Shown one piece after another: positions 1-64,000 of a stretch of 64,000 nt of DNA. This DNA is from a virus. Under the pieces are notes generated by a model. The model ran no database searches and was not told the DNA's origin. It saw only the letters and a program-made list of their open reading frames with translations. A program made the translations under genes and the position numbers. The number at the start of each line of letters is the position of its first letter. Positions within the stretch are counted from its first letter, which is position 1. Location of the stretch: the IMG/VR virus record IMGVR_UViG_3300020048_000110; one strand, written 5' to 3'.

Positions 1-3000
1 CAAAATTAACATTTGAAGCACCAAATGAAAGTTTAGTATTCTGTAATTTTTTCAACGATACATACGAAGATTGTTCAGAAAACCCATTTGAAGGAATGGT
101 AGATGATAACGGATTTCCTATATGCAACACCCCAACAATAATAGGTACAGAATTAGTGGTATCAAGGGTAGTTGGAGAACAAACTACAAAAGTAGAAAAA
201 GTATTCCCTACGGAATATACAAGAATAACTACACAAAAGGGTTGCAACTTATATAAGAAAGATCCTAAGACAGACGATTTTATACAAGATCCGACTAACC
301 CATTAGGGTATGATCCAGACGCACCAATAGGTAGTCCTGCTAAACCAACTCCAATACCAGTATATTTAAGAGATTCTGATTTTACTAATGAAAATTGCAG
401 TTACGCTTCAGATATAACACAAATTGCAAAAGTAACATCAAATACCGCAATAGGATATTTCAACAACTATTACTTCGAAGATATAGCAAAAGAACTGCTC
501 ATAAACAAGACAGCTACTTTTGTAGATTATGTAGAAGAAATTACTTTTAAAGACGCAACTCCTGGACCAACTTCCGGAGATTTAACTGTAACTATAGGAG
601 TCTCTACATTTACACAAACCTATACTACAACCCCAACAGCATCAGCTTTAGCATTTTTTACAGCACATAAAGCCGCTATAGAAACATTAACAGGTGGAGT
701 TGTAACTATTTCTGGTCCAAAGGTAACTATAACCGATTCTACTCTTGCATATGTAGATTCTGTGATCACTACAGGTAACTTAGAGTATGAATTTAAAACC
801 AACGGTGGATTTACCAAAAAAATACATAAAGGGGCCCTTTGGTTCAATTTAGATTTTAACGGTAAAACAGACTTAATATTAGATATAGCTAAACAAAAAG
901 ATTCAGAAGGAGATGACGATATTTCTGTAGGAAGCCAAGTAAGAATTTCAATTTTTAAAAGCTGTTCAGATTCAAACGCAATATACAGCAAAGTTATAGA
1001 TTTAAATAGCCCTAGTATATACAAGATAAAAAAAGCTTCTAGTACATCATTAAATTTAGTTATTGAAGATGAAACAACAGGCTTAACACCAATAGTTATA
1101 ACTAATGGATGGAATCTAACTGAAAAGTATTATATAGCAGTAGACTGTCCTTTAGTAAAAACAGAAATAGATACAGATCCATTAGGAGTACAAATTACTG
1201 GAGGAATCCCACCCACATATACATATAACCGAGACTTTAAGGATGTATTCTATACATCACCTACAGATGGATGTTACACAATAACAAAAAGAGCAGTAGA
1301 GATAAAAAGAATAGATGTTACCTGGGATTCAATAGAGCTTGTAAAAAATATTAAAATGCAAGCTACCTGTACATTAAAACAACCAATACTACAAAACTGT
1401 AAAGCTATAGCCTATAGAAAAGGAGATTTTGCATATTGGGAAAGTACAGAAACTTATCCAGATAATAATGAACTTTACAATTCATCACTATTAGATATAA
1501 AACCGGCTGATCTAAGTGGGTTAACTATAGAAGAAATAGCAAAGTTTGAAAGTACTTTTACTGATGGTATAGAATTAGATGGAAATTATAAATGGAAAGA
1601 ATCTGAAAAAATAGAAGGAGATATATCAAGTTTACAACCAGTTGTTGACTATACTTGTAGACCGATAAGACACTTTAAATTTCCAGATAATAAAATTGCA
1701 CCATATACATACAACTCTTTACAAGTAAACTTTAATAAATCTGCTATTTTTCCATTAGGTATAACTTTGAATGAGAGTGTGATACTTAAATTTTTAGATG
1801 TAGCTGTTAAGAATGAGCTACTATCTTCAGAAGACAGAAATAAGATAAAAAGTTATGAAATTTTTAGAGGAGATCTTAATTTAAATAGAAGTATTGTAGC
1901 ATCTGGAATACTGTTCGATATGCGTAGTTACAAGGAAAATGAGAAGGATGTATTATATACAAACTATCCTTTTAACTCTTATTCAGATGACAAATTTAAT
2001 TTAGATAGTAGTAATAAGCCACTAGTAACTCCTAATTTTGGAGAGAGTAATTATAACTATACTTTCCATTCTCCAGAGACAGATTACTATAAACCAACAA
2101 TTCCTTCAGAACTATCTATACAAGGTTTCCTATTTGGAAACTCAAGAGGTAATGTAGAAGAAGTATTAAAGCATCCAAAATGGGTTATTTTAGGAGATGT
2201 AGCTAGATCTGATGCAGGTGATTTAGCAACGCTAGAGGTTTTTGCAGAAGTAACTATAATAATAGCTAATGCAGCTATACAAGCTTCTCATACTTATGAA
2301 ACTAGCTTTTTTGCTTTTGTAGCAGGAGCAGGAGGAGCTGCATCAACAACTTCAAATATAGCAGGAGCAACCACTTCTGGTATAGCTTTAGGAGCAATAG
2401 CTTTTCTTGAAATAGCAGAATCTGTTGTATATAAATGGGGAAAGTATAGATATGAGTGGCTTAAAATATTTAGAGATCTTGGAACTCCAAATAATTTTGC
2501 ATACTACTATCATGCAGAAGGCTTTTACAACTTTTTAAGAAATGATATACATACTGAAGGAGATAGTTTAAGAGGTTTAAATATAACCAAGTACATAAAA
2601 GACGCAAGGTATACTACTTTAAATGAAGTTACTCCAGAATCTATCACGATAAACAATATTGATAGAGAATATTCTGTATTTTTATCAACAGGAAAAAACA
2701 ATAGTATATCCTACCCGGACTACTACAAAAAATACGATAGCCTTCCAAATAACTCTAGTATTACATATTTAGGAGAAAATGGCATAGCGTCATCAAAAAA
2801 GAGTCCAGAAATAGTTAAACCAATTGCTTCACCATATGTACATTTAAAAAACTACATACCATCACAACATGGAACAATAAACTCTATAAAGTGGTTATCT
2901 ACTGGATTTAGAAGTAATTTTAATAATACTGGATGTTTATCTATTTTTGGAGGAGATACATATATTTCAAGACATACAGTTAAAAGGAAAAAACCTCAGT

Positions 3001-4925
3001 TCTTAGTTACAGCAATGGAACAAGCAGATCTGACACCTTTCAATTACTATTTCTATAATAATATTGGAGATAACCCAAAGTTTTATGTTAGTTATGAAAT
3101 ATCTAAGGATTTTGAAGCAGACAGTCAATTTTTTCCAGATATTCAGTATAATTATACTTTTGATAATGCGAGAGTTGTAAACTATTTTGGAGTGGATTTT
3201 ACGGCTAGTGGAAAGTATATTTCACCACCTAATAAGTTCTATTTGTATTATTACGGAGTACCAAACTATTTAGTTGAAACACGTATAAATACAAACTTTA
3301 GATACGCAGGTAAAGAGTTAAGAGATAACTTTTTTCCGCAAGTAGGAGATTTATCAAAATGGACACAAGAAAAGAATGTTCCTATAAATGAACCAGAAAC
3401 ATTTAACTATAACAATAGCTATTCAAAACAGACTAGTTTTGTAAGATCTAGAGTTTTCTCAAACACCTACAAAAAGGAAATAAACGATAAGACTCAAAAT
3501 TTACCAAACGGAGTAATCTCTAGTCTTTCAGATTCATCAGAGAATTCTACTATGGATCCTTGGTTAATATATAGGCCATTTGATTTATTTGAGTTCCCAA
3601 CTAACTTTGGAAAACTTAAAGACATTATAGACATTGAGAGCCAAGCAGTTTTAGCCAGATTTGAAAATACTTCTATGCTATATAATAAAGTAGATAGTAA
3701 GATAGATGACGGATCAACACCTACTTCTGCTTTCTTTGGAGGATCATCTTTATGGCAAAGAAGACCTATAACTTTTAACAATACGGATTTAGGTTATGGA
3801 GGTACACAAAACTTTGCAAAGATCTCTTGTGAATATGGACATTTTTGGGTAGATGCAAAAAGAGGACAAGTTCTTACAGTACAACCAAATGGAGGTACAA
3901 TGGAAGAAATATCTTCAGTAATAGGAGGTAAACCTAGCGGAATGAGAAACTGGTTTAAAGAACACTTACCATTCAAAATTCTAAAATACTTACCACATGT
4001 TAATACAGATAACCCATACAACGGAGTAGGTATAACAATGGGATGGGATAGTAGATACAGAAGAGTTTTTATAACTAAAAAAGATTACATTCCAAAGAGT
4101 TGTGTTGACTACGTACAAGGTAAAGGATTTGTATATAAACCTGCAGATTGTGATGGAAGTCCTACAGCGGAGCCAATCGCAATAGAAGCTGGAGATCCTC
4201 AATATTTTGAAGATGTATCATGGACAGTTGCTTACTCTCCAGTAATAGGTTCTTGGTTGAGCTACTACAGTTTCACACCAAACTATTACATAGGGCATAA
4301 CAACTACTTCCAAACAGGAATAAATAGTATAGTAAATACAAATGAGAATGGTCTTTGGTCACACCTCTTAACAAACAAATCTTACCAAGTTTTTTATGGT
4401 AAAAAAGAAGAGTTTATTTTAGAGTATCCAGTACAAGGAGATTATACTGAAAAGTATATAAACAACATAGAACTTTGGACTGAAGCAAAGAGATACCATA
4501 ATGATTACGACTACTACACTAATCCTGGGATTACGTTTAACAAGTCTGTACTCTATAATACAATACATTGCTCAGGAACGCTTAATCTAGTGCCGTTAAA
4601 AACGAACTATATGAGTGCAAAAGACTTCCCTAAAACTAACCTAAATAACACACAGGATATAGGTATAAGAACAGGAGGAACTTTAATCTGGACTTATGAT
4701 TATTTTTATAATAGAGTAAAGAATGGTACTAGTAATATACCATTTTTAATACAAGATTCAAATCAAATTAAGAAATATGTGAACAGTCAGATAGTGAGTT
4801 TTAAAGGCAAACCTCTACTTGAAAGGATGGTAGGAGATTGGTTTTTAAACAGACTTACCTACGATAAAGATAGTAGGTATAGTTTAAGTTTCATATTTTC
4901 TATCACAGATACTTCTAAAATTTAA
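1..4925 (+). CDS. Giant virion, tail or ejected structural protein. The ORF is open to the window edge, so it is 5'-partial and longer than 1640 aa
   Basis: The frame starting at nt 3 has no stop upstream of the ATG at 96. The protein is rich in N, T, Y and S and looks beta-rich, with no recognisable catalytic motif. It is the first of nine consecutive giant + strand ORFs. Confidence 0.6.
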   Translation, partial: KLTFEAPNESLVFCNFFNDTYEDCSENPFEGMVDDNGFPICNTPTIIGTELVVSRVVGEQTTKVEKVFPTEYTRITTQKGCNLYKKDPKTDDFIQDPTNPLGYDPDAPIGSPAKPTPIPVYLRDSDFTNENCSYASDITQIAKVTSNTAIGYFNNYYFEDIAKELLINKTATFVDYVEEITFKDATPGPTSGDLTVTIGVSTFTQTYTTTPTASALAFFTAHKAAIETLTGGVVTISGPKVTITDSTLAYVDSVITTGNLEYEFKTNGGFTKKIHKGALWFNLDFNGKTDLILDIAKQKDSEGDDDISVGSQVRISIFKSCSDSNAIYSKVIDLNSPSIYKIKKASSTSLNLVIEDETTGLTPIVITNGWNLTEKYYIAVDCPLVKTEIDTDPLGVQITGGIPPTYTYNRDFKDVFYTSPTDGCYTITKRAVEIKRIDVTWDSIELVKNIKMQATCTLKQPILQNCKAIAYRKGDFAYWESTETYPDNNELYNSSLLDIKPADLSGLTIEEIAKFESTFTDGIELDGNYKWKESEKIEGDISSLQPVVDYTCRPIRHFKFPDNKIAPYTYNSLQVNFNKSAIFPLGITLNESVILKFLDVAVKNELLSSEDRNKIKSYEIFRGDLNLNRSIVASGILFDMRSYKENEKDVLYTNYPFNSYSDDKFNLDSSNKPLVTPNFGESNYNYTFHSPETDYYKPTIPSELSIQGFLFGNSRGNVEEVLKHPKWVILGDVARSDAGDLATLEVFAEVTIIIANAAIQASHTYETSFFAFVAGAGGAASTTSNIAGATTSGIALGAIAFLEIAESVVYKWGKYRYEWLKIFRDLGTPNNFAYYYHAEGFYNFLRNDIHTEGDSLRGLNITKYIKDARYTTLNEVTPESITINNIDREYSVFLSTGKNNSISYPDYYKKYDSLPNNSSITYLGENGIASSKKSPEIVKPIASPYVHLKNYIPSQHGTINSIKWLSTGFRSNFNNTGCLSIFGGDTYISRHTVKRKKPQFLVTAMEQADLTPFNYYFYNNIGDNPKFYVSYEISKDFEADSQFFPDIQYNYTFDNARVVNYFGVDFTASGKYISPPNKFYLYYYGVPNYLVETRINTNFRYAGKELRDNFFPQVGDLSKWTQEKNVPINEPETFNYNNSYSKQTSFVRSRVFSNTYKKEINDKTQNLPNGVISSLSDSSENSTMDPWLIYRPFDLFEFPTNFGKLKDIIDIESQAVLARFENTSMLYNKVDSKIDDGSTPTSAFFGGSSLWQRRPITFNNTDLGYGGTQNFAKISCEYGHFWVDAKRGQVLTVQPNGGTMEEISSVIGGKPSGMRNWFKEHLPFKILKYLPHVNTDNPYNGVGITMGWDSRYRRVFITKKDYIPKSCVDYVQGKGFVYKPADCDGSPTAEPIAIEAGDPQYFEDVSWTVAYSPVIGSWLSYYSFTPNYYIGHNNYFQTGINSIVNTNENGLWSHLLTNKSYQVFYGKKEEFILEYPVQGDYTEKYINNIELWTEAKRYHNDYDYYTNPGITFNKSVLYNTIHCSGTLNLVPLKTNYMSAKDFPKTNLNNTQDIGIRTGGTLIWTYDYFYNRVKNGTSNIPFLIQDSNQIKKYVNSQIVSFKGKPLLERMVGDWFLNRLTYDKDSRYSLSFIFSITDTSKI

Positions 4926-4929
4926 TTAA

Positions 4930-4961
4930 TTTGGTAAAGTCTAAAATTTTAAGTAATTTTG
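4930..4961 (+). promoter_or_regulatory. Bacteroidetes-type sigma promoter upstream of the 1352-aa ORF
   Basis: TTTG at 4930-4933, a 20-nt spacer, then TAATTTTG at 4954-4961. This matches the -33 TTTG / -7 TAnnTTTG consensus and abuts the terminator hairpin. Confidence 0.5.
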
Positions 4962-4992
4962 CCCCTACATTGAGATAGTGTAGGGGTTTTTT
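4962..4992 (+). terminator. Rho-independent terminator after giant ORF 1
   Basis: Perfect 8-bp stem cccctaca / tgtagggg with a 9-nt loop, followed by TTTTTT. Confidence 0.7.
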
Positions 4993-5003
4993 AAATTAAT
5001 AAT

Positions 5004-8000
5004 ATGCCAATAGATAGAGAAGAATATTTAAGAAGGATAAAAGCCGCAGAAAGCGGAGGAAATCCTTATGCTAAAAGTCCGTTAAGTTCAGCATCTGGAC
5101 TTTACGGGTTTACAAAAGGTGCTTTTGAAGGACTAGGTTACAAGTGGGAAGACAGATTCAACCCTAAAGTACAAGAAGAGGCAGCAAGAAAACTTACAGA
5201 CCAAACTTATAACTACCTACAAAAGAAAGGTATTAAGGACCCAACATTTACAGATTTGTATGGAGCACATTGGTTTGGACCACAAGGCTACACAAAATTA
5301 GCTAGTACTCCAGACAACACGAGTATAGCAAACGTATTTTCAAGTGGTGTGTTAAAAGCAAACCCTAATCTGCTTAAAAAAGACGGTACACCAAAAACAG
5401 TAGGTGAAGTAAAAGGACTAATAGCACAAAAAGTAGGTGGCCAACCAACACAAGATAACTCTTCAATTGGCTATACAGACTATACGTTAGGGCTAGCACC
5501 TTTGCCTGGACAAATGGCAGGGTACAGAAGAGATGTAACTGAAGAAGTTAGTAATGATCCTTTTTCAAAATTAGCAGAAAAGCAACAAGAAGAAGATTTT
5601 ACAAACGAGGTTAGACAACAACAAGAACAACAAGAACGACCACAAGTTCAACCTAATCCACTATACGCTGCAGAGAACTACCAACTACAACAATTCCAAC
5701 CTACACAATACCAAGGACAGATTTTTTCTGAGGGATTTTTCCAAGAGGGTGGTATAAAAGGCAGTACTGGAAATAACCCAAAAAGATACAATGAATTAAT
5801 TATTGATACAAGTAATAAACAGGTAATGGATACCTTAAATAAGAAGTTCAATACCTTACATTACAAAAGTAAAATGTCATGTACTGCAGGATCTTTAAAT
5901 TGCTTAACTGATTTTGTGCAACCTATATTAAATTCAGACTCTGTTAGAACCTTGACACAACAAAATACTAGCAAGTATAAGATTCCAAGTAAACCTTACT
6001 CTTGGATTGGAGATACATATGTACCTAACAATTCAATAGATGCATGGGAGATACATAGCCAATTATCTGGAGAAGGTTTAGGAACTAACTTAATTAATCC
6101 TAAAAGTAAACTAACATACAAGAAAGATAAAAAAGGCACTAATATAAGTCAAATACCAGATCAATTAGACTATAAGAACTTACCTGTTGGTACAATTTTA
6201 GGACAAGGTGACAGTTCAAATGCCTATACAGACCCTAAATACGGCACTAAATCAAGACATGCCATGACTATAATAGGTTATGATAAAAAAGATGGTGAAC
6301 CTTTAGTCTATGACTACGGTGAAATAAGAAGACTATCTGATAATACAGGTATTTTAAAAAGTGCTCCTATAAACAATGTTACAATACCTAAAGGATATGA
6401 GAAATACACAATGGGTAATTTAGTAAGAGAGTATAATAATTACTCAACTAAATTAGGGTACGGTAAAAGTGTTCCTGTAAATTATAATTCAAAAAAAGAA
6501 CACATCCTAGCAATTCAAAATGGTGTTAATGATGTTAAAGATCAAATAGGTTTTGATTATAATATACCACAAACTGTAATAAATAAAATGGCACTTATGT
6601 TGCCAGGACTAGCATACCAAGAAACAGGTATTAACAACAATGAAAAACTTACTAAATCCGCCATAGCTGACAATATAGTAGGAAACTATGTAGGTAAACC
6701 TGGATTGAAAATCATAAAAAATACAGCTAATTTTATTGGTAATACATTTAAAGAAGAAGGCTCTAGAAAAAAAGGATATGAGTTAGAGATAGAAGCTTAT
6801 AAAAAGTATCCTAATGATCCGGCAAAAAGAAAAGCATACCAAAATCAATTAATAAATGAGAATAGTAATTTAAAAAATACTAACTACGAAGAGTTAACAT
6901 CATCTGTAGGACCATTCTCTGTTAAAAATATCCCTGCATATTCTGAAAATAAGCTGAAGGTTAAAAAAAGCGACATGTTTGGTGTTGATTTCAGCAATAA
7001 GTCAGAGTTAAAAAACGGTTCAAAAGTAGCCTTAAACATTCTAGCAGAAAATTATGCTAGAGCAAAGAAACAAAATCCTAATTTAGATCCAGATGAGTTA
7101 ATTGATTTAAGCTTAGCATCTTATAATAGTGGATCTAAATTAAAAGATAAGCGTTATATACAGTATTTTATAAATAAAGATACACGCACACTTAACGACA
7201 CATACTTAGAAAAGATTAAAAACTTTAAGTTACAAGATGGCGGAGAATGGTTTGGAGAAACTGTATTTGAAAAAGAACAGCCTCTAATGGCCGCTAAAGA
7301 TACCCAAGAGTATCAAGATGCAATGACAGGTATGATGAAGTCTAAAATAGGTATGGGTAACGCTTTAGGTAGCCCATCTATTAAAAGGATGTCAAGAGCT
7401 ATGCCTAAGACAGGCATGACTCCAGAAGGTATGGGTACACATTATATGGGATCTGTTGATAATTATGCTAGACCATTTTTACAAGATACAGGAAAAGATC
7501 AACTAGAATATTTTGAAAATCCAAGACCTTCTAGAGAAGACATTAGATTTAATTCTCCAGAAGAAGCACAATACTTTGCAGAACGTTACAAAGAAGTGGC
7601 ACCTATGTCTACAACTTACAGTGGTTTACAAGAATATCAAGATGGTGGATTAAAAGCTAAAGCCGATAGAGCATACGCTCAAGAAATATACGATCAAATA
7701 CGCCCTAGTGACTATACATCACTTAATAACTATGCTAGATATATTTTTAGTGTAAAACGTGATGATTATGATGATGCAAGAAGCGAGGAGGCATTTAAAC
7801 AATACTTAGGTCTAAATGACAAACCGAAGTATTTAAGTCCATCAAAATACGCACCGTCAATAAAAGCAAAAGGCAAAGAGGGTGAATATTATAGAGTAGA
7901 CCCAGAATTAGAGAACGACATATTTCATTCATACAAAGATAAAGTAAAATTGAATGAAGTAGTTCCAGTAGATGAGATCAATATAAAAAGTGAATGGCCT

Positions 8001-9062
8001 GTAGGAACACCTTTAACTCAGGATGGATATGTAAAATTAGATCCTTATGATGATAACATAATCGTTGGTAGACCAATGGCAAGTAGAGCAAGGATGTTAG
8101 GTAGATTTACTGTAAGTAGAGGAAAAGATAAAAAAGGAGAATACTTATCATACTCTGATCAATATGACTTTCCAGATACATTTCAAAATAAAATGAAAGG
8201 GAAGCCATACAATGTTTACAATAGGATCTACTACAAGGACATGAAACAGATGGGTGGTACAATTGAAAACAACGAAAAGTCTTTTTTACAAGAGTACCAA
8301 GTAGGTGGGCCATTTAGCAAAGCAAAAACAAAAAAGGTTAAACCTTACAACTCTAATAAGATAGAGAAAAGTATAATGGATAACCTAGGGGTAAATGACT
8401 TTAGAGATAGTGTAGAAGAAGAAGCAGAAAAACAAGGCATAAGCGGAGTACATAATGGAGGCTTAGACGCAATAAGACACGCATCTTCTGCCGCAAAAGT
8501 TTCATCACAAATCCCACTTGGCCTTGGAGTATTATCAGCAAACGTATTAGGTTTAATTCACGAAATATCTCCAGAGAGTAATTGGAGAGAAACAAAATCA
8601 GATTTGTATAATAATTTTGCAGGAAGTTTAGTAGGCGGTATTCCTTTTATAAGTGACAAAACTAGAAGTAACATACTAATAGAAGCACAAAAAAGAGGAT
8701 ATTTGAGCGATTTAGGAGAGAAAGATGAACCTTTAAATACAAAAAGACCTACTTTAAAAAAGAAAAGTGAAGGAGGTACTATCACAGATAATGAAAAAGC
8801 TTTCTTACAAGAATTTCGACAAGGAGGTACAATACCAGTATCAAGCAATGGAGTTTATGATTATCCCGGACAAGAAGTTATCGTACCAACTAACTCTGGT
8901 AGAATTACCATGAAAAATGTACCCTACGATATTTTAGGTATAGATGAATACGGTAATCAGCAAATGATGCAATCTAACGGTGAATACCAATATCCAGGAA
9001 AAATTATACACGAGATACCACAAACAAAAAAGAAAATTTCAATAAAAAGTAAATTAAAATGA
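5004..9062 (+). CDS. Giant internal or ejection protein with an N-terminal lytic transglycosylase (SLT-like) domain
   Basis: Residues 15-40 read AESGGNPYAKSPLSSASGLYGF, which fits the SLT family ES..N..A.S....GLMQ signature. Two internal copies of GGTI(E/T)(N/D)NEK(S/A)FLQE. The ATGA overlap links its stop to the next ORF. Confidence 0.6.
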   Translation: MPIDREEYLRRIKAAESGGNPYAKSPLSSASGLYGFTKGAFEGLGYKWEDRFNPKVQEEAARKLTDQTYNYLQKKGIKDPTFTDLYGAHWFGPQGYTKLASTPDNTSIANVFSSGVLKANPNLLKKDGTPKTVGEVKGLIAQKVGGQPTQDNSSIGYTDYTLGLAPLPGQMAGYRRDVTEEVSNDPFSKLAEKQQEEDFTNEVRQQQEQQERPQVQPNPLYAAENYQLQQFQPTQYQGQIFSEGFFQEGGIKGSTGNNPKRYNELIIDTSNKQVMDTLNKKFNTLHYKSKMSCTAGSLNCLTDFVQPILNSDSVRTLTQQNTSKYKIPSKPYSWIGDTYVPNNSIDAWEIHSQLSGEGLGTNLINPKSKLTYKKDKKGTNISQIPDQLDYKNLPVGTILGQGDSSNAYTDPKYGTKSRHAMTIIGYDKKDGEPLVYDYGEIRRLSDNTGILKSAPINNVTIPKGYEKYTMGNLVREYNNYSTKLGYGKSVPVNYNSKKEHILAIQNGVNDVKDQIGFDYNIPQTVINKMALMLPGLAYQETGINNNEKLTKSAIADNIVGNYVGKPGLKIIKNTANFIGNTFKEEGSRKKGYELEIEAYKKYPNDPAKRKAYQNQLINENSNLKNTNYEELTSSVGPFSVKNIPAYSENKLKVKKSDMFGVDFSNKSELKNGSKVALNILAENYARAKKQNPNLDPDELIDLSLASYNSGSKLKDKRYIQYFINKDTRTLNDTYLEKIKNFKLQDGGEWFGETVFEKEQPLMAAKDTQEYQDAMTGMMKSKIGMGNALGSPSIKRMSRAMPKTGMTPEGMGTHYMGSVDNYARPFLQDTGKDQLEYFENPRPSREDIRFNSPEEAQYFAERYKEVAPMSTTYSGLQEYQDGGLKAKADRAYAQEIYDQIRPSDYTSLNNYARYIFSVKRDDYDDARSEEAFKQYLGLNDKPKYLSPSKYAPSIKAKGKEGEYYRVDPELENDIFHSYKDKVKLNEVVPVDEINIKSEWPVGTPLTQDGYVKLDPYDDNIIVGRPMASRARMLGRFTVSRGKDKKGEYLSYSDQYDFPDTFQNKMKGKPYNVYNRIYYKDMKQMGGTIENNEKSFLQEYQVGGPFSKAKTKKVKPYNSNKIEKSIMDNLGVNDFRDSVEEEAEKQGISGVHNGGLDAIRHASSAAKVSSQIPLGLGVLSANVLGLIHEISPESNWRETKSDLYNNFAGSLVGGIPFISDKTRSNILIEAQKRGYLSDLGEKDEPLNTKRPTLKKKSEGGTITDNEKAFLQEFRQGGTIPVSSNGVYDYPGQEVIVPTNSGRITMKNVPYDILGIDEYGNQQMMQSNGEYQYPGKIIHEIPQTKKKISIKSKLK

Positions 9063-11611
9063 AAAGAAAAGTAAATACATTACAAGGTTTTAAAAAAGGA
9101 GGTAAAAAGCAGGATTGGGTATCTGAAAAGATTTCAATGTTGATGAAGGAAGGTCGCCCTCAAGATCAAGCAATTGCCATGGCACTAAGTATGTGGAGCC
9201 AAAAACATGAAGATGGTGGATACCAACTTCCAATGTACGAAGGTGGAGATATTTTTGGTGAACAAGATAGTTCTACAGGCACAATAGACCCAAACTTTAA
9301 TTTTTCAAGCCCTGTACTTCCAACCTTTAATTTCTCAAGTAAAGTAGCTCCAGATTATAAATTTGGTGAGGCAAGTAAACAAAGTGCATTTCCTACAACA
9401 ACAGGATTTCCTAGTTCAATGAATTTGTCTGCAGTAAATCCAAATAATAAACACCAACAGTTTTTTGCTAACAAATTAGCAGAATCTAGCAACATGGGAA
9501 CTTCTATAGACGGTTCTAAACAAGATAAAAAAAGAGAGGAAGCAAAAAATACTATAACTAGCTGGCAAACACCTCAACTTTATGGAGGAAAAGACATAGC
9601 AAGTTCTGCATATTCATTTGGTAACTACGCAAAAAATAAAGATGTGCCTGGCATGATATTTTCAGGGTTAAATGCCGCTTTACCACTAGTTAGAGCAGGT
9701 GCTGCTGGATATGCCACAGCAAATAGGGATAATTATATCCAGAAAAGTTTTTCAGAAAATTTAAAAGATGCTTTTACAGGAAGAGGAAGTGAAGAAGCTC
9801 TAGGAGCAAATGGAGGATACTATAGCCAAGGAGCAATCTTACCTATGTATCAAGACGGAGATATTTATGGCGACCAAGAAGGTTATAAAAATGACTTAAT
9901 TAGTAAATATGATAGATCTAAATCTTATCCAATGAATCAACAAGAGGAATCAGTTGACGCTGGAGTAGTTCCTGCACAAGAGACTTACATGGGACAAATA
10001 CCTTTGCAACAAAGATATAGTACACCAACTATAGATCCTAACTCAGCAAGAGATGTTTGGACAGCTAAAACAGGATTATCTTGGGCAGAAGCTAAAAAGA
10101 GAGGTTATACAGACGGTTCAGCAAGTGGAAACAAAGCTTTATTAGATAGATTCGGAAAAGAGAATGTTGCAAGCATCTTAGAAAACAAACCTAAAAGAGC
10201 TAGCACTAGAGTAGCAAGAGCAACACAAAATAAAACACAAACAGCACCAAAATCTACGCAAGCACCTTATACTGATAAACAAGCCGCAACTGATTATGCG
10301 AATTATATGGCAGAAAATAAAGCAAAGTATGCAACTGCTAAAAAAAGAGATATGGGAGAGATAAGAGCTGCCCCAGAAGGCAATATGATTACTAGAGCTG
10401 GTGAAATACTAGCCAATCCTATTCAAAGTTTTGGACATCTTGCAAAATATGGTGAAATGCCAGCAGAAGGCTTTTCTAAAAATAATAAAAATGCTTATGA
10501 TCAAGTAATAGGCCTTGCAAATCCACTTTATTGGGCAAATGCTGTAGGAAATGCTGCAGATTATGCTTCAGAAGGAGAATATAAAAAAGCAGCATTTGAG
10601 GCATTAGATGCTTTACCAGCTGCAGGAAAAATTAAATATGTAAGATACTTACCACTTGACAAAGCTAGTAAACTAGCAGTAGAAAAAGCAATACCACTTT
10701 TATCTAAAAAAGGAGCCTTGACTGCTGCAGAAAAAGCAATTGTATATGAAGCAAAAACAGTTAGTGATGTAGCTATAAGACAAGCTGCTAAACCTATTAC
10801 AGGAATGGCTAAGTATTATCCAAAAGGAGCTAACCAAATTGGACAAGGGCCTTTAAATATGTACTACGATCCACTACAACTTGCATCAGGAGCAAGACAA
10901 TTAACTTCCGGAGCAAAACAATTAGGTTCAGGAGCACCTCAACTTTCACAAGGAGCAAGAAGATTAGGCTTTGAAGAAGGAGGATACTATCAAGAAGGAG
11001 GTATGCAACCAGGTCCAGAAGAACAAATGGAAGGACAAATGTCAAATCCACAAGAAGAGGGTACTGAACAACAAGGAGGAGATCAAATGCAACAAATTAT
11101 GCAAGAAGTTTCTCAAGCTCTACAACAAGGAGCTAATCCACAAGAAGTTGTACAGCAACTTGTACAAATGGGAATGCCTGAGGAACAAGCAACTCAAATT
11201 GTGCAACAAGTACTGGAAATGATGCAACAACAAGAAGGCCAACAAGCTCCACCTCAATTAAGAAGAGGCGGTTACTACCAAGAGGGTGGTGAAATGATGG
11301 ATGAAGGTGCAGAAGGAGAAACTCCAAACATGGAACAAATTGAAGGACAAGTTGAACAAGCTTTAAAACAAGGAGCTGATCCACAACAAGTTTTACAACA
11401 ACTTGTTCAAATGGGTATGCCAGAAGAACAAGCAGTACAAATGATACAAGAGATTTTACAAGAAATTCAAGGTGGAGAAACAGAACAAGAAGCTCCAGAA
11501 CAACCTATGATGAGAAATGGTGGAAATTACCTTTCTGCATTAAAAGGAAAAACTATAAAAAACTACACATACAATTCAAAAACAGGAAACTATGATGTCG
11601 AATTCGAATAA
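9059..11611 (+). CDS. Giant Gln-rich repeat protein, virion-associated by context
   Basis: Internal tandem duplication in the C-terminal third: QGA(N/D)PQ(E/Q)V(V/L)QQLVQMGMPEEQA occurs twice and GGYYQEGG twice. LPMY(E/Q)(G/D)GDI(F/Y)G(E/D)Q also occurs twice nearer the N-terminus. Confidence 0.5.
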   Translation: MKRKVNTLQGFKKGGKKQDWVSEKISMLMKEGRPQDQAIAMALSMWSQKHEDGGYQLPMYEGGDIFGEQDSSTGTIDPNFNFSSPVLPTFNFSSKVAPDYKFGEASKQSAFPTTTGFPSSMNLSAVNPNNKHQQFFANKLAESSNMGTSIDGSKQDKKREEAKNTITSWQTPQLYGGKDIASSAYSFGNYAKNKDVPGMIFSGLNAALPLVRAGAAGYATANRDNYIQKSFSENLKDAFTGRGSEEALGANGGYYSQGAILPMYQDGDIYGDQEGYKNDLISKYDRSKSYPMNQQEESVDAGVVPAQETYMGQIPLQQRYSTPTIDPNSARDVWTAKTGLSWAEAKKRGYTDGSASGNKALLDRFGKENVASILENKPKRASTRVARATQNKTQTAPKSTQAPYTDKQAATDYANYMAENKAKYATAKKRDMGEIRAAPEGNMITRAGEILANPIQSFGHLAKYGEMPAEGFSKNNKNAYDQVIGLANPLYWANAVGNAADYASEGEYKKAAFEALDALPAAGKIKYVRYLPLDKASKLAVEKAIPLLSKKGALTAAEKAIVYEAKTVSDVAIRQAAKPITGMAKYYPKGANQIGQGPLNMYYDPLQLASGARQLTSGAKQLGSGAPQLSQGARRLGFEEGGYYQEGGMQPGPEEQMEGQMSNPQEEGTEQQGGDQMQQIMQEVSQALQQGANPQEVVQQLVQMGMPEEQATQIVQQVLEMMQQQEGQQAPPQLRRGGYYQEGGEMMDEGAEGETPNMEQIEGQVEQALKQGADPQQVLQQLVQMGMPEEQAVQMIQEILQEIQGGETEQEAPEQPMMRNGGNYLSALKGKTIKNYTYNSKTGNYDVEFE

Positions 11612-13397
11612 AGTATCAATACCAAAAGAAGTTTTTGAAAACATTTTCTTTAAAGAAGGTGGTCAAAAAACAACTTCTGATAAAGAACGTTTACACAAAT
11701 CATTGACAGGGGAATATCAATTCCCCTTAGATGAAAAAAATCCTATTACGGAACCTAATGCAGAGATTGAAAAAGGAGAGTATCTTTTTGATTCTAAAGG
11801 TATTAGAAAAGCCATGGGTAAAACTCATGAAAAAGGAGGAACACCTGTAAGCCTAGAAGATGGTACCAGAATACTAAGCGACCATTTAAAAATAGGAAAC
11901 ACTTTAGCTAAAGAGTTAACTAAAAACTTTGGTATAAAAGCAAATGCTACAGACACTTATGCAAAGATACTAGATAAATTTGGTAAAAAAATTGGGCTAG
12001 ATAAAGCCAATGAAGAGTTGGAAGAATATATTGCAGCTTTAGATAAACAAAAGGTAAACATCAAAGAAGAAGAAACCTATAGTTTAAACAAAGAATACTT
12101 GACAAAAGAAATAAATGAGTATTCTAAGAAAAAAGAACCGTTAGAAAAACAAAGAGAGCAGTTTTTTAACTATATTTTCTCAAAACAAGAAGACGGTAAA
12201 AAGCAAGAAAGTGCTTCTAAAATGCAATTTGGTGGAGAGTTTATGGACTTAGCTAATAAGTACGGTATCTCCAAAGAAAGAGCTATGGAGTTAATGCACA
12301 CTTTACCAAAGCACCAAACTGGTACAGCAGGTACAATAGATGGAGAAAATCCAGAATTAGTACTTAAAGCAAACGAACAAGCAAGTTGGGAGAAAAAACC
12401 TTTTGGAGAAGGGAGATTACCACACACTACAATAGAAACTTCCGATAATGATGTATGGAAAGGAGAAAACTACGGTAAAGTATGGAAGCCATGGGTGGAG
12501 ACTTCCTTAGCAGATCCAGCAAAAGCTAAAAAAGTAGATGACTACTTGACTAATTATTCCGGAGAGTATGCAGATAGAGTTAAGTCTAACTTAAAAGGTC
12601 TAACAGGACAAGCAAGAATAGACAGAATTAGACAACTAGCTACAGATTCAAAACCGGGGCCATTTCATAATGCAGTTTTAGCAGCCTTGAGATCTACACA
12701 AAAAGCTCCTCCAACAGAAGGTGTAGTAACACCTGAAGCACCAGATCCTTTTCCAGATGTAAATGTAGTAAAGAAGAGATACGCATTAAACTTACCAGAT
12801 CAAACTCCATTATTTCCATCTTCTGCGGATATGCACTATATGGCAAACAGAGAATATGGTTTTGTAGAACCTAGCCTTATCTCTCCAGAGAAGCAATTAG
12901 AAGAGATGGATAGAAATAGGTTAGCAGCTGAAGCTAGAAGCCAAGACTTACCAGACTATCTAAGAGCTGGACAAGGAGCTGCATTAACAGCAAACGCAAA
13001 CGAAGGAACAAATAAAGTAATTGCTGATGTAAACAAATTTAATGCTCAAGCTAAACACTCTACTAATATCTTTAACCAAGGGCAAAGAGATAGAACTACA
13101 GACGCAAAAGCTGCAGATGCTATGGACTTAGAGAGAAAAACCCTTATGGCTAAAAATATTACAGAACAAAACCGTATAGGTTTCTATGACAGGTTAGCAG
13201 AAAATCAATCTAGAAATTGGGACACAGTTAATAAGTTCAATGCTTACAATGCTTTAAATCCAGATGTACAGTTCACCGGAGAAGGTTATGAGGTAAACCC
13301 ATTAAAAATTACAGCTAATCAAAAAGACTGGTTAGAAAAACTTTATGGACAAACTAAAACACCAAAAGTAAAGTTCGGAGGAAGATTTAAAAAATAA
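11592..13397 (+). CDS. Large hypothetical structural protein, 601 aa
   Basis: Long ORF whose start overlaps the previous stop. No motif recognised. Confidence 0.5.
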   Translation: MMSNSNKVSIPKEVFENIFFKEGGQKTTSDKERLHKSLTGEYQFPLDEKNPITEPNAEIEKGEYLFDSKGIRKAMGKTHEKGGTPVSLEDGTRILSDHLKIGNTLAKELTKNFGIKANATDTYAKILDKFGKKIGLDKANEELEEYIAALDKQKVNIKEEETYSLNKEYLTKEINEYSKKKEPLEKQREQFFNYIFSKQEDGKKQESASKMQFGGEFMDLANKYGISKERAMELMHTLPKHQTGTAGTIDGENPELVLKANEQASWEKKPFGEGRLPHTTIETSDNDVWKGENYGKVWKPWVETSLADPAKAKKVDDYLTNYSGEYADRVKSNLKGLTGQARIDRIRQLATDSKPGPFHNAVLAALRSTQKAPPTEGVVTPEAPDPFPDVNVVKKRYALNLPDQTPLFPSSADMHYMANREYGFVEPSLISPEKQLEEMDRNRLAAEARSQDLPDYLRAGQGAALTANANEGTNKVIADVNKFNAQAKHSTNIFNQGQRDRTTDAKAADAMDLERKTLMAKNITEQNRIGFYDRLAENQSRNWDTVNKFNAYNALNPDVQFTGEGYEVNPLKITANQKDWLEKLYGQTKTPKVKFGGRFKK

Positions 13398-13410
13398 AAA
13401 GTTTAATTAA

Positions 13411-13442
13411 TTTGCATATAAGTAAAAAAAGAGTTACTTTTG
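13411..13442 (+). promoter_or_regulatory. Bacteroidetes-type sigma promoter upstream of the 899-aa ORF
   Basis: TTTG at 13411-13414, a 20-nt spacer, then TACTTTTG at 13435-13442. A TTTGCATAAAATT motif is shared with the 31.5 kb intergenic region. Confidence 0.55.
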
Positions 13443-13459
13443 CATAAAATTATTAATAA

Positions 13460-16159
13460 ATGGCTAACGCATATTCAGCACCGATAAATTACGGAAGATA
13501 TATAGAACATGATAGTGTCCAACTAATAGGACAGGTACAAACAGCACTACAACAAAGATATGATGCAAATACCGCTAAGGTAGATGAAATGATATCTATG
13601 GTGTCAAATGTTCCATTGATAAGAGAAGAAGATAAAAAGTACCTTGGAGAAAAAATCCAAGGTCTTTTGTCTATGGTTGATGCCAATTCAAAAATAGATC
13701 TTACAAGCAATAACATTACTAGACAAATAACTAACTACATTAGTACAGCAATAGACGGCAATGTAAAAAAACAAGTAGCTAATTCTCAAAAGATAATGTC
13801 TTTCCAAAAAGACATGGAAGACTTACTCACTAAAGACCCAAAATTATACAACGAAGGTAATGTAGCTTATGCTCAAGATAAAGCTGGATACTCTGATTAT
13901 ATTAGTGGAAAAACTAACGACTTAGGTAACCTTTCCTACAATCCATACGTAGACTATAAAACTACAACTATGGAGAAAGCTATAAAACTAAAGCAGTTAA
14001 AAGGTGATCAAGAGATAGAGACCGTAATGAATGACGAGGATGGGAATCCTACAATCAAGCAAAAAGTTAAAATCAGCGGTTTAACACCAGAGGAAATTAT
14101 CAAATACTTTCCAGAGATGTTGACAGCACAAGAAGAAAAACAGATGGCTATAGATGGTTGGAATTCATTAAGAGGAGCTAAACCAGACCAAATAAAAAAA
14201 ATAGCAGATGACTACTTTAGCAAAATGAAGTCGGGTGTATCTGAGAAAATAAAAGAATTAGATAATATTATAAATAGCGGAAATACTTTTTCTCAAGCAA
14301 AAAGAGAAGAAGCAGCTAGGATAAAAAAACAATACGAATCAGACTTAACAAACATAGGGAGTAAAGAGAAAAACGTAGATAAGTCTAATCCAGAAGCAGT
14401 TGGTTATATGGTCAATAGGTCTGAGTTTATGAATTCTGCAACAGGTTTATTCTCAGGAAGACAATCTGTAACTTATGAAACAAATGAAGTATACTTTAAG
14501 AAGCAAGATTTAGAAATAAAAAGAGAAGAGTTAGCTCAAAAGAAAATAGAGCACGCTGCTAAAATGAAGAAGGAGTATGGACAAGCCGCTGATGGATCTA
14601 CTTTACCTTCAGCAGATTCTGGAAGTTTTGTAAGCTCTGCTATTGCAAATCAAGAAGTTGCACCTTCAGATTTTTATGCAACTACAAAAGAAGCTTTTAA
14701 TAAAGCATATGATACAATTGTATCTACAGGAGAAGCAGTATATAATGACCCAACTATAAACGCTAGTAATAAAGATGCTTATAAAAAAGGTTTAGAGAAG
14801 TTTAACTATACCATAAAAGGTGGAAAGGTTGTTTCAACACTACCAGAAGGTCAAAATAAAAATTCAAAAGCAGCAGCTATAGAAATAGCTTTTCATGAGA
14901 GTGGTATAAGTAAAATTAATAATGGTTACGATAAAGTAATTAGTGACGCTAGTGAAGTAAGATCTCATTTATCAGATGCTTTAGTGAAAGCAGAAAAAAA
15001 TATAGGAAAAGATTTTGACACAGATGATTATGTAAGTAGTTTTGAAGATGTATATAAGAAAATGAATTTCCAAAACACAGAAGGAGGATTCTTATCATCT
15101 CTATACAAAGATACTCCTGAAGAAAAAGCAAAGTATTCTCAAAAATTTAAATCTTTTATAGACAGCCATGGAGGAATAGAAGGTATTAAAAAAAGAGCAA
15201 AAACTGATAGAAGTCTTTTAGTAACTATGAAAAACTTATGGGATGAAGCAGCAGATAACTTAAAAGAGGTTACTAACATATTTGCTCCAGACCCAACAAA
15301 AACTACAAATAAAATAGGAGAAAGCTTGCAAAACTCAGGTATAAAAAATTATGTTGATGCTAAAAAAAGCGTAAATATAACTACTGAAGATTCAAGAGCT
15401 AAATTAATAAACATGTTGCCTCAACAAATTAGAGATATCAAAGGGAATGTGACTGCTTCAGGAGTAGGAGATTTTGACCCTAAATCAGGTATGACTATAG
15501 AAAAAGGAACTGATTATTATGATATCATACAAGACAGAGGTACCAAAACAGACATTAAAGGAAGTACAGTAGGGGTACCATCTGCAACAGCTAGAGTATA
15601 CAAAGGTAGTGAAGCTTACAAGTATATAGAAGCAAACACTGAAAAACCAGGGTATAAAATAGATGTTAAAGGAGTAAATGACAGCTATAGAATAAAACCT
15701 CTAGTAAAACCAGAGTTTTATAGCAGTAATGATAGGGAGATTGTATCAGAAATGAAGGGTAAATATAATGACCATGTGAATAATGAAGTAAAAACAGCTT
15801 TAACAAACATGGTAGGTATTAACCCTACAGTATTTTTAACTAAAGAAAGTACAAGAGCCTACATGGAAAATATGTTTAATGGTAGAATAGAGCCTGCTAA
15901 AATAGAGATTTTATTAAATAAGATAGAAGCAAATTTTAGTAAATATAAAGTAGAGCTTTTACCAAATAGAAGTAAAGATTGTTGGTCAGTAAGTTTTAAA
16001 TCTCCATACGCAGCTTCTGCTTATATTAGTAATTTTAACGATAAGCCAGAATTAAATTCTGATTTTGCGTATGTTTTAAAAACTATGCCACAAATACCTA
16101 TTATGATAGAAGTTGTAAAAGTATTGAATAGAGATGTAAAAAATATAGATAAGATATAA
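13460..16159 (+). CDS. Large hypothetical structural protein, 899 aa
   Basis: Long ORF preceded by a promoter. No motif recognised. Confidence 0.5.
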   Translation: MANAYSAPINYGRYIEHDSVQLIGQVQTALQQRYDANTAKVDEMISMVSNVPLIREEDKKYLGEKIQGLLSMVDANSKIDLTSNNITRQITNYISTAIDGNVKKQVANSQKIMSFQKDMEDLLTKDPKLYNEGNVAYAQDKAGYSDYISGKTNDLGNLSYNPYVDYKTTTMEKAIKLKQLKGDQEIETVMNDEDGNPTIKQKVKISGLTPEEIIKYFPEMLTAQEEKQMAIDGWNSLRGAKPDQIKKIADDYFSKMKSGVSEKIKELDNIINSGNTFSQAKREEAARIKKQYESDLTNIGSKEKNVDKSNPEAVGYMVNRSEFMNSATGLFSGRQSVTYETNEVYFKKQDLEIKREELAQKKIEHAAKMKKEYGQAADGSTLPSADSGSFVSSAIANQEVAPSDFYATTKEAFNKAYDTIVSTGEAVYNDPTINASNKDAYKKGLEKFNYTIKGGKVVSTLPEGQNKNSKAAAIEIAFHESGISKINNGYDKVISDASEVRSHLSDALVKAEKNIGKDFDTDDYVSSFEDVYKKMNFQNTEGGFLSSLYKDTPEEKAKYSQKFKSFIDSHGGIEGIKKRAKTDRSLLVTMKNLWDEAADNLKEVTNIFAPDPTKTTNKIGESLQNSGIKNYVDAKKSVNITTEDSRAKLINMLPQQIRDIKGNVTASGVGDFDPKSGMTIEKGTDYYDIIQDRGTKTDIKGSTVGVPSATARVYKGSEAYKYIEANTEKPGYKIDVKGVNDSYRIKPLVKPEFYSSNDREIVSEMKGKYNDHVNNEVKTALTNMVGINPTVFLTKESTRAYMENMFNGRIEPAKIEILLNKIEANFSKYKVELLPNRSKDCWSVSFKSPYAASAYISNFNDKPELNSDFAYVLKTMPQIPIMIEVVKVLNRDVKNIDKI

Positions 16160-16160
16160 T

Positions 16161-19100
16161 ATGCCAGACTATAATAAAAAAGATGTTTATTTACAGAATT
16201 TTGATGCGGAAAATGCCGCAGCAAGTGGCTTTACAGGGCTTGATAATTTTAGCACAAATGATGTAGCACAAAGTATAAGAAATTCTTATCTTCCACAAAA
16301 AGACAATAGACAAAAGAAAAACAAGGAAGTACTAAATGACTTCCTTTCTATACAACCTGCTAGTTCATATACCTATGGAGCACCAGTAAAAGTAGAAGAG
16401 AAAGCAGGATTCACAGAAAAGAATTATAATGTTGGAGAGCTTTACACTACACTTAGAGATGGAGAAGTAGTAAAAAACTTTGAAACTTATACTCCTGGGA
16501 TAGACAACTACGAAAACCATGCACAAAACCAATCTACTGCTGAAAAGTGGAAGAATGGTGCTATTAAATTTGCAGGGCAAACTGTTACAGGTATAATAGG
16601 TGGAACATTAGGTACGGTCTATGGAATAGAAGAAGGTATAAGACAAGGATCTTTTAGAGCTACTTATGATAATGACTTTGGAAACTACTTAGATGACTTA
16701 AATGAAAAGTGGAACATAGAACTCCCTAATTATTACAAACAGTCTGAAAAAGAAATGGGATTTGTAGAAAGTATGGGTACTGCTAATTTCTGGGCTAAAG
16801 ACGTACTTGGTGGTGCAGCTTTTACAGTTTCTGCAATTGGTTCAGAGCTTATATGGGATTATGCTACAGGAGGTGCTGCTTTAGCTACTTCTGCAGCTAG
16901 ACTTGGTGCTAAATTTGAAAGATATTTAGGAAAAGGAGCAAGTGCATTAGGAAAACTTGATGATGTAGCGAGAGCTAAAAATCTAACTATTGCACCAATA
17001 AGGAATACCTTTAACAAAACAACAGAAACTGCTAAGATGTTTTCCACAGCAAAGATGCCTACATGGTATGCTACAGCTTTTGGTAAAGCCGGTGCTTTAG
17101 CTAATACAGCAAGGTTTGTATATACTTCTGCAGGATTTGAAGCAGGATTCGAAGCAAGACATTATATAAGAGAAGAAGAAGATAAGTTCTTTGCGGATTT
17201 TGAAAAAAAGAACGGCAAGAAACCTGAAGAAGCAGACATAGCAGAGTTTCAAAAAAACTTGACAGATTCAGCAAATTCACTTTACGGTTTTAATTTAGCA
17301 GTAGTAGGTACTTCTAACTTAGCAACAATCGGTAAAATCTTTAATTTTAAGAGCCCACTTAAAGCTCCTAGTTCATGGGTTAATTCAAAACTATTCGGTG
17401 TTGGAGCAAAAGCAGAAGCTGGAGAAATTATTGCAAAACAAGCAACAAAAGCTCAAAAGATAAGTCAGTATGCTTATAGTATAACTAAACCTATGTTTGT
17501 TGAAGGTTTATATGAGGAAGGTATGCAATCAGTAGGTAGTAACACTGCTAAAAAATGGATTGAATCAAAATACGATCCTAAGTTAACAGAAGGAACTTAC
17601 AGTTTAGGTAACGCTTGGAATGATAGTCTTTCACAAACTTATGGCACTAAAGAAGGGTTCAAAGAAGTTGGTATAGGTATGATTGTCGGTATGATTGCTG
17701 GACATGGAGTAAACTTAGTAAAAGGAAGAGGTTTAAATGCAGAGTTCTCTAACGAGAAATACAAAGCAGAAGCATTAGCAAACATGTCTAAGTACTATTC
17801 TCCTAAAAAAATGGCAGAGACTTTTGCATACGGCAATAGAGTGCAGATGGCCACAAATTCAGAAAGTACTGCAAAGAGAAAAGGAGATTTTACAGGGGAG
17901 GAATTAGCAAGACAGTCTTCAGTAATAGCACAAATGAACTATGCATATAACTTAGACTATTTTAAAGAAGTAAAAGAAGACTCTATTATAGCAATAAAAA
18001 ATATTGATAATGAGACTTTAATGGACCAATACGGAGTAGACGAATCTGGAGCAGAGGCCCTTAAAAAGTCTATGATAGAGGAGTATAAAGAAACTGCCGA
18101 TACTTATAAAAAGTATAGAGACTTTGCAGAATACTATGTAGGAGACAACTTAAAAGCCGAAGAATCTTTAATAGGAAAAGGTGGTACTTTAGGAGAACAT
18201 GATTCAAAAAGCATAAAAGAGGCTATAGCTTACGAACTTACTTTAGGAGAAAAAGCACACAGTTTTTCTGGAGATCTTCTTCAAGCTATAAAAGAGAAAG
18301 TAGCTAGTACTATTGTTGGAGAAGGTATATCAGAAGCATTAACTATTGATGATATCTTAGCAAAAGCTGGAAAAGATGCAAAAATTCAAGCAGACAATAA
18401 AATAAATCAAATTGAAAAAGTCAATAAGGAAGTAGAAACTATAGAAAAAGACTACAAGCAACTTAAAAAGACTTATGATGATTCTGTTTCAGAAGAAGAA
18501 AAGAAATCTATTCTTGGTAAATTAGATGCTTTAACTTCTAAAAAACAAGAACTTACTCAAGAAAAAGAGCAGTTGAGAAAAGAGTTTGAAATTTTAGTAA
18601 ATACTTCTAAAATGAAAAATCCTTTTGGTAAAGACAAAGGTACTGTAATGATATCTGGAGATACTCTAGATAACTTTAGAAGTAGAACTCAACAAGTAAA
18701 AGATTTAATAGATGGTTATGATAAGATAAACCTACAAGACTCTTTACAACTAAAGAAATTAATACAAGAGTACGGAAAGTCTTTAAATGCTTTTCAAAGA
18801 TACTCAGACCTTTCAAAACAGCTATCTGATCCTAAATTAGGGCTTAGAGGTAGAAGAAACTTAATTGCAGAAATAAGAAGAGATAAAACTCCTTCAGAAG
18901 CAACTGTAGAGACATTACAAGGCCTACTAGACAAAGATAGATTAACTGAGAGAGGAGAACAAGCTTTAGTAGAAAGAGCTGGGGAAATCGAAGGATTAAA
19001 AGCAGAAGTAGAAAAGATAAAAGAAGCAGCTAAAGCTGGTGCCTCTATTCCTAAACCTACTGCTGAACAAATACAAGTTACCAAAGAAGAAGAAATACAA

Positions 19101-22100
19101 GCTATAAAAGATGAGTATGATGTAAAGATAGCAGAACTGTCTAAATCTACTGTTAATACAAACCAGCCTGGTAAAATAATTAATGGGCAGTTTATTCCTG
19201 ATAATTTAGGTACACAAATGGCTGAATCTATGGTTGCAGGACTTTCAAGACTTTCGATAGTTGCTAAACTAAGAGAGCAAGAAGAAAAAGAGCTACTTTC
19301 AAAAATACCAAATGCAAAAAATGCTTTAACAAATGGCGTTGTAGACAAAAACAAACTAACTGATCCAGAAGATATAGCTAAGTTTGAAGAAATCTACGAT
19401 AAATACGATAATTTAATAACTCCTTTACTAGAATATCAAAAAAATATTGATATAATATCTACTCCAGTAGCTGATATAGTAGAAGAGTTAAGTACATTAA
19501 GTACCTTAGAAGAAAAACTAAATTGGTTAAAAGATAATAATTTATTATCTACAATCAATGTTAAAGGCAAAGAGTACAATGTAGTTGATTACTCAGATAG
19601 AGTAATGGTAATGATGAAAATAGGTCAATACAATATACCTTTTTACATTAGCACCGGTCAAGCAGGTAAGAAAAATGTAAAAGCAGGTAATTGGTATGCT
19701 GTTTTTGGTATTGGAGTAGAAGCTGGATGGATAAATAAAGGTTCAGAAGAGCAGATAAACGACAGTTATGGATTTAAATTATTTGAAAAACTATCTAAAA
19801 TACTTAACGAAGGTATAGGTACTATAGAGAGTAGAGAAGATAATGGTAATGGTAGATTAAAAGATGGAATAGGTTTTTTAAGCGACTCTAAACAAGATTT
19901 AGAAGCCTTTAACGATATCATGAACTTACCTACAAAACCAGCTGGAAGAAATACTTATGTTAGTGAATTCTATGACCATGTTAACAGTACGTTATCTTTA
20001 TTAAATAATGAGTTATCTAAAATAGGTACACCTACAAAAACAGTAGATAACAATAAAGAAATTAACGAACTTAAAAAAGAGAGACAAGCTAAACTTGCAG
20101 AAGTAGAGAAAAAATACCCTAAGTCTACAGAAGAAAGAAAAACTCTTACAGAAGAGATAGTTGATATTTTAGAAAACAGTCCTTACTTAGTAGAATATGT
20201 AGGAACTAACGTATCAGAATTACAACCTACAGAAGAAGAGATAACTGAGTTTAGAGATTTAGCAGAAAAAGCAATAAACGATCCAAAAGTAAAACTTGAT
20301 GCTATTGCTTTTAAAAATCCTTACGGAGTTAGTGATTTACCAATGGGTAGAAAAATCATATCACTTTCTAAAGAAGAAGTTAATAGATTACAAGAGCTGA
20401 ATAACAAAATGGCCAATTGGCAACTTTTACAAGCTGCTGCAAATCAAGCCGGGGTTTCAATAAAACAAATTATTGAACAAGACATAGCTAGAAAAGCAAA
20501 AGCTGCAGAAAAAGGTATAGGTACAAAGTTAACAGATACTGAATTAGTAACTAATACTACTATTCAAGAAGACGAGAGTAACTTAGATAAAGAAGGAGCT
20601 AAAAATAGAAATGAGGAAGTTCTACAAGTAGCAGAAGGTTCTTTTATAAGTAGAGGAAGAGGTGGAAAAATGAATATTCATTACCACACTTTGCCAGGAC
20701 TTTTAAAAAGAATGGTTGATGTAAAACCTAGAATTACTGTTTTTAAAACTGAAAAAGTAGGGAATAAAGAAGTAGTAGTAGATAGTACAAGAAAAGAAAT
20801 ACTAAATACAGAACTGTCAAATTATCTAGTCCCAGGATACCACTATCAATTAGCTTTTGAAGATGGTACATCAGTAGAGATTACAATGGAAAAGAGTTCT
20901 GCTCTTTCTTTCAAAAACAGAGAAGATCTAGAAAAAGTTTTATATAGTGCTGATTTAGAGTATGTAGAAAGCACTTTAAATAGAAACGGTGGATATATAC
21001 CAATCTATGACACTCTTACAGGAAGAAAAGTAGCTACAGATTTTCAAGTAGAAGATAACTACTCTCCAGGCCAAATTTACGATATAGCTTCTGGTGAATC
21101 TGTATTCTTTAACTTAGATATGTCAGACCCATACAATTTACAATTGTTAGAGGAGTACAATCAAGAGATTAGAGATAACGTAAGAGATCCAAAAGAAGTA
21201 TTGTCCGATTTCAAAGATTCTATAAAAGTAAATATTACAGACTCTTCTGATAATTCATTAGGGATATTAAAAGCAAATTATGATACTAGAGATCTAAGTA
21301 ACTTCTTAATCCTTAGAGAAAAAGCAGCAGAGTTAGCTTTGGAACCGGCAAATCTTGGTAAAAAAACTGCGATACCTTATACAACAACTGTTAAACATAT
21401 ATTCTTAGGAGCACCTAATCATTCTTTTGAAGATGGTATCTTGAAATATTACGATATAAAACCAGAGTTAGTAAAAGGTTACGGTTATATAAGCAATGGA
21501 GAATTAGTATTAAAAGGAGTTAAAGCATCAACTGTAAGAAAAGAGTATGTTAAAAAACTGTATAATAGAGAAGGTACTCCAGTAGTAGTTTTACAACAAG
21601 GTAAGTACTTAGTAGCTTTTCCTTTGAACTTAATAGAGACAGAAGCAAATCTTGGAGATGAATTCAAAGAGAAACTTCTAGAATCTACTAATATAGCAAA
21701 TACAGTTTTAGAACTAAACCAAAAATTATTAGAGAAAGGCTTATCTCCTAGAAAATACAATTTGTATTTTGTTAGTGAAGAAAACCAAACACTCTTCGAT
21801 GAAAATGGGGATAGTTCAGAAAAGCTAACAGAAGCTATTAATGACCTTAATGCTATAAAAGAAACTGCCGATGTTAAGACTTGGATGGATAGAAATCATA
21901 CAGCCAAAGATTTAGCAGAACAAGCAAATATAGGACTAGATATGACTAGAGACGCATTCTCTTCTCCTAAGCCGATAATTGATTTTATGGGAGATACTTT
22001 TGTAGCTACAGAAGTAGACCAAGATTATTCTGATACTCAGAAAGCATTAAATGCAGCAGAAGTAGTATTGGCAATAGCAGAGAAATCTACAGCTACTACC

Positions 22101-22343
22101 AGAGAAGAAGCAGAAAAAGCAGCAGAAAAGAAAGCAAAAGCTGCAGCTGCTAAAAGAGCTAGAGCTAGGGTAAATAAAACTAAACAAGAAGTTCAAGATA
22201 TGGCAGAACAACAAGAAGAAACACAAGATGTAAATGAAGAAATTATTAATGATTTTGATATAGAAGCTGCAGCAGATGAAATTGCAAAAGAAGATAAATC
22301 TTCAGAAGACTATAGAAAAAATAAACCTAAATTTGACTGCTAA
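16161..22343 (+). CDS. Giant structural or ejected protein, 2060 aa, with Gly/Ala-rich hydrophobic N-terminal segments and a long charged coiled-coil-like middle
   Basis: ORF with a long run of E, K, A and L-rich heptad-like sequence. No catalytic motif seen. Confidence 0.5.
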   Translation: MPDYNKKDVYLQNFDAENAAASGFTGLDNFSTNDVAQSIRNSYLPQKDNRQKKNKEVLNDFLSIQPASSYTYGAPVKVEEKAGFTEKNYNVGELYTTLRDGEVVKNFETYTPGIDNYENHAQNQSTAEKWKNGAIKFAGQTVTGIIGGTLGTVYGIEEGIRQGSFRATYDNDFGNYLDDLNEKWNIELPNYYKQSEKEMGFVESMGTANFWAKDVLGGAAFTVSAIGSELIWDYATGGAALATSAARLGAKFERYLGKGASALGKLDDVARAKNLTIAPIRNTFNKTTETAKMFSTAKMPTWYATAFGKAGALANTARFVYTSAGFEAGFEARHYIREEEDKFFADFEKKNGKKPEEADIAEFQKNLTDSANSLYGFNLAVVGTSNLATIGKIFNFKSPLKAPSSWVNSKLFGVGAKAEAGEIIAKQATKAQKISQYAYSITKPMFVEGLYEEGMQSVGSNTAKKWIESKYDPKLTEGTYSLGNAWNDSLSQTYGTKEGFKEVGIGMIVGMIAGHGVNLVKGRGLNAEFSNEKYKAEALANMSKYYSPKKMAETFAYGNRVQMATNSESTAKRKGDFTGEELARQSSVIAQMNYAYNLDYFKEVKEDSIIAIKNIDNETLMDQYGVDESGAEALKKSMIEEYKETADTYKKYRDFAEYYVGDNLKAEESLIGKGGTLGEHDSKSIKEAIAYELTLGEKAHSFSGDLLQAIKEKVASTIVGEGISEALTIDDILAKAGKDAKIQADNKINQIEKVNKEVETIEKDYKQLKKTYDDSVSEEEKKSILGKLDALTSKKQELTQEKEQLRKEFEILVNTSKMKNPFGKDKGTVMISGDTLDNFRSRTQQVKDLIDGYDKINLQDSLQLKKLIQEYGKSLNAFQRYSDLSKQLSDPKLGLRGRRNLIAEIRRDKTPSEATVETLQGLLDKDRLTERGEQALVERAGEIEGLKAEVEKIKEAAKAGASIPKPTAEQIQVTKEEEIQAIKDEYDVKIAELSKSTVNTNQPGKIINGQFIPDNLGTQMAESMVAGLSRLSIVAKLREQEEKELLSKIPNAKNALTNGVVDKNKLTDPEDIAKFEEIYDKYDNLITPLLEYQKNIDIISTPVADIVEELSTLSTLEEKLNWLKDNNLLSTINVKGKEYNVVDYSDRVMVMMKIGQYNIPFYISTGQAGKKNVKAGNWYAVFGIGVEAGWINKGSEEQINDSYGFKLFEKLSKILNEGIGTIESREDNGNGRLKDGIGFLSDSKQDLEAFNDIMNLPTKPAGRNTYVSEFYDHVNSTLSLLNNELSKIGTPTKTVDNNKEINELKKERQAKLAEVEKKYPKSTEERKTLTEEIVDILENSPYLVEYVGTNVSELQPTEEEITEFRDLAEKAINDPKVKLDAIAFKNPYGVSDLPMGRKIISLSKEEVNRLQELNNKMANWQLLQAAANQAGVSIKQIIEQDIARKAKAAEKGIGTKLTDTELVTNTTIQEDESNLDKEGAKNRNEEVLQVAEGSFISRGRGGKMNIHYHTLPGLLKRMVDVKPRITVFKTEKVGNKEVVVDSTRKEILNTELSNYLVPGYHYQLAFEDGTSVEITMEKSSALSFKNREDLEKVLYSADLEYVESTLNRNGGYIPIYDTLTGRKVATDFQVEDNYSPGQIYDIASGESVFFNLDMSDPYNLQLLEEYNQEIRDNVRDPKEVLSDFKDSIKVNITDSSDNSLGILKANYDTRDLSNFLILREKAAELALEPANLGKKTAIPYTTTVKHIFLGAPNHSFEDGILKYYDIKPELVKGYGYISNGELVLKGVKASTVRKEYVKKLYNREGTPVVVLQQGKYLVAFPLNLIETEANLGDEFKEKLLESTNIANTVLELNQKLLEKGLSPRKYNLYFVSEENQTLFDENGDSSEKLTEAINDLNAIKETADVKTWMDRNHTAKDLAEQANIGLDMTRDAFSSPKPIIDFMGDTFVATEVDQDYSDTQKALNAAEVVLAIAEKSTATTREEAEKAAEKKAKAAAAKRARARVNKTKQEVQDMAEQQEETQDVNEEIINDFDIEAAADEIAKEDKSSEDYRKNKPKFDC

Positions 22344-25318
22344 TGGCATTTTGTGAAGTAAAACCAGAACATTTAAAATGGGTCATGGGCTATGCTCATA
22401 CTCTGATGAAAGAGGGTAAAACAATAGAACAGATTATCTCGGAAGTAAGACAAGAACTTCCGGGAAATCAACCCTTTTTGACTAATACATTATTATCTAA
22501 GATTCCAGCATTTATGCAAATGCTAATGTCTAAAAATTCAGTTTTAGGCAGACAGTACGGAGCAAACTTTTTAGAGATTCAAGACATAAAGGATAGATTT
22601 GAAGGACCTGAAGGATACAATGAAGTAGCTAAATTCAACAACAACGTACAATTAAAAGACGAAGTAGAAGCTGAGATATTAGATATCAAAGAAGAAGTCG
22701 AAGAAGAAGTAACTCCTGAAAAAGAACCTGTTACTCTATTAAAACCTAAAGTAAAAAGAAAATCACCAGGACTATCTAGAGAAGCTAAAAAAGCCATGAG
22801 CTATGAAACTTTTGATCCTTATGGAGAAACTATTAAGTATTTCCTATTAGGGGGTAAGTTACATGAAAGTGGATTATTAGATATATTCAAAGATAATGTT
22901 TTAGCAGAAAAGAACGCCAGAATTAAGTATATATCTTCAGATAAAAAACTGTTAAAAAATGGAGATTTAGAGTCAGCAAGTGGAGTAGACTCATTAGCAC
23001 ATTATTTGTGGGAAGGTACAGATTTAAGACAAGAAGACGGATTTCCAATATATAGCACAGAAGATTATAAAGCAGCCGTTATAGAAATAGTTAGAGGAAC
23101 TACAGATCTAAAAGAACTTGCACTTGACTTTATAGCTATAAATAATATGAAAGCTGCGGAAGAAGAGTACTACAGATCTAGACTAGGAGAACTTACAGAA
23201 GAAGAGCAAGACAGAGAAGATTTTCCAGATGCATATTTAGAAACCTACTTTAGAGAAAGACAAGCCGCAGAAAAAGAGTTAGGAGTTCTCATTGAAATAG
23301 GAGATGGGATAAAATTAGAAATTAAAACACAAACTTATGAAACAAAACAAGAAAAAGGAGAAACTAGAGAAGGTGAAAAAGACTCTGGAAAACAAAATGG
23401 TCAAAGAGTTATACAAGACTTCGGAAAGAATTTCCAACCCAAATTTAGCAATGCAGTACCTTATGGGCTTGAGGGAAAACTAGCAGATCACCAAAAAACA
23501 GGTGTAAATGCAATAGTTCAAGCAGTTTCAAGTAATAATAGTTTCTTATTAGCAGATGGTGCCGGAGCTGGAAAAACCAGAATCTTACTTACTTCAGCTA
23601 GAGTCCTTAAAGAAAGAGGAAGAAAAGTTATTATTGTAACCCAAAACAAGGATATTATACAAGGTAGTTTTAAAGCTGATTCAGCAACTCTTGGTATGTC
23701 TTTTATAAAAGGTAAAAATGATGCTGTAGAAATAGGTGGGGTGCCTGTTGTAACTATTGATAATTTCTCTAAAGTTTTAGATCCTAGAGGTTTTGATACC
23801 ATAATATTAGATGAGAGTCATAAAGCTAGCGGTCTTGTAAGTGAAGCTTCAAAGAAACTTAGAGGTTTTGAAGGGCAAGTAGTTTACGCTAGTGCTACAC
23901 CATTTGATACAGAAAGTAAGACTTTATACATACTTCCTAGATTATTAGGTATGAATGAAGAGTCTTATTTAGAAACAATAGGTGGTAAACTTAAAAAGAT
24001 TCCTAGAAGGGCCGAGCCAGATTTGATATATGATACTGCCAAGTTTAATTCTTTGATGAATACAGTTCACTCTAGATTTATATCTGAGGGTAAAATGTTA
24101 CATAGAAGATTTGAATTTTATGGAAATGACAAGCTAGACTTGAACACAATAGGTAATGCAGATGAGTTTGGAGGAGGTTACTCTATAGAGGAATTAGAAG
24201 AAAGAATCAGAGAATTAGCTAGAGAAAAAGCCAAAAAGGTATTCTTGACAGACGCAGATGTAAGAGCAGGAGAAACCGTAGAATCCAAAAAAAGGAAAGT
24301 CTATGAACAAACTGCTAACCAAATTAAGTCGGTACCAGAAACTTTCAAAGCTAACAATGATATGATAGCCCAAGTACAAAAAGATTTAGCAGATGGGAAA
24401 CAAGTCATAATCTACAGTGTAAACGTAAAAGAAGATGGAATGTCTTATAAAATTCTAAACCGAGAAGGAGAAGAAGAAACGGTAAATAGGCCTGCTATGA
24501 TTACACAAATGGAAAAAAAGCTGAAAGATAGAAATATAGACTTTGGAGTTGTAACTGGAAAAATAAGAAACAGACCGGCTATTGTAGATAAGTTTCAAAA
24601 AGGAGAACTAAAAGTACTCTTGATAAACGAGTCTGGAACAACAGGTATTAACTTAAACGATACAGTAGGTAACGCACCAAGAAAGTTATATATTGCAGGA
24701 GCTTTACCAAGTGCTATTCAATTAGAACAAGTTAAGGGTAGGGTAAGTAGGATCAATAATGCATCTGCTGCAGAAGTTTCTTATGTATCCGTAAACTCAT
24801 CAGCAGAAGGTAGAAACAGAGAAAAATTAATAGCTAAAATGGCTATTATGAATAGTATCTTAACCGGAGAGCAATTAAACAATGTTATTGGAAAACAGAA
24901 TAAAATCGAAGAGATTAAAAAAACTGTTAAAGATGGGTTCATAGAACCTTATCTAGAAGATACTGATGGTGGTGCAAAGTTCTTAGTAAAAGGAAGTACT
25001 CAAGAAATAAAAGACATACTTAAAACATTAGGAGCTAGAGGTATATACAGTGCACCTAAAGTATTTTCTGGATGGGAATTTCCAGCTATAAGAAAGCAAG
25101 AGATTCAAGATTTTCTTAATACTACATTTAACAAAGTTGCGGATATAAATAAAGGTATAGGAAGAGTAAATGAAGAGATCAGTGCGATAGGACAAGAGGC
25201 TCCAACTACAACTAAACCAGAAGTACCAAACAGAATACAGAATATATTAGGCGATATAGTTTCTCCAAGCGAAGAGATGATTAGAAAATCTCAAGACGAA
25301 CAAAATAAAAGATGCTAA
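22343..25318 (+). CDS. SF2 (DEAD/DEAH-like) helicase-domain protein, 991 aa, embedded in the giant structural block
   Basis: Motif I LADGAGAGKT at about 23548-23579. Motif II IILDESHKA at about 23800. Motif III YASATP. Motif VI QVKGRVSRI at about 24730. Confidence 0.65.
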   Translation: MAFCEVKPEHLKWVMGYAHTLMKEGKTIEQIISEVRQELPGNQPFLTNTLLSKIPAFMQMLMSKNSVLGRQYGANFLEIQDIKDRFEGPEGYNEVAKFNNNVQLKDEVEAEILDIKEEVEEEVTPEKEPVTLLKPKVKRKSPGLSREAKKAMSYETFDPYGETIKYFLLGGKLHESGLLDIFKDNVLAEKNARIKYISSDKKLLKNGDLESASGVDSLAHYLWEGTDLRQEDGFPIYSTEDYKAAVIEIVRGTTDLKELALDFIAINNMKAAEEEYYRSRLGELTEEEQDREDFPDAYLETYFRERQAAEKELGVLIEIGDGIKLEIKTQTYETKQEKGETREGEKDSGKQNGQRVIQDFGKNFQPKFSNAVPYGLEGKLADHQKTGVNAIVQAVSSNNSFLLADGAGAGKTRILLTSARVLKERGRKVIIVTQNKDIIQGSFKADSATLGMSFIKGKNDAVEIGGVPVVTIDNFSKVLDPRGFDTIILDESHKASGLVSEASKKLRGFEGQVVYASATPFDTESKTLYILPRLLGMNEESYLETIGGKLKKIPRRAEPDLIYDTAKFNSLMNTVHSRFISEGKMLHRRFEFYGNDKLDLNTIGNADEFGGGYSIEELEERIRELAREKAKKVFLTDADVRAGETVESKKRKVYEQTANQIKSVPETFKANNDMIAQVQKDLADGKQVIIYSVNVKEDGMSYKILNREGEEETVNRPAMITQMEKKLKDRNIDFGVVTGKIRNRPAIVDKFQKGELKVLLINESGTTGINLNDTVGNAPRKLYIAGALPSAIQLEQVKGRVSRINNASAAEVSYVSVNSSAEGRNREKLIAKMAIMNSILTGEQLNNVIGKQNKIEEIKKTVKDGFIEPYLEDTDGGAKFLVKGSTQEIKDILKTLGARGIYSAPKVFSGWEFPAIRKQEIQDFLNTTFNKVADINKGIGRVNEEISAIGQEAPTTTKPEVPNRIQNILGDIVSPSEEMIRKSQDEQNKRC

Positions 25319-25332
25319 AAAGTTTTAATCTA

Positions 25333-25364
25333 TTTGGTAATTACAGAAATAATCCATAAATTTG
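25333..25364 (+). promoter_or_regulatory. Bacteroidetes-type sigma promoter upstream of the 2014-aa ORF
   Basis: TTTG at 25333-25336, a 20-nt spacer, then TAAATTTG at 25357-25364. Confidence 0.55.
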
Positions 25365-25384
25365 CGTATTAAAAAAATATAAGA

Positions 25385-28300
25385 ATGGCAATAGAATGTA
25401 GAATTTTAAGAAACGAGTACGGAGAGATTGATCATGTTATAGCTAATAACGGAGAAAGAAGCGAACTATTCGACAACTTAGTAGATATATCGGGCGGTAA
25501 TAAAGATACCGCCCTAGATCTTTATGCACTAACTGAAACAGAAGAGTTTAAAGAACTTACTGAACTAAAAAGTAACGAAGAAAGAGTAAAATTTCTAAAG
25601 GAATTTCAAAAAGAGAAACCTTTTTTTGGCAAAGATGTAAAATTCCAGAAAACGGAAATAAAAAAGACAGCTATAACTCCAGAAGAACAAAAACAAGAAA
25701 TCATAAACCAACTTAAAAAGACAGGTTTAGCAGGTAATGTTTTTGAGATGTCTAACGATGAAATAGAGTCAAAACTGCAAGAGATTGGGGTAGATTCTGA
25801 AGTAGCAAAACAAGTATCAAAATATCATAAATCAAGACTTTTTGTACCTAATGTTAGAGGGGGCTGGACAAAAGAAAAGATAGTAAAGTACTTCAAATCT
25901 AAAAGTAGTCAAACTGTTACTGACTACGGTATTATACAAATGATTTCTGAATTTGACTCATTTGATGATTTTAAAAAGAATGTATTTTTTCACGGTACAA
26001 CAAATTTCATAGAGAAGGGGCTAAAACCTTCTATCACTATGAGTGAAAGAGATGCAGAAAGATATGGAGGAGGAGGTTATGGAGAAAGATATTTTGGAAT
26101 CTCCCTAACAAAGGATAAAAAAATAGCAGAATCATTTTCTGGAACAAGCAGTAGTGTTAAGGTATACCCAGTTATCTTAAAGAAAGACGCAAAGGTAATA
26201 AACAGAGAAGATTTACAAGACGCTTCTGATGTAGAAGATATAATAGTAGAACTATATGAACAAGGGGTAGATGCTGTATGGATAGGTGGAGGAGAACAAG
26301 AATTAGTAGTTGTGAACCCTTATGCTGTAAGTTTATATAAGAATGGATCAGAAAGTTTTCAAGTATATGGTGGATTCAAAAGCGTACAACCAACTGATAA
26401 AAAACTTTCACAAATCTTCAATAAAGCTAAAAAAGAAGCAGTTGGGTTAGAAAAAGAGTTTAATTCTATTTCAGGTAAAGAGAATAAAGATACCTTTTTA
26501 AGCAACATAGGTAAAACACAGTTTTCAAAAAACCTATCAGAAAAAGGTATAGGGGTAACTACTTCTGGATTTACTTTTAAAGGAGATGTATACTTAAATA
26601 ATGAATCTGCTACTGAAAATACTTCTATACATGAGTTTCAACATTTACATTTAGATTATCTAAAAGAGAATAGAAAACAAGTATATGAGCAAGGTTTATC
26701 ATTAATTCAAAATGAGTTAGCTCTTGGTGAAAATAGTGAAATAAAAGATGTAATAGATTTTGTTAATAGTACACAACCAGACCTTACAGGTGAAAAACTA
26801 CATAACGAGATACTAACAGAACTACTTGGTAGAAAAGGTCTTGACTTAATAGAAGAAACAAAAGATACAGTTAAAAAAGGAGGTATATTAGAGTGGTTGA
26901 AAAACGTATGGGCCGATATAAAATCTATGTGGGGAATCTCTAAGATGAGTAACTCTGAAGTTAAAAAGTTAACATTAGGTAAATATGTTAGAGCTATGAA
27001 CATAGATATCTTAGGTGGAGAAAAATTAATTGGAGATCAAGCACAAGAGTATTTTGCAAGAAATGCAGATAGGCTTCCTCTTACACTTTCAGTATTCCGA
27101 AGACCAGAATTTATAAAACTACAAGGCAAAGAGATTAATCCTATCACGGTTTTAAATTCATTAAATCAAACAGGTATTAAGCAGATTGAAAAAGAACTTA
27201 TAAAAAACGTAATAGAAAAAAACTATCAAGGGCAAAATAAAATATCATACGATGAATTAGAAGCAACTGTAAGAGCAAATATAATGCCTTTAGAGAGGAT
27301 ATTTACAACCAGTTATTCAGATTATGGTATGGAGAGGCTTAGTGATGGAAATTATGGAGAGGCAACTACTATAATATTAAACTCTCCAATAGATCATGGT
27401 ATTGTAGGGCATTTTTCAGGGTCTTTTGTAACATCTGGAAGAAAGAATATAAAATATATGCCAAAACAACTTAATGGTAGTACTTGGGTGGCAGTTGAAG
27501 AAGGATATGAAAGCCAAGCAAATGATAATAACATTTACCAATTTGTAGGAACAGCTGGTACAAAAGAAGCTGTTGATGAGTGGATTAGCAAGTATAAAAA
27601 CCCAAATAACTTATTAAGTATAGATGACAAATCTCTTATAATAGAAGTTTCTGAAGTATCTCAAAGTACAAAAGAACAGTTTCCAGATTCGGACATAGTA
27701 GATGTACAGTTATTAAGAAATGGAGAAGTTTTAAAAACATCAAGAAGAATGCTTAGGAATTCTGAAGAGAATATGAGAGCTAATATAATTGATAATTATA
27801 ACATAGAAAAAGATTCATTATCAGAAACAACTATAAACAAAGGAATGTTTGGTCATATACGTGTATGGCAAGATGGAGATATATTTAATGTTGCAGAACT
27901 TCAATCAGATTACTTTCAAAAAAGTAATGCTAAAAAAGAGATAGTACCTAACGCACCTGAATATACTAAAAAACTAATAGAATTACAAAGTAAGTATAAA
28001 AAAATAGCGGTAGAGAATCTTAGAAGAATAGGTATTACAACTAGGGAAGAAGCGTTAACTTCACTAAATTTATCAACACCTTTGCAAATTAGAAGAGCAG
28101 TTGAAGCTAAAACTATAATAATAGATAAAAATAGTGAAATACAAAAACTTTTAGACACAATAGAGGAAGGGCTTAAAAGCAATGATATTGAAGTACGTAG
28201 ACAGATAGATAAAGATGTATCTAGAGTTATTGAAATAGTTGGTAAAAATCCTGACATTACATCTAATGATAGTTACATAAAAGAGTTAAATCAATTAAAA

Positions 28301-31300
28301 GATAACTATCTCTCACTACAAGAAAAGCAATTTATAGCATCTCAAAAAGAGTTTGAAAAAAGAATGGTTAGAGAAGCAATAAAAGAAGCATCTCTATCAG
28401 GGGCCACAGAACTCCGTTTTCCTACACCATATACCTTGAGTGTTATTGAGGGATACCTATCAGAAAATGGTGGCATGCCTTATGAAATAGAAAGTGCGGA
28501 AGATAGTAGTCGTTTAGAATCTGGTGACACAATTTACTATGCAGGAGAAGAATACACTGTATTAAATTCTTGGTATGAAAATATAGAAGTAGCACAAACT
28601 AGCTCCTTATATTCAACAGAAATAGATTCTTTTATAGAAGAACAAGTTAGTTCTGAAGTTGATGAAATTATGGACTACGGACTTGATGTTGATATTACAA
28701 AATTTTATACCCAAGAAGAGTGGGACAATGAAGATAAATATCGTGCACTAGAAGACACACAATTAGAAGATTTAGGAAAAGAGATTGAAGACGGTGTATA
28801 CGAATTATCAGAAACTAAAATAAGAAATTTAATAGAAGAGGATAAGAGAGATTACTACAATTCAGAGAGTATAGAAAGTATACTCGAAGATATGGGATAT
28901 GAGAATGTAGTTGTAAAGGGAGATACCGCATATTACACACCATACGGAACATCAACAGAAACTTTTGGACAACCTGATACATACGATAATGAAAGCGACA
29001 AAGAATCTTTTACTATAGAAGGCAGCCTAGATGACACACAACAAACAGTTGCTCGTAAGTACGAACAAATTGCTAAAATTCTAGAACAAGAAAGAGGAGA
29101 AGATAACTTTGAGATAATTACAGATGACAGTGGTTTTGATTGGTACTCAACAAAAATAGATCCGAGTGAAACAGACAACCCTGTAGTAGCTTTCCAAAAA
29201 CAAGAAGAAAAACCAACTGTAACCTATAAAAACTCTAAAATATATTCTGCACAAAGAACAAATCCTATTACAGGAGAGCCAACTGGAGAAATAGAATTAA
29301 AAACAATAGAAACTGATAAATTATCTAGAGGTAAAGGTCAAGCAAGAGCAGCTTTAAAGGAATTCCTTAATTATACAGACGCTATAGGAAAAGATGTTTA
29401 TTTAGTAGTTACTCCTAGAGATAGCAGTACTAGATTCACTAGCCTAGTAGACTTTTACAAATCTGAAGGTTTTGAAATGGAACCTACAGAATTCGAAATG
29501 GTAAGGAAAGCAAAACGTGTTAAGGCAGCTAATTTTGATGTTAATGGAGAACCAGATATAAAAACTGTTCTAGACTTTTCTAACAGAAGTAGTGATGGAC
29601 TTACCTCAGAAGAGAAAGTACAAGCCATGAATTTCTTAGTTAGTACAGGATTAAAAACTTCTACAGAACTTCTTTCTAAGCTAGAAGATACGTTTTTCAA
29701 GAATGGTCTATTTGTAGCTAACAAAGTTAAGATGTCTAAAAGCGGATTATACAACAAGTTTGAAATATCTGAAATTACACAATCTCCTATTTTACAGAAA
29801 GAGATAAAAGAATTAGTACTTGCACTTAGGAATACAGAAGAGATGTCAATAGATTATGACAGCAAATTTGTAAAAGGCGAAACTACCAGTTTAAATAATT
29901 TTGGAAAACAGACAGTATCTAATCCTTACATCTTAGAAAAGGAAATTGCTACAGAAATCGCAGGAGTACCTTTAGAGGATGTAAGACAGTACTTATCTTC
30001 TGATATGTCATCTAAATATAAAACTGATTCTGCTTTTAAAAAGGTAGTAGATAGAATTGCTACAGAAAATAAATTAGCAAGTGTTAAGAAGATAGTTAAT
30101 GGAGAATTAGTAGATAAAACTTCAGATACTTCTGAAAAACTAAACCTTACTTTAATAAAAGAAATAGATCAAGAGTTATTAGAAAAGTTATATTATCTGA
30201 CAAACTCTATTTCTGAAAACGTATGGAATCAAAACTTGGATTTAGTATCTAAGTCAATAGAAGATGTATCAAGTTTAGCTAAACAAAACGGTATAGATTT
30301 TTCAAACTTATCTACAAAAGTATATAGCATACCAAGACAAGAAGTAGTAAATTTACTGAACTCTTTTGTAGAGCTAGTTGCAAGTGAAGATAGTCAGAAT
30401 TTAGAAGAGTTTTCTAGTTTATATGACAACATGTTTGATACAACTCAGCCACAAAAAGAGTTGATTAAAACAGATAGTGAATTCGATGTTGTATTAGATA
30501 CTAATTTATCAGAGCAAGAATTATTTTCTAGTTATGATTTAGTAAAAAAAGCAGATGGTATCTACAGAAAAATAGACCCTACTACTTTAGACGATTTATA
30601 CGACTCTTTCTTCAACTATAAAAATTTATTCCCTAGCAGTATAGCTGATATAGAACAATTAAAAAGCTACGTACAAGAAAAGTCTATAGACAACGTAGAA
30701 AACGGTTTTTCTATAGAAGAGGGAGATATGGAGAAAATGTGGATGTACAAAAAGTTCTTTAACTTTCCGATGAATATTTCAAAAGAAAGAGTAGAAGTAG
30801 AGAGGACTAAAAATATAACCCTTGATTCTGAGTATCTGACCGGGGATTTTATAAAAGATTTCAATGTGTACTTACTAGAGTCTGGAAACAAGTATTTCAA
30901 AGTTACAGAAAAAGGTATTGAATTAGAGAATAATGATCCAATATCAAAAGAGGAAGCTAAATTGTCTCTTTCAGAAGAACTAACAGAAGTACTAGCTCAA
31001 TACGATGCGTTATCTAGACATTTAAATTTAGGATTAGAATCTAAGTTGGATACCTATGAAGATTTTAACACTGAAAACGCACAAAGAGTTAACGCTGTAA
31101 ATAACCCTGATTCTGTGCCTAAATTAACTGGAGAGTATACTTATGTAGAAGAAGGCATTTTAGCAGCTAAGAATGAAGCTAATGCGTTTGTAAGGACTCC
31201 AGTGGGGGTATTTGAATTAGTCTATGAAGTGAACAATGTAAAATTCTTCAATAAACTTCCAGATGCAGATCCTAACTACAAATTGTACGAGTTAGAAAAG

Positions 31301-31429
31301 CCACTAACAAATGTAGATTTCAACAATTACTTCTACCTACAAAATTCAGTAGAAGTGTTCAAAGAGGCTAAAAAGAATTATAATAAAAAAGAATTAGAAA
31401 AAATCAATAAAGATTATTTCGACTGTTAA
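25385..31429 (+). CDS. Giant multi-domain protein, 2014 aa, with a zincin HExxH motif and a GNAT-like motif. Candidate ejected effector
   Basis: HEFQH at residues 416-420 (nt 26630-26644). RGKGQARAAL at about residue 1313 (nt ~29321-29370) fits the GNAT motif A (Q/R)xxGx(G/A). FFHGTT at residues 201-206. Confidence 0.45.
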   Translation: MAIECRILRNEYGEIDHVIANNGERSELFDNLVDISGGNKDTALDLYALTETEEFKELTELKSNEERVKFLKEFQKEKPFFGKDVKFQKTEIKKTAITPEEQKQEIINQLKKTGLAGNVFEMSNDEIESKLQEIGVDSEVAKQVSKYHKSRLFVPNVRGGWTKEKIVKYFKSKSSQTVTDYGIIQMISEFDSFDDFKKNVFFHGTTNFIEKGLKPSITMSERDAERYGGGGYGERYFGISLTKDKKIAESFSGTSSSVKVYPVILKKDAKVINREDLQDASDVEDIIVELYEQGVDAVWIGGGEQELVVVNPYAVSLYKNGSESFQVYGGFKSVQPTDKKLSQIFNKAKKEAVGLEKEFNSISGKENKDTFLSNIGKTQFSKNLSEKGIGVTTSGFTFKGDVYLNNESATENTSIHEFQHLHLDYLKENRKQVYEQGLSLIQNELALGENSEIKDVIDFVNSTQPDLTGEKLHNEILTELLGRKGLDLIEETKDTVKKGGILEWLKNVWADIKSMWGISKMSNSEVKKLTLGKYVRAMNIDILGGEKLIGDQAQEYFARNADRLPLTLSVFRRPEFIKLQGKEINPITVLNSLNQTGIKQIEKELIKNVIEKNYQGQNKISYDELEATVRANIMPLERIFTTSYSDYGMERLSDGNYGEATTIILNSPIDHGIVGHFSGSFVTSGRKNIKYMPKQLNGSTWVAVEEGYESQANDNNIYQFVGTAGTKEAVDEWISKYKNPNNLLSIDDKSLIIEVSEVSQSTKEQFPDSDIVDVQLLRNGEVLKTSRRMLRNSEENMRANIIDNYNIEKDSLSETTINKGMFGHIRVWQDGDIFNVAELQSDYFQKSNAKKEIVPNAPEYTKKLIELQSKYKKIAVENLRRIGITTREEALTSLNLSTPLQIRRAVEAKTIIIDKNSEIQKLLDTIEEGLKSNDIEVRRQIDKDVSRVIEIVGKNPDITSNDSYIKELNQLKDNYLSLQEKQFIASQKEFEKRMVREAIKEASLSGATELRFPTPYTLSVIEGYLSENGGMPYEIESAEDSSRLESGDTIYYAGEEYTVLNSWYENIEVAQTSSLYSTEIDSFIEEQVSSEVDEIMDYGLDVDITKFYTQEEWDNEDKYRALEDTQLEDLGKEIEDGVYELSETKIRNLIEEDKRDYYNSESIESILEDMGYENVVVKGDTAYYTPYGTSTETFGQPDTYDNESDKESFTIEGSLDDTQQTVARKYEQIAKILEQERGEDNFEIITDDSGFDWYSTKIDPSETDNPVVAFQKQEEKPTVTYKNSKIYSAQRTNPITGEPTGEIELKTIETDKLSRGKGQARAALKEFLNYTDAIGKDVYLVVTPRDSSTRFTSLVDFYKSEGFEMEPTEFEMVRKAKRVKAANFDVNGEPDIKTVLDFSNRSSDGLTSEEKVQAMNFLVSTGLKTSTELLSKLEDTFFKNGLFVANKVKMSKSGLYNKFEISEITQSPILQKEIKELVLALRNTEEMSIDYDSKFVKGETTSLNNFGKQTVSNPYILEKEIATEIAGVPLEDVRQYLSSDMSSKYKTDSAFKKVVDRIATENKLASVKKIVNGELVDKTSDTSEKLNLTLIKEIDQELLEKLYYLTNSISENVWNQNLDLVSKSIEDVSSLAKQNGIDFSNLSTKVYSIPRQEVVNLLNSFVELVASEDSQNLEEFSSLYDNMFDTTQPQKELIKTDSEFDVVLDTNLSEQELFSSYDLVKKADGIYRKIDPTTLDDLYDSFFNYKNLFPSSIADIEQLKSYVQEKSIDNVENGFSIEEGDMEKMWMYKKFFNFPMNISKERVEVERTKNITLDSEYLTGDFIKDFNVYLLESGNKYFKVTEKGIELENNDPISKEEAKLSLSEELTEVLAQYDALSRHLNLGLESKLDTYEDFNTENAQRVNAVNNPDSVPKLTGEYTYVEEGILAAKNEANAFVRTPVGVFELVYEVNNVKFFNKLPDADPNYKLYELEKPLTNVDFNNYFYLQNSVEVFKEAKKNYNKKELEKINKDYFDC

Positions 31430-31435
31430 GAAGAG

Positions 31436-31466
31436 AGGCTGTCAAAAAAAGGCAGCCTTATCTTTT
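31436..31466 (+). terminator. Rho-independent terminator after the 2014-aa ORF
   Basis: Stem aggctgtc / ggcagcct (8 bp with one G-U pair) around an aaaaaaa loop, followed by tatctttt. Confidence 0.6.
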
Positions 31467-31480
31467 AATTAATTTTTTTA

Positions 31481-31504
31481 TTTGAAAAAAAAGGTTTAAA
31501 TTTG
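31481..31504 (+). promoter_or_regulatory. Putative promoter for the 1915-aa ORF. The -7 element is canonical and the -33 is weak
   Basis: TAAATTTG at 31497-31504. The only TTTG upstream lies 12 nt away instead of about 20. It shares TTTGCATAAAATT with the 13.4 kb promoter. Confidence 0.35.
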
Positions 31505-31524
31505 CATAAAATTTTAGTAAAAAT

Positions 31525-34500
31525 ATGAATTGTACAATTAAGTTTAATAAAGATAGGAGCATATACAATGTACTTACTCCAGAAGGAAAAGAAAGTAGGC
31601 TATTTAAAAGCATAGCTAAACTTCCACATGTAAATAATTTAGAAGAGGCGTTAGAACTGTTTAAGAATGTATATTCAGATGCTGTAAAAAAAGATGCAGT
31701 GGAACCTATTTTAGCATTTAAATCTGATAAAGGTGTTTCTGCTAATTCTTATAAAGAAGCTCTTAAAAATTCTTCAGGTGGAGATATTCAAATAGGATTA
31801 GATAGCCCAGAAAAAGGCTTTGTTTCTATTTTAGCAGTATCATCTAATACAAACCCATCTACAAAAGAAGGTTTTATAAATAATATGATCTCTGAAGGGA
31901 TTATGTCTGATGAAAAACTTATACAAGATGGTAAGTCTTATCATAAAGCTGCAGGTAATGACCAAAAATTACAATTGGCCAATGAGGTAGTGATGTATAT
32001 AGAGGGTCTAGAGAGTTTAGGTAAAAGTGGTATTAGTATAGCAAAAGATGGTAGAGTCGAAATAAGTGATAAAATCAAATCTGTTACAGTAAATGGTGTA
32101 GACTTAACCATAGAAGAAATAAGAAGTTCATCTTATAGAGAACTTGTTGAAAAAGTAGGAGAGCCAGATGCTTTATCTTTAGCAATAAACAACGCAACAA
32201 AATCTGTAATTGACACAAAATTAGAGACTGAGAAACTCACAGTAAATGATAAAGACCTAAAACTAAAGCTTTTAGATTTACTAAAAAAGATGAATGTCTC
32301 TACAATGTCTATAAATGACTACGTTAAGAAGTTTACAGACAAGAATGGAGTAGAACCTTCTGCAGCAGCTTTGGTAGATATAGCGAACCAAGTAGTAGCT
32401 TTTAGAGATGGGGTTATCGGATTAGAAGACTTGGCAGAAGAAACTGTACACTTCGTGGTAGAGACTTGGGACCAAGCAGAGATTGAAAACTTAGTTAGAA
32501 ACGCACATAAAACTGATGCTTACAAGGAATTTTCTGCAATATATAGAGATATCTATACAAGAGAAAATCCAGGAATGACAGAAGTGGAAATTGAAAACTT
32601 AGTTAGAAGAGAGATTCTAGGAAAAGAGTTGGCTAAATCTTTAAGAGAGAATTTCAATTTAGAAGAAAAAACAGAAATACAAAAAAGTATTCTTCAAAAT
32701 TTATTTGATAGGTTTGTAAACTTCTTTAGATCTTTAATAGTAGAAGATAGTTTTTACAAAGACTTAGCTAATCTATCTACTAAAGTTCAAGATTTAGTTT
32801 TAACACAAGACATTTCTAAGTACCTTGATTTGAATCAAGCAGCTACAAAGAAATTTAGAATGTACAACCAAAATAGTGGTGATCCAGCTATAGATACTAA
32901 ATCAGTAGTAGCCAAGCAGTTAGTTTCAACACTGTTAGAACAAGAGAAAAACCTTAGAGCCACAGGTAGAGGTTCAGCAGCACAGATACAAAGGTTAAAC
33001 ACCCTAGCTACAAAAGCACTTACTGCAAACTCTACATTAGAGATTTTAAAATTAGCAAAAAGACAAGCTAGATACATAGAGGAGTCTATTACCTCTGCCA
33101 CTAAAAAAGGTAGAACTCTTAACAACGAAGAGTCTATTGTATTTGAAGGATTGAAAGAACATGTTGCACCTCTTTTAGAAAGACTAAAAGTTATAATTAA
33201 AGATGATGCAGAACTTTCAAACTTATATCCAGATATCGAAAAAGTATTGTCTGAAATTGGGTGGGTAAAAGGTAAAGTGTTAGATACAGAAAATCAAATT
33301 TTAGAAAGTATCATTGATAGGATTATAGTTAGGGATAACTTACCAGAAACTATAATGGAGGATGGAAGAGAAGTCAACGTTAGATCTAGACTTTTAAATT
33401 CTATTAGTAACGCAACTAAAGACACCAATTACCTATATGCTTTATATGGACAACTTACACATGCTAGTGACCCTTTATTGGGTGCATTGGGATCTGTCAT
33501 ATCAGATATGTCAGTTATTGCTTCACAGAATTTTAATACTAGAGCAAAAACTTTTCAAAAGAAAATAAGAGAATTAGGTTTTGATGAAAAAGATCTATCT
33601 TCTTTTTATGACAAAGATGGGTATATTTTAAGCATGTATGATTGGAGTAGGTTTGAAGAAGATATCAATCAAATTAAAGCAGAAGAATACAAAACTATAA
33701 CTGGCAATACATCTTCTATTGAAGAGTTAAAAGTTATGGTTAAAGCTGGAACACTTCCAGAAATAGCCGATTCAACACAAGCACAAGAGTACCAAAACTC
33801 TGTAACTAAAAAGACTAATGAAAAAATCGAAAGAAGTTTTACAGAAGAATTTTATGAGCAAAGAGAACAAAGGTATAAGGATTTAGGTATATCAGAAGCA
33901 ACTAAAATAGAATTAAGACTTTTAGGTATTGACCTTGGACAAATTATCGCTAGATCAAAAACTGAAGATGGTAAAGTAAAATACTCTTTTCAAGATAAGT
34001 ATGATTTAGATGGTTACAACCTAAAAAGAAAAAGACTTAAATCTCTTTATGACGAATTCGGAGAACTAAAAGCAGGGATAGAAGTATCTGATTTTGCAAC
34101 CCAAGACAGCTTAGAGATAAACGGACAGTTTTATTCTCTTATACCGGGAACACCTAATGAAGAAGCCATTGTAGCAATGGACATAAATAAGCTGGACCAA
34201 AAAGTATTAGAAGAGAAAAAGGCCGAAGCTTTAAGATCTGGATTTAGTGTAGATACAGAAAAACTTTCTGCAAACTTCTTGAAAGAGTTAGAGAAAATAG
34301 AAGACGGAGGAAACAGAGAGGAAGCCCTTGAGTTTTTCATGATGAATACAACAGTTGGTTTTTCTAACAACTTCTGGAACAATTTTGACAATTCTACTAC
34401 CTTCTCATCTGTAATAGATAGAGTAGAAAAAGACAGTAAGACTGAAATGGATACGCTAATGGCGATCTCTACATTCAAAAAATACAGTAACCAAAGAAAA

Positions 34501-37272
34501 GCTATTTTAAAACAATATCAAGATTCTAGGAACTATACTAATACGATGGCAGAAGAAATGCCAGAGAATGTAAAACTTGAAGTTATAAGACTATCTGAAG
34601 ATATTGATAGACTGTACAACGGTTTGTACAACAAGTTTAAAGATGAACTTCCAGAAAGAGATGTTGAAGTACCCCTAGCTTACGAATCAAAACCTAATCA
34701 AGCTTATTACGAAGCATTAGATGACGAAAGAATAACAGGAGATAAGGAAAAGGAATATGATTTTATTCTGAAGCATGTAACTAAAGATAACAAACAAAAA
34801 ATAGCTAATTTTTCTGAAGCTATTGGTCTTTTAAGAAGAGGAAGATTCTTGACTGAATCACAAAGGTTCATGATTGAAAATGTTACAGGGCTTGCTGCAG
34901 AAGAGATTTTACCAGAAGAATTTGATAACATTAAGTTAGATTATGCTAAAAAGAAATTGGCTCCTTATTACAGAGCTTTTTCTCCAAAAGGTATAGAAGA
35001 GTTTTACGACAAACTTAAAAATTCAGACGAAAATATTCTTGATTTAGCAAAAGAGTTAAATGAGAATGAGAATGTAAAACTAAGTAATAACTTTTCTTAC
35101 TATGAAGTTGGTGAGGTAAAATTCAAGAATAAGAATTACATAGATAGTTTTGAGGGAGGAATGAAACAACCAAAACTAAAACAGTACTTAAACCAAAAAT
35201 TTGTAGATACCTTTGGTCCAATATTAGATGTAGAGAATAACCCTATCCTTAAAGATGGAGAAATTCAAGTAACTAAGAATCAAAAAATGTACGATCTATA
35301 TAAAGAGTATATCTCTTTCCAAAAAGACACTATGAAGTCTTATAAAGAAGAGAACATGCAAAATATATATTTAGCACCACAAGTTACTAGAACTGGAATG
35401 GAGAGAACAGAGAAGTTCTTGAAGGATGAAAACAAGGCTAAAGTAGTAAAAGATATTTGGAAAGATATAACTCAATATAGAGTTGACGAACAAGTGTTTG
35501 GAGAAGAGGTTAACGGAGAGTCTTTGATTAAAAAATCTGGATTTAGAGTTATACCTAAATACTTCTTAAAGAAACTAGAAGATAGCTCTTTTGTTTCTAC
35601 AGATTTATTTTATAGTTCTATGTTAATGGCACAACAATCAGAGTTGTATAAAGCCAGAAGAGAGAAGTATTCAGAGTTTGCTACCTTACATGATAAAGTA
35701 TTATCTAGAAGTTATCCAAACGGTAAAGCAGCTTCTTCTACTAATACGTACAAAATGTTTAAGTCTTTCTTAGATAGTAACTTATTCGGTGTTGTAGAAT
35801 CAAGACAATGGAGGGTAGATTTGCCAGTAATAGGACAAGTAGATATGTCAAAATTAATTACGGTTTTACACAACTGGGTTAAAAATACATCTTTGGCTTT
35901 GAACCCTATTATTCCATTTACTTCTTGGCTTACCGCAGAATCTCAAATTTTAATGGAGAGATTGATAGGACAGTATGTAGATAAAAACTCTATGAAAAAG
36001 GCAAACAGTGAACTTAGAAAAATTTCAACTGCTGCTGTAAAAGAGAATCTTGAAATTAATTCTACTTCTAGATTATCACTATTAGGAGAATGGTTTGGAG
36101 TATTTGATTTGAAAAATAGATATGAGAACTCTAAGTACAGTAAGACTACTAGATTTTTAGGAAAAGCAGGTTATGCAATGCATACTGCAGGTAACTTCTT
36201 ACCTCTTTCAAGAGTTATGTTGTCTGCACTGTACGGAAATAGAGTTTACAAAGGAAAAATAGTAGATTTTAATTCTTTCTCTAGATTATCAAAATTAGAG
36301 AATAAAAATGCATCAGATAAAGATATCGAAATTGCTTGGGAATCAATATCTGACAAAGCTATATACAACTATCTACAAACTGATAGTGGAGTAGTAACTT
36401 ATAACTATGATCAATTAGCTACTGATATGGGTAGAGTAAATGATGACAAGTTTAAAGAAGATTTCAAGAATATAGAGTTAGGAGTAATGTCTAAGATCAA
36501 AAAGATAGTAGAAAGAGTAGACGGTCAAATCAAAGAAGAGGAGAGAACTTTATTACAAAGGGATGTACTTGGTAGATTTACCATGACACACAAAGGTTGG
36601 ATGTCAATCGCTTTATCAAACAGGTTAAAGAATAGACATATCAGTTTTGCTACTGGAGATGTAGAAGAGGGAAGTTATAGAACTCTATTAAGAGTTATAA
36701 AAGAGTCTGTAAATAAAGGAGTATCACAAAAAAGCTTTTCAGCTTCTATCAAGAATATTAGAGAAGCTTATTCTGGTGCACAAACAGAACTTGAAAGAAC
36801 TAACCTTAGAAGAACACTTATAGAATTTTCTTTCTTACAAGCATTATTCTTAGTCAGTTTAGCTCTAGGTAAATGGGCCGATGATGACAAAGACGAGGGA
36901 GTAGCAGGATGGACTGCACAAATGGTAGCCTACTTAGCAGAAAGAACCGCTAGTGAAACATCTTCTTCTCAATTCGGAGTATCTGGAGAGATCTACAAGA
37001 CTATCAAAGAACCTCTAGTAGGTTTAAACAAAATAGAAAACCTTGTAAAAGTAGGAAATCTATTTGATTTTGATACTATCCAAACAGGTCGATTTGCAGG
37101 ATTAACAAATAGCCAAAGCTACTTAATTAAAAACGTAGTTGGACTTAAATCTTTTTATGACTTAGCTAATGCTAAAAATTTAAGATCTTTACGAGATACA
37201 TACGACTTTTTCGATGATCAAGAGATCTATACTTTAATAGCATCATTTATAGATGAAGAAGATTTAGAATAA
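31525..37272 (+). CDS. Giant hypothetical structural or ejected protein, 1915 aa
   Basis: Long ORF with no recognisable motif. It is the last gene of the + block. Confidence 0.5.
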   Translation: MNCTIKFNKDRSIYNVLTPEGKESRLFKSIAKLPHVNNLEEALELFKNVYSDAVKKDAVEPILAFKSDKGVSANSYKEALKNSSGGDIQIGLDSPEKGFVSILAVSSNTNPSTKEGFINNMISEGIMSDEKLIQDGKSYHKAAGNDQKLQLANEVVMYIEGLESLGKSGISIAKDGRVEISDKIKSVTVNGVDLTIEEIRSSSYRELVEKVGEPDALSLAINNATKSVIDTKLETEKLTVNDKDLKLKLLDLLKKMNVSTMSINDYVKKFTDKNGVEPSAAALVDIANQVVAFRDGVIGLEDLAEETVHFVVETWDQAEIENLVRNAHKTDAYKEFSAIYRDIYTRENPGMTEVEIENLVRREILGKELAKSLRENFNLEEKTEIQKSILQNLFDRFVNFFRSLIVEDSFYKDLANLSTKVQDLVLTQDISKYLDLNQAATKKFRMYNQNSGDPAIDTKSVVAKQLVSTLLEQEKNLRATGRGSAAQIQRLNTLATKALTANSTLEILKLAKRQARYIEESITSATKKGRTLNNEESIVFEGLKEHVAPLLERLKVIIKDDAELSNLYPDIEKVLSEIGWVKGKVLDTENQILESIIDRIIVRDNLPETIMEDGREVNVRSRLLNSISNATKDTNYLYALYGQLTHASDPLLGALGSVISDMSVIASQNFNTRAKTFQKKIRELGFDEKDLSSFYDKDGYILSMYDWSRFEEDINQIKAEEYKTITGNTSSIEELKVMVKAGTLPEIADSTQAQEYQNSVTKKTNEKIERSFTEEFYEQREQRYKDLGISEATKIELRLLGIDLGQIIARSKTEDGKVKYSFQDKYDLDGYNLKRKRLKSLYDEFGELKAGIEVSDFATQDSLEINGQFYSLIPGTPNEEAIVAMDINKLDQKVLEEKKAEALRSGFSVDTEKLSANFLKELEKIEDGGNREEALEFFMMNTTVGFSNNFWNNFDNSTTFSSVIDRVEKDSKTEMDTLMAISTFKKYSNQRKAILKQYQDSRNYTNTMAEEMPENVKLEVIRLSEDIDRLYNGLYNKFKDELPERDVEVPLAYESKPNQAYYEALDDERITGDKEKEYDFILKHVTKDNKQKIANFSEAIGLLRRGRFLTESQRFMIENVTGLAAEEILPEEFDNIKLDYAKKKLAPYYRAFSPKGIEEFYDKLKNSDENILDLAKELNENENVKLSNNFSYYEVGEVKFKNKNYIDSFEGGMKQPKLKQYLNQKFVDTFGPILDVENNPILKDGEIQVTKNQKMYDLYKEYISFQKDTMKSYKEENMQNIYLAPQVTRTGMERTEKFLKDENKAKVVKDIWKDITQYRVDEQVFGEEVNGESLIKKSGFRVIPKYFLKKLEDSSFVSTDLFYSSMLMAQQSELYKARREKYSEFATLHDKVLSRSYPNGKAASSTNTYKMFKSFLDSNLFGVVESRQWRVDLPVIGQVDMSKLITVLHNWVKNTSLALNPIIPFTSWLTAESQILMERLIGQYVDKNSMKKANSELRKISTAAVKENLEINSTSRLSLLGEWFGVFDLKNRYENSKYSKTTRFLGKAGYAMHTAGNFLPLSRVMLSALYGNRVYKGKIVDFNSFSRLSKLENKNASDKDIEIAWESISDKAIYNYLQTDSGVVTYNYDQLATDMGRVNDDKFKEDFKNIELGVMSKIKKIVERVDGQIKEEERTLLQRDVLGRFTMTHKGWMSIALSNRLKNRHISFATGDVEEGSYRTLLRVIKESVNKGVSQKSFSASIKNIREAYSGAQTELERTNLRRTLIEFSFLQALFLVSLALGKWADDDKDEGVAGWTAQMVAYLAERTASETSSSQFGVSGEIYKTIKEPLVGLNKIENLVKVGNLFDFDTIQTGRFAGLTNSQSYLIKNVVGLKSFYDLANAKNLRSLRDTYDFFDDQEIYTLIASFIDEEDLE

Positions 37273-37277
37273 AAGAA

Positions 37278-37317
37278 AACCCCTAAGGACCTAAAAATCC
37301 AAGGGGGTTATTTTTTG
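37278..37317 (+). terminator. Rho-independent terminator ending the + strand block
   Basis: aacccc ... ggggtt stem followed by attttttg. Confidence 0.6.
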
Positions 37318-37335
37318 CTTAGAAATTACTAGACA

Positions 37336-37379
37336 TAAAAAATCCCTGCTTTCACGAGAGTATCGTTACTAACAGGGAT
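37336..37379 (-). terminator. Rho-independent terminator ending the - strand array. It faces the + terminator
   Basis: 7-bp stem atccctg / cagggat. On the - strand it is followed by TTTTT (the plus-strand a-run at 37337-37341). Confidence 0.55.
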
Positions 37380-37384
37380 CTTTA

Positions 37385-38683
37385 CTAAGAGTTAAACCAA
37401 TACGGAATTGTAATTCTTATATTTTCGTCTCTACTTATATTATAAAATCTAAATCCAGACTTGCTTTTGCCAAAGTTGGTCTTTACCCAATTCGATGGAG
37501 GACTAAAAGCAGGGTAATTATAATAATGAAAATCATTACTAGTAGTATCATCATAGATAGCTTGATGACTATCCCCTTTAGAAAACTCGATAAAATTACC
37601 ATTGTAAAGCTTATGTTCTTTACAGTACTGATCTATCTTGTCTGCTTGTACAGCATCTAGCTTAGGTTTTAGGCCAAACTTCATTTCTCCGCCATCTTTT
37701 CCATGACAGAGTATAAAAGTATGCTTACCTACACTATAATGGTCCATAAACCTCTTAATAGAGTTTACAGTAACTATTCCAGGATATCTTTGTTCTAGAA
37801 TGCTTTTTGTAGAAGAAGATACAAAATAAGAAAAAGCACCACTATGATTATCATTAGTGATATTATTACAAATAATAGTATCATAAATACCCACAAGTGA
37901 ATCTATTAATTTTATTTTAAACTCCAAAGCTAAATCAAAAGCTTCTAAATCATTCATATTTTGAGGCAATTCATGACCTTTTCTAGTGGTTTGTCCACCA
38001 AGACCATCCATAAAATCACCTAAGTCATCAATAACAAGTGTATTAGATCTCCTATAAACGATAGCATGGTTTATCATAACATCTAACCTCTTTAAAATTT
38101 CTTCTTTATCCCACTTACCATCATATAATGGATCCCCATCTTTACCTTGTACATCCATAGCGATGTGTACATCTGAATAAACTAATCTATCAAAAAATAC
38201 AGACTCAGAAAAGTTATTTTTACTTTTATCTAAAGTTATTGGCTTTACATATTTTTGAACTATCTTCTCAAAATTATTTTCTATATCTAATATAGCTTCT
38301 TCCTCATCCGTAAAAAATGCAATGTTATAAACCATATGAGAAGCATTGTGAGATACAAGCTTAGAGCTTTTAACAGAGTTTTTATCTAACCCATAAGTAT
38401 CACAATATTCTTCTATTGTATAGAATCTATTTTTTTCAGAAGACCATGCAGATGGCATAGCAGCTAAATTTATCGACTTTTCATATTGATTTGTTTCAGT
38501 AGAAGTTACAATATCTAAATCTGGATCCCTAGAACGCTCTTCTTTTATAATAATAGCATTTGCCTTTTTACGAAAAGTTTCATCATACAAAATACCTAAT
38601 TCTTCACAATAAGCTTTAGCTGCTAAAGTCTTACTTTGTTCTTGCTCATATAGCTCTATGAGTCTTACTTTGTTAAATTCCAT
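37385..38683 (-). CDS. Calcineurin-like metallophosphoesterase, 432 aa
   Basis: Motif order DVH (SDVHIAMD), GD (DDLGDF), NH (NDNHSG), H (LCHGKD), GDSH. Confidence 0.5.
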   Translation of the reverse strand: MEFNKVRLIELYEQEQSKTLAAKAYCEELGILYDETFRKKANAIIIKEERSRDPDLDIVTSTETNQYEKSINLAAMPSAWSSEKNRFYTIEEYCDTYGLDKNSVKSSKLVSHNASHMVYNIAFFTDEEEAILDIENNFEKIVQKYVKPITLDKSKNNFSESVFFDRLVYSDVHIAMDVQGKDGDPLYDGKWDKEEILKRLDVMINHAIVYRRSNTLVIDDLGDFMDGLGGQTTRKGHELPQNMNDLEAFDLALEFKIKLIDSLVGIYDTIICNNITNDNHSGAFSYFVSSSTKSILEQRYPGIVTVNSIKRFMDHYSVGKHTFILCHGKDGGEMKFGLKPKLDAVQADKIDQYCKEHKLYNGNFIEFSKGDSHQAIYDDTTSNDFHYYNYPAFSPPSNWVKTNFGKSKSGFRFYNISRDENIRITIPYWFNS

Positions 38684-38818
38684 TTATTTATTTTAGTTGG
38701 TTCAAATTTACAATCCATGCAAAGTAGCACAAATTTGTTGTCTTCTTTTTTCTTGTTAAAAATCTCTTTTAAATCCATAGTGTAAAATTATAAAAAATTA
38801 TTCAATCTACCAAAAAGG

Positions 38819-39721
38819 TTAATCATTCGCTAGGTATAATGGACTTGTCATTCCCTTTTTTAACATCTCAGAGGCTGTTTTTTTATAACCTCTTATGTTT
38901 TTAGAGCAATAATCACTAGAATCTATCAAGTCATACAATATATCTAACATTTCATCATGTTGGTAATATCCTGCAGCAACATAACCTCCAGCTGATAATG
39001 CTGTTGATCTAACTATAGGATGTCCAGAGTCTTCTATTCTGCTCATGGATTTAGTCACTATATGTCTGACCCTCTTTTTATCATGCTCTGTTATATTTTC
39101 TGCTTCTACAATATCCCCAACATAGGATTTAAATTCATCTATCTTCTTACCTCTTCTTCTCCAAATTTTAGCATCTTCTCTGTATAACATATCTGGATCC
39201 CAACTTATAAAAAGTGGCAATGAAGGGTTTTGTGCAGACAAATCATATCCCGGCAATCTAGAAAGGTAGTAAGAAAGACCGTAAAAATACTCTTTAAATT
39301 CTTCTACACTTTTAACAACAGGTATTTTAAATAAAAATTTAACACCTTTTCCACTAGGAGATAGATAAGCACAGATACAACTCTTAAAGAAATTAAAGAC
39401 TTCATGTTTTAATTCATTAGCGTTTTCTAACTTATCAAAATCCATAACTAGCAGACCCGTAAATCCAGTTATGTTATTATAACTTCTACCTTTACCATCC
39501 GTAATAATACAAGGGTTAAAATAAAACAGTTTACTTTGCTTTAACTCGTCTTTTTTCTTTATATCTCCTATAGAGACAGCTTCAAATATCTGTTTAAAAA
39601 CATCTTGTATTTCTTTCTTAGGACTCTTATTAGCCAAGATAAATCTCTCTAAAGATATTTCACCTAAAGGTTCAGTGATGTAAACATTTGCTGGATAATA
39701 TTGAAATTTAATATCCTTCAT
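38819..39721 (-). CDS. Putative DNA primase of the archaeo-eukaryotic primase (Prim-Pol / BT4734-like) fold
   Basis: LLVMDFD matches the hhhDhD motif. SPSGKGVKFLF matches the sGxGxH-type motif with K in place of H. It lies in the replication module. Confidence 0.4.
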   Translation of the reverse strand: MKDIKFQYYPANVYITEPLGEISLERFILANKSPKKEIQDVFKQIFEAVSIGDIKKKDELKQSKLFYFNPCIITDGKGRSYNNITGFTGLLVMDFDKLENANELKHEVFNFFKSCICAYLSPSGKGVKFLFKIPVVKSVEEFKEYFYGLSYYLSRLPGYDLSAQNPSLPLFISWDPDMLYREDAKIWRRRGKKIDEFKSYVGDIVEAENITEHDKKRVRHIVTKSMSRIEDSGHPIVRSTALSAGGYVAAGYYQHDEMLDILYDLIDSSDYCSKNIRGYKKTASEMLKKGMTSPLYLAND

Positions 39722-39985
39722 TTACTCTTCACAAAATTTAGGAGATACACCTAGCATAACCGTATTTCTAATTTTTACCTTAGATAATTTTGTTAAACGC
39801 TTACCCTTTAAATTCCTTTCAATAATCTCTTCCGACTTTTCAATTGGTATACATAAGTCATTCCAAAAAGGGATACCTGTACCAGCATACAATAATACCA
39901 TTTGATTAAAATCTCTAGGTGGGTTAGCATTCTCGTACATTTCTTTGTAGATCTGTTTTATTATTACTTCTAATTTATCACTCAT
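39722..39985 (-). CDS. Hypothetical protein, 87 aa
   Basis: ORF contiguous with the neighbouring genes. Confidence 0.45.
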   Translation of the reverse strand: MSDKLEVIIKQIYKEMYENANPPRDFNQMVLLYAGTGIPFWNDLCIPIEKSEEIIERNLKGKRLTKLSKVKIRNTVMLGVSPKFCEE

Positions 39986-40042
39986 AACGTATTTATTTTT
40001 GACAAAGATACAAATTTATATCGAATAAAAAAACTTTATAAC

Positions 40043-40073
40043 AAAAAAAACGACAACTATTTCTAATTGCCGT
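40043..40073 (-). terminator. Rho-independent terminator on the - strand after the Cys-rich gene
   Basis: acgacaa / ttgccgt stem (6 of 7 bp) with a T-run on the - strand (plus-strand a-run at 40043-40049). Confidence 0.45.
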
Positions 40074-40086
40074 TTTAATAACTATT

Positions 40087-40389
40087 TTAATCTTTATACC
40101 TATAATCTAACTCTTCATCATAAATCTTCATAAACTCTTCTTTTTTGCCAAACCAATTATTCTTTTCTAGCAGGTCCCAAAATCTCTCAAAGGAACGATA
40201 GCCCAATTTAAGATCTGCTGTATAAGTCTTTGGGTATTGGCAAAGGATATTGTCCGGGGTGCAGTTTATTGGACCACAACAACCAGATTCTCCACAACCA
40301 TTGCATACTGGACAGTAAGGATTATAATCTTCAATATTTCCCTCTTCTTCCAATAAGTAGCTTTGTTCTAACGATTCTTCTTCTGTCAT
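40087..40389 (-). CDS. Small Cys-rich protein, 100 aa, probably metal-binding
   Basis: Ten Cys within the 24-residue stretch CPVCNGCGESGCCGPINCTPDNILC. Confidence 0.45.
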   Translation of the reverse strand: MTEEESLEQSYLLEEEGNIEDYNPYCPVCNGCGESGCCGPINCTPDNILCQYPKTYTADLKLGYRSFERFWDLLEKNNWFGKKEEFMKIYDEELDYRYKD

Positions 40390-40658
40390 TATTTTTTTCT
40401 TATTAATTTATACTCCGAATTTTCTGTCTTGAATGTGACAGTATACTTTGTCTTTCTAATTATTTTTGTAACTAAAGTTGTTTGCCAAGTGAAAGAGGAA
40501 TCAAAAGGGCTCATTAACAGACTTCTTCCGATTGCTGGTTCTAAAAATTTCTCTTTGAATCTACCTTTATCTTCAAATGTAATCCATAAAACATTCTCAG
40601 ACTCTTTTACTAAGCCATCTGACTTTCTAATTAATCTATAATTCATATTAGTGTACAT
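40389..40658 (-). CDS. Hypothetical protein, 89 aa
   Basis: ORF overlapping its neighbours by 1 to 11 nt. Confidence 0.45.
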   Translation of the reverse strand: MYTNMNYRLIRKSDGLVKESENVLWITFEDKGRFKEKFLEPAIGRSLLMSPFDSSFTWQTTLVTKIIRKTKYTVTFKTENSEYKLIRKK

Positions 40659-42660
40659 CTTTATAAGTTTTTCCTATTTTATAATCAATCTCAATTGGAA
40701 CCGGTGGGTTAAACATTTTATTCAAGGAGGTTACACTATTTTTCAGTATCTCCATGTGCTTATCTACATCTTCCTCTTTACAATACCAAAAAGCCTCATC
40801 ATGCCATTGGCCTGAAATAGGAATACCCCTATCCATCAATATCCATAACCAAACATCAAAAATCTTCACACCAAAGTTTTGATTACAAGCTGAAAATCTA
40901 TCTTTATCATTCTTCAAGAATAACCATAGATTAGAGTACTCATTCCAAACCCAATTGGTAGTTTTAACTTCTACTAAACCTCCTGCTTTTTTATGTAACC
41001 TCATCCAGTTAGTGCCGTTTACTGACTTTACATTTCTAGTTTTAGCAAATTCTTTAACGGACCAATTCATATCCCAATAACCAGTGTGCAGTTTCTTAGC
41101 ATCTTTTAAGGGCATATCTGCAGACTCAGCTATCTTAGGAGCCCCGGCTCCATAAGTACAAGCATAATTAGTAGTTTTAGCAACAGCTCTCCTTTTATCT
41201 AAAGCATGATATAAATGATCCATTTCCTCTTCATTCATAGAAGTAATAGATTCTGGACAAACATAAGGATTATCTGCTTTAGATTTATTTTTGAACCATT
41301 TATAAAACTCTACTTCATCCTCAGTAAACATACCTGATTTTAATCCTAGAGCTAAGTGTGCATCCCAACCTTTTGTATTCATGGAATGTACATACTCAGG
41401 ATCTAAATTGTAGATAGAAATTTGCTTACATTTATCCTCTATAGAAGACAAATCTGCTCCGATACATACATAACCCTCAGGAGCTATCATAACGCCTCTT
41501 ACAAGCTCTCCATATTGTGCAGAAGGCTTAGGCAAGTTAACAAAAGGATTACTATGTTTTAATCTTAGTGTTCTTGTATAAGAATGTGCCCAAGCTTTAG
41601 CATAACCTTTTTCATCAGAGTTACTTAAAAATGCTTTAAGGTATCCAGATCTATGTTGTGCTACAGAAAGACCATCTAGTGCTTTTAATTCAGGATGCGT
41701 TTCAAATAGCTTCTGAATACTAGGGCATAGATTTTTATCATCATCCCTAAGTTGAGCAACTTTACCATTAGCACCATCTTTAAATATTGTAGGCTTCCAT
41801 CCTAGAGAAAGTAAAAAATCTTTCATTTGACTACTACTCTGACAATTTGGTTCATCGTATCCTAGAATAACTTCTATATCCTCAGTGTGTGTTTTAGGGA
41901 GGCCACAATGCTCTAGTAAGGTAATCCACTTTTCTCCATTTGTAGAAAGGGTACCGTCTTTTTTAAACATAACCTTTGGCATCGACTTTTTACCTTTTAT
42001 AGGGACTTTTGGAAGAATACCGTTTAGCTCTGTTTCTTTTTCTTTAATAATGTTTTCTAAAAAGTCTAAGTTTTTATTACACTGCTCTATATCAATAAGA
42101 ATAGGATTTTGATCTTGAGAAAAAAGAGTATTTGCTTTATGATTCAGATATTTTATAGTATTTATGATTTTAATATCATCATTATCATACAACTCTCTCA
42201 GATATTTTAACATCATTACCCAAAGGTTAGTATTAATCTTGACATCTTCTTCACATCTAACTTTATACTCCTCAAAAGACAGCCCTTGCCAATCTTTAAT
42301 CTTAGGTTTTGGCACACCAAAATATTCACCCCATGATTCAAGACCGTGCTTATCTCTTTCACTGTATAAATAATAACTTAATGCCAGAGTATCTATTATC
42401 TCAGCATTAAATTCTAAACCCATTTGTTTTAAAGCTGGTTTATCATAACAAATACCATTATGAAAAACTAAGATGTTATCTTTATTACCTATGATTTTTT
42501 GAATATCTTCTCTTTTATTGGTACTAATAATAGTCCATTTACCTTCTTTATTTTTATAAGAGCAAGATAGTACATGTAAATCATCAAAAGACTTGATTAC
42601 ATCTAAAAAACCTTTGGTCTCAATATCCGCTACATAAACACTATCTAAATTATAACTCAT
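40648..42660 (-). CDS. DNA polymerase, family A (Pol I / T7-like), with a 3'-5' exonuclease domain
   Basis: Exo I VADIETKG, Exo II VFHNGICYD, Pol motif A GADLSSIEDK, motif B RRAVAKTTNYACTYGAG, motif C QWHDEAF. Confidence 0.85.
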   Translation of the reverse strand: MSYNLDSVYVADIETKGFLDVIKSFDDLHVLSCSYKNKEGKWTIISTNKREDIQKIIGNKDNILVFHNGICYDKPALKQMGLEFNAEIIDTLALSYYLYSERDKHGLESWGEYFGVPKPKIKDWQGLSFEEYKVRCEEDVKINTNLWVMMLKYLRELYDNDDIKIINTIKYLNHKANTLFSQDQNPILIDIEQCNKNLDFLENIIKEKETELNGILPKVPIKGKKSMPKVMFKKDGTLSTNGEKWITLLEHCGLPKTHTEDIEVILGYDEPNCQSSSQMKDFLLSLGWKPTIFKDGANGKVAQLRDDDKNLCPSIQKLFETHPELKALDGLSVAQHRSGYLKAFLSNSDEKGYAKAWAHSYTRTLRLKHSNPFVNLPKPSAQYGELVRGVMIAPEGYVCIGADLSSIEDKCKQISIYNLDPEYVHSMNTKGWDAHLALGLKSGMFTEDEVEFYKWFKNKSKADNPYVCPESITSMNEEEMDHLYHALDKRRAVAKTTNYACTYGAGAPKIAESADMPLKDAKKLHTGYWDMNWSVKEFAKTRNVKSVNGTNWMRLHKKAGGLVEVKTTNWVWNEYSNLWLFLKNDKDRFSACNQNFGVKIFDVWLWILMDRGIPISGQWHDEAFWYCKEEDVDKHMEILKNSVTSLNKMFNPPVPIEIDYKIGKTYKDVH

Positions 42661-42666
42661 ACTTTT

Positions 42667-42840
42667 TTATTTTATTAAATTTTTAAAGAGTTTATAAAAC
42701 TCTACTTTATTCCTTACATACCTTCTGCCACTCTCTAGAGAAATGTAAATAATACATTCTTCCCATTCTCTAGTTTGTGGATTCTTCATCTCCGCTTCTT
42801 CTACAATGTAATAATCTTTTGACTTGTATGTATATTTCAT
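42667..42840 (-). CDS. Small hypothetical protein. The ORF track extends it to 42876; a start at the internal MKYTYK avoids overlap
   Basis: The downstream Met gives a tight junction with the next gene. Confidence 0.35.
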   Translation of the reverse strand: MKYTYKSKDYYIVEEAEMKNPQTREWEECIIYISLESGRRYVRNKVEFYKLFKNLIK

Positions 42841-42841
42841 A

Positions 42842-43126
42842 TTACTTACAAAAAACCTTGAGTGTAGTTCCACCATCTTGGTATTGGAGCTCTACCTCTG
42901 TTGCAAAACGGTTTGTGTATGCTCTACCATTATATGGGGGGGAGTGTTGTATTAATTCTACCCTAGAAACTTTTTCAGCAGCTTTTAGAGCCATCTCAAA
43001 GCCTCTCATATAACCTTCACGAAAATCCCTTTCTCTTCTCTTTTCGATTATTTTATTTAAGAATTCACTTTCCTGCCAAGTTTCTTTCCAATTATCAAAC
43101 TCTTCGTTTATTGCTATATATTCCAT
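42842..43126 (-). CDS. Hypothetical protein, 94 aa
   Basis: ORF. Confidence 0.45.
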   Translation of the reverse strand: MEYIAINEEFDNWKETWQESEFLNKIIEKRRERDFREGYMRGFEMALKAAEKVSRVELIQHSPPYNGRAYTNRFATEVELQYQDGGTTLKVFCK

Positions 43127-43851
43127 TATTTTTTAATTATATTTTCAGTTATTAAAATAGTTCTTACTTTTTGTACTAATTCTTCTATTGTACCATCGTT
43201 ATTTATTGTGTAATCAAAATCAGCTTTATCAAGAGATGTTTCTGATGGATGTAATCTTGCAATATTTTTACTCTTTTCAACAGGTCTTGTTACCCTAATG
43301 GTAATACCCCCTCTTTTAACTATGGCTTCCATCTCATTTGGAAATCTCAAATCCGTAATGATCCAACTAGGGTATTCTCTATATTTAGGATTATATTTAT
43401 CTTCTTTAGAAACAGGAATCATTTTTCCACCAATACATTTATAATCAGCAAACAAAGCATTTACCCAAACATTTATATGTAAACCATCACGCATTGCATC
43501 TGTACCAAGCTTTTGTAGAAATTCTCTATATGTCATTTTATGATGATGGTCGACTTTTCCAATACCTTCTAAAAGAGTACTATTAAAATAATCCCACTCT
43601 TCTCCCATATTAAGTTTCTTAAACTCTTGATCTTCAAAACTTTCTGTATCAATTCCTGTGAGAAGTGAAGCAGTTTGTTTTAACTTTCCAGCAAACTTCT
43701 TAATTTCAAAGTTGGGGCCTTCATTTGTAGCACACAGCTTTTGAATAATCTCTCCTACGGTATCTTTACCTGACCCGATCCTACCACTAATCCCAAAGAG
43801 ATTAGGTGGATAACTTCTGTTCTGTTTTTCCATGCTGTTAATTTTTAACAA
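43126..43851 (-). CDS. P-loop nucleotide kinase, dNMP-kinase-like
   Basis: GISGRIGSGKDT matches the GxxGxGKDT Walker A typical of T4 gp1-type dNMP kinases. Confidence 0.5.
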   Translation of the reverse strand: MLKINSMEKQNRSYPPNLFGISGRIGSGKDTVGEIIQKLCATNEGPNFEIKKFAGKLKQTASLLTGIDTESFEDQEFKKLNMGEEWDYFNSTLLEGIGKVDHHHKMTYREFLQKLGTDAMRDGLHINVWVNALFADYKCIGGKMIPVSKEDKYNPKYREYPSWIITDLRFPNEMEAIVKRGGITIRVTRPVEKSKNIARLHPSETSLDKADFDYTINNDGTIEELVQKVRTILITENIIKK

Positions 43852-43954
43852 AGATATAAATAAGTTTTTGTTACTGCAAGTTTTTGTTCAAAAATTTAAC
43901 TAATTTTTTTAATCTATTTTTTATTCATAATTTTGTGAACAAATAAATTATGCT

Positions 43955-44404
43955 ATGTGTGATAAAATAAATTGCTCAAAATGTGGGCTAGACAAAGAAA
44001 AAGGCTTTTTTAGGAAAAGGCCATCATTAAAAAGAGGATACCAGTCTTGGTGTAAAGATTGTGAAAGTTTTGCTAGTAAATCTAGATATATCCCAAAACC
44101 TAAAAAAGAGGTCATAGAAAAAGAAAAAAAACTCTCCGAAAAAAAGAGGCAATTAAAGATAAGATATGATTTGTCTTATGAAGAATACTTGTTAATGTAT
44201 GAAAAGCAAGAAGAAAAATGCCTAATATGTGAAAAAAATAAAGTATTAGGTACTAAAAAAGGGTTATTTGTTGACCATTGTCATACTACAGGTAGAGTTA
44301 GAGGATTACTATGCTCTAGATGTAATACTTTACTTGGTTATATAGAAAACAGTGATAATATATTAGATAACATAAAAAAATACTTAACAAAAAAACCCGA
44401 CTAA
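43955..44404 (+). CDS. Endonuclease VII-like (T4 gp49 family, HNH-related) nuclease
   Basis: CLICEKNKVLGTKKGLFVDHCHTTGRVRGLLCSRCNTLLG matches the DH.H...G.VRGLLC..CN..LG signature. It is the only + strand gene inside the - array. Confidence 0.75.
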   Translation: MCDKINCSKCGLDKEKGFFRKRPSLKRGYQSWCKDCESFASKSRYIPKPKKEVIEKEKKLSEKKRQLKIRYDLSYEEYLLMYEKQEEKCLICEKNKVLGTKKGLFVDHCHTTGRVRGLLCSRCNTLLGYIENSDNILDNIKKYLTKKPD

Positions 44405-44417
44405 GTTAATAGCCGGG
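44389..44417 (-). terminator. Rho-independent terminator on the - strand after the helicase gene. It overlaps the 3' end of the + strand nuclease gene
   Basis: cccgact / agccggg stem (6 of 7 bp) with a T-run on the - strand. Confidence 0.4.
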
Positions 44418-44464
44418 CTTACAATATAATGCACAATAAAGTAGACTGGTTTATTACCACTTTA

Positions 44465-45577
44465 TTAAAACGGAGCATTTTCATCTCCAAAAGCATCTTG
44501 AAGAGTACCTAATGGAACAGGAGCCTCTACTTCTACAACCATAGGTTTAGCAAATAAATCAGAAGGTATTTCATATACTCTTTTAGGAGCATCTGATTCT
44601 TCAGGTATATCTCTATATTTCTCTTTATCTTTAACACCTACATCTTCTATAAAGATATCTTTGAACATAACATCTGACTCCCTGCTCTTTAACACTATAT
44701 AAAACATTTTGCCTAGAGTATCAAAAGAAGCTTTTCCATTCTTCTCTTCACAGAAATGCTTTTCTAGATAATCATAAGCTTCAGAGTTAACTCTAGAGAA
44801 TTGTTTAATACCAAGTCTATATGGATTATGACAAACATAAAGATAGTCAGAGATAAAGAACATCGAGTCTGATTGGAAAATATCGGATCTATTTGGCATA
44901 GCATTTATATCCTTATCTTTTATTCTCCCTAGAATATTTCTATTCATCTGAGTTAAAACAATCCAATAAGTATTTGGGTACAGTTTCTTTAACCGGTTTA
45001 TGATCTCAATAATATTATCAACCGTATTTTTCTTCTCTCCATTTTCATCCATAGCTAAAGCAATGTGGTCAATAGATATAAATACAGCTTTTTTATCTTT
45101 GTGGTTGTCTAAAAACTCTCTGGCCTCTCTCTCGAATACCTTTGGAGTTATAGTTTCTTCGTTTATAAAAAATCTACCATCAGATAAATTATCAGAATAG
45201 TTTTTAACTAACTCTTTTTCTTCTTCTGTAAACTCTTTTGTAAGAATCTCTTTTTTAGTCTTTTTTAAATCTCTGTTTAGATCACGTAAGATATTAGACA
45301 TGAAACGCATCTCCCAAGCATAGTCTAACCATATATATTCTTCAGCTTCTTCATTCTTCTCTACATTCATTACAAAGTTTTTAACTCTTTGTACTTCAAA
45401 TGATTTACCACCACCACTCGCTCCAGCTATTGTAGTAATATCTCCCGGAAGAAGTCCTCCAAAAATATCATCTAACCATTCTCTGCCAGTCTTAACAGGT
45501 TTGTTTTTACCTAATTGATATTTTTTTAAGTCTTTAAATGACTGTAATGCTACTTCTCCTAAAGGTCTAATCGCCAT
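44465..45577 (-). CDS. DnaB / gp4-like replicative helicase, RecA-fold C-terminal domain
   Basis: KTGREWLDDIFGGLLPGDITTIAGASGGGKS matches the DnaB pattern TG...LD...GGL..G.L..IA..P..GKT. Confidence 0.6.
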   Translation of the reverse strand: MAIRPLGEVALQSFKDLKKYQLGKNKPVKTGREWLDDIFGGLLPGDITTIAGASGGGKSFEVQRVKNFVMNVEKNEEAEEYIWLDYAWEMRFMSNILRDLNRDLKKTKKEILTKEFTEEEKELVKNYSDNLSDGRFFINEETITPKVFEREAREFLDNHKDKKAVFISIDHIALAMDENGEKKNTVDNIIEIINRLKKLYPNTYWIVLTQMNRNILGRIKDKDINAMPNRSDIFQSDSMFFISDYLYVCHNPYRLGIKQFSRVNSEAYDYLEKHFCEEKNGKASFDTLGKMFYIVLKSRESDVMFKDIFIEDVGVKDKEKYRDIPEESDAPKRVYEIPSDLFAKPMVVEVEAPVPLGTLQDAFGDENAPF

Positions 45578-46166
45578 CTTGTTCTATTTTTGCAAATTTG
45601 TTATCAAAATCTTCTTGGTATTTAATATAGTACTGATATAATCTAGACTGCTCTAAATCAAATCTTACTGAAAAGCTATTACTAGGTTTAAAAAATAAAT
45701 ACTCTAACCTTTTAGACCACTCAAATTGACTACTGTCATTCATGAATGTCTTACAGAGAAGAGCTAATTTATTTCTATCAATACCTGAGTTAGCCCTAAA
45801 CAAAGAAACATAAAGTTTAGTCTTCTTCCTGTTACCAAGTTCTTTACCCTCTTTTTTATAAGTAGCTTCTAGCCAATTATAAAGCTTTAAATCATCTTCG
45901 TTAATCTCAGGAACTTGTAGGTCTTCTAATAAATCATGCCCTTTAGAACTTAGTCTAATTCTATTCTGTATAGAATCTCTTTTGTTTTTAGCTTTTATTA
46001 ATACCACAAGTCCCCGATCTTGATAACTATCTAAAGTACCTAAACTAATACTCTCAGTTATAATCTCCTCTAGACTTTCATTCTTATTCTGGGAAATAAG
46101 TTGTAAGTTAACTACATCTGTCAATGTTAACTCTTTCTTTTTTACAAGATCAAAATTTATATACAT
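45567..46166 (-). CDS. Hypothetical protein, 199 aa
   Basis: ORF. Confidence 0.45.
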   Translation of the reverse strand: MYINFDLVKKKELTLTDVVNLQLISQNKNESLEEIITESISLGTLDSYQDRGLVVLIKAKNKRDSIQNRIRLSSKGHDLLEDLQVPEINEDDLKLYNWLEATYKKEGKELGNRKKTKLYVSLFRANSGIDRNKLALLCKTFMNDSSQFEWSKRLEYLFFKPSNSFSVRFDLEQSRLYQYYIKYQEDFDNKFAKIEQDGD

Positions 46167-46316
46167 ACAATTAAATATTTTTTATAATCCAATAAATACC
46201 ATATATTTCAATTGCTATAAGCAACAAATATGGAATTATCATTAATACTGTTTTTGCTAATCTTTTTGCTCGGTAAAGGTACAACTTATTTTTCACTTAA
46301 TATAATTAAATTTTAT

Positions 46317-46808
46317 TTATTTTCCAGTACTACCATACCCACCATTTCCACGCTCTGTAGAAGATAATTCTGGAACCTCTTCAAACGTTATTTGAGGGTA
46401 AGGCATAATGATAATTTGACCAACCCTATCACCTACTTCATACGCATCAATACTGTAGGTATTAATACCTTGTACTTTTGAATTTTCCTCGTGAGAAACA
46501 AGGTCTGATTTAAAGTCATAAAATTTAGCAGTCGGTTTAAATTTAAACATTACTTCCCCTCTATAGCCACTATCAATCACACCTACTGAATTAGTCAGGG
46601 TCAATCCTTTTTTAGCATTAGAGCTTCTAGGAAACAACAAACCTACATAACCTTCTGGAATCTCGAAAGCTAATCCTGTTCCATAGACTATATTTCCATC
46701 TGAGTCAAATATTTTACTGGTACAAGTAAGATCTTGTCCAGCATCTCCTGGTTTTCCATAAGCAGGTACTACTGCATTTTCTAATAATTTTTTTACTTTT
46801 ACTTCCAT
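46317..46808 (-). CDS. dut: dUTP pyrophosphatase
   Basis: DAGQDL (motif AGxDL) and GVIDSGYRGEV (dUTPase motif III). Confidence 0.85.
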   Translation of the reverse strand: MEVKVKKLLENAVVPAYGKPGDAGQDLTCTSKIFDSDGNIVYGTGLAFEIPEGYVGLLFPRSSNAKKGLTLTNSVGVIDSGYRGEVMFKFKPTAKFYDFKSDLVSHEENSKVQGINTYSIDAYEVGDRVGQIIIMPYPQITFEEVPELSSTERGNGGYGSTGK

Positions 46809-46809
46809 C

Positions 46810-47235
46810 TTAGATTATTTTTTTTTCTATTAATAATTGTTCTACTTTTTCCCAATCTACAAAAGGTCTATGTGAGATGCTTGTATCATACTTCAATGGA
46901 CAGCCAAGAGCTGAATCATCAATCATTAACTCTGCATAACTTTTAGGACTCTCTGTCCAATTATGTTGGTCCGGATTAGACTGTACACCGTATAAAGGAA
47001 TATCATTGTCTATAAACCATTGTATTGCATCATTCAAGAATGTACCCTTTGTATCTGGTGTTATATGCTCACCAATACTTTTAAATGTGATCCTGTTACT
47101 TCTCATAGTAAAAAGGATTAATTGGTGTCCAGCACGAACTAACTTTTTTAACACAGGTGCTGCACCTATGCTATTACCAATCTTTGGAAAACTATGTGTT
47201 ACACAAGTTCCATCAAAATCTATGTTTATTGTCAT
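46810..47235 (-). CDS. HAD-superfamily phosphatase / 5'-nucleotidase-like protein
   Basis: N-terminal INIDFDGT matches the HAD motif I DxDGT. Confidence 0.4.
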   Translation of the reverse strand: MTINIDFDGTCVTHSFPKIGNSIGAAPVLKKLVRAGHQLILFTMRSNRITFKSIGEHITPDTKGTFLNDAIQWFIDNDIPLYGVQSNPDQHNWTESPKSYAELMIDDSALGCPLKYDTSISHRPFVDWEKVEQLLIEKKII

Positions 47236-47257
47236 ATAATTTAATTTTTTTGCAAAG

Positions 47258-47431
47258 TTAAGAATTACTTTTTAGTTCCACAAGCTTTTCTTCTAAAACT
47301 TTTATTTCTTTTTCTAGAGCAAAGATTCTCTGGTTATCAAAATGAGATTTACCCATTTTTGGCTGGTTTAAAAAAGACAGTTCTGATTTCAAATGATTTA
47401 ATCTATCTCTTACTGTTTTGATGCTATCCAT
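47258..47431 (-). CDS. Small coiled-coil-like ORF of 57 aa, not in the ORF track
   Basis: MDSIKTVRDRLNHLKSELSF... fills an otherwise empty 170-nt gap. Its start overlaps the 3' end of the upstream gene by 22 nt. Confidence 0.3.
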   Translation of the reverse strand: MDSIKTVRDRLNHLKSELSFLNQPKMGKSHFDNQRIFALEKEIKVLEEKLVELKSNS

Positions 47432-47925
47432 TCTTCAAATTTATGTTTAAATTTAGTTTCTTCTTTTACCAATGGTAATAACAATCTCATTCTACCTTTA
47501 GCAGAAGCCCAAGCATTTGGGAACTCATCCTCTAACTTCTCGAATTCATGACTGTATAACAACTGATCAAACCTTGTATGCTCATCTAAAGTCAAGTAAA
47601 CAAAGTTTGTTAAATTACTCTGTACACTTGGGTGCCGGGCCTTATCAAAAAGATGACAACAGTTAGCTCTAGTAGGGATAACAATAGGAAAACCACTTTC
47701 TTGTGAACTGCTACAATTAGCTATGTGGTACTCAAAGTAAGTATCTCGTATCTCAGATTGCGATTTACGATATAGTTTGTTCTTTTCAGTTTGTTTCTTA
47801 ATAGTAGAACCCCTTTTAAGGGGCTTACTGTCTTCTATTGTCGCACAGTTTTTACAACGTTTTTTTGAGAACCAAGGTTGGTCATCTCTTCCACAAGATG
47901 TACATTTTTTACATTTTTGTAACAT
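47410..47925 (-). CDS. Cys-rich zinc-ribbon-like protein, 171 aa
   Basis: N-terminal CKKCTSCG...CKNC, then ANCCHLFDKARH. Confidence 0.4.
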   Translation of the reverse strand: MLQKCKKCTSCGRDDQPWFSKKRCKNCATIEDSKPLKRGSTIKKQTEKNKLYRKSQSEIRDTYFEYHIANCSSSQESGFPIVIPTRANCCHLFDKARHPSVQSNLTNFVYLTLDEHTRFDQLLYSHEFEKLEDEFPNAWASAKGRMRLLLPLVKEETKFKHKFEEWIASKQ

Positions 47926-48997
47926 TATCTACTATGTATCTGTAAGGAATAAATCCTTTAAAGTTATTACACCAACCTAAAGCTTTTTCTTCACAAGCTC
48001 CACTTAAAGGAGTATAGCCAGTCATTGCAGCAAACTCAGTCTGGAATTCTCTATCATTTATAAGATTAATTTTTCCTTTAATATTGCCCCTATATTCATC
48101 TTCACTCATAGCTCTAGCACAATGCTCTAAAGGAGAGCTATGAGGAGGGTCCCAAGCAAGAAGTCTATCATGTAAGCCTATTAAAGCATGAGCATTAAGC
48201 TCTTTTTCTTCTCCTACTACAGTATAAGAAGTTCTAGCTGCCATAGCTACAGACATAAAAACTTTATCTTCTGTAGTACACTTTTCTTTATAATCTAACC
48301 CATCATCAGTATATGCTACTTTTAAAGTAGGTAATTTATTTTCAAAAGGAATATGCCACTCTTCAGCTTTTAATACTTTAGGAGTACTTTCATTATAAGC
48401 ATCATAAATCTTTTCAGCTAAGTCCATAATGTGAATTTCAGCTTGACCTTTATTAATATTTCTTAATTCTTCTATGTTCCAGTCTCTTCCTGTAGCTTTA
48501 GATAAATCTATTGCAGATTTAAAAATACCATTACCCATAACATACTGAGGGCATCTTAAATTAAAGAAATTATCCCAACCTGATTTAGGTCCTGTAATTA
48601 ACATAGTAGTCCACATAAAAGGTTCTAACAATCTGTTAGCTAATTGCTTAGTTACTCCTGTTTCAGTTAAAAATTTAGCAGAAGATATAGCTTGTTCTCT
48701 TGCTCTTAACCAATCTTGTTTAAGACTTTCTACATTTTCACCCTCAAAATACTCAGTACCTTGCATACCTGAGTGTGCTTTTTGCCATGCAATAGGAATA
48801 AAAGTATCATTCTGGACAGATTCTACCATTTTAGCAAATGGAATAGCTCTTGAGCTAGATGTGTTCTTAGAAAGCATCCTGTGAGTATTTACCTCAGCTA
48901 AGATAATTCTAGGAAATGTAGCAAGGACTGAGATTAACTCATCTCCTTGTGTGTTTACAGAGTGTGCCACTATTTTGGCATTAATTGTTGTTTTCAT
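47909..48997 (-). CDS. thyX: Flavin-dependent thymidylate synthase
   Basis: NTHRMLSKNTSSSRA matches the ThyX signature RHRxxSxxxxSxR(Y). Confidence 0.65.
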   Translation of the reverse strand: MKTTINAKIVAHSVNTQGDELISVLATFPRIILAEVNTHRMLSKNTSSSRAIPFAKMVESVQNDTFIPIAWQKAHSGMQGTEYFEGENVESLKQDWLRAREQAISSAKFLTETGVTKQLANRLLEPFMWTTMLITGPKSGWDNFFNLRCPQYVMGNGIFKSAIDLSKATGRDWNIEELRNINKGQAEIHIMDLAEKIYDAYNESTPKVLKAEEWHIPFENKLPTLKVAYTDDGLDYKEKCTTEDKVFMSVAMAARTSYTVVGEEKELNAHALIGLHDRLLAWDPPHSSPLEHCARAMSEDEYRGNIKGKINLINDREFQTEFAAMTGYTPLSGACEEKALGWCNNFKGFIPYRYIVDNVTKM

Positions 48998-49164
48998 TTT
49001 TTAAACGGGTTTTTCTTTCCTAAGTACTTACTTTTTACTCCTTTATTTTTCTCAAACCTCTCTTTGGCTCTTAAAGCATTTCTCTCTGTTTTACCATCTC
49101 CAAATTCAACTTTGTCTTTTTGGGATTGTGTATTATCCATATCGTGTCTTAAATCTACTCTCAT
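48994..49164 (-). CDS. Small basic ORF of 56 aa, not in the ORF track. Its stop overlaps the thyX start as ATGA
   Basis: MRVDLRHDMDNTQSQKDKVEFGDGKTERNALRAKERFEKNKGVKSKYLGKKNPFKK fills the gap. TGA at 48996-48994 overlaps the ATG at 48997-48995. Confidence 0.35.
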   Translation of the reverse strand: MRVDLRHDMDNTQSQKDKVEFGDGKTERNALRAKERFEKNKGVKSKYLGKKNPFKK

Positions 49165-49169
49165 ACTAT

Positions 49170-49352
49170 TTACTCTTTTTTATCATCTTCAATATACGCA
49201 AAAACAATTGCACAAACTAAAGCCCATAACCAAGAAAGTAAATTCCAGTATAGAGGAATTCTTTTATTTGTGTATTTTTGGTGGTTACCGTACTCTGATA
49301 AAAGTAGGGCCACGGTTACTCCAGAAAGGTAAATTAAAATTGTAGTTAACAT
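49170..49352 (-). CDS. Small membrane protein. The ORF track gives 49170-49424; the internal Met start avoids a 70-nt overlap
   Basis: MLTTILIYLSGVTVALLL... has one or two TM segments. Confidence 0.4.
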   Translation of the reverse strand: MLTTILIYLSGVTVALLLSEYGNHQKYTNKRIPLYWNLLSWLWALVCAIVFAYIEDDKKE

Positions 49353-49353
49353 A

Positions 49354-49536
49354 TTACTCTGATTTAGGTGTTCTCTTTTTATAAGTTCTCTTTTTCTTCT
49401 TTGCAGGAACCTCTTCTGCATCAATCACTTCAATAGATTCTACAGTATCATCAATACGATAAGATCTAACTATAGCAACGATTAAAAATAAAAATAGTGC
49501 TATACTCAGTATAACTTCAAAAATTGTTTGTATCAT
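49354..49536 (-). CDS. Small single-pass membrane protein with a Lys-rich tail, 60 aa
   Basis: IFEVILSIALFLFLIVAIV is a TM segment. The C-terminal KKKKRTYKKRTPK is basic. Confidence 0.45.
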   Translation of the reverse strand: MIQTIFEVILSIALFLFLIVAIVRSYRIDDTVESIEVIDAEEVPAKKKKRTYKKRTPKSE

Positions 49537-49555
49537 AGTATTTAATTTATTTGTT

Positions 49556-49669
49556 TAAAAGCCAGTAGTTTGAAAAAGGATTCTGGCAACCTCTCAATAT
49601 TAGTAAAAATAGAATTGTTATTATGACAGCAGTGATAATACTATCTGTTATTTTTTGACGATCTTTCAT
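49556..49669 (-). CDS. Tiny TM peptide of 37 aa, not in the ORF track
   Basis: MKDRQKITDSIITAVIITILFLLILRGCQNPFSNYWLL. Its ATG lies 2 nt after the upstream stop. Confidence 0.3.
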
Positions 49670-49671
49670 GA

Positions 49672-50037
49672 TTAAACTCTAAACTCTACATAATCATCCT
49701 GTATGTATATTCTAAACTTATTTACATAAAGACGAAGTATTACAATCTTACCAGTGTTTTCTTTAATACACTCTACTATCTGGTAACTATCTCCATTTTC
49801 ATCTGTACCTTTTTCGGAGTTAGAAATTTGAAAATAACGTACAGTAGCTTCGTTAACATTTACTATTATCTCCCCCCTACCACCGGGATGAAATATAACA
49901 ACAGTTTTAGACTCTTCAAAATCAGTTTTTACACCTTCTATCTCTGTAACAAATCCTTTATAGACTTGTACAGAAGTGTCGTTCTGACAAAAAACTTGAC
50001 TGCTAACTAATAGCAGTACTAAAATTAATTTCTTCAT
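49672..50037 (-). CDS. Secreted protein with an N-terminal signal peptide, 121 aa
   Basis: MKKLILVLLLVSSQVFCQ signal-like N-terminus. Confidence 0.45.
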   Translation of the reverse strand: MKKLILVLLLVSSQVFCQNDTSVQVYKGFVTEIEGVKTDFEESKTVVIFHPGGRGEIIVNVNEATVRYFQISNSEKGTDENGDSYQIVECIKENTGKIVILRLYVNKFRIYIQDDYVEFRV

Positions 50038-50098
50038 ATCTTATATATTTTTTTCAAAGGTAATACAATAATTTGAATAATCCTAGTACTTACTAAAA

Positions 50099-50671
50099 TT
50101 ATTTTATTGTTACGTTAATTTTATTCTTAATCCTATCATCTACAGAGCTATCTACTGTTGCACTAGACCTAGTAGGATTTAATTTCCAAAACTCATGCCT
50201 AATAACTTGTATAAGATTAAATGCTTCTCTACAAGATTCATCAACTTTATCATTATAGATACCCCAACTACCATTTGTACCAACAGAACGATCTTGTATT
50301 AAATGATTTCTAGCATCTGTAAACATTACATCTGCTACATCTCTAATATGATGGTATTTACTATAATCAGTTGATAGTTCAACATCTTTTAGTTTTTTCC
50401 ATTCTGTTTTATCACACCATCCACCTTTCTTTTTATCAATAGAACCATTAATTAATGCTTTACCATCTTTAATTTCAAGTATATTACCTTGTGGTGTTCT
50501 ATCACCCACTTCTGGTGTTTTGTCTGGGGCACACACTTTATACAAATGATTTTCAAATGTAGGATGTTCTTTAATTACAGTAAATTGTCCTATACCTACT
50601 CTACTATAAAAGTCTAAAGCTCTTTGGATTAATTGTAATTGTTCTTTGTTACATTCTATTGTACAGTCCAT
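50099..50671 (-). CDS. Hypothetical protein, 190 aa
   Basis: ORF. Confidence 0.45.
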   Translation of the reverse strand: MDCTIECNKEQLQLIQRALDFYSRVGIGQFTVIKEHPTFENHLYKVCAPDKTPEVGDRTPQGNILEIKDGKALINGSIDKKKGGWCDKTEWKKLKDVELSTDYSKYHHIRDVADVMFTDARNHLIQDRSVGTNGSWGIYNDKVDESCREAFNLIQVIRHEFWKLNPTRSSATVDSSVDDRIKNKINVTIK

Positions 50672-50964
50672 TATTTTTCTACATTAATTTTTAGTTCTAT
50701 ATCTGAGTTCTTTGCATGGAATTTCATATAGTTTATAATATCTACTGCTTGGCTGTACTGTTCTGCCTCATTATCCATTAGTAGTACTACTTCTCTTCTA
50801 ATCTTTCCATTTTTTTGTTGTAGTTTGATAGCTTCAATATGTCCAATCTCTTTTCCTTTGAAGTACAATACGTTCTCTTTAAATTTGTAATCTGCATTAC
50901 TAATTCCACTTGTTGATCCACATGATGCGAATATCAACACTAACATTATAAATAATTTTTTCAT
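50671..50964 (-). CDS. Putative lipoprotein, 97 aa
   Basis: MKKLFIMLVLIFASCGS is a signal peptide with a Cys lipobox. Confidence 0.45.
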   Translation of the reverse strand: MKKLFIMLVLIFASCGSTSGISNADYKFKENVLYFKGKEIGHIEAIKLQQKNGKIRREVVLLMDNEAEQYSQAVDIINYMKFHAKNSDIELKINVEK

Positions 50965-51215
50965 AGCCCTTTTTCTTTTTTATATATTTCTAATAGTTCT
51001 TCTCTTGTATATGCATCATCGTGAATTTCATTATCTCTAATAAAAAATAAAGATTCTGAACCCATAACTAAATAACAGTTTTTGTCTTTCCACTTTGTAA
51101 ATCCAATAGCAAAATTATCTGCAACATATGCTAAATTAGTTCCAATGTCATCAATCACCTCATCCATAATTGATAAATCCATTATCTCAACTTGTAACTT
51201 ATCTTTTAGTGTCAT
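50961..51215 (-). CDS. Small hypothetical protein, paralog of 51776-51994
   Basis: MTLKDKL... ...EELLEIYKKEKGL, compared with MTLKEKL... ...DELLNIIKKEKGL in the paralog. Confidence 0.5.
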   Translation of the reverse strand: MTLKDKLQVEIMDLSIMDEVIDDIGTNLAYVADNFAIGFTKWKDKNCYLVMGSESLFFIRDNEIHDDAYTREELLEIYKKEKGL

Positions 51216-51427
51216 AATTTTTCTATTTCTTGTTTAACTTCTAAATAGAAATCTTGTATCTCAAAATTATCAATACTTTCTAATATCTCATTAACGGCTA
51301 TCAATGCACATTGCTTAGCTTCTTCATACCTTCTTGTAGTACTATTTAGTCCTTCTGTACTTCCATTATTAGGAAGTGAATAGTAGAATGTATTTACTAA
51401 GTCTTTTGCTTTTTGTTTAGGTGTCAT
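51212..51427 (-). CDS. Small hypothetical protein, 71 aa
   Basis: ORF with the conserved AAAAAAGAAAAAAGATTATG upstream motif. Confidence 0.45.
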   Translation of the reverse strand: MTPKQKAKDLVNTFYYSLPNNGSTEGLNSTTRRYEEAKQCALIAVNEILESIDNFEIQDFYLEVKQEIEKL

Positions 51428-51531
51428 AATCTTTTTTCTTTTTTATAAAACAATTTTGCAATAGTAAATCCAATAAAACCACTAAGCAAAGATAATATTA
51501 TTAAGTTTATAATTGTATTATATTCATTCAT
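51424..51531 (-). CDS. Tiny TM peptide of 35 aa, not in the ORF track, coupled by ATGA
   Basis: MNEYNTIINLIILSLLSGFIGFTIAKLFYKKEKRL has the same upstream motif as its neighbours. TGA at 51426-51424 overlaps the ATG at 51427-51425. Confidence 0.4.
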   Translation of the reverse strand: MNEYNTIINLIILSLLSGFIGFTIAKLFYKKEKRL

Positions 51532-51548
51532 AATCTTTTTTCTTTTAA

Positions 51549-51779
51549 TTAAAATACTTCAACGATAATTCCTTCTTTTAAGCAGTCATCAATATTTCTT
51601 GAACATCCATTGTCATCTACAAAAAAAGGGGCAGAGCATTTAGCTTGTTTATCCCAGTATTTTGTATCTTGTTGTGTATATATTTTACCTTCAATTAATT
51701 GGTCAGCTTCAAAAGTTATACCAGATGTTCCGAAATCATCTCTTCCTTTTTCGCTCTTTAATGCTTTGAATTTTCTCAT
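51549..51779 (-). CDS. Small hypothetical protein, 76 aa
   Basis: ORF. Confidence 0.45.
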   Translation of the reverse strand: MRKFKALKSEKGRDDFGTSGITFEADQLIEGKIYTQQDTKYWDKQAKCSAPFFVDDNGCSRNIDDCLKEGIIVEVF

Positions 51780-51994
51780 AATCCTTTTTCTTTTTTAATA
51801 ATATTTAATAACTCGTCTAAACTATAATCTCCTTGACTTTGTTTATATTGTAAAGCTTTATTACTTATATAAGTTCTCAAAACTTCTTTAGCGAAATCAT
51901 CTGCTATTTTTTCTACTTCAGGTATTATTCTGTCTTCTTTGTGTTCCCAAAGGTTATCAAATATTACATTGAATAATTTTTCTTTTAATGTCAT
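51776..51994 (-). CDS. Small hypothetical protein, paralog of 50961-51215
   Basis: Shares the N- and C-terminal peptides. It is preceded by an SD-like AAGGAGGAG rather than the A-rich motif. Confidence 0.5.
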   Translation of the reverse strand: MTLKEKLFNVIFDNLWEHKEDRIIPEVEKIADDFAKEVLRTYISNKALQYKQSQGDYSLDELLNIIKKEKGL

Positions 51995-52093
51995 AAGTCT
52001 CCTCCTTTTCTAATTAAATAATTCCATAACCAAATTGCTTTTGGCCTTACTACTTCGTAACCTAACCATAGTAATACTATCTTTAACATAGCT

Positions 52094-52315
52094 CTATTTT
52101 AATATTGTTACTTTATCTTCAGTTTCTATCCAAACATGAGCACCACAACTTAGTGGTTTATCAGGAGAATAGCATACTTTGCTTATACCTAATATTTCAA
52201 CTTCATGTGCGTAGGTATTACTTTTATAAGTCTTAACAGTTAATACTGGATTATTAGTTCCATTCTTTCTGTTAGCTTTTATTACATGCTGATTTACGTG
52301 TATGATTGTTTTCAT
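52094..52315 (-). CDS. Small hypothetical protein, 73 aa
   Basis: ORF. Confidence 0.4.
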   Translation of the reverse strand: MKTIIHVNQHVIKANRKNGTNNPVLTVKTYKSNTYAHEVEILGISKVCYSPDKPLSCGAHVWIETEDKVTILK

Positions 52316-52714
52316 TTACTCTATTATTATTTTATATCCTGTTTTTATCCATTCAAAATCTTTAACTTTAGTACCTTTAAAACCAAAACTACTTAAATAC
52401 ATACCCCTTGAAATATAAGGTCCTCCAGAAGGATCTACCATTTCAATTTCATCTTTTAAAGAATCTACCATCTTAACATACTTATCACTTAAAATATATT
52501 CTCTTTTTATATCATCATACTGATGCACTGCTTTTTTAAACTCTTCTAAAGAAAGTTTAGGTTTTTTATCAGCACAATACTCAGCATAAGCTCTTGTGTA
52601 GTCATTTGGCATACCAATTCTACAATACTCAAAATTTCCTTCCCACAAAATATTTCCATCTTCGTCTGGAGTAAATGTGTATTTATCTCCGTACCTATTT
52701 ATATACTTTTCCAT
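52316..52714 (-). CDS. Hypothetical protein, 132 aa
   Basis: ORF. Confidence 0.45.
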   Translation of the reverse strand: MEKYINRYGDKYTFTPDEDGNILWEGNFEYCRIGMPNDYTRAYAEYCADKKPKLSLEEFKKAVHQYDDIKREYILSDKYVKMVDSLKDEIEMVDPSGGPYISRGMYLSSFGFKGTKVKDFEWIKTGYKIIIE

Positions 52715-52717
52715 ATT

Positions 52718-52909
52718 TTATCCTACTTTAATTCCAGCCTTTTTAAGGATTTGCATTATTTTTTGATACTCTTCTTCTTTTTCTCTAATATATTCATAAT
52801 CACTTAACATAGCTTTAGCCATATTCATAAATTCATCAGATACTTTTATTCTTGCTACACTGTAATCTTCAGCCATAATTAAAGATTTCATTATTTCTCC
52901 TACTGTCAT
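52718..52909 (-). CDS. Small hypothetical protein. A start at the internal MTVGEIMK avoids the 80-nt overlap implied by the ORF track
   Basis: The downstream Met abuts the stop of the next gene. Confidence 0.35.
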   Translation of the reverse strand: MTVGEIMKSLIMAEDYSVARIKVSDEFMNMAKAMLSDYEYIREKEEEYQKIMQILKKAGIKVG

Positions 52910-52913
52910 ATTT

Positions 52914-53225
52914 TTATTTTTCAATTGTGTTAAACCATTTATCAAAAATTTCTTCAGCCTCATCTGTATTGTCAGTAACACACCTACACACATTATGACC
53001 TTCCATATATGCTTCTTTTATAATTTCTATTATATTAAAAGGATTTTCTAAATATAAAGAATCGTATTTATCTCTACAGCCCCATTTACCTTCTACCGTA
53101 TAAGAAGCCCAACCATCTACTAATATTGGATAATTTATAGTATCACTTATACTTGTCACTTTGGCATATCCTGTCTGTATAGTCCATACAGTATCACCAA
53201 CTTTTAAATCTTTAAATTTACTCAT
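52914..53225 (-). CDS. Hypothetical protein, 103 aa
   Basis: ORF. Confidence 0.45.
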   Translation of the reverse strand: MSKFKDLKVGDTVWTIQTGYAKVTSISDTINYPILVDGWASYTVEGKWGCRDKYDSLYLENPFNIIEIIKEAYMEGHNVCRCVTDNTDEAEEIFDKWFNTIEK

Positions 53226-53385
53226 AATTTTTATTTTTCATTAATAGCGTTACCCAGAATATCATTAAAAGTAACATACCGGTCATATATACTTTATTTT
53301 CTAGTGTAAAAGCTGGGGCACAATTAGGATGGCCTGGGTGCTCTATGCACCAACAATCACTTTTCGGAGGACAAGGTGGTTTCAT
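53218..53385 (-). CDS. Small Cys-rich membrane-anchored ORF of 55 aa, not in the ORF track, coupled by ATGA to the phosphoesterase gene
   Basis: MKPPCPPKSDCWCIEHPGHPNCAPAFTLENKVYMTGMLLLMIFWVTLLMKNKNYE. ATG at 53385-53383 overlaps the TGA at 53384-53382. Its own stop overlaps codons 2-3 of the next gene. Confidence 0.4.
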   Translation of the reverse strand: MKPPCPPKSDCWCIEHPGHPNCAPAFTLENKVYMTGMLLLMIFWVTLLMKNKNYE

Positions 53386-53855
53386 ATTAACTCTGTTATT
53401 AATTTTGGTGTATAATCTACTACTTCACAAGATACATTTACATACCTTCCATCATCAAGACTGTTCTCATGAACATGTCCGTGTATATTGTAAGAGTATC
53501 TAAACTCTAATTGTGATGGATGTACTGGGCAGTGTGTTAAAATGTAGTTGTCTTTAAAATCAATCATTCCTGCTACACTGTTTACGTATTTAAGCAGTTC
53601 TGGAATATCTTGTCTTCTATCGTGATTTCCTAAGATCACATTAATAACACCGTTCAATCTACTTAGAATAGGATAGAAGTTCTTTGTTTCCATAGCTACA
53701 TCTCCTAGTAGGTAAGTAACATCCTTTTTATTTACAACAGAATTCCATTTTGTTACAATGTATTCAGTCATTTCACCTGCTGAGGAAAAACCTCTTTTTA
53801 TTGCCATGTTTTTATGGCCAAAGTGTGTATCACTTATAAATCTTACATTTCCCAT
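53382..53855 (-). CDS. Calcineurin-like metallophosphoesterase / Ser-Thr phosphatase-like, 157 aa
   Basis: Complete motif set: SDTHFGH, LGDV, LGNHDRR, THCP, HGHVHE. Confidence 0.8.
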   Translation of the reverse strand: MGNVRFISDTHFGHKNMAIKRGFSSAGEMTEYIVTKWNSVVNKKDVTYLLGDVAMETKNFYPILSRLNGVINVILGNHDRRQDIPELLKYVNSVAGMIDFKDNYILTHCPVHPSQLEFRYSYNIHGHVHENSLDDGRYVNVSCEVVDYTPKLITELI

Positions 53856-53858
53856 AAT

Positions 53859-54062
53859 TTATTTCTTTTTAAATGTTTTGTTGTAGTATTGTTCCTCGTC
53901 TGGACTTTTGCCATTTCTTTCATCAAAAAAACCTTGTTCATAAGCATCAATAATCTGCTGTTTTTCCATTTCTTTGGCTTTATCGAGTAATTTATTTGCA
54001 AACTTTTGGTCTTTATTTGGATTATTAATCATTAAGAATAACCATTCTACTGCTGTCTTCAT
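53859..54062 (-). CDS. Small hypothetical protein, 67 aa
   Basis: ORF. Confidence 0.4.
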   Translation of the reverse strand: MKTAVEWLFLMINNPNKDQKFANKLLDKAKEMEKQQIIDAYEQGFFDERNGKSPDEEQYYNKTFKKK

Positions 54063-54067
54063 AACTA

Positions 54068-54598
54068 CTATAATTTATTTAATTGTATTACTTTTTTTAA
54101 TAATGTACTATATTGTGGGCCTGTAGCATAAGTTTGATCTAAATAAGAAAAGTACTGTTCTCTAGAAAGTTTAGATAGGTACTGTGCTTCATATAAGGCT
54201 CTGTCAGCCACACAATCCTTCCAGCTATCATAATAGGCATGATTTAAATTTGAGCCCTGTGCAGTGGTTATTCTGACCATTGCTTGTTTCATACCAAACA
54301 TATTGTGGTTTTGCTTAAAAACAGGAGATTTAAAATAACCGCTCTCTACAAAAGCCTGAGCCATTACAATATCTGGATATTTAAAAGAGTACTTTTGTAC
54401 CTCTACTAATAGTTTATCTCTAGAGAACTCTTCGTTTGTTTTTAGAGTAACCTCCGCTTCTGCTCTTACTACTATAACCTCTTTAAATACAAAAGAGCTA
54501 AGTGTAATTACCAATACTAATAGAAATGACATCATCCCGATGTATTTCCAAATGTTAACTTTTTCATAAGCTAACAAATCTTTGTTAAATCTATACAT
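54068..54598 (-). CDS. Peptidoglycan hydrolase (glucosaminidase / FlgJ-like domain) with an N-terminal TM anchor. Candidate signal-anchor-release endolysin
   Basis: MAQAFVESGYFKSPVFKQNHNMFGMK matches the glucosaminidase family AQAALESGWG.S...NNLFGIK. It is preceded by the hydrophobic KYIGMMSFLLVLVITLSSFVF. Confidence 0.7.
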   Translation of the reverse strand: MYRFNKDLLAYEKVNIWKYIGMMSFLLVLVITLSSFVFKEVIVVRAEAEVTLKTNEEFSRDKLLVEVQKYSFKYPDIVMAQAFVESGYFKSPVFKQNHNMFGMKQAMVRITTAQGSNLNHAYYDSWKDCVADRALYEAQYLSKLSREQYFSYLDQTYATGPQYSTLLKKVIQLNKL

Positions 54599-54602
54599 AA
54601 TT

Positions 54603-54687
54603 ATTTATTATCTTTTTTTACATAACCTACTAAAATAAACTTTCCATAACACCATTTATAATATGGTACTGTCTCTTCTTTTTTCAT
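54603..54687 (-). CDS. Tiny ORF of 28 aa, not in the ORF track, coupled by ATGA
   Basis: MKKEETVPYYKWCYGKFILVGYVKKDNK. ATG at 54687-54685 overlaps the upstream TGA. Confidence 0.2.
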
Positions 54688-54998
54688 CTTATTAATTTTT
54701 CTACGTTTTCTAATTGATCCATTAACCTATGACGCTCATCTGTTAAACTTTCTACATCTCTGTGTAATTCATTACCCCAATCCCTAAGTTCCTTATTAGC
54801 ATCTCTGATATCTTCTATTAAAGAGAATACTATTTCAAAATCGTACTCATTATCATCGTTTAAAAAGTCTCTTTTAAATCCTTCTAAGTACATTAATAAC
54901 TCGTTAATACTCGGACAAGTATTTTTTACTGGTGCTTTATCAATCATAATTTCTAATTTTATTTCAGCAAAGATATAATTAAAATACAATATACGCAA
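54684..54998 (-). CDS. Hypothetical protein, 104 aa
   Basis: ORF. Confidence 0.45.
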   Translation of the reverse strand: MRILYFNYIFAEIKLEIMIDKAPVKNTCPSINELLMYLEGFKRDFLNDDNEYDFEIVFSLIEDIRDANKELRDWGNELHRDVESLTDERHRLMDQLENVEKLIR

Positions 54999-55021
54999 GA
55001 AAAAATAAAAAAATTTTTAAA

Positions 55022-55048
55022 AATAAAAAACCCCCCATTTCTGGAGGG
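55022..55048 (-). terminator. Rho-independent terminator on the - strand after the RNR large subunit gene
   Basis: cccccc / ggaggg stem with one G-U pair, followed by a T-run on the - strand. Confidence 0.45.
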
Positions 55049-55078
55049 CTAAAAACAAAAATAATAAATGATAAAAAA

Positions 55079-56725
55079 TTAGGCTTCACATGAACTACAA
55101 TTCATAAGATCCCTACTAACTTCCTGTGCTATATTTACACTTCTTTGATAGTAAAGAGTCTTAATTCCCAAATTCCACGCTTCAAAAAATAAAGCATTCA
55201 CATCTTTTAACGATGCGTCTGGGTGAATCATTAAATTTAACGATTGTCCTTGATCTATAAAAACTTGTCTTTGGGCAGCTTGTTGTACTATCTCTAATTG
55301 GCTTATTTCACCAAAAGTTTTAAATACACTACGCTCTCTTTCATCTAAAAATTCTAGATGTTGTACAGAACCTCCTTTAGACAAAATGCTTCTCCATGCC
55401 TCTGGAGTATCTTGATCCTTATCTTTTAACAACTGTTTCAAGTAAGGGTTTACATATACAAATTTACCTTTAGCTAAATCTTTAATGAAATAGTTTGAGT
55501 GTAAAGGCTCAATACTAGGGCTAACTTGTCCAAGGATGAAAGAAGAACTAGTAGTTGGTGCAATAGCTACTCTAGTAGTAAACCTCTCTCCATAACCCTC
55601 TAACATCTTAGGCTCTCCAAACATAGTAGCTAATTCTTTACTAGCATTTAACGTTTTTTGATTGATAGTTTTAAAGATACCGTTGTTTAACATCTTAGCT
55701 TCTAATCCTTCAAAAGGAATTAACTTAGACTGTAAAAAACTATGCCATCCTAAAACTCCAATACCAATACTTCTATGCTCTTTAGCAAAAAGAAGAGCTT
55801 TTTCCATGAATAAAATCCCTTCAGCTTTCTCTATAAACTCAGAATAAACTGCATCTAAGAAATACGTTAAAGTTTCAACTGCATCCGTTTCTTTAATCTC
55901 ATCCCAATGTAATAAGTTAACTGAAGATAAACAACAAACAAAAGATTTAAACTCATCTGTATATTCTAGAATCTCACTACACATTTGACTGTGATTGATC
56001 TCCATATCTTTATCTACATAAACTTTTGGTTTGCTTTTATTAACGTTACCGGTAAAGAAGATATAAGGAAACCCTGTTTCAGCTCTCTTTTGGTGTATCT
56101 TAGCTAAGATCTTTCTTTTGTCTTTATCTCCATTCTGAACTGCTTCCATCCATTCATCTGAGATACAAACTCCTAAAGCAATATCTTGGATCTCGTTACC
56201 CTCTTCTCTACATTGTAAAAACTCTTCAATATCTGGCCCATCTACTGGGTAGTATGCTGCAAAATAACCTCTTCTAGCTTGACCTTGAGTAATAGTATTT
56301 GTAGTAGTTTGAAACAATGTCATAAAACTAACTGCTCCATTAGATACCCCATTATTTTTAATAGGTGCACCTCTACCTCTAAGTTTACCAAAATACCCTG
56401 CTGTACCACCTCCCATTTTAGTAAGTGCTCCAATCTCAGCAGTAGATCTTAAAATGTCTAGTGTATCATCTTGTATGTCTATTCCGTAACAAGAAATAGG
56501 TAATCCTCTATCTAATCCAAAGTTCATCCAAACTGGTGTAGCAAGAGAGTAAAAACCTTTCTCCATGTAACCCTCAAACTTATCTGCGAAACCTTCTATC
56601 TTTAATATTTTTTCTGCGGTTTCTGCTATCTCTCTAACTCTTTGTTCTGGTGTGACTCCTTCAATTAAGTAATCTTTACTTAAAAAAGCTCTGGAGTCTT
56701 GGTTTAACCAATAATATTTTTCCAT
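55079..56725 (-). CDS. nrdA: Ribonucleotide reductase large subunit, class I, with no ATP-cone
   Basis: Catalytic NHSQMCSEI, C-terminal Cys pair CSSCEA, and an adjacent small-subunit gene. Confidence 0.8.
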   Translation of the reverse strand: MEKYYWLNQDSRAFLSKDYLIEGVTPEQRVREIAETAEKILKIEGFADKFEGYMEKGFYSLATPVWMNFGLDRGLPISCYGIDIQDDTLDILRSTAEIGALTKMGGGTAGYFGKLRGRGAPIKNNGVSNGAVSFMTLFQTTTNTITQGQARRGYFAAYYPVDGPDIEEFLQCREEGNEIQDIALGVCISDEWMEAVQNGDKDKRKILAKIHQKRAETGFPYIFFTGNVNKSKPKVYVDKDMEINHSQMCSEILEYTDEFKSFVCCLSSVNLLHWDEIKETDAVETLTYFLDAVYSEFIEKAEGILFMEKALLFAKEHRSIGIGVLGWHSFLQSKLIPFEGLEAKMLNNGIFKTINQKTLNASKELATMFGEPKMLEGYGERFTTRVAIAPTTSSSFILGQVSPSIEPLHSNYFIKDLAKGKFVYVNPYLKQLLKDKDQDTPEAWRSILSKGGSVQHLEFLDERERSVFKTFGEISQLEIVQQAAQRQVFIDQGQSLNLMIHPDASLKDVNALFFEAWNLGIKTLYYQRSVNIAQEVSRDLMNCSSCEA

Positions 56726-56726
56726 G

Positions 56727-57704
56727 TTAAAATAATTCTTCTTCGTTATACGCTTTCATTTTCTTACTATAATCTATTGGCTTTTTGTGGAAAAAATCTG
56801 TCAAAGCACTTGCGTAAACTTCTTCTTCCATCCATAAAGTTTTATCTTTGATTTCAGAGTCAACTTCAAAAGCCGGAACCATTCCAATTTTAGTCAAGGA
56901 ATCGTTTAATCTTATCTTAATGTAACCCTTTAAGATTGCAGGGGACAAGAACTCATTTTCATATCCAGATAAAATCCAATCAATCAAATCAGATTCTGCT
57001 TTAAAAGCTTCTTGAACTTCATCTTGGATCTTTTGTGAAAACTCCTCATCAAATAATTCTGGGTGCTCTAATCTAATTTGATTAAGTAAAGCAATACCAC
57101 CCTCTGCATGTAAATTCTCTTCTTTTGATGTGTACTGTACAACATTAGCTACATCTTTTAATACACCTCTAAATCTATTGAACCCTAAGATAGTGTAGAA
57201 CTGAGAAAAGAGTGCTGTGTATTCTGTAAATAGGGTAAACAAAACCAAAGAGTAACAAATATTCTTATGGTCGTTTTTATAAATCTTGTTGATATACTTA
57301 GATAAATAATTTACTCTACCTAATACAACCGGCTCGTTAAAAATATCATTAAATTGATCTTCTAAACCTAACTTAGATAAAATCTCTGCATACGCTTTTG
57401 AATGTACAACTTCTACACCACCAAATACTGCTCCCATATCAGCTATCTCTGGCTTAGGCAAAAGCTTCCCAATATTAGCCCAATAAGATTTCACAGCTAC
57501 CTCTACTTGAGAAGTTAATAATATAGCTCTTTTAATCACTTCTTGCTCCTCTGGAGACAACTTTGTTTTGTAATCTTGGACATCATTTAAAAAATTAAAT
57601 TCGTTGTGAGTCCAATGTCCTGCCCACATTGCGTTAATTAGTGGATCTGTAATACCATTATATTCAAATGGTTTGTAGTTTTTTCTTTCTGTAAAAATGC
57701 TCAT
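56727..57704 (-). CDS. nrdB: Ribonucleotide reductase small subunit (di-iron / tyrosyl radical)
   Basis: E..H ligand pairs (EVVHSKAY, EENLHAEGG) and an FTEYT region. It lies immediately downstream of nrdA. Confidence 0.75.
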   Translation of the reverse strand: MSIFTERKNYKPFEYNGITDPLINAMWAGHWTHNEFNFLNDVQDYKTKLSPEEQEVIKRAILLTSQVEVAVKSYWANIGKLLPKPEIADMGAVFGGVEVVHSKAYAEILSKLGLEDQFNDIFNEPVVLGRVNYLSKYINKIYKNDHKNICYSLVLFTLFTEYTALFSQFYTILGFNRFRGVLKDVANVVQYTSKEENLHAEGGIALLNQIRLEHPELFDEEFSQKIQDEVQEAFKAESDLIDWILSGYENEFLSPAILKGYIKIRLNDSLTKIGMVPAFEVDSEIKDKTLWMEEEVYASALTDFFHKKPIDYSKKMKAYNEEELF

Positions 57705-57727
57705 TTTTTGTTTTTTATAATTAGAGA

Positions 57728-57760
57728 TAAAAAAAGTACCTCCTAATTAAAAGAGGTACT
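57728..57760 (-). terminator. Rho-independent terminator on the - strand upstream of the RNR operon
   Basis: Perfect 8-bp stem agtacctc / gaggtact with a T-run on the - strand. Confidence 0.6.
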
Positions 57761-57793
57761 CTGATCTTAAAGTGCAAAGATATAAAAAATATA

Positions 57794-58105
57794 TTATTTT
57801 TGCAAATTGGTTAAATCTTTTATTAATAATTTAACCTCTTGTATTTTCATTAAAATACCTTCAATACTTTCGACATCTTCTATTTCTAAAGACAAAAACT
57901 TGTTAAGACACTGCTCTACAGTACTATAGTAGTAAATATCTTTAACAACATAATCTACTATTTTACCTGTTTTAACTTTGTCTACGACCTCTTCTTTCTG
58001 TTTTGTATGTACTGCTACTAAAGAGCAACCGTCTCTCGATGTATTTATCGAGTAATTTTCATTAATTTTTATCATGGTTTTTGTTTTTAATTTGTAGTTG
58101 GCCAA
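57794..58105 (-). CDS. Hypothetical protein, 103 aa
   Basis: ORF. Confidence 0.45.
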   Translation of the reverse strand: MANYKLKTKTMIKINENYSINTSRDGCSLVAVHTKQKEEVVDKVKTGKIVDYVVKDIYYYSTVEQCLNKFLSLEIEDVESIEGILMKIQEVKLLIKDLTNLQK

Positions 58106-58143
58106 ATCTACACTTTTTATACATCATTTGGCTGATGTTATTG

Positions 58144-58215
58144 TGGTCCCGGAGGATTACGATACCCCGACCTTGTTCTTATGAGGAACCTGCTCTTCCG
58201 CTGAGCTACGAGACC
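58144..58215 (-). tRNA. tRNA-Met (CAU)-like, 72 nt, with a degenerate T-arm
   Basis: The - strand reads GGTCTCG-TA-GCTCAGCGGAAGAGC-A-GGTTC-CTCATAA-GAACA-AGGTC-GGGGTATCGTAATCCTC-CGGGACC-A. The acceptor stem has 7 pairs including one G-U. The D-arm is perfect. The anticodon is CAU. The T-stem has a closing T-T in place of G53-C61. Confidence 0.45.
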
Positions 58216-58527
58216 AAAGTAGGGAGATTTCGCTCTCCCTAGGCGTGGTTAAGCTGCAATCCTTTGCACCCCACCAATGTTAAAAACGTTGCCGTTTGTG
58301 TTTAAAGTATATTCTCCTTATTACCTACTTATTGCCAGTCAAAACCAGTCACCCCCATAAAAGATTGTTTAAAGTACAACCAGTAAAACTTATAAGGTCA
58401 ACTGATAAATCAGTAGACTCCACCAGACTGTTTCTTAATTCAAGCATACAGACAAACAAACGTGGAGGTGCCGAGAGTCGAACTCGGGTGTTGGTCAACT
58501 TCAATAATATATCAACGAACTACTTCG

Positions 58528-58675
58528 TAATCAGGACAGGACTCGAACCTGTAAATAAGAGAGGTCACTTAACACTAATGGGACTCATACCATTACCCTC
58601 TGTATTGCCATACCGTGTTGCGTCTACCACGAGCAGGGACACCCCACTCCTTTCGCCACCTGATTATTTACTTGT
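58528..58675 (-). ncRNA. Oversized tRNA-like element E1, about 148 nt, homologous to E2
   Basis: 5' AATCAGG pairs with 3' CCTGATT. It has the GGTGGCG...GTGGTAGACGC D-arm with an inserted hairpin GGGGTGTCCC. At the 3' end, ACAGG-TTCGAGT-CCTGT forms a T-arm. Confidence 0.4.
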
Positions 58676-59007
58676 CTTTCCAAGTTGTCAATCCGTTTTA
58701 ATCTCTCGGTGGACCTCCCATCAACCTACATACAGATTACAGTTGTAGATATTTTATCTATAATCCTCTGTCTTTCCAGTGTCCACAACTTATGTGTTAG
58801 CCTCACACATCAATCACTAGGTTGTCAGCTTTGCAACCAAGACAGGATTTGAACCTGCAACCCTTTCTGCCTTTCGACAAAATGTTATACCTCTTTAACT
58901 TACTTGATCTCCAGGTACTCTATAAGCTACTACCCTTGGAGCTACGAATCGTATCATTGAATCTATTCTAGACTAGAGACAACAACATCTTATAGAGTTT
59001 TATTTCG

Positions 59008-59123
59008 TGATTGAGACAGGACTCGAACCTGTAATTCATACTGTTAACTATATGGTGTGTTTATACTTCACACTCTGCTTTTACCCTCTTCGGGTGTGTG
59101 TCTAGCCGTTTCACCACTCAATC
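59008..59123 (-). ncRNA. Oversized tRNA-like element E4, about 116 nt
   Basis: Acceptor GATTGAG / CTCAATC (7 bp). D-arm TG-GTG-AAACGGCTAGA-CAC. A 66-nt insert with hairpins ACCCGAAGAGGGT and GTGTGAAGTATAAACACAC. T-arm ACAGG-TTCGAGT-CCTGT. Confidence 0.4.
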
Positions 59124-59217
59124 ATTTCCCCTCGGGTGAGGGCACTCGTCAGTTTCGGTAGCATCCCCTAGACTACTCTAATTAAATCAAAGTAGATGGG
59201 GTCGAACTGTAAATACC

Positions 59218-59499
59218 TTACAAAGGTTTTTTAGAACCTATTTCATATTCACTTGGAGTATTGATCAACTTCAATAAGATGTATATATACTCTGCTTCAC
59301 TATAATCCATTCTATTTTTCTCTGCAAATTTAGTTAGAAGACTTAAACCGTTACCGTCATCCTCTATTTGAAATGCGATCCTATCTCTTATATGACTTGA
59401 CCAACTACTATCATTAGAAAAGTACAGTGTGTGTTTAGTATCATCTACTATTTCATAGTCAAAATCATATCTACCATCTACAAAAATCTGCTGTTTCAT
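59218..59499 (-). CDS. Hypothetical protein inside the tRNA-like cluster. Start set at the internal Met, because the ORF track N-terminus overlaps element E2
   Basis: MKQQIFVDGRYDFDYEIV... The longer ORF would run into the tRNA-like gene. Confidence 0.4.
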   Translation of the reverse strand: MKQQIFVDGRYDFDYEIVDDTKHTLYFSNDSSWSSHIRDRIAFQIEDDGNGLSLLTKFAEKNRMDYSEAEYIYILLKLINTPSEYEIGSKKPL

Positions 59500-59519
59500 T
59501 TTTATCTGTTTTAAATTTG

Positions 59520-59668
59520 TTGTCAGGACAGGATTCGAACCTGCAATTGTGGATTTCCAAGTAAGGACTCGTATGGGCTTTTTCCATTCCACACCCACGA
59601 TGAAACTATCCTTATCTTTTTGCGTCTACCACGTCAGGGAGAAACCCCTAACCTTCCGCCACCTGACT
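59520..59668 (-). ncRNA. Oversized tRNA-like element E2, about 149 nt
   Basis: AGTCAGGTGGCGG-AAGGTTAGGGGTTTCTCCCTGACGTGGTAGA-CGC ... GCAGG-TTCGAAT-CCTGT-CCTGACA. The D-loop carries a GGGG..CCC hairpin as in E1. It is alignable with E1 over its full length. Confidence 0.4.
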
Positions 59669-59675
59669 GTAAAAT

Positions 59676-59894
59676 TTACTTTTTAAAAGAAAACTTTTGC
59701 CCTAAAATCTCCAATCTTTGACCTAAAACTTGCAAATACTCATTCATCAATCTTGATTGTTTGTAAAGTAAATCTTTGTTTTGACGGTCTAAATCAACAA
59801 ATGCTTGAGTACGCATAAAATCGTTTAAGGCATTTGTCTTTATTGCTAATTCCTGTGCTTCAATAAGAAGTCTTTCGTAAAATGATTCTCCCAT
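59676..59894 (-). CDS. Small hypothetical protein, 72 aa, between tRNA-like genes
   Basis: ORF. Confidence 0.4.
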   Translation of the reverse strand: MGESFYERLLIEAQELAIKTNALNDFMRTQAFVDLDRQNKDLLYKQSRLMNEYLQVLGQRLEILGQKFSFKK

Positions 59895-59915
59895 TTTTAT
59901 TTAATTTAAAGTTAG

Positions 59916-60002
59916 TAGTCAGAACAGGATTTGAACCTGTATTGTTGAATTACCCAGCTTCAACTGCATAAGTATAGCGTCTACCAATTCCGCCACCTGA
60001 CT
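59916..60002 (-). tRNA. Class-II-type (Leu-like D-arm) tRNA or tRNA-like gene, 87 nt. I could not fold a canonical anticodon arm
   Basis: AGTCAGG-TG-GCGGAATTGGTAGACGC matches the bacterial tRNA-Leu D-arm, which I recall as GGUGGCGGAAUUGGUAGACGC (not checked here). It has a GTTGAA/TTCAAC hairpin with a 9-nt loop, T-arm ACAGG-TTCAAAT-CCTGT and acceptor 3' strand TCTGACT-A. Confidence 0.5.
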
Positions 60003-60009
60003 ATTTTTC

Positions 60010-60550
60010 GCTAATGTTAAAAACTGATTCAATCCTCCTAAAACACATTAACTTGGTACTTACTCTATATAGGCTCCCCAATCCTTTATATATCTTTACC
60101 TGAAACTTCTTTGGGTTGTTGATTGACCACTCCCACTTACTCAAGTAGTTTTTATTTAGCACCCTTTCTTATAGCTTACCGAGTTATCAGTTACGGAGCT
60201 TGTATAAGAGTAGGGTCACGTAGCTATACTAAATGTAAGGGTCTCTTACTAACTACTTGCTGAGAACTCATTTGTGTTAGTCTTTACTAGTTGTCGCAAC
60301 AACCTTGTAGCCACTCTATTTTCCTTTCTCAAGGGAACAACACATCTACCATTACTGATAGTATCTTTATGTAAAGTAGTCGCTCGAGGGCCTTTACTCC
60401 TATGGAGACTCAAGTGTTATTTTTAAGTTACCGACTTTTTACAAAGGATCAATGTTTAGCCTTTTATTAAAGCATTCTAGCTACATTGGGAGAACTGCCT
60501 TTCCCACGTTATTTAAGAGTATATCTTGCAGCGTATCTCACTAGGTTATG
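60010..60550. ncRNA. Candidate structured non-coding RNA: 540 nt with no ORF over 30 aa on either strand, and more GC-rich than its surroundings
   Basis: No ORF in six frames. It lies next to the tRNA-like cluster and is flanked by - strand genes. Confidence 0.25.
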
Positions 60551-60552
60551 CT

Positions 60553-61356
60553 TTATTTTACATTCTTTACAAACGGTAAACTACTTCCGGCAAATGTTGT
60601 TGGTAATACACCATTCCATTTGTTGATTGCTTTTTCTTGCATAATCTCTGCTGTTAAACCTCTTGAACGGATAACCAACTGTTCGGTTTTTAGTAACTCT
60701 AATTCATTCTTCTTACGTTGCTCTGAAATCTGTTGATCAAGTACTGAGATATTAGTATTTACTTCATTCCTACTATCAATCTTAGCTTTTACTTTGCTAG
60801 AAAAATCTAAATTCAAACTGAAACTCACTAATTCTAAACCAGCTTTATCAAATTCTTTCTTAACAATATCTTGAACATATTGTTCAAATTTTAAACTGCC
60901 ACCATTAACCATTAATTGGTCAGTAGTATAACCTCTTGAAGCTTCTTTAATAATATCATAAATTCTAGGCTCTAGTACGTTATCTTGTAGTGCAGTCATA
61001 AAATCTGATCCTGATCCTAACCTTGCGTTTTGGAATACTACATCTACTACTCTATTTTCCATTACTTTAAAAGAATAAATAGGTTTTGATGTGAATGCGG
61101 TATTATCTGCCGCTTTGATCTGCAAAACTCTGTCTGTACCCTCATCAGTAGTAAACTGCCCTCTTTGTTCCCAGGCCGGTACTTGAAATAACTCTGTGCC
61201 CGGTGGGAAGGTGCTAACCTTACCTTGTTGTTTGGTGTAATCAGATTTACCATTTTTACCATAATCTTCCATTAATACACCATAATAATTTGGTGCCACT
61301 CTCTCACAAGAAGTTAGTAATACAACTCCTAAAACCAATAATGCTAATTTTTTCAT
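60553..61356 (-). CDS. SPFH (band-7 / prohibitin-like) domain lipoprotein
   Basis: Signal plus lipobox LLTSC. The central region is consistent with the SPFH fold and has a C-terminal coiled coil (EQRKKNELELLKTEQL). Confidence 0.45.
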   Translation of the reverse strand: MKKLALLVLGVVLLTSCERVAPNYYGVLMEDYGKNGKSDYTKQQGKVSTFPPGTELFQVPAWEQRGQFTTDEGTDRVLQIKAADNTAFTSKPIYSFKVMENRVVDVVFQNARLGSGSDFMTALQDNVLEPRIYDIIKEASRGYTTDQLMVNGGSLKFEQYVQDIVKKEFDKAGLELVSFSLNLDFSSKVKAKIDSRNEVNTNISVLDQQISEQRKKNELELLKTEQLVIRSRGLTAEIMQEKAINKWNGVLPTTFAGSSLPFVKNVK

Positions 61357-61360
61357 TCTT

Positions 61361-61518
61361 CTATTTTTTTGTTTTAAATATTAATTTTGCTGAGATATAT
61401 AATCCTAACACAAAAACACCAATCCCAACCCAAGCGTTTATGTGGTTAAAAGTCCAAACTGTAATGTACAAGTAAATAGGTACTGATACGATCCTTAAAA
61501 AAAATCTCTCTATATTCA
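61361..61518 (-). CDS. Small two-TM membrane protein of 52 aa, not in the ORF track, immediately upstream of the SPFH gene. NfeD-like partner by position
   Basis: MNIERFFLRIVSVPIYLYITVWTFNHINAWVGIGVFVLGLYISAKLIFKTKK. Its stop lies 4 nt before the SPFH ATG. Confidence 0.35.
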
Positions 61519-61788
61519 TATTGTTTATTTATTAAAAAATCACACAATCCATCAAGATTGGTACACTTCCACTCTATCTTGTTACGCAGTTTTAGATACT
61601 GTTTTACTCAAAGTTGCTTCATATAATACTCAACAAACATAACACTTCTTGATAGTGTTTAGAATCGTCACATTATAGGCAAATGCTATAATAGGGCGTG
61701 ATTAAATCAATTTTAATTCTATTGTTTATTTTTCTACTGTGTGATTTATTTCTGCAAAGATATAATATTTATTTTAATCCTGCAAGTC

Positions 61789-62484
61789 TTATCCAAAAAA
61801 CTTTTTATAAACTTTATAATACTCCTCGATATTTTTTGCGGTCTTATCGAAAGACTTTAAGAAAGTTTCTGCTCTTTTCTTTGAGTAAGGTGTTGGAATG
61901 TATTCAATCTCTCCCGTTAATCGAAGCGGATACTTTTCTTGACCGTTCCCTTTTCTATCAAGTAGGATCACTCCAGAGTAAGCAATATGCTCTCCCTCTA
62001 ATTCTCTTTGATAAGCATACAACGTTGTTTGTTGATACTCCGGACCTCCATAAAAATCTTTTTTAGACTTTATAGCACCGGTTTTTAAATCATCAATAAC
62101 AAGATTTCCTTCGGCATCTAAATACTCCCTATCTATAAATCCTTGGATAACATAAGAACCTCTGTCAACTACGATCTCAACCTCATACAGGCTATTTGCA
62201 GGCCTGCCTATACGTTTAATAACATCTGTATCAAACTCAGAAAGATCTGAGCCATCCGTGTCTGTTTCAAACAATTTACCACACTTACCTCCAAAGTCTG
62301 TGAAGATATTACCTTCACCTCTTATTCCTAAGAAATAGTTAGCAAAGAACTCTCCTTTATATGCGTCTTCGTTAAACGAATTGTAGGCAGAGTAACTCAA
62401 TTTAGGTTTTCCTACGTGTTGTGGGTATTTGCCACCCTCATTCTCATAGACTTTTGGTAAGTCTAACATTTTTACTTCTGCCAT
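61789..62484 (-). CDS. PD-(D/E)XK nuclease of the RecB / lambda-exonuclease / Cas4-like family
   Basis: EVEIVVDRGSY... VIDDLKTG (hhDhK motif) ... EYQQTTLYAYQ (QxxxY motif). Confidence 0.5.
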   Translation of the reverse strand: MAEVKMLDLPKVYENEGGKYPQHVGKPKLSYSAYNSFNEDAYKGEFFANYFLGIRGEGNIFTDFGGKCGKLFETDTDGSDLSEFDTDVIKRIGRPANSLYEVEIVVDRGSYVIQGFIDREYLDAEGNLVIDDLKTGAIKSKKDFYGGPEYQQTTLYAYQRELEGEHIAYSGVILLDRKGNGQEKYPLRLTGEIEYIPTPYSKKRAETFLKSFDKTAKNIEEYYKVYKKFFG

Positions 62485-63554
62485 TATAGTGTATTTAAAA
62501 TTTCAATAATTTCTCCTCTTTTAGTCGCTTGTAACTCAGGTTTGTCTGACTTGAACATCTCCTGATTAATATAAAGATTGATCAAAATGTCTTCTAAAAT
62601 AGTCTTGTCCTTTTTAGTAGGTTTTTTCTTTTTTAAGATTACACTTAACTCTTCTTTAGTTTCATCGGTCATCTCAGTAGCATTTAAGATCTTATGTAAG
62701 ATTGGTAGTTTTCCAAACAATACATCCTCAGGCTCTCTAGTGTCTACTTTCTCTTCTTTTTTGATATTTGGTTTAGGTGCAGTTGGTTTTAAAGATACCT
62801 TTTCCTCTTCTTTCTTAGCTTCTTTTACTTCTACCGCTTCATCAAACCCAAATACTTTTTCTCCCTTAATCCTACGAATCACATTGAATGTAGCAATAGT
62901 ATCTAAAGTACAATACTTTGCAATTCTTTCTACTTCTCCTCGGTAATAGGCAGATCCTACTTCATCTCCAACTAAATCTACTTTACTAATAGGTATTGCC
63001 AATGCAGTACACAATGCTTGTAAAGAACTTCCGGAACCAGATCCTCCCATCTTCCAGATGTCTTGATTAGTACAAAGGTTTCTACTTTCCCATGGCTTTA
63101 AGTGAGCTGTATCTAACAATGTAGGTATTGTTAAACTGTTAATAATATACCTTTTGCATAAGAAAGGGAAATCAAAATACTTTGAAGCATGACCTACTAA
63201 TCTATAATTCTTACCCTCTACTCCTTCTGAGATCCTTTGTAAAAAAGCACCTAAGTCTTTAAGAAGAGTTGTTTCATCCTCTCCATAAAATTCTTTATAC
63301 TTAATCTTATCTTCGCCTACCATGAACACAAGACTAACCGCACATACTTTACTAAACTCTGCATACAATGATGCTGTCTTTTCCCAAGAATCAGATAACT
63401 CTTCAAAGAACGGTACTTCTCCTGATTGTTTATTTTTATACTCCCAAGCAGATTTCCATTCCGGAGATAAGTTCTCATACTTTTCTACAATTCTAACTGT
63501 TTCAATGTCAATCGCTACAAAGTGTTTTGTAGGAATGTCTCTTAATAATTTCAT
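62484..63554 (-). CDS. DEDDh 3'-5' exonuclease (DnaQ / RNase T-like) with a Lys/Glu-rich C-terminal extension
   Basis: Exo I AIDIETVR, Exo II LVGHASKYFDFPFL, Exo III YCTLDTIATF. Confidence 0.6.
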   Translation of the reverse strand: MKLLRDIPTKHFVAIDIETVRIVEKYENLSPEWKSAWEYKNKQSGEVPFFEELSDSWEKTASLYAEFSKVCAVSLVFMVGEDKIKYKEFYGEDETTLLKDLGAFLQRISEGVEGKNYRLVGHASKYFDFPFLCKRYIINSLTIPTLLDTAHLKPWESRNLCTNQDIWKMGGSGSGSSLQALCTALAIPISKVDLVGDEVGSAYYRGEVERIAKYCTLDTIATFNVIRRIKGEKVFGFDEAVEVKEAKKEEEKVSLKPTAPKPNIKKEEKVDTREPEDVLFGKLPILHKILNATEMTDETKEELSVILKKKKPTKKDKTILEDILINLYINQEMFKSDKPELQATKRGEIIEILNTL

Positions 63555-63570
63555 AGTTTTATATTTGTTT

Positions 63571-63891
63571 TTAAATTACTTCCCAAAGTGTTGCTGGTGT
63601 GCAATGTGCTTTAACGTTCTTTACGTTTTTAAATCCTTTTCTTTTAATTACTCCGGCTTTTGATGCCTTTACTACAATTCCTCCCCATGCTCTAGTGCTA
63701 GGAGGTACAGGTACAGTGCCTTGAGATGCTTCTCTAAGATCTTCTACCATAAACTCTTTATGGTTTTTAATGTAATGTAGTAAAAAGTTGTAAGCTTGGT
63801 CTGACCAACCATTTACTTCTACATTTGCGTGTTCAACCGCTTTTTTAATTCCTAGCTTCATTAGAAGACTACCTGTAATTTTTTTAAACAT
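63571..63891 (-). CDS. Hypothetical protein, 106 aa
   Basis: ORF. Confidence 0.4.
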   Translation of the reverse strand: MFKKITGSLLMKLGIKKAVEHANVEVNGWSDQAYNFLLHYIKNHKEFMVEDLREASQGTVPVPPSTRAWGGIVVKASKAGVIKRKGFKNVKNVKAHCTPATLWEVI

Positions 63892-64000
63892 ATCTAATTA
63901 TTTTAATTTTGACAAATGTACAATCTTTATTTTACTTATGCAAGCTTTTTATTAGAAATTATAATCGTAATGGTAAATAGGGTTGTTTGACATTATGAAA

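Follow-up and report, generated by a model that had tools for sequence, protein, structure and literature searches.

The question raised by this locus was what nine consecutive giant genes on one strand encode, and whether they include the injected RNA polymerase that is part of what defines crAss-like phages. The window was the whole 64,000-nucleotide stretch analysed from the IMG/VR record IMGVR_UViG_3300020048_000110. Bases 1-37272 were 99.2% filled by nine plus-strand ORFs (G1-G9), which confirmed the earlier note's description of nine giant one-strand ORFs occupying more than 95% of 37 kb and interpreted there, by comparison with Bacteroidetes podoviruses, as a module of virion proteins or ejected cargo. 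The nine genes were:

1..4925, + strand: G1, muzzle (tail-tip) protein by homology to phi4:1 gp042 and the crAssE-Sib muzzle protein; 5' end cut off by the window edge
5004..9062, + strand: G2, 1352 aa, predicted ejected peptidoglycan-degrading protein (SLT/transglycosylase profile and PDB matches)
9059..11611, + strand: G3, 850 aa, presumed ejected protein
11592..13397, + strand: G4, 601 aa, homologue of phi4:1 gp040 (virion protein)
13460..16159, + strand: G5, 899 aa, one cysteine, homologue of phi4:1 gp039 (virion protein)
16161..22343, + strand: G6, 2060 aa, gp47/gp67-type cargo protein, first of the "train" (BLASTP homology)
22343..25318, + strand: G7, 991 aa, SF2 helicase cassette (Pfam and PHROG profiles)
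25385..31429, + strand: G8, 2014 aa, predicted polyvalent effector (domain map, AF2/Foldseek, homologue domains)
31525..37272, + strand: G9, 1915 aa, gp49/gp65-type cargo protein, last of the "train" (BLASTP, hhalign)

Very probably the nine genes form the distal part of the late (structural) gene array of an Epsilon crAss-like phage with a Bacteroidota host and encode ejected cargo as proposed, without an RNA polymerase. By protein homology this marine phage is related to Cellulophaga phages phi4:1 and phi17:2 (Lightbulbvirus); the TerL, portal and capsid genes lie outside the window. Six of the nine proteins (G1, G4, G5, G6, the G8 C-terminus and G9) matched, in order, the MS/MS-verified virion proteins gp042, gp040, gp039, gp038, gp037 and gp035 of phi4:1; no phi4:1 counterpart was detected for G2, G3, G7 or the first 1400 aa of G8. 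The cargo reading was further supported by matches of G6 and G9 to crAss001 gp47 and gp49, which lie within the gp45-gp50 set of virion cargo in that phage (Bayfield 2023, PMC10172136), and by the match of G1 to the crAssE-Sib muzzle protein. Virion presence is known for homologues in phi4:1, phi14:2 (MS/MS annotations) and crAss001. Virion packaging of the block proteins is suggested by these homologues, which are 24-42% identical; for the proteins and the G8 segment without a phi4:1 counterpart we infer packaging only from gene position, the structure of the operon and the content of cysteine. A megablast search with 25 kb of the sequence as query, covering 50,697 phage records, gave no nucleotide-level match.

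Replication and nucleotide-metabolism genes adjoined the block on the minus strand, convergent with G1-G9, including DNA polymerase A, DnaB, RNR, thymidylate synthase and tRNAs, and the strand switch after G9 was seen in both GC skew and ORFs. This phage module, the six-gene collinear synteny with isolated phages, and the lack of relaxase or T4SS genes in the window all oppose the view that the region is part of a conjugative element or a polymorphic-toxin locus and not of a phage. That view has next to no chance of being correct, although polyvalent proteins are commonest in such elements with domains common to both (Iyer 2017) and the origin of many G7 and G8 relatives is not established.

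Bacteroidota-type promoter-like sites were over-represented (14 observed versus 4.8 expected), while a sigma-70 promoter scan gave no enrichment (70 found versus 71.6 expected). The sites and hairpins associated with the block were:

4930-4961, + strand: Bacteroidota-type promoter-like site, TTTG-N-TAnnTTTG, overlapping the G1 terminator hairpin
4961-4987, + strand: G1 terminator hairpin, overlapping the promoter-like site above
13411..13442, + strand: Bacteroidota-type promoter-like site upstream of G5
25333..25364, + strand: Bacteroidota-type promoter-like site upstream of G8
31437..31466, + strand: terminator-like hairpin GGCTGTC-A7-GGCAGCC with a T-rich tail, 3' of G8, read from sequence
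37280..37312 (approximate), + strand: terminator-like hairpin with a T-run, 3' of G9, read from sequence

The last of these hairpins marked the end of the plus-strand block, and the Bacteroidota-type promoters would be read by the host RNA polymerase.

The ORF of G1 was open to base 3 and covered at least 1640 aa in the window of a full length of about 2250 aa. It shared 42% identity with phi4:1 gp042 and, across 1200 aa, 36.5% with the muzzle protein of crAssE-Sib, and matched PHROG 37948 with 1072 bits; PDB searches with G1 alone and with a three-sequence profile returned nothing meaningful. Homology shows G1 as the muzzle protein, predicted to close the tail. The SLT-like N-terminus previously noticed in the 1352-aa protein proved to be a phiKZ-gp144-type lytic transglycosylase domain of G2 (aa 6-145, nt 5019-5438) with matches to Pfam SLT (3e-4), PHROG transglycosylase (2e-14) and PDB entry 3bkh (phiKZ gp144, E 1e-8, the sole match in the PDB search). 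A possible papain-like peptidase followed at aa ~290-440 (nt 5871-6323; Pfam Peptidase_C39_2, 0.016), and the only two cysteines of G2 were residues 293 and 300. G3 was cysteine-free and of low complexity, with two Q/E-rich UBA-like repeats at aa ~670-800. G4, also cysteine-free, matched phi4:1 gp040 (E 4e-60), PHROG 36695 (2.6e-54) and a 946-aa structural protein of crAssE-Sib (E 4e-31). Thin profiles of G2-G5 showed no similarity to crAss001 gp45 and gp46, phi14:2 gp68-70 or phi4:1 gp041.

BLASTP with G6 recovered phi4:1 gp038 (2e-91), crAss001 gp47 (4e-15), IAS gp058 (1e-12) and phi14:2 gp67 (1e-7). The SF2 helicase that had been recognised from motifs in the 991-aa protein was borne out in G7 by Pfam ResIII, Helicase_C and Helicase_C_4 and by PHROG DNA helicase profiles, the core lying at aa ~340-930 (nt 23360-25132). 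Most of the G7 relatives (n=694) were located within polyvalent proteins of 2000-5400 aa, and the free-standing homologues P0248 and P0249 kept both terminal cysteines. A sequence search of the PDB with G7 gave nothing meaningful, and no methyltransferase was found in G6-G8 with Pfam or PHROG.

G8 was divided into the following regions:

aa 1-56 (nt 25385-25552), + strand: N-terminal Cys domain
aa ~155-320 (nt 25847-26344), + strand: ART-like domain (AF2 model and Foldseek)
aa 375-550 (nt 26507-27034), + strand: zincin HEFQH domain
aa 560-1275, + strand: near-orphan region of about 700 aa
aa 1276-1380 (nt 29210-29524), + strand: minimal GNAT
aa 1390-2014 (nt 29552-31426), + strand: conserved C-module of about 620 aa, matching phi4:1 gp037

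The HEFQH domain and the minimal GNAT, whose nearest structure was the anti-CRISPR AcrVA5, accounted for the zincin and GNAT-like motifs that had been reported for the 2014-aa protein. The most conserved G8 domain (aa ~155-320) was without a Pfam model, and its ART-like fold was a weak match (E ~1e-2, TM ~0.3); its profile found nothing meaningful in the PDB. Identity with Pfam ART-PolyVal (PF18760) was considered and rejected as this model had no match to G8 at E up to 1 and, in homologues, the conserved domain adjoins and does not overlie PF18760. ART-PolyVal, LPD23, LPD3, MuF_C and Kinase-PolyVal were carried by G8 and G9 homologues along with RadC, NUDIX and Topo I, and by homologues of G7, G8 and G9 together along with GNAT and others. 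G8 combines at least two effector or catalytic domains in one polypeptide, the hallmark of polyvalent proteins, and polyvalent-type domain shuffling with Pfam PolyVal and LPD families was found in the G8 and G9 homologues. The slot between the G6-like and G9-like genes varied among relatives, and minimal G8 relatives (517-686 aa) had little beyond the N-terminal domain and the C-terminal module.

G9 included three regions of interest:

aa 1-55 (nt 31525-31689), + strand: N-terminal Cys domain
aa 305-309 (nt 32437-32451), + strand: variant zincin site EETVH
aa 1281-1876 (nt 35365-37152), + strand: gp65-like C-domain

G9 was 28% identical to phi4:1 gp035 over its full length and matched crAss001 gp49 by BLASTP (3e-11), while hhalign related its family to gp65 (98.9%, E 2e-17) and to IAS gp057 (99.3%). 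Residues E305, E306 and H309 were invariant in 39 sequences, with EETVH in place of HEIMH. G9 relatives were found on contigs of 120-156 kb, set beside the roughly 145-150 kb expected of a Lightbulbvirus-like genome, and neither G9 alone nor its family profile gave anything meaningful in the PDB.

These domain assignments bear on whether the giant ORFs could encode, in place of ejected cargo, ordinary fibres on the outside of the tail or a ruler of the tape-measure kind. Their large size and position downstream of tail genes would suit such proteins, and the phi4:1 annotations say just "structural protein". However, homology to ordinary tail-fibre or tape-measure families, which the earlier note had named as a refutation, was looked for, and Pfam and PHROG gave no match to any family of fibre, collagen, beta-helix or tape-measure proteins. 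The helicase, GNAT, ART-like and zincin domains would work inside cells, the homologous crAss001 proteins are assigned to internal cargo zones, and the cargo proteins are extremely depleted in cysteine in contrast to the muzzle protein G1, in which 16 cysteines represent a normal content. External fibres or a ruler are highly improbable, and ejected cargo is the reading retained.

The absence of a visible virion RNA polymerase, also stated previously, survived profile and fold tests. A two-barrel polymerase with DFDxD was not found between G6 and G9 by motif, profile-profile or fold search, none of the nine proteins matched the RNA_pol family (N4-type, T7-like single-subunit) in Pfam or PHROG, and PDB searches with G1, G7, the G8 C-module, the ART-like domain and G9 gave no match to phi14:2 gp66 or crAss001 virion chains. 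As candidate polymerase sites, DFDTD of G5 (aa 518) was rejected because the motif is missing from phi4:1 gp039, and NDFDKD of phi4:1 gp038 was not conserved in G6. These negative tests show that the gp66-type slot holds the SF2 helicase G7 and the polyvalent G8 without a polymerase; a gene for one could lie beyond the window. The group Epsilon, in which phi17:2 is placed, has been described as missing the transcription block (Yutin 2021, PMC7886860).

A virion RNA polymerase present in the G8 C-module, G5 or G6 but too divergent to see is very unlikely. It would fit the position of G8, which occupies the slot of gp66, the presence of DFDTD in G5, and the name "DNA-dependent RNA polymerase" under which the crAssE-Sib homologue of the G8 C-module was published. 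An HHpred value of 95% was reported between the 752-aa crAssE-Sib protein and phi14:2 gp66 (Babkin 2024), and the 752-aa protein is homologous to G8 residues 1383-1528. The G8 C-module was nonetheless rejected as a polymerase by profile and fold tests, and its profile found nothing meaningful in the PDB, although its model had a pTM of 0.42 so that a distant fold match could have escaped.

The cargo without a polymerase shared an unusual arrangement of cysteines. G6-G9 (6980 aa) contained six cysteines in all, every one terminal:

G6: a single cysteine, the last residue
G7: exactly two cysteines, residue 4 and the last residue
G8: exactly two cysteines, residue 5 and the last residue
G9: a single cysteine, residue 3

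The cysteine ends match along the gene order, with the first protein having a C-terminal cysteine only, the middle proteins both and the last an N-terminal one only. The terminal-cysteine rule also applied to phi4:1, phi14:2 (the crystallised polymerase included), crAss001 and Suoliviridae; the gut relatives IAS virus and Suoliviridae kept the terminal cysteines and had internal ones too. A cysteine was present within residues 2-6 in all 89 of the G9-family homologues checked, and an N-terminal domain of about 55 aa was common to the G8, G9 and gp66 families (hhalign 97%, 92% and 79%).

We tentatively propose, as a conjecture open to considerable doubt, that disulfides join the giant cargo proteins of crAss-like phages head to tail, from a C-terminal cysteine to the cysteine at residues 3-6 of the next protein. 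The sequence pattern suggests the links G6-G7-G8-G9 here and gp67-gp66-gp65 in phi14:2. Quite conceivable, if rather doubtful, is that there is no chain and that the terminal cysteines are relics of ancestral polyprotein processing sites or have separate roles at each terminus, for instance in binding a metal, in anchoring the protein to the portal or to the interior of the capsid, or as sites of acylation. Each N-terminal cysteine does lie within the conserved 55-aa domain, which could bind something else. Against this, C-terminal and N-terminal cysteines match in number along the gene order; this recurs across more than 10 lineages and also in crAss001, whose genes lie on opposite strands. 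The junctions of the natural fusions P0230, P0231 and P0233 are without any cysteine, so that a cleavage site there can do without one. No prior description of disulfides or cysteines in crAss cargo proteins was found in a literature search of incomplete coverage; MS samples in both reduced and non-reduced form were acquired in Bayfield 2023.

In the mechanism we propose, the capsid or the lumen of the tail would house G2-G9, which would be driven down the tail before the DNA; their largely unfolded state during passage may be the reason for their near-absence of cysteine. G2 would cut peptidoglycan and G3-G5 would help in building a trans-envelope conduit, while G6-G9 would pass to the cytoplasm, where the helicase, ART, zincin and GNAT domains may act on host or defence targets. 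The terminal cysteines would most likely join G6-G7-G8-G9 by disulfides into one threadable chain, to be split by the reducing cytoplasm. If so, a linear pseudo-polyprotein threads the tail in fixed order and reduction in the host frees separate enzymes, and the slot between the gp67-like and gp65-like proteins becomes a plug-in position for any cassette keeping both terminal cysteines, be it an RNA polymerase, a helicase or a polyvalent effector.

The window shows how one deep crAss-like branch manages without the polymerase while both partner proteins are kept, and the "transcription block" becomes a more general "cargo slot". Four findings go beyond the earlier note: the Epsilon/Lightbulbvirus-related lineage, the recognition of G8 and G9 as polyvalent proteins, the ART-like domain and the pattern of terminal cysteines. 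The ART-like domain, zincin and AcrVA5-like GNAT are named as candidate host-takeover or anti-defence enzymes. The cysteine rule spans marine Epsilon phages, crAss001 and the crystallised phi14:2 polymerase and bears on a question raised by the crAss001 structure, namely the ordering and narrow-tail passage of megadalton cargo. Extreme cysteine depletion may also serve as a cheap sequence marker of translocated phage proteins.

The comparison with crAss-like phages, N4 and P1 Dar suggested earlier held by homology for the crAss-like phages, failed for the N4-type polymerase, and for P1 Dar stood only as an analogy because no methyltransferase is present. P1 DarB, a methyltransferase-helicase, offers the parallel of a helicase-containing protein delivered from the capsid, with a presumed role in protecting the incoming DNA or preparing it, but no homology was shown, and neither G7 nor its neighbours contain a methyltransferase. 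Podovirus ejectosomes (T7 gp14-gp16; N4 gp50-52; P22 gp7, gp16 and gp20) also deliver proteins ahead of the DNA, and T7 gp16 has, like G2, an N-terminal lytic transglycosylase on an ejected protein of about 1300 aa. There was no homology beyond the SLT fold (none between G2 and T7 gp16 outside that domain in PDB, PHROG or Pfam searches), the proteins here are far more numerous and larger, and the T7-like single-subunit polymerase of N4 has no equivalent here.

Polyvalent proteins (Iyer, Burroughs, Anand, de Souza and Aravind 2017) resemble G8 in its combination of zincin, ART-like and GNAT domains, and the helicase core of G7 is a standard module in them, whereas here the helicase has a gene of its own and the methyltransferase that usually accompanies it is missing. 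That study did not cover crAss-like or Cellulophaga phages and did not mention cysteines.

In the Steigviridae triad (phi14:2 gp67-gp66-gp65; crAss001 gp47-gp50-gp49), the catalytic virion RNA polymerase sits between gp47/gp67 and gp49/gp65, the counterparts of G6 and G9. Both systems have the N-terminal 55-aa Cys domain, terminal cysteines and giant, mostly helical proteins; here the DFDxD two-barrel polymerase is replaced by a helicase and a polyvalent effector, and the zincin motif is EExxH in G9 versus HExxH in Steigviridae.

The Epsilon phages phi4:1 and phi17:2 have the same order of muzzle, gp040, gp039, gp038, slot protein and gp035, the common terminal-cysteine pattern, no DxDxD polymerase, and a block convergent with the replication module. 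Relative to phi4:1, which has gp041 where the window has the SLT protein G2 and G3, the free-standing helicase G7 is an addition. The phi4:1 slot contains a protein of 517 aa and, besides it, only the 119-aa gp036, whereas the slot protein here reaches 2014 aa with its ART-like, zincin and GNAT inserts.

The nine consecutive giant ORFs (G1-G9) left only 304 of 37,272 bases non-coding, in line with the earlier note that they fill more than 95% of 37 kb on one strand, and the junction overlaps it listed were confirmed in the sequence. The block was collinear with gp042-gp035 of Cellulophaga phage phi4:1.

3-4925, + strand: G1, ORF, muzzle protein; counterpart of phi4:1 gp042
5004-9062, + strand: G2, ORF
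9059-11611, + strand: G3, ORF
11592-13397, + strand: G4, ORF; counterpart of gp040
13460-16159, + strand: G5, ORF; counterpart of gp039
16161-22343, + strand: G6, ORF, 2060 aa; counterpart of gp038; one Cys, the last residue
22343-25318, + strand: G7, ORF, 991 aa; two Cys, residue 4 and the last
25385-31429, + strand: G8, ORF, 2014 aa; residues 1399-1988 counterpart of gp037; two Cys, residue 5 and the last
31525-37272, + strand: G9, ORF, 1915 aa; counterpart of gp035; one Cys, residue 3

The phi4:1 counterparts gp042, gp040, gp039, gp038, gp037 and gp035 are each annotated as virion proteins from MS/MS, and PHROG families built on them matched the window proteins strongly. A nucleotide-level search of 50,697 phage records gave no match. 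Across its full length, G9 shared 28% identity with gp035 of phi4:1 and phi17:2, the latter a member of the 'Epsilon' crAss-like group with genomes of ~150 kb (Yutin et al. 2021, PMC7886860), and contigs bearing G9 relatives were 120-156 kb. The G1 frame was still open at base 1 of the window and its alignment to the 2289-aa phi4:1 homologue began only at homologue residue 548, therefore ~550-650 G1 residues lie upstream of the window. A 186-aa TTG-start ORF antisense within G6 (18794-19354, minus strand) is almost certainly a shadow ORF.

Matches of G1, G6 and G9 tied the block to CHARACTERISED crAss cargo. G1 and the crAssE-Sib protein listed as muzzle protein (Babkin et al. 2024) shared 36.5% identity across 1200 aa. 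G6 matched crAss001 gp47 (4e-15), IAS virus gp058 (1e-12) and phi14:2 gp67 (1e-7), while G9 matched crAss001 gp49 (3e-11) and also phi14:2 gp65, its profile of 39 sequences aligning with the C-terminal 600 residues of gp65 at 98.9% probability and with IAS gp057 at 99.3%. In crAss001, gp45, gp46, gp47, gp49 and gp50 have been assigned to internal cargo zones and cargo proteins were argued to need partial unfolding for tail passage (Bayfield et al. 2023, PMC10172136). The initial reading of the block as virion or ejected cargo was thus right, given collinearity with phi4:1 virion proteins and homology to crAss001 cargo, and the block adds to the crAss-type muzzle-plus-cargo modules a new form without a polymerase.

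Cysteines in G6-G9 were confined to the protein ends. Six were seen where ~88 were expected from the frequency of 1.26% in the other genes of the window (P about 3e-30); G2-G5 contained three in 3702 aa and the muzzle protein G1 a normal count of 16. The same layout was found in phi4:1 (gp038, last residue only; gp037, residues 4 and 516 of 517; gp035, residue 3 only), in phi14:2 (gp67, last residue only; polymerase gp66, residues 3 and 2179 of 2180; gp65, residue 3 only), in crAssE-Sib and in metagenomic relatives L006, L007 and L008. In crAss001, gp47 had a cysteine at residue 2339 of 2341 only, gp50 at residues 5, 1334 and 2404 of 2412 and gp49 at residue 5 only; gp47 and gp50/gp49 lie on opposite strands, therefore the layout is not a gene-junction artefact. 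The fused gp67-plus-polymerase giants (4400-4900 aa) of Suoliviridae cr6_1, cr118_1 and cr52_1 (L011-L013) ended in a conserved C-K-G-K/E and the next, gp65-like proteins opened with MIICPN, MICPN or MAKGICPN, i.e. M-(x)-I-C-P-N. The cr6_1 and cr52_1 giants carried 44 and 26 in-frame standard stops, consistent with the reported reassignment of stop codons in phages of this kind.

At family level, a cysteine occurred within residues 2-6 in 89 of 89 G9 homologues checked, at an overall frequency of 0.055% or about one per protein. G8-type proteins closed with YF-x-C, followed by no more than one residue (27 of 27 checked). Full-length gp66-type polymerases (~20) had exactly two cysteines, the first at residue 3 or 4 and the second 0-3 residues from the C-terminus, and both free-standing G7 homologues had exactly two, namely residue 4 and the C-terminal residue. 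Fusions of a gp67-like protein with polymerase (P0230, 3798 aa; P0231, 3540 aa) had one cysteine each, beside the C-terminus, and a polymerase fused to a gp65-like protein (P0233, 3663 aa) had one at residue 3; thus modules linked by a peptide bond lacked the junction pair, and which outer cysteine was present tracked the identity of the outer modules.

The simplest reading is that these proteins pass a narrow channel unfolded, so that internal cysteines would be counter-selected, and that terminal cysteines would pair C-terminus to N-terminus in a linear chain of cargo proteins cut by reduction. From the sequences this disulfide chain seems quite possible, if short of probable. The terminal cysteines could instead be processing-site relics, metal sites or points of attachment to another virion part, which seems only a little less likely; pairing is favoured by the way in which the cysteine positions of the first, middle and last proteins complement one another. 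Cysteine was entirely lacking from many giant helicase-bearing polyvalent proteins, among them several G7 relatives of 3300-5250 aa (P0250-P0262, e.g. 5249, 5097 and 4746 aa), and the mean over 150 helicase-bearing G7 relatives was 0.076%. Scarcity of cysteine may be a mark of translocated giant proteins in general. The terminal-cysteine rule went unmentioned in the preprint on phi14:2, in the papers on the crAss001 structure and on polyvalent proteins, and in wider literature searches, a coverage that is incomplete and leaves novelty unproven. Together with the general depletion it is the most interesting outcome and is directly testable on existing cultured phages.

By position and podovirus analogy, G2-G5 would be those members of the ejected set that breach the envelope. 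The SLT-like N-terminus noticed earlier in the 1352-aa protein G2 is a lytic transglycosylase (PDB 3bkh, E 1e-8), and residues 349-436, around the only two cysteines of G2, gave a weak papain-like or C39-like match. G4 and G5 matched phi4:1 virion proteins, and no link was found between G2-G5 and crAss001 gp45 and gp46 or phi14:2 gp68-70. G3 and G4 had zero cysteines. The low-complexity G3 contained two copies of a ~95-aa Q/E-rich repeat (aa ~670-800; window 11066-11459) with Pfam UBA matches in two stretches (E 5e-7). A motif [FYW][QKE]xGG occurred eight times in G2-G4 (5004-13397; 0.41 expected, 0 of 2000 shuffles), as FQEGG, YQDGG, YQVGG, YQEGG twice, FKEGG and others, and four times in phi4:1 gp040 (0.16 expected); none occurred in G1, G5-G9 or the cargo proteins of crAss001, phi14:2 and IAS virus. 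They could serve in processing or docking; the weak C39-like match in G2 is of the double-glycine peptidase type.

The window comes from a phage genome and has ~32% G+C, with a GC skew reversal at ~37.3 kb where the block meets a convergent module.

37385-64000, minus strand: replication and nucleotide-metabolism module, convergent with the giant ORFs
40648-42660, minus strand: DNA polymerase A
44465-45577, minus strand: DnaB-like helicase
55079-57704, minus strand: RNR large and small subunits
58143-58215: tRNA-Met
59915-60002, minus strand: tRNA-His call (ARAGORN), anticodon ATG, 88 nt
4930, + strand: Bacteroidota promoter pattern, intergenic, before G2
13411, + strand: same pattern, intergenic, before G5
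25333, + strand: same pattern, intergenic, before G8
38703-38733, 40011-40045 and 57775-57806, minus strand: same pattern, intergenic spacers

This module also encodes a dNMP kinase, thymidylate synthase, exonucleases (a 3'-5' exonuclease among them), a BT4734-like primase-related protein and the two tRNAs, and its gene order was common to the window, L005 and L006. The anticodon and length of the tRNA-His call are both atypical for tRNA-His, so that the call may be wrong or the tRNA may be modified or contain an intron. The promoter pattern TTTG-N17-23-TAnnTTTG was seen 14 times (4.8 expected; 0 of 100 shuffles reached 14), including intergenic spacers of both modules, and terminator-like hairpins followed G1, G8 and G9. 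The sigma-70 consensus was not enriched in the window.

Within the 64-kb window, neither motif nor hhalign profile gave evidence of an RNA polymerase in the block, and the earlier failure to see a virion polymerase motif in the nine proteins stands. No conserved DxDxD was found, profiles of G5, G6 and G7 gave nothing against the gp66 family, the G8 C-terminal family reached 0.5% hhalign probability against a 21-sequence gp66 alignment, and full-length G8 matched at its N-terminal domain only, a domain common to the G8, G9 and gp66 families (97%, 92% and 79%). A 752-aa crAssE-Sib protein (L002 8857-11115; crAssE-Sib 92650-94908), whose homology to G8 covers residues 1383-1528, where the C-terminal region begins, has been published as 'DNA-dependent RNA polymerase'. 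Its gp66 match was confined to residues 4-81, the shared N-terminal Cys domain, therefore the annotation probably stems from that domain rather than from a catalytic core. A transcription block with a DxDxD polymerase occurs in every crAss-like group except Epsilon (Yutin et al. 2021, PMC7886860).

The polymerase slot between G6 and G9 is occupied in the window by a helicase together with a polyvalent protein that combines ART-like, zincin and GNAT domains. G7 carried ResIII and Helicase_C domains and showed Strawberry-notch-like features, in line with the SF2 motifs first recognised in it, and its core was found again in 694 representatives, mostly polyvalent proteins of 2000-5400 aa. The G8 domain map was drawn from homologue coverage, and the zincin motif first spotted in G8 proved conserved.

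G8 residues 1-56: N-terminal domain
G8 residues ~155-320 (window 25847-26344): ART-like domain
G8 residues 375-550: zincin domain, conserved HEFxH
G8 residues 560-1275: region with only 2-3 detectable relatives
G8 residues 1390-2014: conserved C-module

The ~155-320 domain shared 45-62% identity with stretches of at least 75 other giant polyvalent proteins, where it adjoins ART-PolyVal or MuF_C without coinciding, and had no Pfam model, PHROG match or PDB sequence match. Its AF2 model (pLDDT 80) retrieved almost only ADP-ribosyltransferase folds (tankyrases, PARP13, PARP4, exotoxin A, RES toxin), weakly (E ~1e-2, TM ~0.3), so that the predicted fold looks ART-like; the invariant motifs R-G, Y-H-G-T/S, GGGGYG..Y and E-x-E fit an ART, and the domain may merit its own family model. 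Homologues of G8 and G9 carried ART-PolyVal, LPD23, LPD3, MuF_C, Kinase-PolyVal, RadC, NUDIX, Topo I and sliding-clamp domains and, judged by these predicted domains, are polyvalent proteins as defined by Iyer et al. 2017. In L005 (ENA contig k141_92815, 3886-9905) G7 and G9 were identical to the window and G8 was split into 654-aa and 1323-aa genes with ~40 codons altered or lost around residue 651-692, which could be a population variant, frameshift or assembly difference.

In phi14:2 the catalytic virion polymerase gp66 is flanked by gp65 and gp67, both in virions and in some phages fused with it as one polyprotein, and a zincin-like domain was reported in gp65 (Drobysheva et al.). The gp65 motif is HEIMH, whereas the corresponding site reads EExxH in G9 and in its Epsilon relatives, with E305, E306 and H309 invariant across 39 sequences. 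The slot was filled by a single 1616-aa G8-like protein in L006, a 561-aa minimal protein in L007 and a 686-aa protein followed by small genes in L008. The minimal slot proteins consisted of a ~55-aa N-terminal domain and the G8 C-terminal module, therefore G8 looks like this scaffold with ~1300 residues of inserts. Whereas the slot holds the polymerase in Steigviridae, it holds gp037 (517 aa) and gp036 in phi4:1, and G7 and G8 in the window.

Follow-up and report, generated by a model that had tools for sequence, protein, structure and literature searches.

A predicted promoter fused to a terminator hairpin between the giant genes of an uncultured phage related to Cellulophaga phages

Promoters of the Bacteroidetes primary sigma factor (sigma-A Bfr) are said to have been described, by Bayley in 2000 and Chen in 2007, as a -33 element TTTG combined with a -7 element TAnnTTTG. 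Transcription start site maps of Flavobacterium johnsoniae and F. psychrophilum placed a TAHHTTTG box at positions -12 to -5, with 4-5 nt between the box and the start (PMC6847099, PMC9723704, PMC7366714), and TAHHTTTG was proposed as the revised flavobacterial -7 consensus (PMC6847099). Among phages, promoters of genes g070, g075, g108 and g110 of phi14:2, a crAss-like Cellulophaga phage, were mapped by primer extension by Drobysheva et al. (bioRxiv 10.1101/2020.03.07.982082), who described the middle promoters of this phage as an extended tripartite motif. In the same study, middle and late transcription of phi14:2 was sensitive to rifampicin, indicating the use of host RNA polymerase, and the bacterial holoenzyme alone transcribed the phi14:2 promoters in vitro (bioRxiv 10.1101/2020.03.07.982082).

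Two arrangements of terminators are relevant for comparison. Intrinsic terminators, which lie after a stop codon and act in one direction, combine a G+C-rich stem of 6-12 pairs and a loop of 3-10 nt with a U tract directly 3' of the stem. In the PR'-tR' (Q-type) arrangement of phage lambda, a promoter is followed by a terminator close behind and then by a gene block.

We analysed a window of 64,000 nucleotides (IMG/VR record IMGVR_UViG_3300020048_000110), the whole stretch of DNA considered here, which has 32% G+C and an intergenic share of 6.6%. It derives from a phage that has not been cultured and that has Cellulophaga phages among its relatives. A megablast search of positions 1-25000 against GenBank phages returned nothing, and relatives were found through proteins instead. 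The nearest cultured relatives at the protein level were the Cellulophaga baltica phages phi4:1 and phi17:2, with 28% identity across the whole of ORF9, while crAss-like phages gave weaker protein matches. IMG/VR and metagenome contigs of 120-145 kb were also related, with 40-60% protein identity. The + strand contains nine very large ORFs (601-2060 aa) between 96 and 37272, with ORF1 continuing past the left edge. Several of these giant ORFs match PHROG families of "virion structural proteins", and ORF2 has an N-terminal lytic transglycosylase domain (Pfam SLT, 20.8 bits, marginally under the 21.3-bit cut-off). PDB sequence searches with ORF9 and ORF5 gave no matches, and ORF9, from which the DFDxD motif is absent, was not called as the polymerase. 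From 37385 onward, the - strand carries genes for replication and nucleotide metabolism, including DNA polymerase, a DnaB-like helicase, thymidylate synthase and both ribonucleotide reductase subunits. Shine-Dalgarno-like sequences were found in 5 of the 54 window genes, and the leaders are A-rich, with A at -3 in 37 of 54; A-rich leaders and scarce Shine-Dalgarno sequences are the Bacteroidetes pattern (PMC6847099).

Genes overlap or abut at all but four junctions of the giant-gene block, and each of the four intergenic gaps contains one sense promoter site:

4922-4933, + strand: extended -33 of the ORF2 promoter, TTAATTAATTTG, with TTTG at 4930-4933 and the ORF1 stop codon TAA (4923-4925) inside it
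4954-4961, + strand: -7 box of the ORF2 promoter, TAATTTTG, whose G4961 doubles as the first paired base of a hairpin
13403-13442, + strand: promoter of ORF5-6-7, TTAATTAATTTG-N20-TACTTTTG, ahead of ATG 13460
25325-25364, + strand: promoter of ORF8, TTAATCTATTTG-N20-TAAATTTG, ahead of ATG 25385
31465-31504, + strand: promoter of ORF9, TTAATTAATTTT (-33 TTTT at 31473-31476), N20, TAAATTTG, ahead of ATG 31525

The distances from the G of the -7 box to the next ATG in these four gaps are 43, 18, 21 and 21 nt, and the four boxes (TAATTTTG, TACTTTTG, TAAATTTG and TAAATTTG) all fit TAHHTTTG. A first-pass annotation made from the sequence had listed TTTG-N20-TAnnTTTG sites at 4930-4961, 13411-13442 and 25333-25364, and all three were found on the + strand at these positions with a spacer of exactly 20 nt. 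It had also listed a fourth site with a weak -33. The -7 box of that site, TAAATTTG at 31497-31504, is real, but the TTTG at 31481-31484, separated from this box by 12 nt, was wrongly taken as its -33. The in-register (N20) -33 is TTTT at 31473-31476, with TTAATTAA just before it, and relatives carry TTTG at this position. An additional exact TTTG-N20-TAnnTTTG match, missed on first reading, lies on the - strand at 57806..57775. The window thus contains four exact matches against 0.94 expected, a number reached by none of 100 dinucleotide shuffles, and all four are intergenic and directed at the next gene.

Promoters are present at the homologous junctions of relatives with ~50% protein identity. 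The ORF5-6-7 promoter is conserved in L007/L021 (22568-22625) and L009 (14823-14889), and in L268/L270 the ORF8 homolog is preceded by a site resembling the ORF8 promoter (2010-2079). As judged from the gaps, the four sites would head transcription units comprising ORF2-4, ORF5-7, ORF8 and ORF9, which together account for eight of the nine giant ORFs. Host RNA polymerase is the enzyme most likely to read these promoters, as it does in phi14:2.

A scan for the -7 box yielded at least 16 intergenic sense boxes in the window. TAHHTTTG occurs 112 times, of which 90 are in coding sequence and 16 are intergenic and in sense orientation. A TTG at N19-21 accompanies 9 of the 16 intergenic sense boxes versus 4 of the 90 coding boxes; over the non-redundant relatives, the corresponding counts are 34/60 and 47/630. 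Sigma-70-type sites showed no enrichment in the window (70 found vs 71.6 expected), and for this reason E. coli-type promoters were not considered further. The promoters had been described as lying inside the giant-gene block, but they are not special to the block.

When aligned on the -7 box, the sites split into two classes, a giant-gene type on the + strand and a replication-gene type on the - strand. The giant-gene class has a 12-nt extended -33, TTTAAYTAATTT(G), which was not noticed on first reading and ends 21 nt before the -7 box. The replication-gene class has (A/G)CTTGC at -33, and its -7 box is mostly TATCTTTG. In relatives, the register of the extended -33 is constant even where TTTG shifts by one base (N19 versus N20 in the window). 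TTAAYTAATTT has four exact copies in the window, all 21 nt upstream of a -7 box, and its enrichment alone is not significant (4 vs 1.45 expected; 9 of 100 shuffles reach 4). The composite motif TTAAYTAATTT-N21-TAHHTTTG, with up to two mismatches, has seven matches against 0.36 expected. Six of these are sense-oriented and intergenic, namely the four giant-gene sites, 43896-43935, and 57814..57775 on the - strand, and the remaining one, in coding sequence, is probably due to chance. Outside the giant-gene gaps, the two classes are exemplified by the following promoters:

43896-43935, + strand: fifth promoter of the giant-gene class, TTAACTAATTTT...TAATTTTG, upstream of a lone + strand ORF (43955-44404) amid the - strand block
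38703-38733, - strand: replication-class promoter, TTTG-N19-TAAATTTG, 20 nt to ATG 38683
43849-43879, - strand: replication-class promoter, CTTGC-N-TATCTTTG (TTG-N20)

Further replication-class promoters of the CTTGC form have the G of the -7 box at 47253, 54968, 61755 and 63913. Endonuclease VII belongs to the late functions of T4. The lone + strand ORF at 43955-44404 is an endonuclease VII (Pfam PF02945, 9.3e-22), and because this gene is also driven by the giant-gene class, that class is probably a late class.

The sites in the window resemble Bacteroidetes sigma-A promoters in having TAHHTTTG without G at -10/-9, TTG or TTTG 19-21 nt upstream, an AT-rich spacer, and a position a short distance ahead of genes without Shine-Dalgarno sequences. 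They differ in that the spacer is nearly always 20 nt and that the TTTAAYTAATTT block is outside the host consensus; moreover, the -33 element is weak genome-wide in F. johnsoniae but strong in the window phage. The 20-nt spacer falls in the published range for Bacteroidetes promoters and is one more than the 19 bp that are reportedly optimal in the F. johnsoniae ompA promoter. In the DNA upstream of phi14:2 g070, g075, g108 and g110, we found TTG-N20-TAnnTTTG in all four cases. The phi14:2 promoters have an A-rich block further upstream and, like those of the window, precede genes for virion-packaged giant proteins. However, they contain CTTG or TTTG without TTTAAYTAATTT, the upstream blocks differ in sequence from those of the window, and phi14:2 is only distantly related to the window phage (21-28% identity in one giant protein).

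The assignment of the sites to the Bacteroidetes sigma-A consensus, made in the first-pass annotation, was supported: they combine a -7 TAHHTTTG with TTG or TTTG at N20, are intergenic and in sense orientation, and are conserved at homologous junctions. A Bacteroidetes host is indirectly supported because the nearest cultured relatives infect Cellulophaga, Shine-Dalgarno sequences are scarce and leaders are A-rich. Transcription by the host RNA polymerase is likewise supported, by analogy, because the phi14:2 promoters share the TTG-N20-TAnnTTTG layout and are rifampicin-sensitive. The giant-gene sites are very probably functional host-type promoters. As far as their sequence goes, they are ordinary in kind, being of the Bacteroidetes type, in a phage whose lineage infects Bacteroidetes, and matching the phi14:2 promoters, and the class-specific extended -33 together with a conserved fusion of the -7 box to a hairpin stem at offset 0 is a new variation on known elements.

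This fusion is found between ORF1 and ORF2, where the -7 box had been reported to abut the 5' arm of the ORF1 terminator hairpin. The hairpin is real, with a stem of 4961-4972 and 4976-4987 that starts at the last base of the box:

4961-4987, + strand: terminator hairpin GCCCCTACATTG-AGA-TAGTGTAGGGGT, 12 pairs, found by terminator scan and folding
4987-4992, + strand: T6 tract directly 3' of the stem, ahead of the ORF2 ATG at 5004
4966-4967, + strand: start site predicted from flavobacterial start-site maps, at T4966 or A4967 within the 5' arm

At the base of the hairpin, G4961 forms a G.U pair with T4987, and the G-C clamp of the terminator consists of only four pairs, C4962-C4965 with G4983-G4986. 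Starting from 4961, the intact hairpin has a folding energy of -16.8 kcal/mol (z = -4.59), and none of 200 shuffles folds as well. RNA starting at 4966 has -3.0 kcal/mol (z -0.77), and RNA starting at 4967 has -1.6 kcal/mol (z 0.07). These values lend computational support to the earlier proposal that a transcript starting inside the stem would not form the hairpin, as the predicted +1 at 4966/4967 excludes the G-C clamp. The clamp falls at promoter positions -4 to -1, ahead of the predicted start, and would therefore not be transcribed from the embedded promoter. The 5' arm of the terminator as a whole corresponds to promoter positions -5 to about +7, within an intergenic gap of 78 nt.

We propose that G(-5) and the next four C's (-4 to -1) serve as the base and clamp of the 5' arm of an intrinsic terminator. 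A polymerase coming from ORF1 would transcribe the full hairpin and the T6 tract and terminate. A polymerase starting at the embedded promoter would begin at about 4966/4967, and its RNA, without the clamp, would form no hairpin and continue into ORF2. Geometry, folding and conservation lend computational support to such a terminate-and-restart arrangement. The whole chain, comprising the promoters and the terminate-and-restart fusion, is in our view reasonably likely to be correct; that bypass of the terminator is its selected function is a less secure claim.

The ORF1 hairpin has the features of an intrinsic terminator listed above, and the window and its clade depart from the canonical form in that the 5' arm is built from promoter positions of the next unit. 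In contrast to lambda PR'-tR', the stem at 4961 starts inside the promoter, with its G-C clamp ahead of the predicted start. A literature text search found no published precedent for a start site inside a terminator stem, and one may exist. An Rfam search at the junction gave no family, the best hit being rteR (24.9 bits vs the 72-bit gathering score). Two other candidates at this junction were rejected. An upstream promoter, P1, with the first TAATTTTG of the relatives as its -7 box, is not found in the window, which has TTAATTTG there with no -33 preceding it. The second, a DNA-hairpin promoter of the N4 type read by a virion polymerase, does not fit an element that lies ahead of virion-protein genes and is superimposed on a complete host-type -33/-7 promoter.

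Conservation was assessed in 15 distinct ORF1-end junctions of a close clade with ~50-60% protein identity (the window, L003, L004, L005, L007, L008, L009, L017, L018, L022, L023, L145, L147, L149 and L150). The promoter is kept in all 15 junctions, and a hairpin starting at the G of the box (offset 0) in 12. A U-rich tail follows 11 of these 12 hairpins, L023 having no U tract, and in L008, L018 and L145 the promoter remains but the 3' arm of the hairpin is gone. The terminator is therefore dispensable in some members of the clade. The fused hairpins have loops of 3-10 nt, their lower stems and spacers have diverged, and several relatives have a gap of 4-5 nt between stem and U run. Compensatory changes include C-G to A-U in L023 and A-U/U-A swaps in the junction set; the covariation is modest, with several relatives close to each other. 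The hairpins of the close clade have -10.6 to -15.1 kcal/mol when intact and 0 to -4.3 kcal/mol when truncated at the predicted start. L010 has an offset-0 fusion at a different junction, with a C-G to U-A change and -4.4 kcal/mol after truncation.

A scan blind to the junction was performed on 62 distinct predicted promoters, recording the start of any terminator-like hairpin within 60 nt relative to G(-5). Hairpins started at offset 0 in 10 of the 62 promoters, at offset 11-14 in six, and at offset 27 in one, and the other 45 had no terminator-like hairpin in this range. As a control, 135 unrelated TAATTTTG-N19-TAATTTTG occurrences among the IMG/VR matches listed, which were mostly unrelated AT-rich sequence, included four with a hairpin of -8 kcal/mol or lower at this place, one of which was a member of the family.

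More distant relatives (35-39% identity) have a terminator, then a TTTG-N20 promoter, after the ORF1 homolog. This conventional order was found in L157, L158 and L159 by automatic scan and in L155, L160, L162, L165 and L167 by eye, with a downstream gene that is not always recognisable as ORF2. Because these distant relatives carry both elements unfused, a terminator and a promoter are both apparently wanted after ORF1, and, from the sequence comparison, the clade of the window appears to have compressed them into one element. No promoter-terminator fusion was found in the scanned half of phi14:2. The giant-gene gaps of phi4:1 have TAnnTTTA rather than TAnnTTTG boxes and no exact motif, and are thus uninformative for the fusion.

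A different geometry of promoter and terminator was found at the ribonucleotide reductase genes:

57775-57814, - strand: promoter TTAACCAATTTG-N20-TATCTTTG, upstream of the ribonucleotide reductase small-subunit gene and containing an exact TTTG-N20-TAnnTTTG
57726-57762, - strand: terminator hairpin GAGTACCTC...GAGGTAC followed by T7, -16.3 kcal/mol, z -3.97

The first base of this hairpin is 13 nt past the final G of the -7 box, which places all of it within the predicted leader of the reductase genes. The same order of promoter, then terminator, occurs at the reductase junction of L225-L229, L256 and L260 (n=7), with offsets of 11-14 and compensatory changes. In L230 and L257, the reductase hairpin starts 2 nt past a TATCTTTA box, so that the geometry differs between clades. 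Of the arrangements in the window, the reductase junction (57814..57726) bears the closest likeness to lambda PR'-tR'. Because the predicted RNA of the reductase promoter contains the full hairpin, a promoter placed before a terminator does not always imply bypass, and the sequence of the reductase leader suggests an attenuator, a leader that depends on antitermination, or the source of a short RNA. At the junction before the ORF5 homolog, L011, L014 and L016 have a longer hairpin after a TAATTTCG box, of which truncation leaves -10.9 to -12.6 kcal/mol.

These cases raise the question of whether the hairpin at 4961 also acts on the RNA of its own promoter, as an attenuator, as an antiterminator-dependent element comparable to lambda PR'-tR', or as the source of a short RNA. 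The reductase promoter is of the same type and has an intact hairpin with T7 13 nt later, conserved with compensation, and the hairpin after the -7 box in L011, L014 and L016 largely survives truncation at the predicted start. However, the stem at 4961 begins in the -7 box, and a start 4-5 nt later excludes the G-C clamp. To include it, transcription would have to start at or before -5, which is absent from the flavobacterial maps, and a second upstream -7 box is absent in the window, where the TAATTTTG of relatives reads TTAATTTG. We therefore consider this explanation distinctly unlikely at 4961. It is very unlikely that the overlap reflects genome compaction only, with a hairpin that stabilises or marks the 3' end of the ORF1 mRNA or is a processing site. 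Such a reading would fit the 78-nt gap with the ORF1 stop codon inside the -33 element, the loss of the hairpin in three relatives that retain the promoter, and the variable hairpin-to-box position at the reductase junction between clades. Yet the offset was exactly 0 in 10 of 10 fusion cases of the unbiased scan, with none at offsets 1-10, and it was held despite diverged loops, lower stems and spacers, with a U-rich tail in 11 of 12.

The promoters themselves might not be read by the unmodified host holoenzyme, with TTTAAYTAATTT being the target of a phage late activator, a sigma-appropriating factor or a phage polymerase. T4 MotA/AsiA, which act at middle promoters, are the model for a sigma-appropriating factor. 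The extended -33 is confined to the giant-gene units of the + strand and to the endonuclease VII gene, stays in register despite the one-base shift of TTTG (N20 in the window, N19 in relatives), and is replaced by CTTGC at the replication-gene promoters; the description of the phi14:2 middle promoters as an extended tripartite motif also points in this direction. On the other hand, both classes have the -7 box and spacing of host-type promoters, and the comparable phi14:2 promoters are rifampicin-sensitive and transcribed in vitro by the bacterial holoenzyme alone. In addition, a candidate factor was not identified in the window, and TTTAAYTAATTT shares part of its length with the U tract of upstream terminators, which could explain part of its T-richness. 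This makes a dedicated phage factor or polymerase rather unlikely as the reader of these promoters. It is almost certainly wrong to regard the sites as chance matches, even though their pattern is AT-rich and the genome has 32% G+C. TAHHTTTG does occur 112 times in the window, with 90 occurrences in coding sequence, and TTAAYTAATTT alone is not significantly enriched, but the shuffles, the exclusively intergenic sense location, the constant spacing to the ATG and the conservation at homologous junctions refute chance as far as sequence analysis goes.

The preferred reading of the ORF1-ORF2 junction thus remains a terminator whose clamp is lost from transcripts of the promoter embedded in it. 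If the fusion works in this way, it would be a very compact natural insulator, combining a stop and a restart within ~70 nt, and a reusable part for the engineering of Bacteroides and Flavobacterium, where such parts are scarce. The fusion and the reductase leader together would constitute a natural experiment in which the placement of the start site decides whether a terminator is seen. It is possible, although we would not call it likely, that the start position relative to the stem is a design variable of this clade and that the extended -33 TTTAAYTAATTT is the target of a phage late-transcription factor. If the design-variable reading is true, a start inside the 5' arm (offset 0, after ORF1) would make a terminator-immune restart module insulating giant-gene units within ~70 nt, and a start ahead of the stem (offset 11-14, before the reductase genes) would make a unit that is attenuated or depends on antitermination.

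Taken together, the two classes of promoter, the terminators and the operon boundaries described here provide a predicted transcription map for uncultured phages of ~120-145 kb with giant virion proteins. In this map, the junction between ORF8 and ORF9 has the conventional order, with a terminator preceding the ORF9 promoter:

31436-31466, + strand: terminator after ORF8, GGCTGTC-A7-GGCAGCC followed by TTATCTTTT

This terminator is conserved in L266-L272 as AAGGCTGCTGAAAAGTAGCCTT followed by AACTTTTTT, a T-run.

A promoter of the ribonucleotide reductase genes is followed within a short distance by an intact terminator that lies in their leader, and terminator-like hairpins were found at two further places in the window:

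57726-57814, minus strand: promoter, then an intact terminator (ribonucleotide reductase leader)
54990-55063, minus strand: -7-like box TATTTTTG, then a strong terminator, then a promoter
37273-37384, minus-strand sequence read by eye: two G+C-rich hairpins with T runs

The reductase-leader terminator (a hairpin plus T7-8) begins 11-14 nt past the conserved promoter, and the same promoter-terminator pair is present in seven relatives (L225-L229, L256, and L260), at about 1390-1500. In two others (L230 and L257), the hairpin starts 2 nt past a TATCTTTA box instead. The arrangement could represent an attenuator, an antitermination-dependent unit, or the source of a short, ~45-nt RNA.

The terminator within 54990-55063 (AGCCCTCC...GGGGGG plus T6) begins 5 nt after the TATTTTTG box, a geometry resembling that of the fused promoter-terminator element after ORF1 (4922-4992). 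However, this box lacks a -33 element and is probably a chance T-rich match; a proper promoter, CTTGC-N20-TATCTTTG, follows the terminator. The hairpins at 37273-37384 occupy the gap in which ORF9 (plus strand) converges on the gene for a 432-aa exonuclease-like protein (minus strand), and from their sequence they look like putative terminators for the converging transcripts.

Within the minus-strand replication block, a single gene lies on the plus strand and has its own predicted promoter of the giant-gene class (43896-43935):

43955-44404, plus strand: endonuclease VII gene (PF02945, 9.3e-22)

In giant-gene gaps of Cellulophaga phage phi4:1 (L002) and one metagenomic relative (L014), TAnnTTTG is replaced by TAnnTTTA-C boxes (TATATTTAC and TACATTTAC) with TTG or TAG 20 nt upstream; these boxes may represent a form of the -7 element particular to one lineage:

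L002, 4326-4371 and 9279-9329: TAnnTTTA-C boxes
L014, 15072-15127: TAnnTTTA-C box

ORF1 (1-4925) is truncated, since its reading frame extends up to the left boundary of the window. In most relatives (L005, L007, L023, and others), its last ~310 residues form a separate ORF, located 10-26 nt downstream of an ORF of roughly 2000-2700 aa; the window instead has both joined in frame. A DFDxD motif is the signature of the catalytic site in crAss-like virion RNA polymerases, and ORF5 (13460-16159) carries a motif of this kind, DFDTD, at residues 518-522. The C-terminal third of ORF9 resembles crAss-like phage proteins annotated as an RNA-polymerase subunit, and no DFDxD-type motif was found in ORF9. 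Neither ORF5 nor ORF9 had a sequence match in PDB.

One further region is G+C-richer (0.38):

58000-60600, minus strand: region with T-arm-like repeats

T-arm-like repeats (GGTTCGAxTCCTGTC) occur in it at least five times, and the long spacers between them look structured. In this region, ARAGORN predicted only two tRNAs (58143-58215, Met; 59915-60002), and Rfam matched three (58834-58909, 59008-59123, and 59916-60002), including one of 116 nt. They may represent tRNA genes that are interrupted or unusual.

Follow-up and report, generated by a model that had tools for sequence, protein, structure and literature searches.

Judged from gene order, the helicase studied here holds a slot bounded by homologues of two cargo proteins that mass spectrometry (MS) detected in virions, and this slot is conserved in three diverged lineages. 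The protein is very probably packed into the virion and likely ejected into the host, since conserved synteny, fusions with cargo genes, cysteine depletion and the terminal-cysteine signature of MS-verified cargo all point that way; an earlier note on this DNA had raised injection as a possibility, which these four lines of evidence make likely. On balance, we hold it somewhat probable that the helicase is an ejected SNF2 translocase, a swappable link in a cysteine-joined chain, which would act on the incoming DNA and likely serve anti-defence. Virion-borne helicase modules are already known. What is new here is that four consecutive proteins carry only six cysteines, all at gene junctions, following an end rule that also fits the ejected RNA polymerase (vRNAP) of phage phi14:2. 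The window (the whole stretch of 64,000 nucleotides that was analysed) derives, by its sequence, from an uncultured relative of the Cellulophaga phages phi4:1 and phi17:2 that is also distantly related to crAss-like phages.

The helicase gene lies among genes for giant virion-protein homologues

The ORF listing and its translation gave a helicase ORF of 991 aa at 22343-25318 on the + strand, flanked by ORFs of 2060 aa (upstream) and 2014 aa (downstream). The features of this region are as follows.

13411..13443, + strand: late-promoter-like element of Bacteroidota type (TTTG-N-TAnnTTTGC), found by pattern search; lies ahead of the unit 13460..25318, whose three genes end with that of the helicase
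13460..16159, + strand: first gene of the operon, 899 aa with one cysteine; homologue of phi4:1 gp039 (phrog_32131, E 1.5e-32)
16161..22343, + strand: putative cargo protein of 2060 aa; homologue of phi4:1 gp038, phi14:2 g067 and crAss001 gp47
22343..25318, + strand: helicase, predicted SNF2-like SF2 ATPase of 991 aa (motifs and HMMs), coupled to the upstream gene by TAATG
25333..25365, + strand: late-promoter-like element (pattern search) between the helicase and the next gene, marking the end of the helicase operon
25385..31429, + strand: multidomain protein of 2014 aa with a HExxH zincin-like domain; its C-terminal ~500 aa are phi4:1 gp037-like
31525..37272, + strand: putative cargo protein of 1915 aa; homologue of phi4:1 gp035, phi14:2 g065 ('RNAP-associated') and crAss001 gp49
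44465-45577, - strand: DnaB-like helicase, a separate gene in the replication module

At the upstream junction (...GAC TGC TAATGG...), the helicase ATG shares the A of the preceding TAA stop, the overlap that the earlier note had described. The note had also placed the gene between two giant cargo-like ORFs and outside the replication module; both hold, as the module, with genes for a DNA polymerase, the DnaB-like helicase, a primase-like protein, RNR and ThyX, occupies 37385-64000 on the other strand. On the + strand, the promoter pattern matched only in the intergenic gaps at 4930, 13411 and 25333. This promoter type points to a host among marine Flavobacteriia. Because promoter-like elements were found only before 13460 and after 25318, and because of the TAATG overlap, the operon was taken to span 13460..25318. 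By this evidence the helicase is made late, on one transcript with the genes of two giant virion proteins. Elements equivalent to those at 13411 and 25333 are conserved in the related contigs L003, L005 and L006, as are the late-operon arrangement and the translational coupling.

The neighbours of the helicase are related to known virion proteins. The product of the first gene resembles phi4:1 gp039, annotated as a virion protein from MS/MS. The 2060-aa protein matched phi4:1 gp038 (tblastn 6e-70), crAss001 gp47 (BLASTP 7e-16) and phi14:2 g067 (2e-8), and the 1915-aa protein matched phi4:1 gp035 over 99% of its length (tblastn, E 0), gp49 (BLASTP 5e-12) and g065 (4e-8). In the 2014-aa protein, the C-terminal ~500 aa matched the phi4:1 virion protein gp037 (BLASTP 2e-18), and a zincin-like domain at about aa 385-568 carries the motif HEFQH (nt 26630-26644); this HExxH domain is shared with the giant proteins P0014, P0039 and P0053, and a weak match to DUF4932 was also seen. 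Seven of these homologues (phi4:1 gp038, gp037 and gp035, phi14:2 g067 and g065, and crAss001 gp47 and gp49) were detected in virions by MS (annotations; PMC10172136). Neither the window nor the complete genome of phi4:1 has a detectable homologue of the catalytic vRNAP (phi14:2 g066, crAss001 gp50), which weakens the transcription-factor role that the earlier note had offered as an option. The slot taken by g066 in the phi14:2 gene order is filled here by the helicase and its downstream neighbour. Two candidate polymerase motifs were rejected: 'DFDTD' in ORF 13460-16159, considered as the RNAP catalytic motif, is conserved in no homologue, and 'DDDKD' in ORF 31525-37272, considered as a catalytic loop, sits in a conserved hydrophobic/acidic C-terminal segment.

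The closest deposited genomes are those of phi4:1 and phi17:2 (Lightbulbvirus), with 28-31% aa identity across the block, and the order of the phi4:1 virion genes from gp042 to gp035 matches that of the window. These two phages differ from the window in that the helicase is missing, and the interval from gp038 to gp035 holds just gp037 (517 aa) and one further gene of 119 aa whose product is not a virion protein. The helicase shows no homology to gp037, its counterpart in position. In L003, L005 and L006 the order is the same as in the window (homologues of gp038, the helicase, then homologues of gp037 and gp035) at 44-50% identity. The helicase is accessory, since phi4:1, phi14:2 and crAss001 do without it. 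With the complete helicase as query, nucleotide and tblastn searches against 50,697 deposited phage genomes gave no match at 1e-5, the helicase core alone gave generic matches only (E 8e-5 or weaker), and no cultured or deposited phage carrying the helicase was found among these genomes. A scan of IMG/VR for relatives found none and a metagenome scan returned two poor loci only.

The protein is predicted to be an SNF2-like translocase

Four segments were delimited in the helicase.

22343..22690, + strand: all-helical conserved N-terminal domain, aa 1-116, opening with an invariant MxFCxVKxEHLxW
22778..23278, + strand: second conserved domain ahead of the helicase, aa 146-312, acidic (net charge -14), mixed alpha/beta
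23453..24877, + strand: two-lobe helicase/translocase core, aa 371-845 (Pfam, Foldseek, motifs)
24944..25117, + strand: small C-terminal domain, aa 868-925 (...LKTLGARG...GWEFP...), from alignments

The SF2 motifs follow one another in canonical order: I (GAGAGKT, aa 406-412, nt 23558-23578), Ia (VTQNK, aa 432-436), II (DESH, of DExH/Q type, aa 490-493, nt 23810-23821), III (SAT, aa 517-519, nt 23891-23899), V (TTGINL, aa 766-771) and the arginine-finger motif VI (QVKGRVSR, aa 796-803, nt 24728-24751). The earlier note had listed I, II, III and VI in this order; Ia and V can now be added, and Pfam, PHROG and Foldseek agree. An additional SAT at aa 447-449 is incidental. Across 10 homologues with 46-82% identity the motifs are invariant or nearly so, and motif II reads DESQ rather than DESH in most of them. 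Pfam searches returned ResIII (E 2.8e-8, 34.3 bits for a cutoff of 22.5, aa 379-498) and Helicase_C (E 4.8e-5, 24.0 bits for a cutoff of 23.5, aa 720-804), and the PHROG 'DNA helicase' families phrog_62 and phrog_16 matched at 3.7e-23 and 4.3e-17.

The AF2 model is of moderate quality (mean pLDDT 59, with termini of low confidence). It shows the beta-alpha alternation of two tandem RecA-like lobes at aa 400-520 and 687-816 (core pLDDT ~70-85), and, after motif III and before lobe 2, a helical insert of ~170 aa (aa 524-683). Foldseek aligned the model with SF2 enzymes over 500-700 columns, and the core matched SNF2 remodellers and XPB at E 1e-11 to 1e-8 (Chd1, ISWI, INO80, CSB, Rad54, XPB). For this model of mean pLDDT 59, ranks 1-17 in the PDB were SNF2 remodellers, and XPB entries came in among them from rank 18 on. 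In a viral structure library the model matched SNF2-type phage helicases, and the 70-kDa subunit of a giant-virus early transcription factor (VETF) stood second among the viral structural matches, with 16% identity. The SNF2-rel_dom profile remained below threshold (17.2 bits for a cutoff of 24.9), whereas 7 of 13 giant relatives match this domain; the motif II context is DEAHxxKN in SNF2 proteins, DEAHNxKN in the giant relatives and DESHKASG in the window helicase. Combined, the model and motifs indicate an SF2 ATPase with an SNF2-like fold, most likely a dsDNA translocase and not a replicative strand-separating helicase.

Other assignments were considered. Matches to the Strawberry notch (Sno) helicase profiles fell short (AAA_34 with 16 bits for a cutoff of 27, Helicase_C_4 with 19.3 for 30.5), and no wHTH, the C-terminal winged helix of Sno, was assigned in the helicase. 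NCBIfam and PADLOC matches to DpdE, ZorD and GajB were sub-threshold and at the level of motifs, with no sign of membership. Orthology to DnaB, UvrD or RecQ, a replicative or recombination origin that would have spoken against the earlier note, is contradicted by NCBIfam scores far below cutoffs and by the place of the gene in another module on the opposite strand. A profile search of PDB sequences gave no match. For aa 1-312 the fold search gave no assignment, and no family matched aa 146-312; part of this segment can be aligned with the sequence ahead of the helicase in the fusion protein P0013. Pfam, NCBIfam and PADLOC searches detected a single enzymatic domain in the 991 aa, and domain searches of the protein and its neighbours found no methylase or nuclease partner.

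Relatives of the helicase are modules of giant polyvalent proteins

Beyond the immediate family, the nearest homologues are helicase modules within proteins of 3,000-5,700 aa (E 1e-192 to 1e-30), which adjoin virion genes. In more distant phages the helicase forms part of nearly cysteine-free giants of 3,000-5,000 aa, joined there either with the upstream protein or with one domain of the downstream protein. P0013 (3427 aa) consists of a gp038-like part, then ddrB-ParB, then the helicase; in P0014 (3841 aa), which adjoins a crAss muzzle gene, the helicase is followed by the HExxH domain known from the downstream ORF and then by RadC. The small C-terminal domain accompanies the helicase in the giant relatives, with the consensus LKxLGGKW...KGWxFP. 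Domains in these giants include ddrB-ParB, LPD38, LPD1, LPD23, RadC (RadC-JAB), Kinase-PolyVal, PBECR2 and tail lysozyme; a methyltransferase was matched in only 1 of 13. Another protein, P0100, matches the N-terminal domain of the helicase only and looks chimeric or rearranged (exonuclease and LRR, 10 cysteines).

Polyvalent proteins have been argued to be delivered by virions, and their SWI2/SNF2-related helicase modules were catalogued computationally in 2017 (PMC5512222). Like them, the helicase module lies beside virion and late genes, and it is homologous to theirs; it has one enzymatic domain where polyvalent proteins combine several (2-15) unrelated effector domains. Since it is a separate 991-aa protein with a single enzymatic domain, the product is not itself polyvalent. 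It is a free-standing version of the module found inside the giant proteins, with polyvalency spread over separate, possibly cysteine-coupled, gene products.

Cysteines are confined to the junctions between putative cargo genes

The four consecutive proteins of 2060, 991, 2014 and 1915 aa contain 6 cysteines in 6,980 residues, against ~96 expected from the rate of 1.38% in the replication genes of the window. All six lie at the three gene junctions, at most 5 residues away, and the naive chance of this placement is ~6e-15. The only cysteine of the 2060-aa protein is its last residue (codon 22338-22340). The helicase has Cys4 (22352-22354) and Cys991, its last residue (25313-25315); the 2014-aa protein has Cys5 (25397-25399) and its last residue (31424-31426); the 1915-aa protein has Cys3 only (31531-31533). 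Hence the first protein has no N-terminal and the last no C-terminal cysteine, and the counts match one-to-one across each junction. In the helicase family, 12 of 12 members have exactly two cysteines, one at position 4 and the other at the last residue or the one before it. The pattern follows changes in gene structure: in the fusion P0013 the pair at the junction of upstream protein and helicase is absent and only the C-terminal cysteine is kept, and in L006 an extra gene comes with a new pair (...EEC* then MAC...). In contig L016, which is 99.9% identical, the 2014-aa ORF is split without a cysteine pair; with a frameshift at this level of identity, the split was regarded as accidental and not as an evolved one.

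The same end rule was found in phi14:2, where g067 has a cysteine only as its last residue (...SNTIC), g066 (the vRNAP, 2180 aa) has one at position 3 (MACK...) and one at 2179 (...QECK), and g065 only Cys3 (MSCK...); together the three proteins amount to about 5,400 aa. Entry of g066 into the host has been shown experimentally. The rule is also seen in phi4:1 (gp038, gp037, gp035), crAss001, csAssE-Sib, L009 and L015. In contrast, the cytoplasmic SNF2 helicase g056 of phi14:2 has 6 cysteines in 403 aa. Exceptions are an internal Cys1334 in crAss001 gp50, Cys866 in a 1719-aa protein of L006, four cysteines in a 752-aa protein of csAssE-Sib, and the last link of csAssE-Sib (1885 aa, in the gp035/gp49 position), which breaks the rule by lacking an N-terminal cysteine and having internal ones at 1298, 1486 and 1635. 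Chaining would not be universal, because many giant relatives have no cysteine at all.

Proposed mode of action and alternative explanations

The helicase would be packed into the capsid as cargo and coupled head-to-tail through its two terminal cysteines, the disulfides probably forming once the virion has been released and oxidised. The order of the train would be the gp47-like protein (2060 aa), the helicase, the metallopeptidase-bearing 2014-aa protein and the gp49-like protein (1915 aa). The train would pass through the tail in unfolded form and enter the host, where cytoplasmic reduction would free the separate proteins. Most speculatively, the helicase might then move by ATP along the entering phage DNA. 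Its likeliest purpose would be to protect this DNA, in cis and in a Dar-like manner, either as a shield or by stripping off host defences that target DNA; pulling or remodelling of DNA is the main alternative. The biochemical role is proposed by guilt by association.

More tentatively, with the chances somewhat against it, we propose that the ejected cargo of crAss-like and related Bacteroidota podophages generally forms a covalent disulfide train, head-to-tail in gene order, in place of loose passengers, each protein being free of cysteine but for one at the N-terminus, the C-terminus or both. In such a train, conserved end wagons of the gp47/g067 and gp49/g065 types would bracket swappable effector wagons, which may be the catalytic RNA polymerase, the SNF2 helicase described here or metallopeptidase-bearing polyvalent proteins.

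The terminal cysteines might instead serve another role, as an anchor to portal, capsid or scaffold, in metal binding, or as a packaging or processing signal, with depletion then reflecting no more than the passage of unfolded proteins through the oxidising periplasm; we consider this rather unlikely. Depletion alone can be explained by the avoidance of unwanted disulfides during ejection, as for secreted unfolded substrates, and the many cysteine-free giants need no chain. Disulfides do occur between structural proteins of crAss001 virions, in the tail and portal vertex, which speaks for disulfide coupling of the cargo as well as for an anchor. Anchoring would not readily account for an end rule (first protein C-terminal only, last N-terminal only, middle ones both) that recurs in at least six lineages. 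In addition, a junction pair is lost on gene fusion and gained with an extra gene, with one-to-one counts at each junction. A late intracellular helicase for recombination, replication restart, concatemer processing or packaging, merely located in a structural operon, is improbable. Phage modules for DNA metabolism often contain SF2/SNF2 helicases (e.g. phi14:2 g056) and the nearest PHROG families are labelled as DNA metabolism; however, the replication module on the other strand is already equipped with a DnaB-like helicase and a primase-like protein, both cysteines of the helicase studied here are terminal (compare the replication proteins and g056), other phages have this helicase fused to cargo proteins, and its slot and translational coupling have been conserved at 44-50% identity.

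A different purpose for the ejected protein would be that of a motor, a dsDNA translocase or unwinder anchored to the ejected proteins, that reels the genome in or opens the duplex for early transcription. Enzymes of the SNF2 type travel along dsDNA (PMC5512222), the neighbours on both sides have homologues among the crAss 'RNAP-associated' cargo, and ejected enzymes have been proposed as the ejection motor in N4-like phages. Furthermore, phi14:2 vRNAP in vitro transcribes DNA only when it is single-stranded or denatured, QDE-1, a eukaryotic relative of this polymerase, depends on the helicase QDE-3, and the viral structural match in second place is an SF2 ATPase packaged in giant-virus virions. 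Yet this match, at 16% identity, is a generic SNF2-like similarity, the missing g066/gp50 homologue means that there is maybe no virion polymerase to assist, and the helicase is absent from the phages that do have the vRNAP, phi14:2 and crAss001. In its closest relatives the fusion partners are domains of conflict type (ddrB-ParB, RadC, kinase, RNase) and not polymerase modules. We therefore regard such a motor as unlikely and retain the anti-defence translocase as our preferred reading. Of all alternatives, a true DarB orthologue, providing methylation-coupled anti-restriction as in phage P1, has by far the least to recommend it and is effectively refuted as orthology. DarB is the archetype of virion-packaged, SNF2-related helicase modules (PMC5512222), and in this broad sense the analogy drawn in the earlier note stands. 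It does not extend further: no methyltransferase or LPD36 domain was found in the helicase or neighbouring ORFs, the relatives pair the helicase with ddrB-ParB, LPD38 or RadC and not with an adenine methylase, and hhalign against P1 DarB gave a probability of 0.9%, limited to generic similarity in motifs V-VI.

N4-like and crAss-like phages pose the unsolved question of how, and in which order, podophages move megadalton amounts of protein through a tail channel of 3-5 nm (PMC10172136, PMC13434306). Head-to-tail disulfide coupling is a concrete hypothesis that is testable in the cultured phages phi14:2, phi4:1 and crAss001. If the train is real, one thread would be pulled through the tail and uncoupled by the reducing cytoplasm, i.e. 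ejection would be ordered and redox-gated, and the splitting and fusion of giant polyvalent proteins without loss of function would be explained. For the helicase, our results imply that the chain can take up a DNA motor of SNF2 type as modular, exchangeable cargo, and the 'RNAP-associated' end proteins may be general carriers rather than polymerase subunits. Near-zero cysteine with single terminal cysteines obeying the end rule offers a criterion for ejected cargo that needs nothing but sequence and fits the validated phi14:2 vRNAP. Marine relatives of the crAss-like phages probably inject a DNA translocase, with host defence or DNA entry as candidate targets.

Comparison with known systems

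SNF2-like ATPases are carried in the particle for immediate-early functions by poxviruses and giant viruses (the VETF small subunit and NPH-I). The resemblance to these is that of a generic fold (16% identity to the VETF homologue), and they work with a packaged RNA polymerase, of which none was detectable in the window.

P1 DarB and the DarB-like giants of Bcep22-like podophages are carried in virions and, like the protein studied here, have an SF2 helicase module and a gene placed among late or structural ones. Acting in cis, DarB guards incoming DNA from type I restriction. Its methylase-helicase dyad has, N-terminal to the helicase, LPD36 and then an EcoKI/TaqI-like adenine methyltransferase, neither of which has a counterpart here, and DarB has 9 cysteines in 2255 aa without the terminal pattern. 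P1 also belongs to a different phage lineage with a different packaging system (Hdf, DarA, DdrA). One of the podophage giants, the helicase-bearing JC1 gp69 (4515 aa), was detected in virions by MS (PMC9144972); with this protein and the catalogue of 2017, the 'undescribed early-infection function' of the earlier note was an overstatement.

In Crassvirales (crAss001 gp47/gp49/gp50, phi14:2 g067/g066/g065) the giant late cargo block likewise follows the muzzle and tail genes, and its proteins, which have been detected in virions, are, as in the helicase block, nearly free of cysteine save at the termini. Their middle link is the catalytic two-barrel RNA polymerase, in the slot held here by the helicase and the 2014-aa HExxH protein, and the account of the crAss001 cargo names no helicase (PMC10172136). 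With the polyvalent helicase modules described by Iyer, Burroughs, Anand, de Souza and Aravind (2017, PMC5512222), a paper in which cysteine depletion and terminal cysteines are not mentioned, the helicase appears to share the SNF2-like inserts. There the module is embedded in a larger protein, whereas here it is a separate gene product bracketed by single terminal cysteines.

The helicase gene lies in a late block of virion genes

The window (G+C ~32%) is divided into two halves of opposite orientation. The + strand from 96 to 37272 carries a run of giant genes whose products match virion proteins of Cellulophaga phages phi4:1 and phi17:2 (Lightbulbvirus) with 28-31% identity and in the same order, gp042 to gp035; in phi4:1 all of these but the small gp036 were detected in virions by MS/MS (record annotation). 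The replication and nucleotide-metabolism module occupies the - strand (37385-64000) and encodes its own DNA polymerase, a DnaB-like helicase, a primase-like protein, RNR, ThyX, dUTPase and exonucleases. ORF calling and translation confirmed the 991-aa helicase ORF on the + strand, and the earlier note was right to place it among the giant virion genes, outside the replication module, with an ATG overlapping the preceding stop (TAATG, one base being common to the ATG and the upstream TAA). The helicase and its neighbours are as follows.

Four consecutive genes of the + block and their cysteines
16161-22343, +, 2060 aa, cysteine as last residue only
22343-25318, +, helicase, 991 aa, Cys4 and Cys991 (last residue)
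25385-31429, +, 2014 aa, Cys5 and Cys2014 (last residue)
31525-37272, +, 1915 aa, Cys3 only

The upstream neighbour is also homologous to crAss001 gp47 and phi14:2 g067, and the 31525-37272 product to crAss001 gp49 and phi14:2 g065, all cargo proteins found in virions (PMC10172136; record annotation). The helicase is absent from phi4:1; the only counterpart there in the gp038-gp035 interval, the 517-aa gp037, matches the last ~500 aa of the 2014-aa ORF rather than the helicase.

Transcription signals of the + block
4926-5003, 13398-13459, 25319-25384 and 31430-31524, intergenic gaps
4930, 13411 and 25333, Bacteroidota-type promoter-like elements (TTAATTAATTTG ... TAAATTTGCATAAAA; TTTG ... TAnnTTTGC)
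~4962-5000, G+C-rich hairpin and T-run, CCCCTACA...TGTAGGGGTTTTTT
~31436-31460, G+C-rich hairpin and T-run, AGGCTGTC...GGCAGCCT

A related promoter-like element follows a hairpin before 31525, and the pattern search of the + block gaps found none directly before the helicase. Only 1 nt lies between genes 13460-16159 and 16161-22343, and the latter overlaps 22343-25318 by 1 nt, so that the three form one late-type unit ending in the helicase; this arrangement, including the promoter after the helicase, is kept in three diverged contigs. The promoter-like elements and hairpins suggest late transcription in units by the host RNA polymerase.

Elsewhere in the + block, the product of a 1352-aa ORF (5004-9062) contains just 2 cysteines and opens with a lytic-transglycosylase-like domain (aa 7-187, phrog_4067), and overlapping 850-aa and 601-aa ORFs (9059-11611 region) have none; these are probably further ejected proteins. 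At aa ~1760-1800 (nt ~36800-36925) of the 31525-37272 product, a hydrophobic helix and, after it, an acidic patch (FLQALFLVSLALGKWADDDKDE) are conserved in phi4:1 gp035, csAssE-Sib and crAss001 gp49; the ejected complex may insert into a membrane through this segment. In the replication-module half, ARAGORN called a tRNA-Met (CAT) at 58143-58215 (-) and a tRNA-His with anticodon ATG at 59915-60002 (-); the latter, unusually long at 88 nt, may be a false call or an atypical tRNA.

An SF2 ATPase with an SNF2-like modelled fold

The SF2 motifs do occur in canonical order, as the earlier note had read them.

SF2 motifs of the helicase
aa 406-412, motif I, GAGAGKT
aa 432-436, motif Ia
aa 490-493, motif II, DESH
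aa 517-519, motif III, SAT
aa 766-771, motif V
aa 796-803, motif VI, QVKGRVSR

Pfam ResIII and Helicase_C each score above the gathering threshold, PHROG adds two 'DNA helicase' families (1e-17 to 1e-23), and the protein's own SNF2-rel_dom and Strawberry-notch Pfam matches are sub-threshold. The AF2 model (mean pLDDT 59; core ~70-85) matches Chd1, ISWI, INO80, CSB/Rad26, Rad54 and XPB (E 1e-11 to 1e-8) and, in a viral structure library, SNF2-type phage helicases and a giant-virus early-transcription-factor ATPase. Given these matches, the protein is best described, from its modelled fold, as an SNF2-like translocase. Residues 1-312 form two conserved domains, to which no fold could be assigned. 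The core is accompanied by a small C-terminal domain (aa 868-925, window 24944-25117; LKxLGG(K/R)W...KGWxFP), detected by no Pfam family, which always follows the core in the stand-alone family and in giant polyvalent proteins alike.

In the 2014-aa ORF, nothing reached threshold in Pfam, PHROG, NCBIfam or PADLOC. It contains a zincin-like HExxH domain at aa ~385-568 (HEFQH, aa 416-420, nt 26630-26644) that recurs in the giants P0014, P0039 and P0053. The orthologous ORFs of contigs L003, L005 and L006 lack it, and the N-terminal 1,500 aa thus appear modular and variable.

Relatives of the helicase are modules of polyvalent proteins

In a collection of 5.8 billion proteins, the helicase family consists of only 12 cluster representatives, all metagenomic, and the lineage has no relative among deposited phage genomes. 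The order gp039h, gp038h, helicase, gp037h, gp035h (homologues of the phi4:1 proteins) is identical in three lineages (L003, L005, L006; 44-50% identity), in each of which the helicase start overlaps the upstream stop. The helicase occupies a conserved cargo slot in a late operon.

A full profile search of 1.8 billion representatives recovered 1,114 relatives, the nearest being modules within proteins of 3,000-5,700 aa, and in some phages helicase and neighbouring proteins form a single polypeptide. In P0013 (3427 aa), a gp038-like N-terminus is followed by a ddrB-ParB domain and then by the helicase; the 132-kb phage contig that encodes it has other LPD23 and ART-PolyVal proteins as well. P0014 (3841 aa), encoded directly 3' of a crAss-type muzzle gene, combines the helicase with the HExxH domain also present in the 2014-aa ORF and with RadC-JAB. 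The domains of thirteen further giants include ddrB-ParB, LPD38, RadC, LPD1, LPD23, Kinase-PolyVal, PBECR2 and tail lysozyme. These domains are Pfam families defined for 'polyvalent proteins'; Iyer et al. argued that such proteins travel in virions or move together with DNA, and that two families of SNF2-related helicases, typified by DarB, occur among them (PMC5512222). The helicase is homologous to these helicase modules; domain searches and profile comparison with P1 DarB ruled out that it is a DarB orthologue. In P0100 (682 aa, 10 cysteines), the N-terminal 96 aa match the helicase N-terminal domain and precede a DnaQ-like exonuclease region with leucine-rich repeats after it; either the N-terminal module has been shuffled or the assembly is chimeric.

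In the four proteins, cysteines are confined to gene junctions

The four proteins contain 6 cysteines in 6,980 residues versus ~96 expected from the frequency in the window's own replication proteins (84/6,088 residues, 1.38%). All six (codons 22338-22340, 22352-22354, 25313-25315, 25397-25399, 31424-31426 and 31531-31533) lie at the three gene junctions, both outer ends of the series being devoid of cysteine; the naive chance of this placement is ~6e-15. The resulting end rule is that the first protein has a C-terminal cysteine only, the middle ones have both and the last an N-terminal one only. Each of the 12 helicase family members has two cysteines and no more: one is residue 4, the other the last or last but one. 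The full rule is kept in L003, L005 and L006; the pattern of terminal cysteines also occurs in L001, L009, L012, L015 and L019, of which L015 obeys the end rule.

Three departures from the four-gene arrangement are each consistent with head-to-tail pairing. P0013, being a fusion, lacks the junction pair and has a penultimate cysteine only, while the next protein of its contig has Cys5 and Cys707 of 708. An extra gene in the L006 series brings its own pair (...EEC* then MAC...). The frameshift-split ORF of L016, a 99.9%-identical contig, has no junction pair. This contig, from another sample, matches window 25385-31429 over 13043-19062 but has a ~25-nt indel breaking the 2014-aa ORF into 654-aa and 1323-aa ORFs, which is due either to misassembly or to a natural frameshift.

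The rule extends to cultured phages. In phi14:2, g067 has cysteine as last residue only, g066 (vRNAP) has Cys3 and Cys2179 of 2180, and g065 has Cys3 only; phi4:1 gp038, gp037 and gp035 obey it. In crAss001, gp47 has Cys2339 of 2341, gp50 Cys5, Cys2404 of 2412 and one internal cysteine, and gp49 Cys5. csAssE-Sib obeys in part only: the 2208-aa protein has cysteine as last residue only, the 752-aa protein has Cys5, Cys751 and two internal cysteines, and the 1885-aa protein (gp035/gp49 position) lacks any terminal cysteine.

Depletion is extreme among helicase-bearing giant relatives (P0013-P0159, 145 cysteines in 313,863 residues). In the 89 of at least 2,000 aa, cysteine frequency is 0.046%; 43 have none, some exceeding 5,000 aa, and several have a single C-terminal one. 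phi14:2 g056, a cytoplasmic SNF2 helicase, differs in having 6 cysteines in 403 aa. Cargo cysteines go unmentioned in published accounts of the crAss001 virion, the phi14:2 polymerase, polyvalent proteins (PMC5512222) and, recently, N4; a full-text literature search returned nothing relevant, and no mention of the depletion in helicase-bearing giants was found in the searchable polyvalent-protein literature.

Proposed packaging, coupling and function

The helicase bears the composition signature of validated ejected proteins, and we consider it very likely to be packaged in the virion and ejected. General cysteine depletion would suit proteins travelling unfolded through the tail and across the periplasm. 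That the four proteins are joined in the order of their genes through the terminal cysteines is a serious possibility, at even chances or somewhat below; coupling would probably be by disulfides, formed once virions are in an oxidising medium and broken in the cytoplasm. In crAss001 virions, disulfides form between tail and portal proteins (published crAss001 study).

Between the g067-like and g065-like ends, phi14:2 has a catalytic RNA polymerase as middle link, and delivery of this protein (gp66) into the host was shown experimentally (published phi14:2 polymerase study); in the window, the helicase and the HExxH-bearing 2014-aa protein take this place. The crAss-type catalytic virion RNAP (phi14:2 g066/crAss001 gp50, DFDxD motif) has no homologue in the 64-kb window, and tblastn with g066 gave no match in phi4:1 (complete genome) or phi17:2. 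Homologues of both 'RNAP-associated' proteins are present despite this, so these proteins may not be polymerase subunits. Together with the different middle links, this suggests from gene content that the end proteins serve as general carriers, with exchangeable effectors in the middle. A polymerase-cofactor role, a form of the transcription factor proposed earlier, could draw on the need of phi14:2 gp66 for a single-stranded template; with no catalytic RNAP homologue detectable in the window or phi4:1, its likelihood in this phage is lowered. Since relatives are joined to Dar-type and other conflict domains (ddrB-ParB, RadC, kinase, RNase), our guess, by analogy, tips toward protecting or clearing incoming DNA, the main alternative being a DNA-entry or remodelling motor.

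Virion-delivered helicase modules are already known: P1 DarB is one, a catalogue of such modules appeared in 2017 (PMC5512222), and the JC1 gp69 helicase protein was detected by MS (PMC9144972). The earlier description of an undescribed early-infection function was therefore overstated. What is new is a free-standing helicase module that is set, as a link of its own, between crAss-type cargo proteins of an uncultured lineage, and the terminal-cysteine end rule tying it to its neighbours; the interest of the locus rests mostly on the testable hypothesis that cargo proteins are chained head-to-tail.
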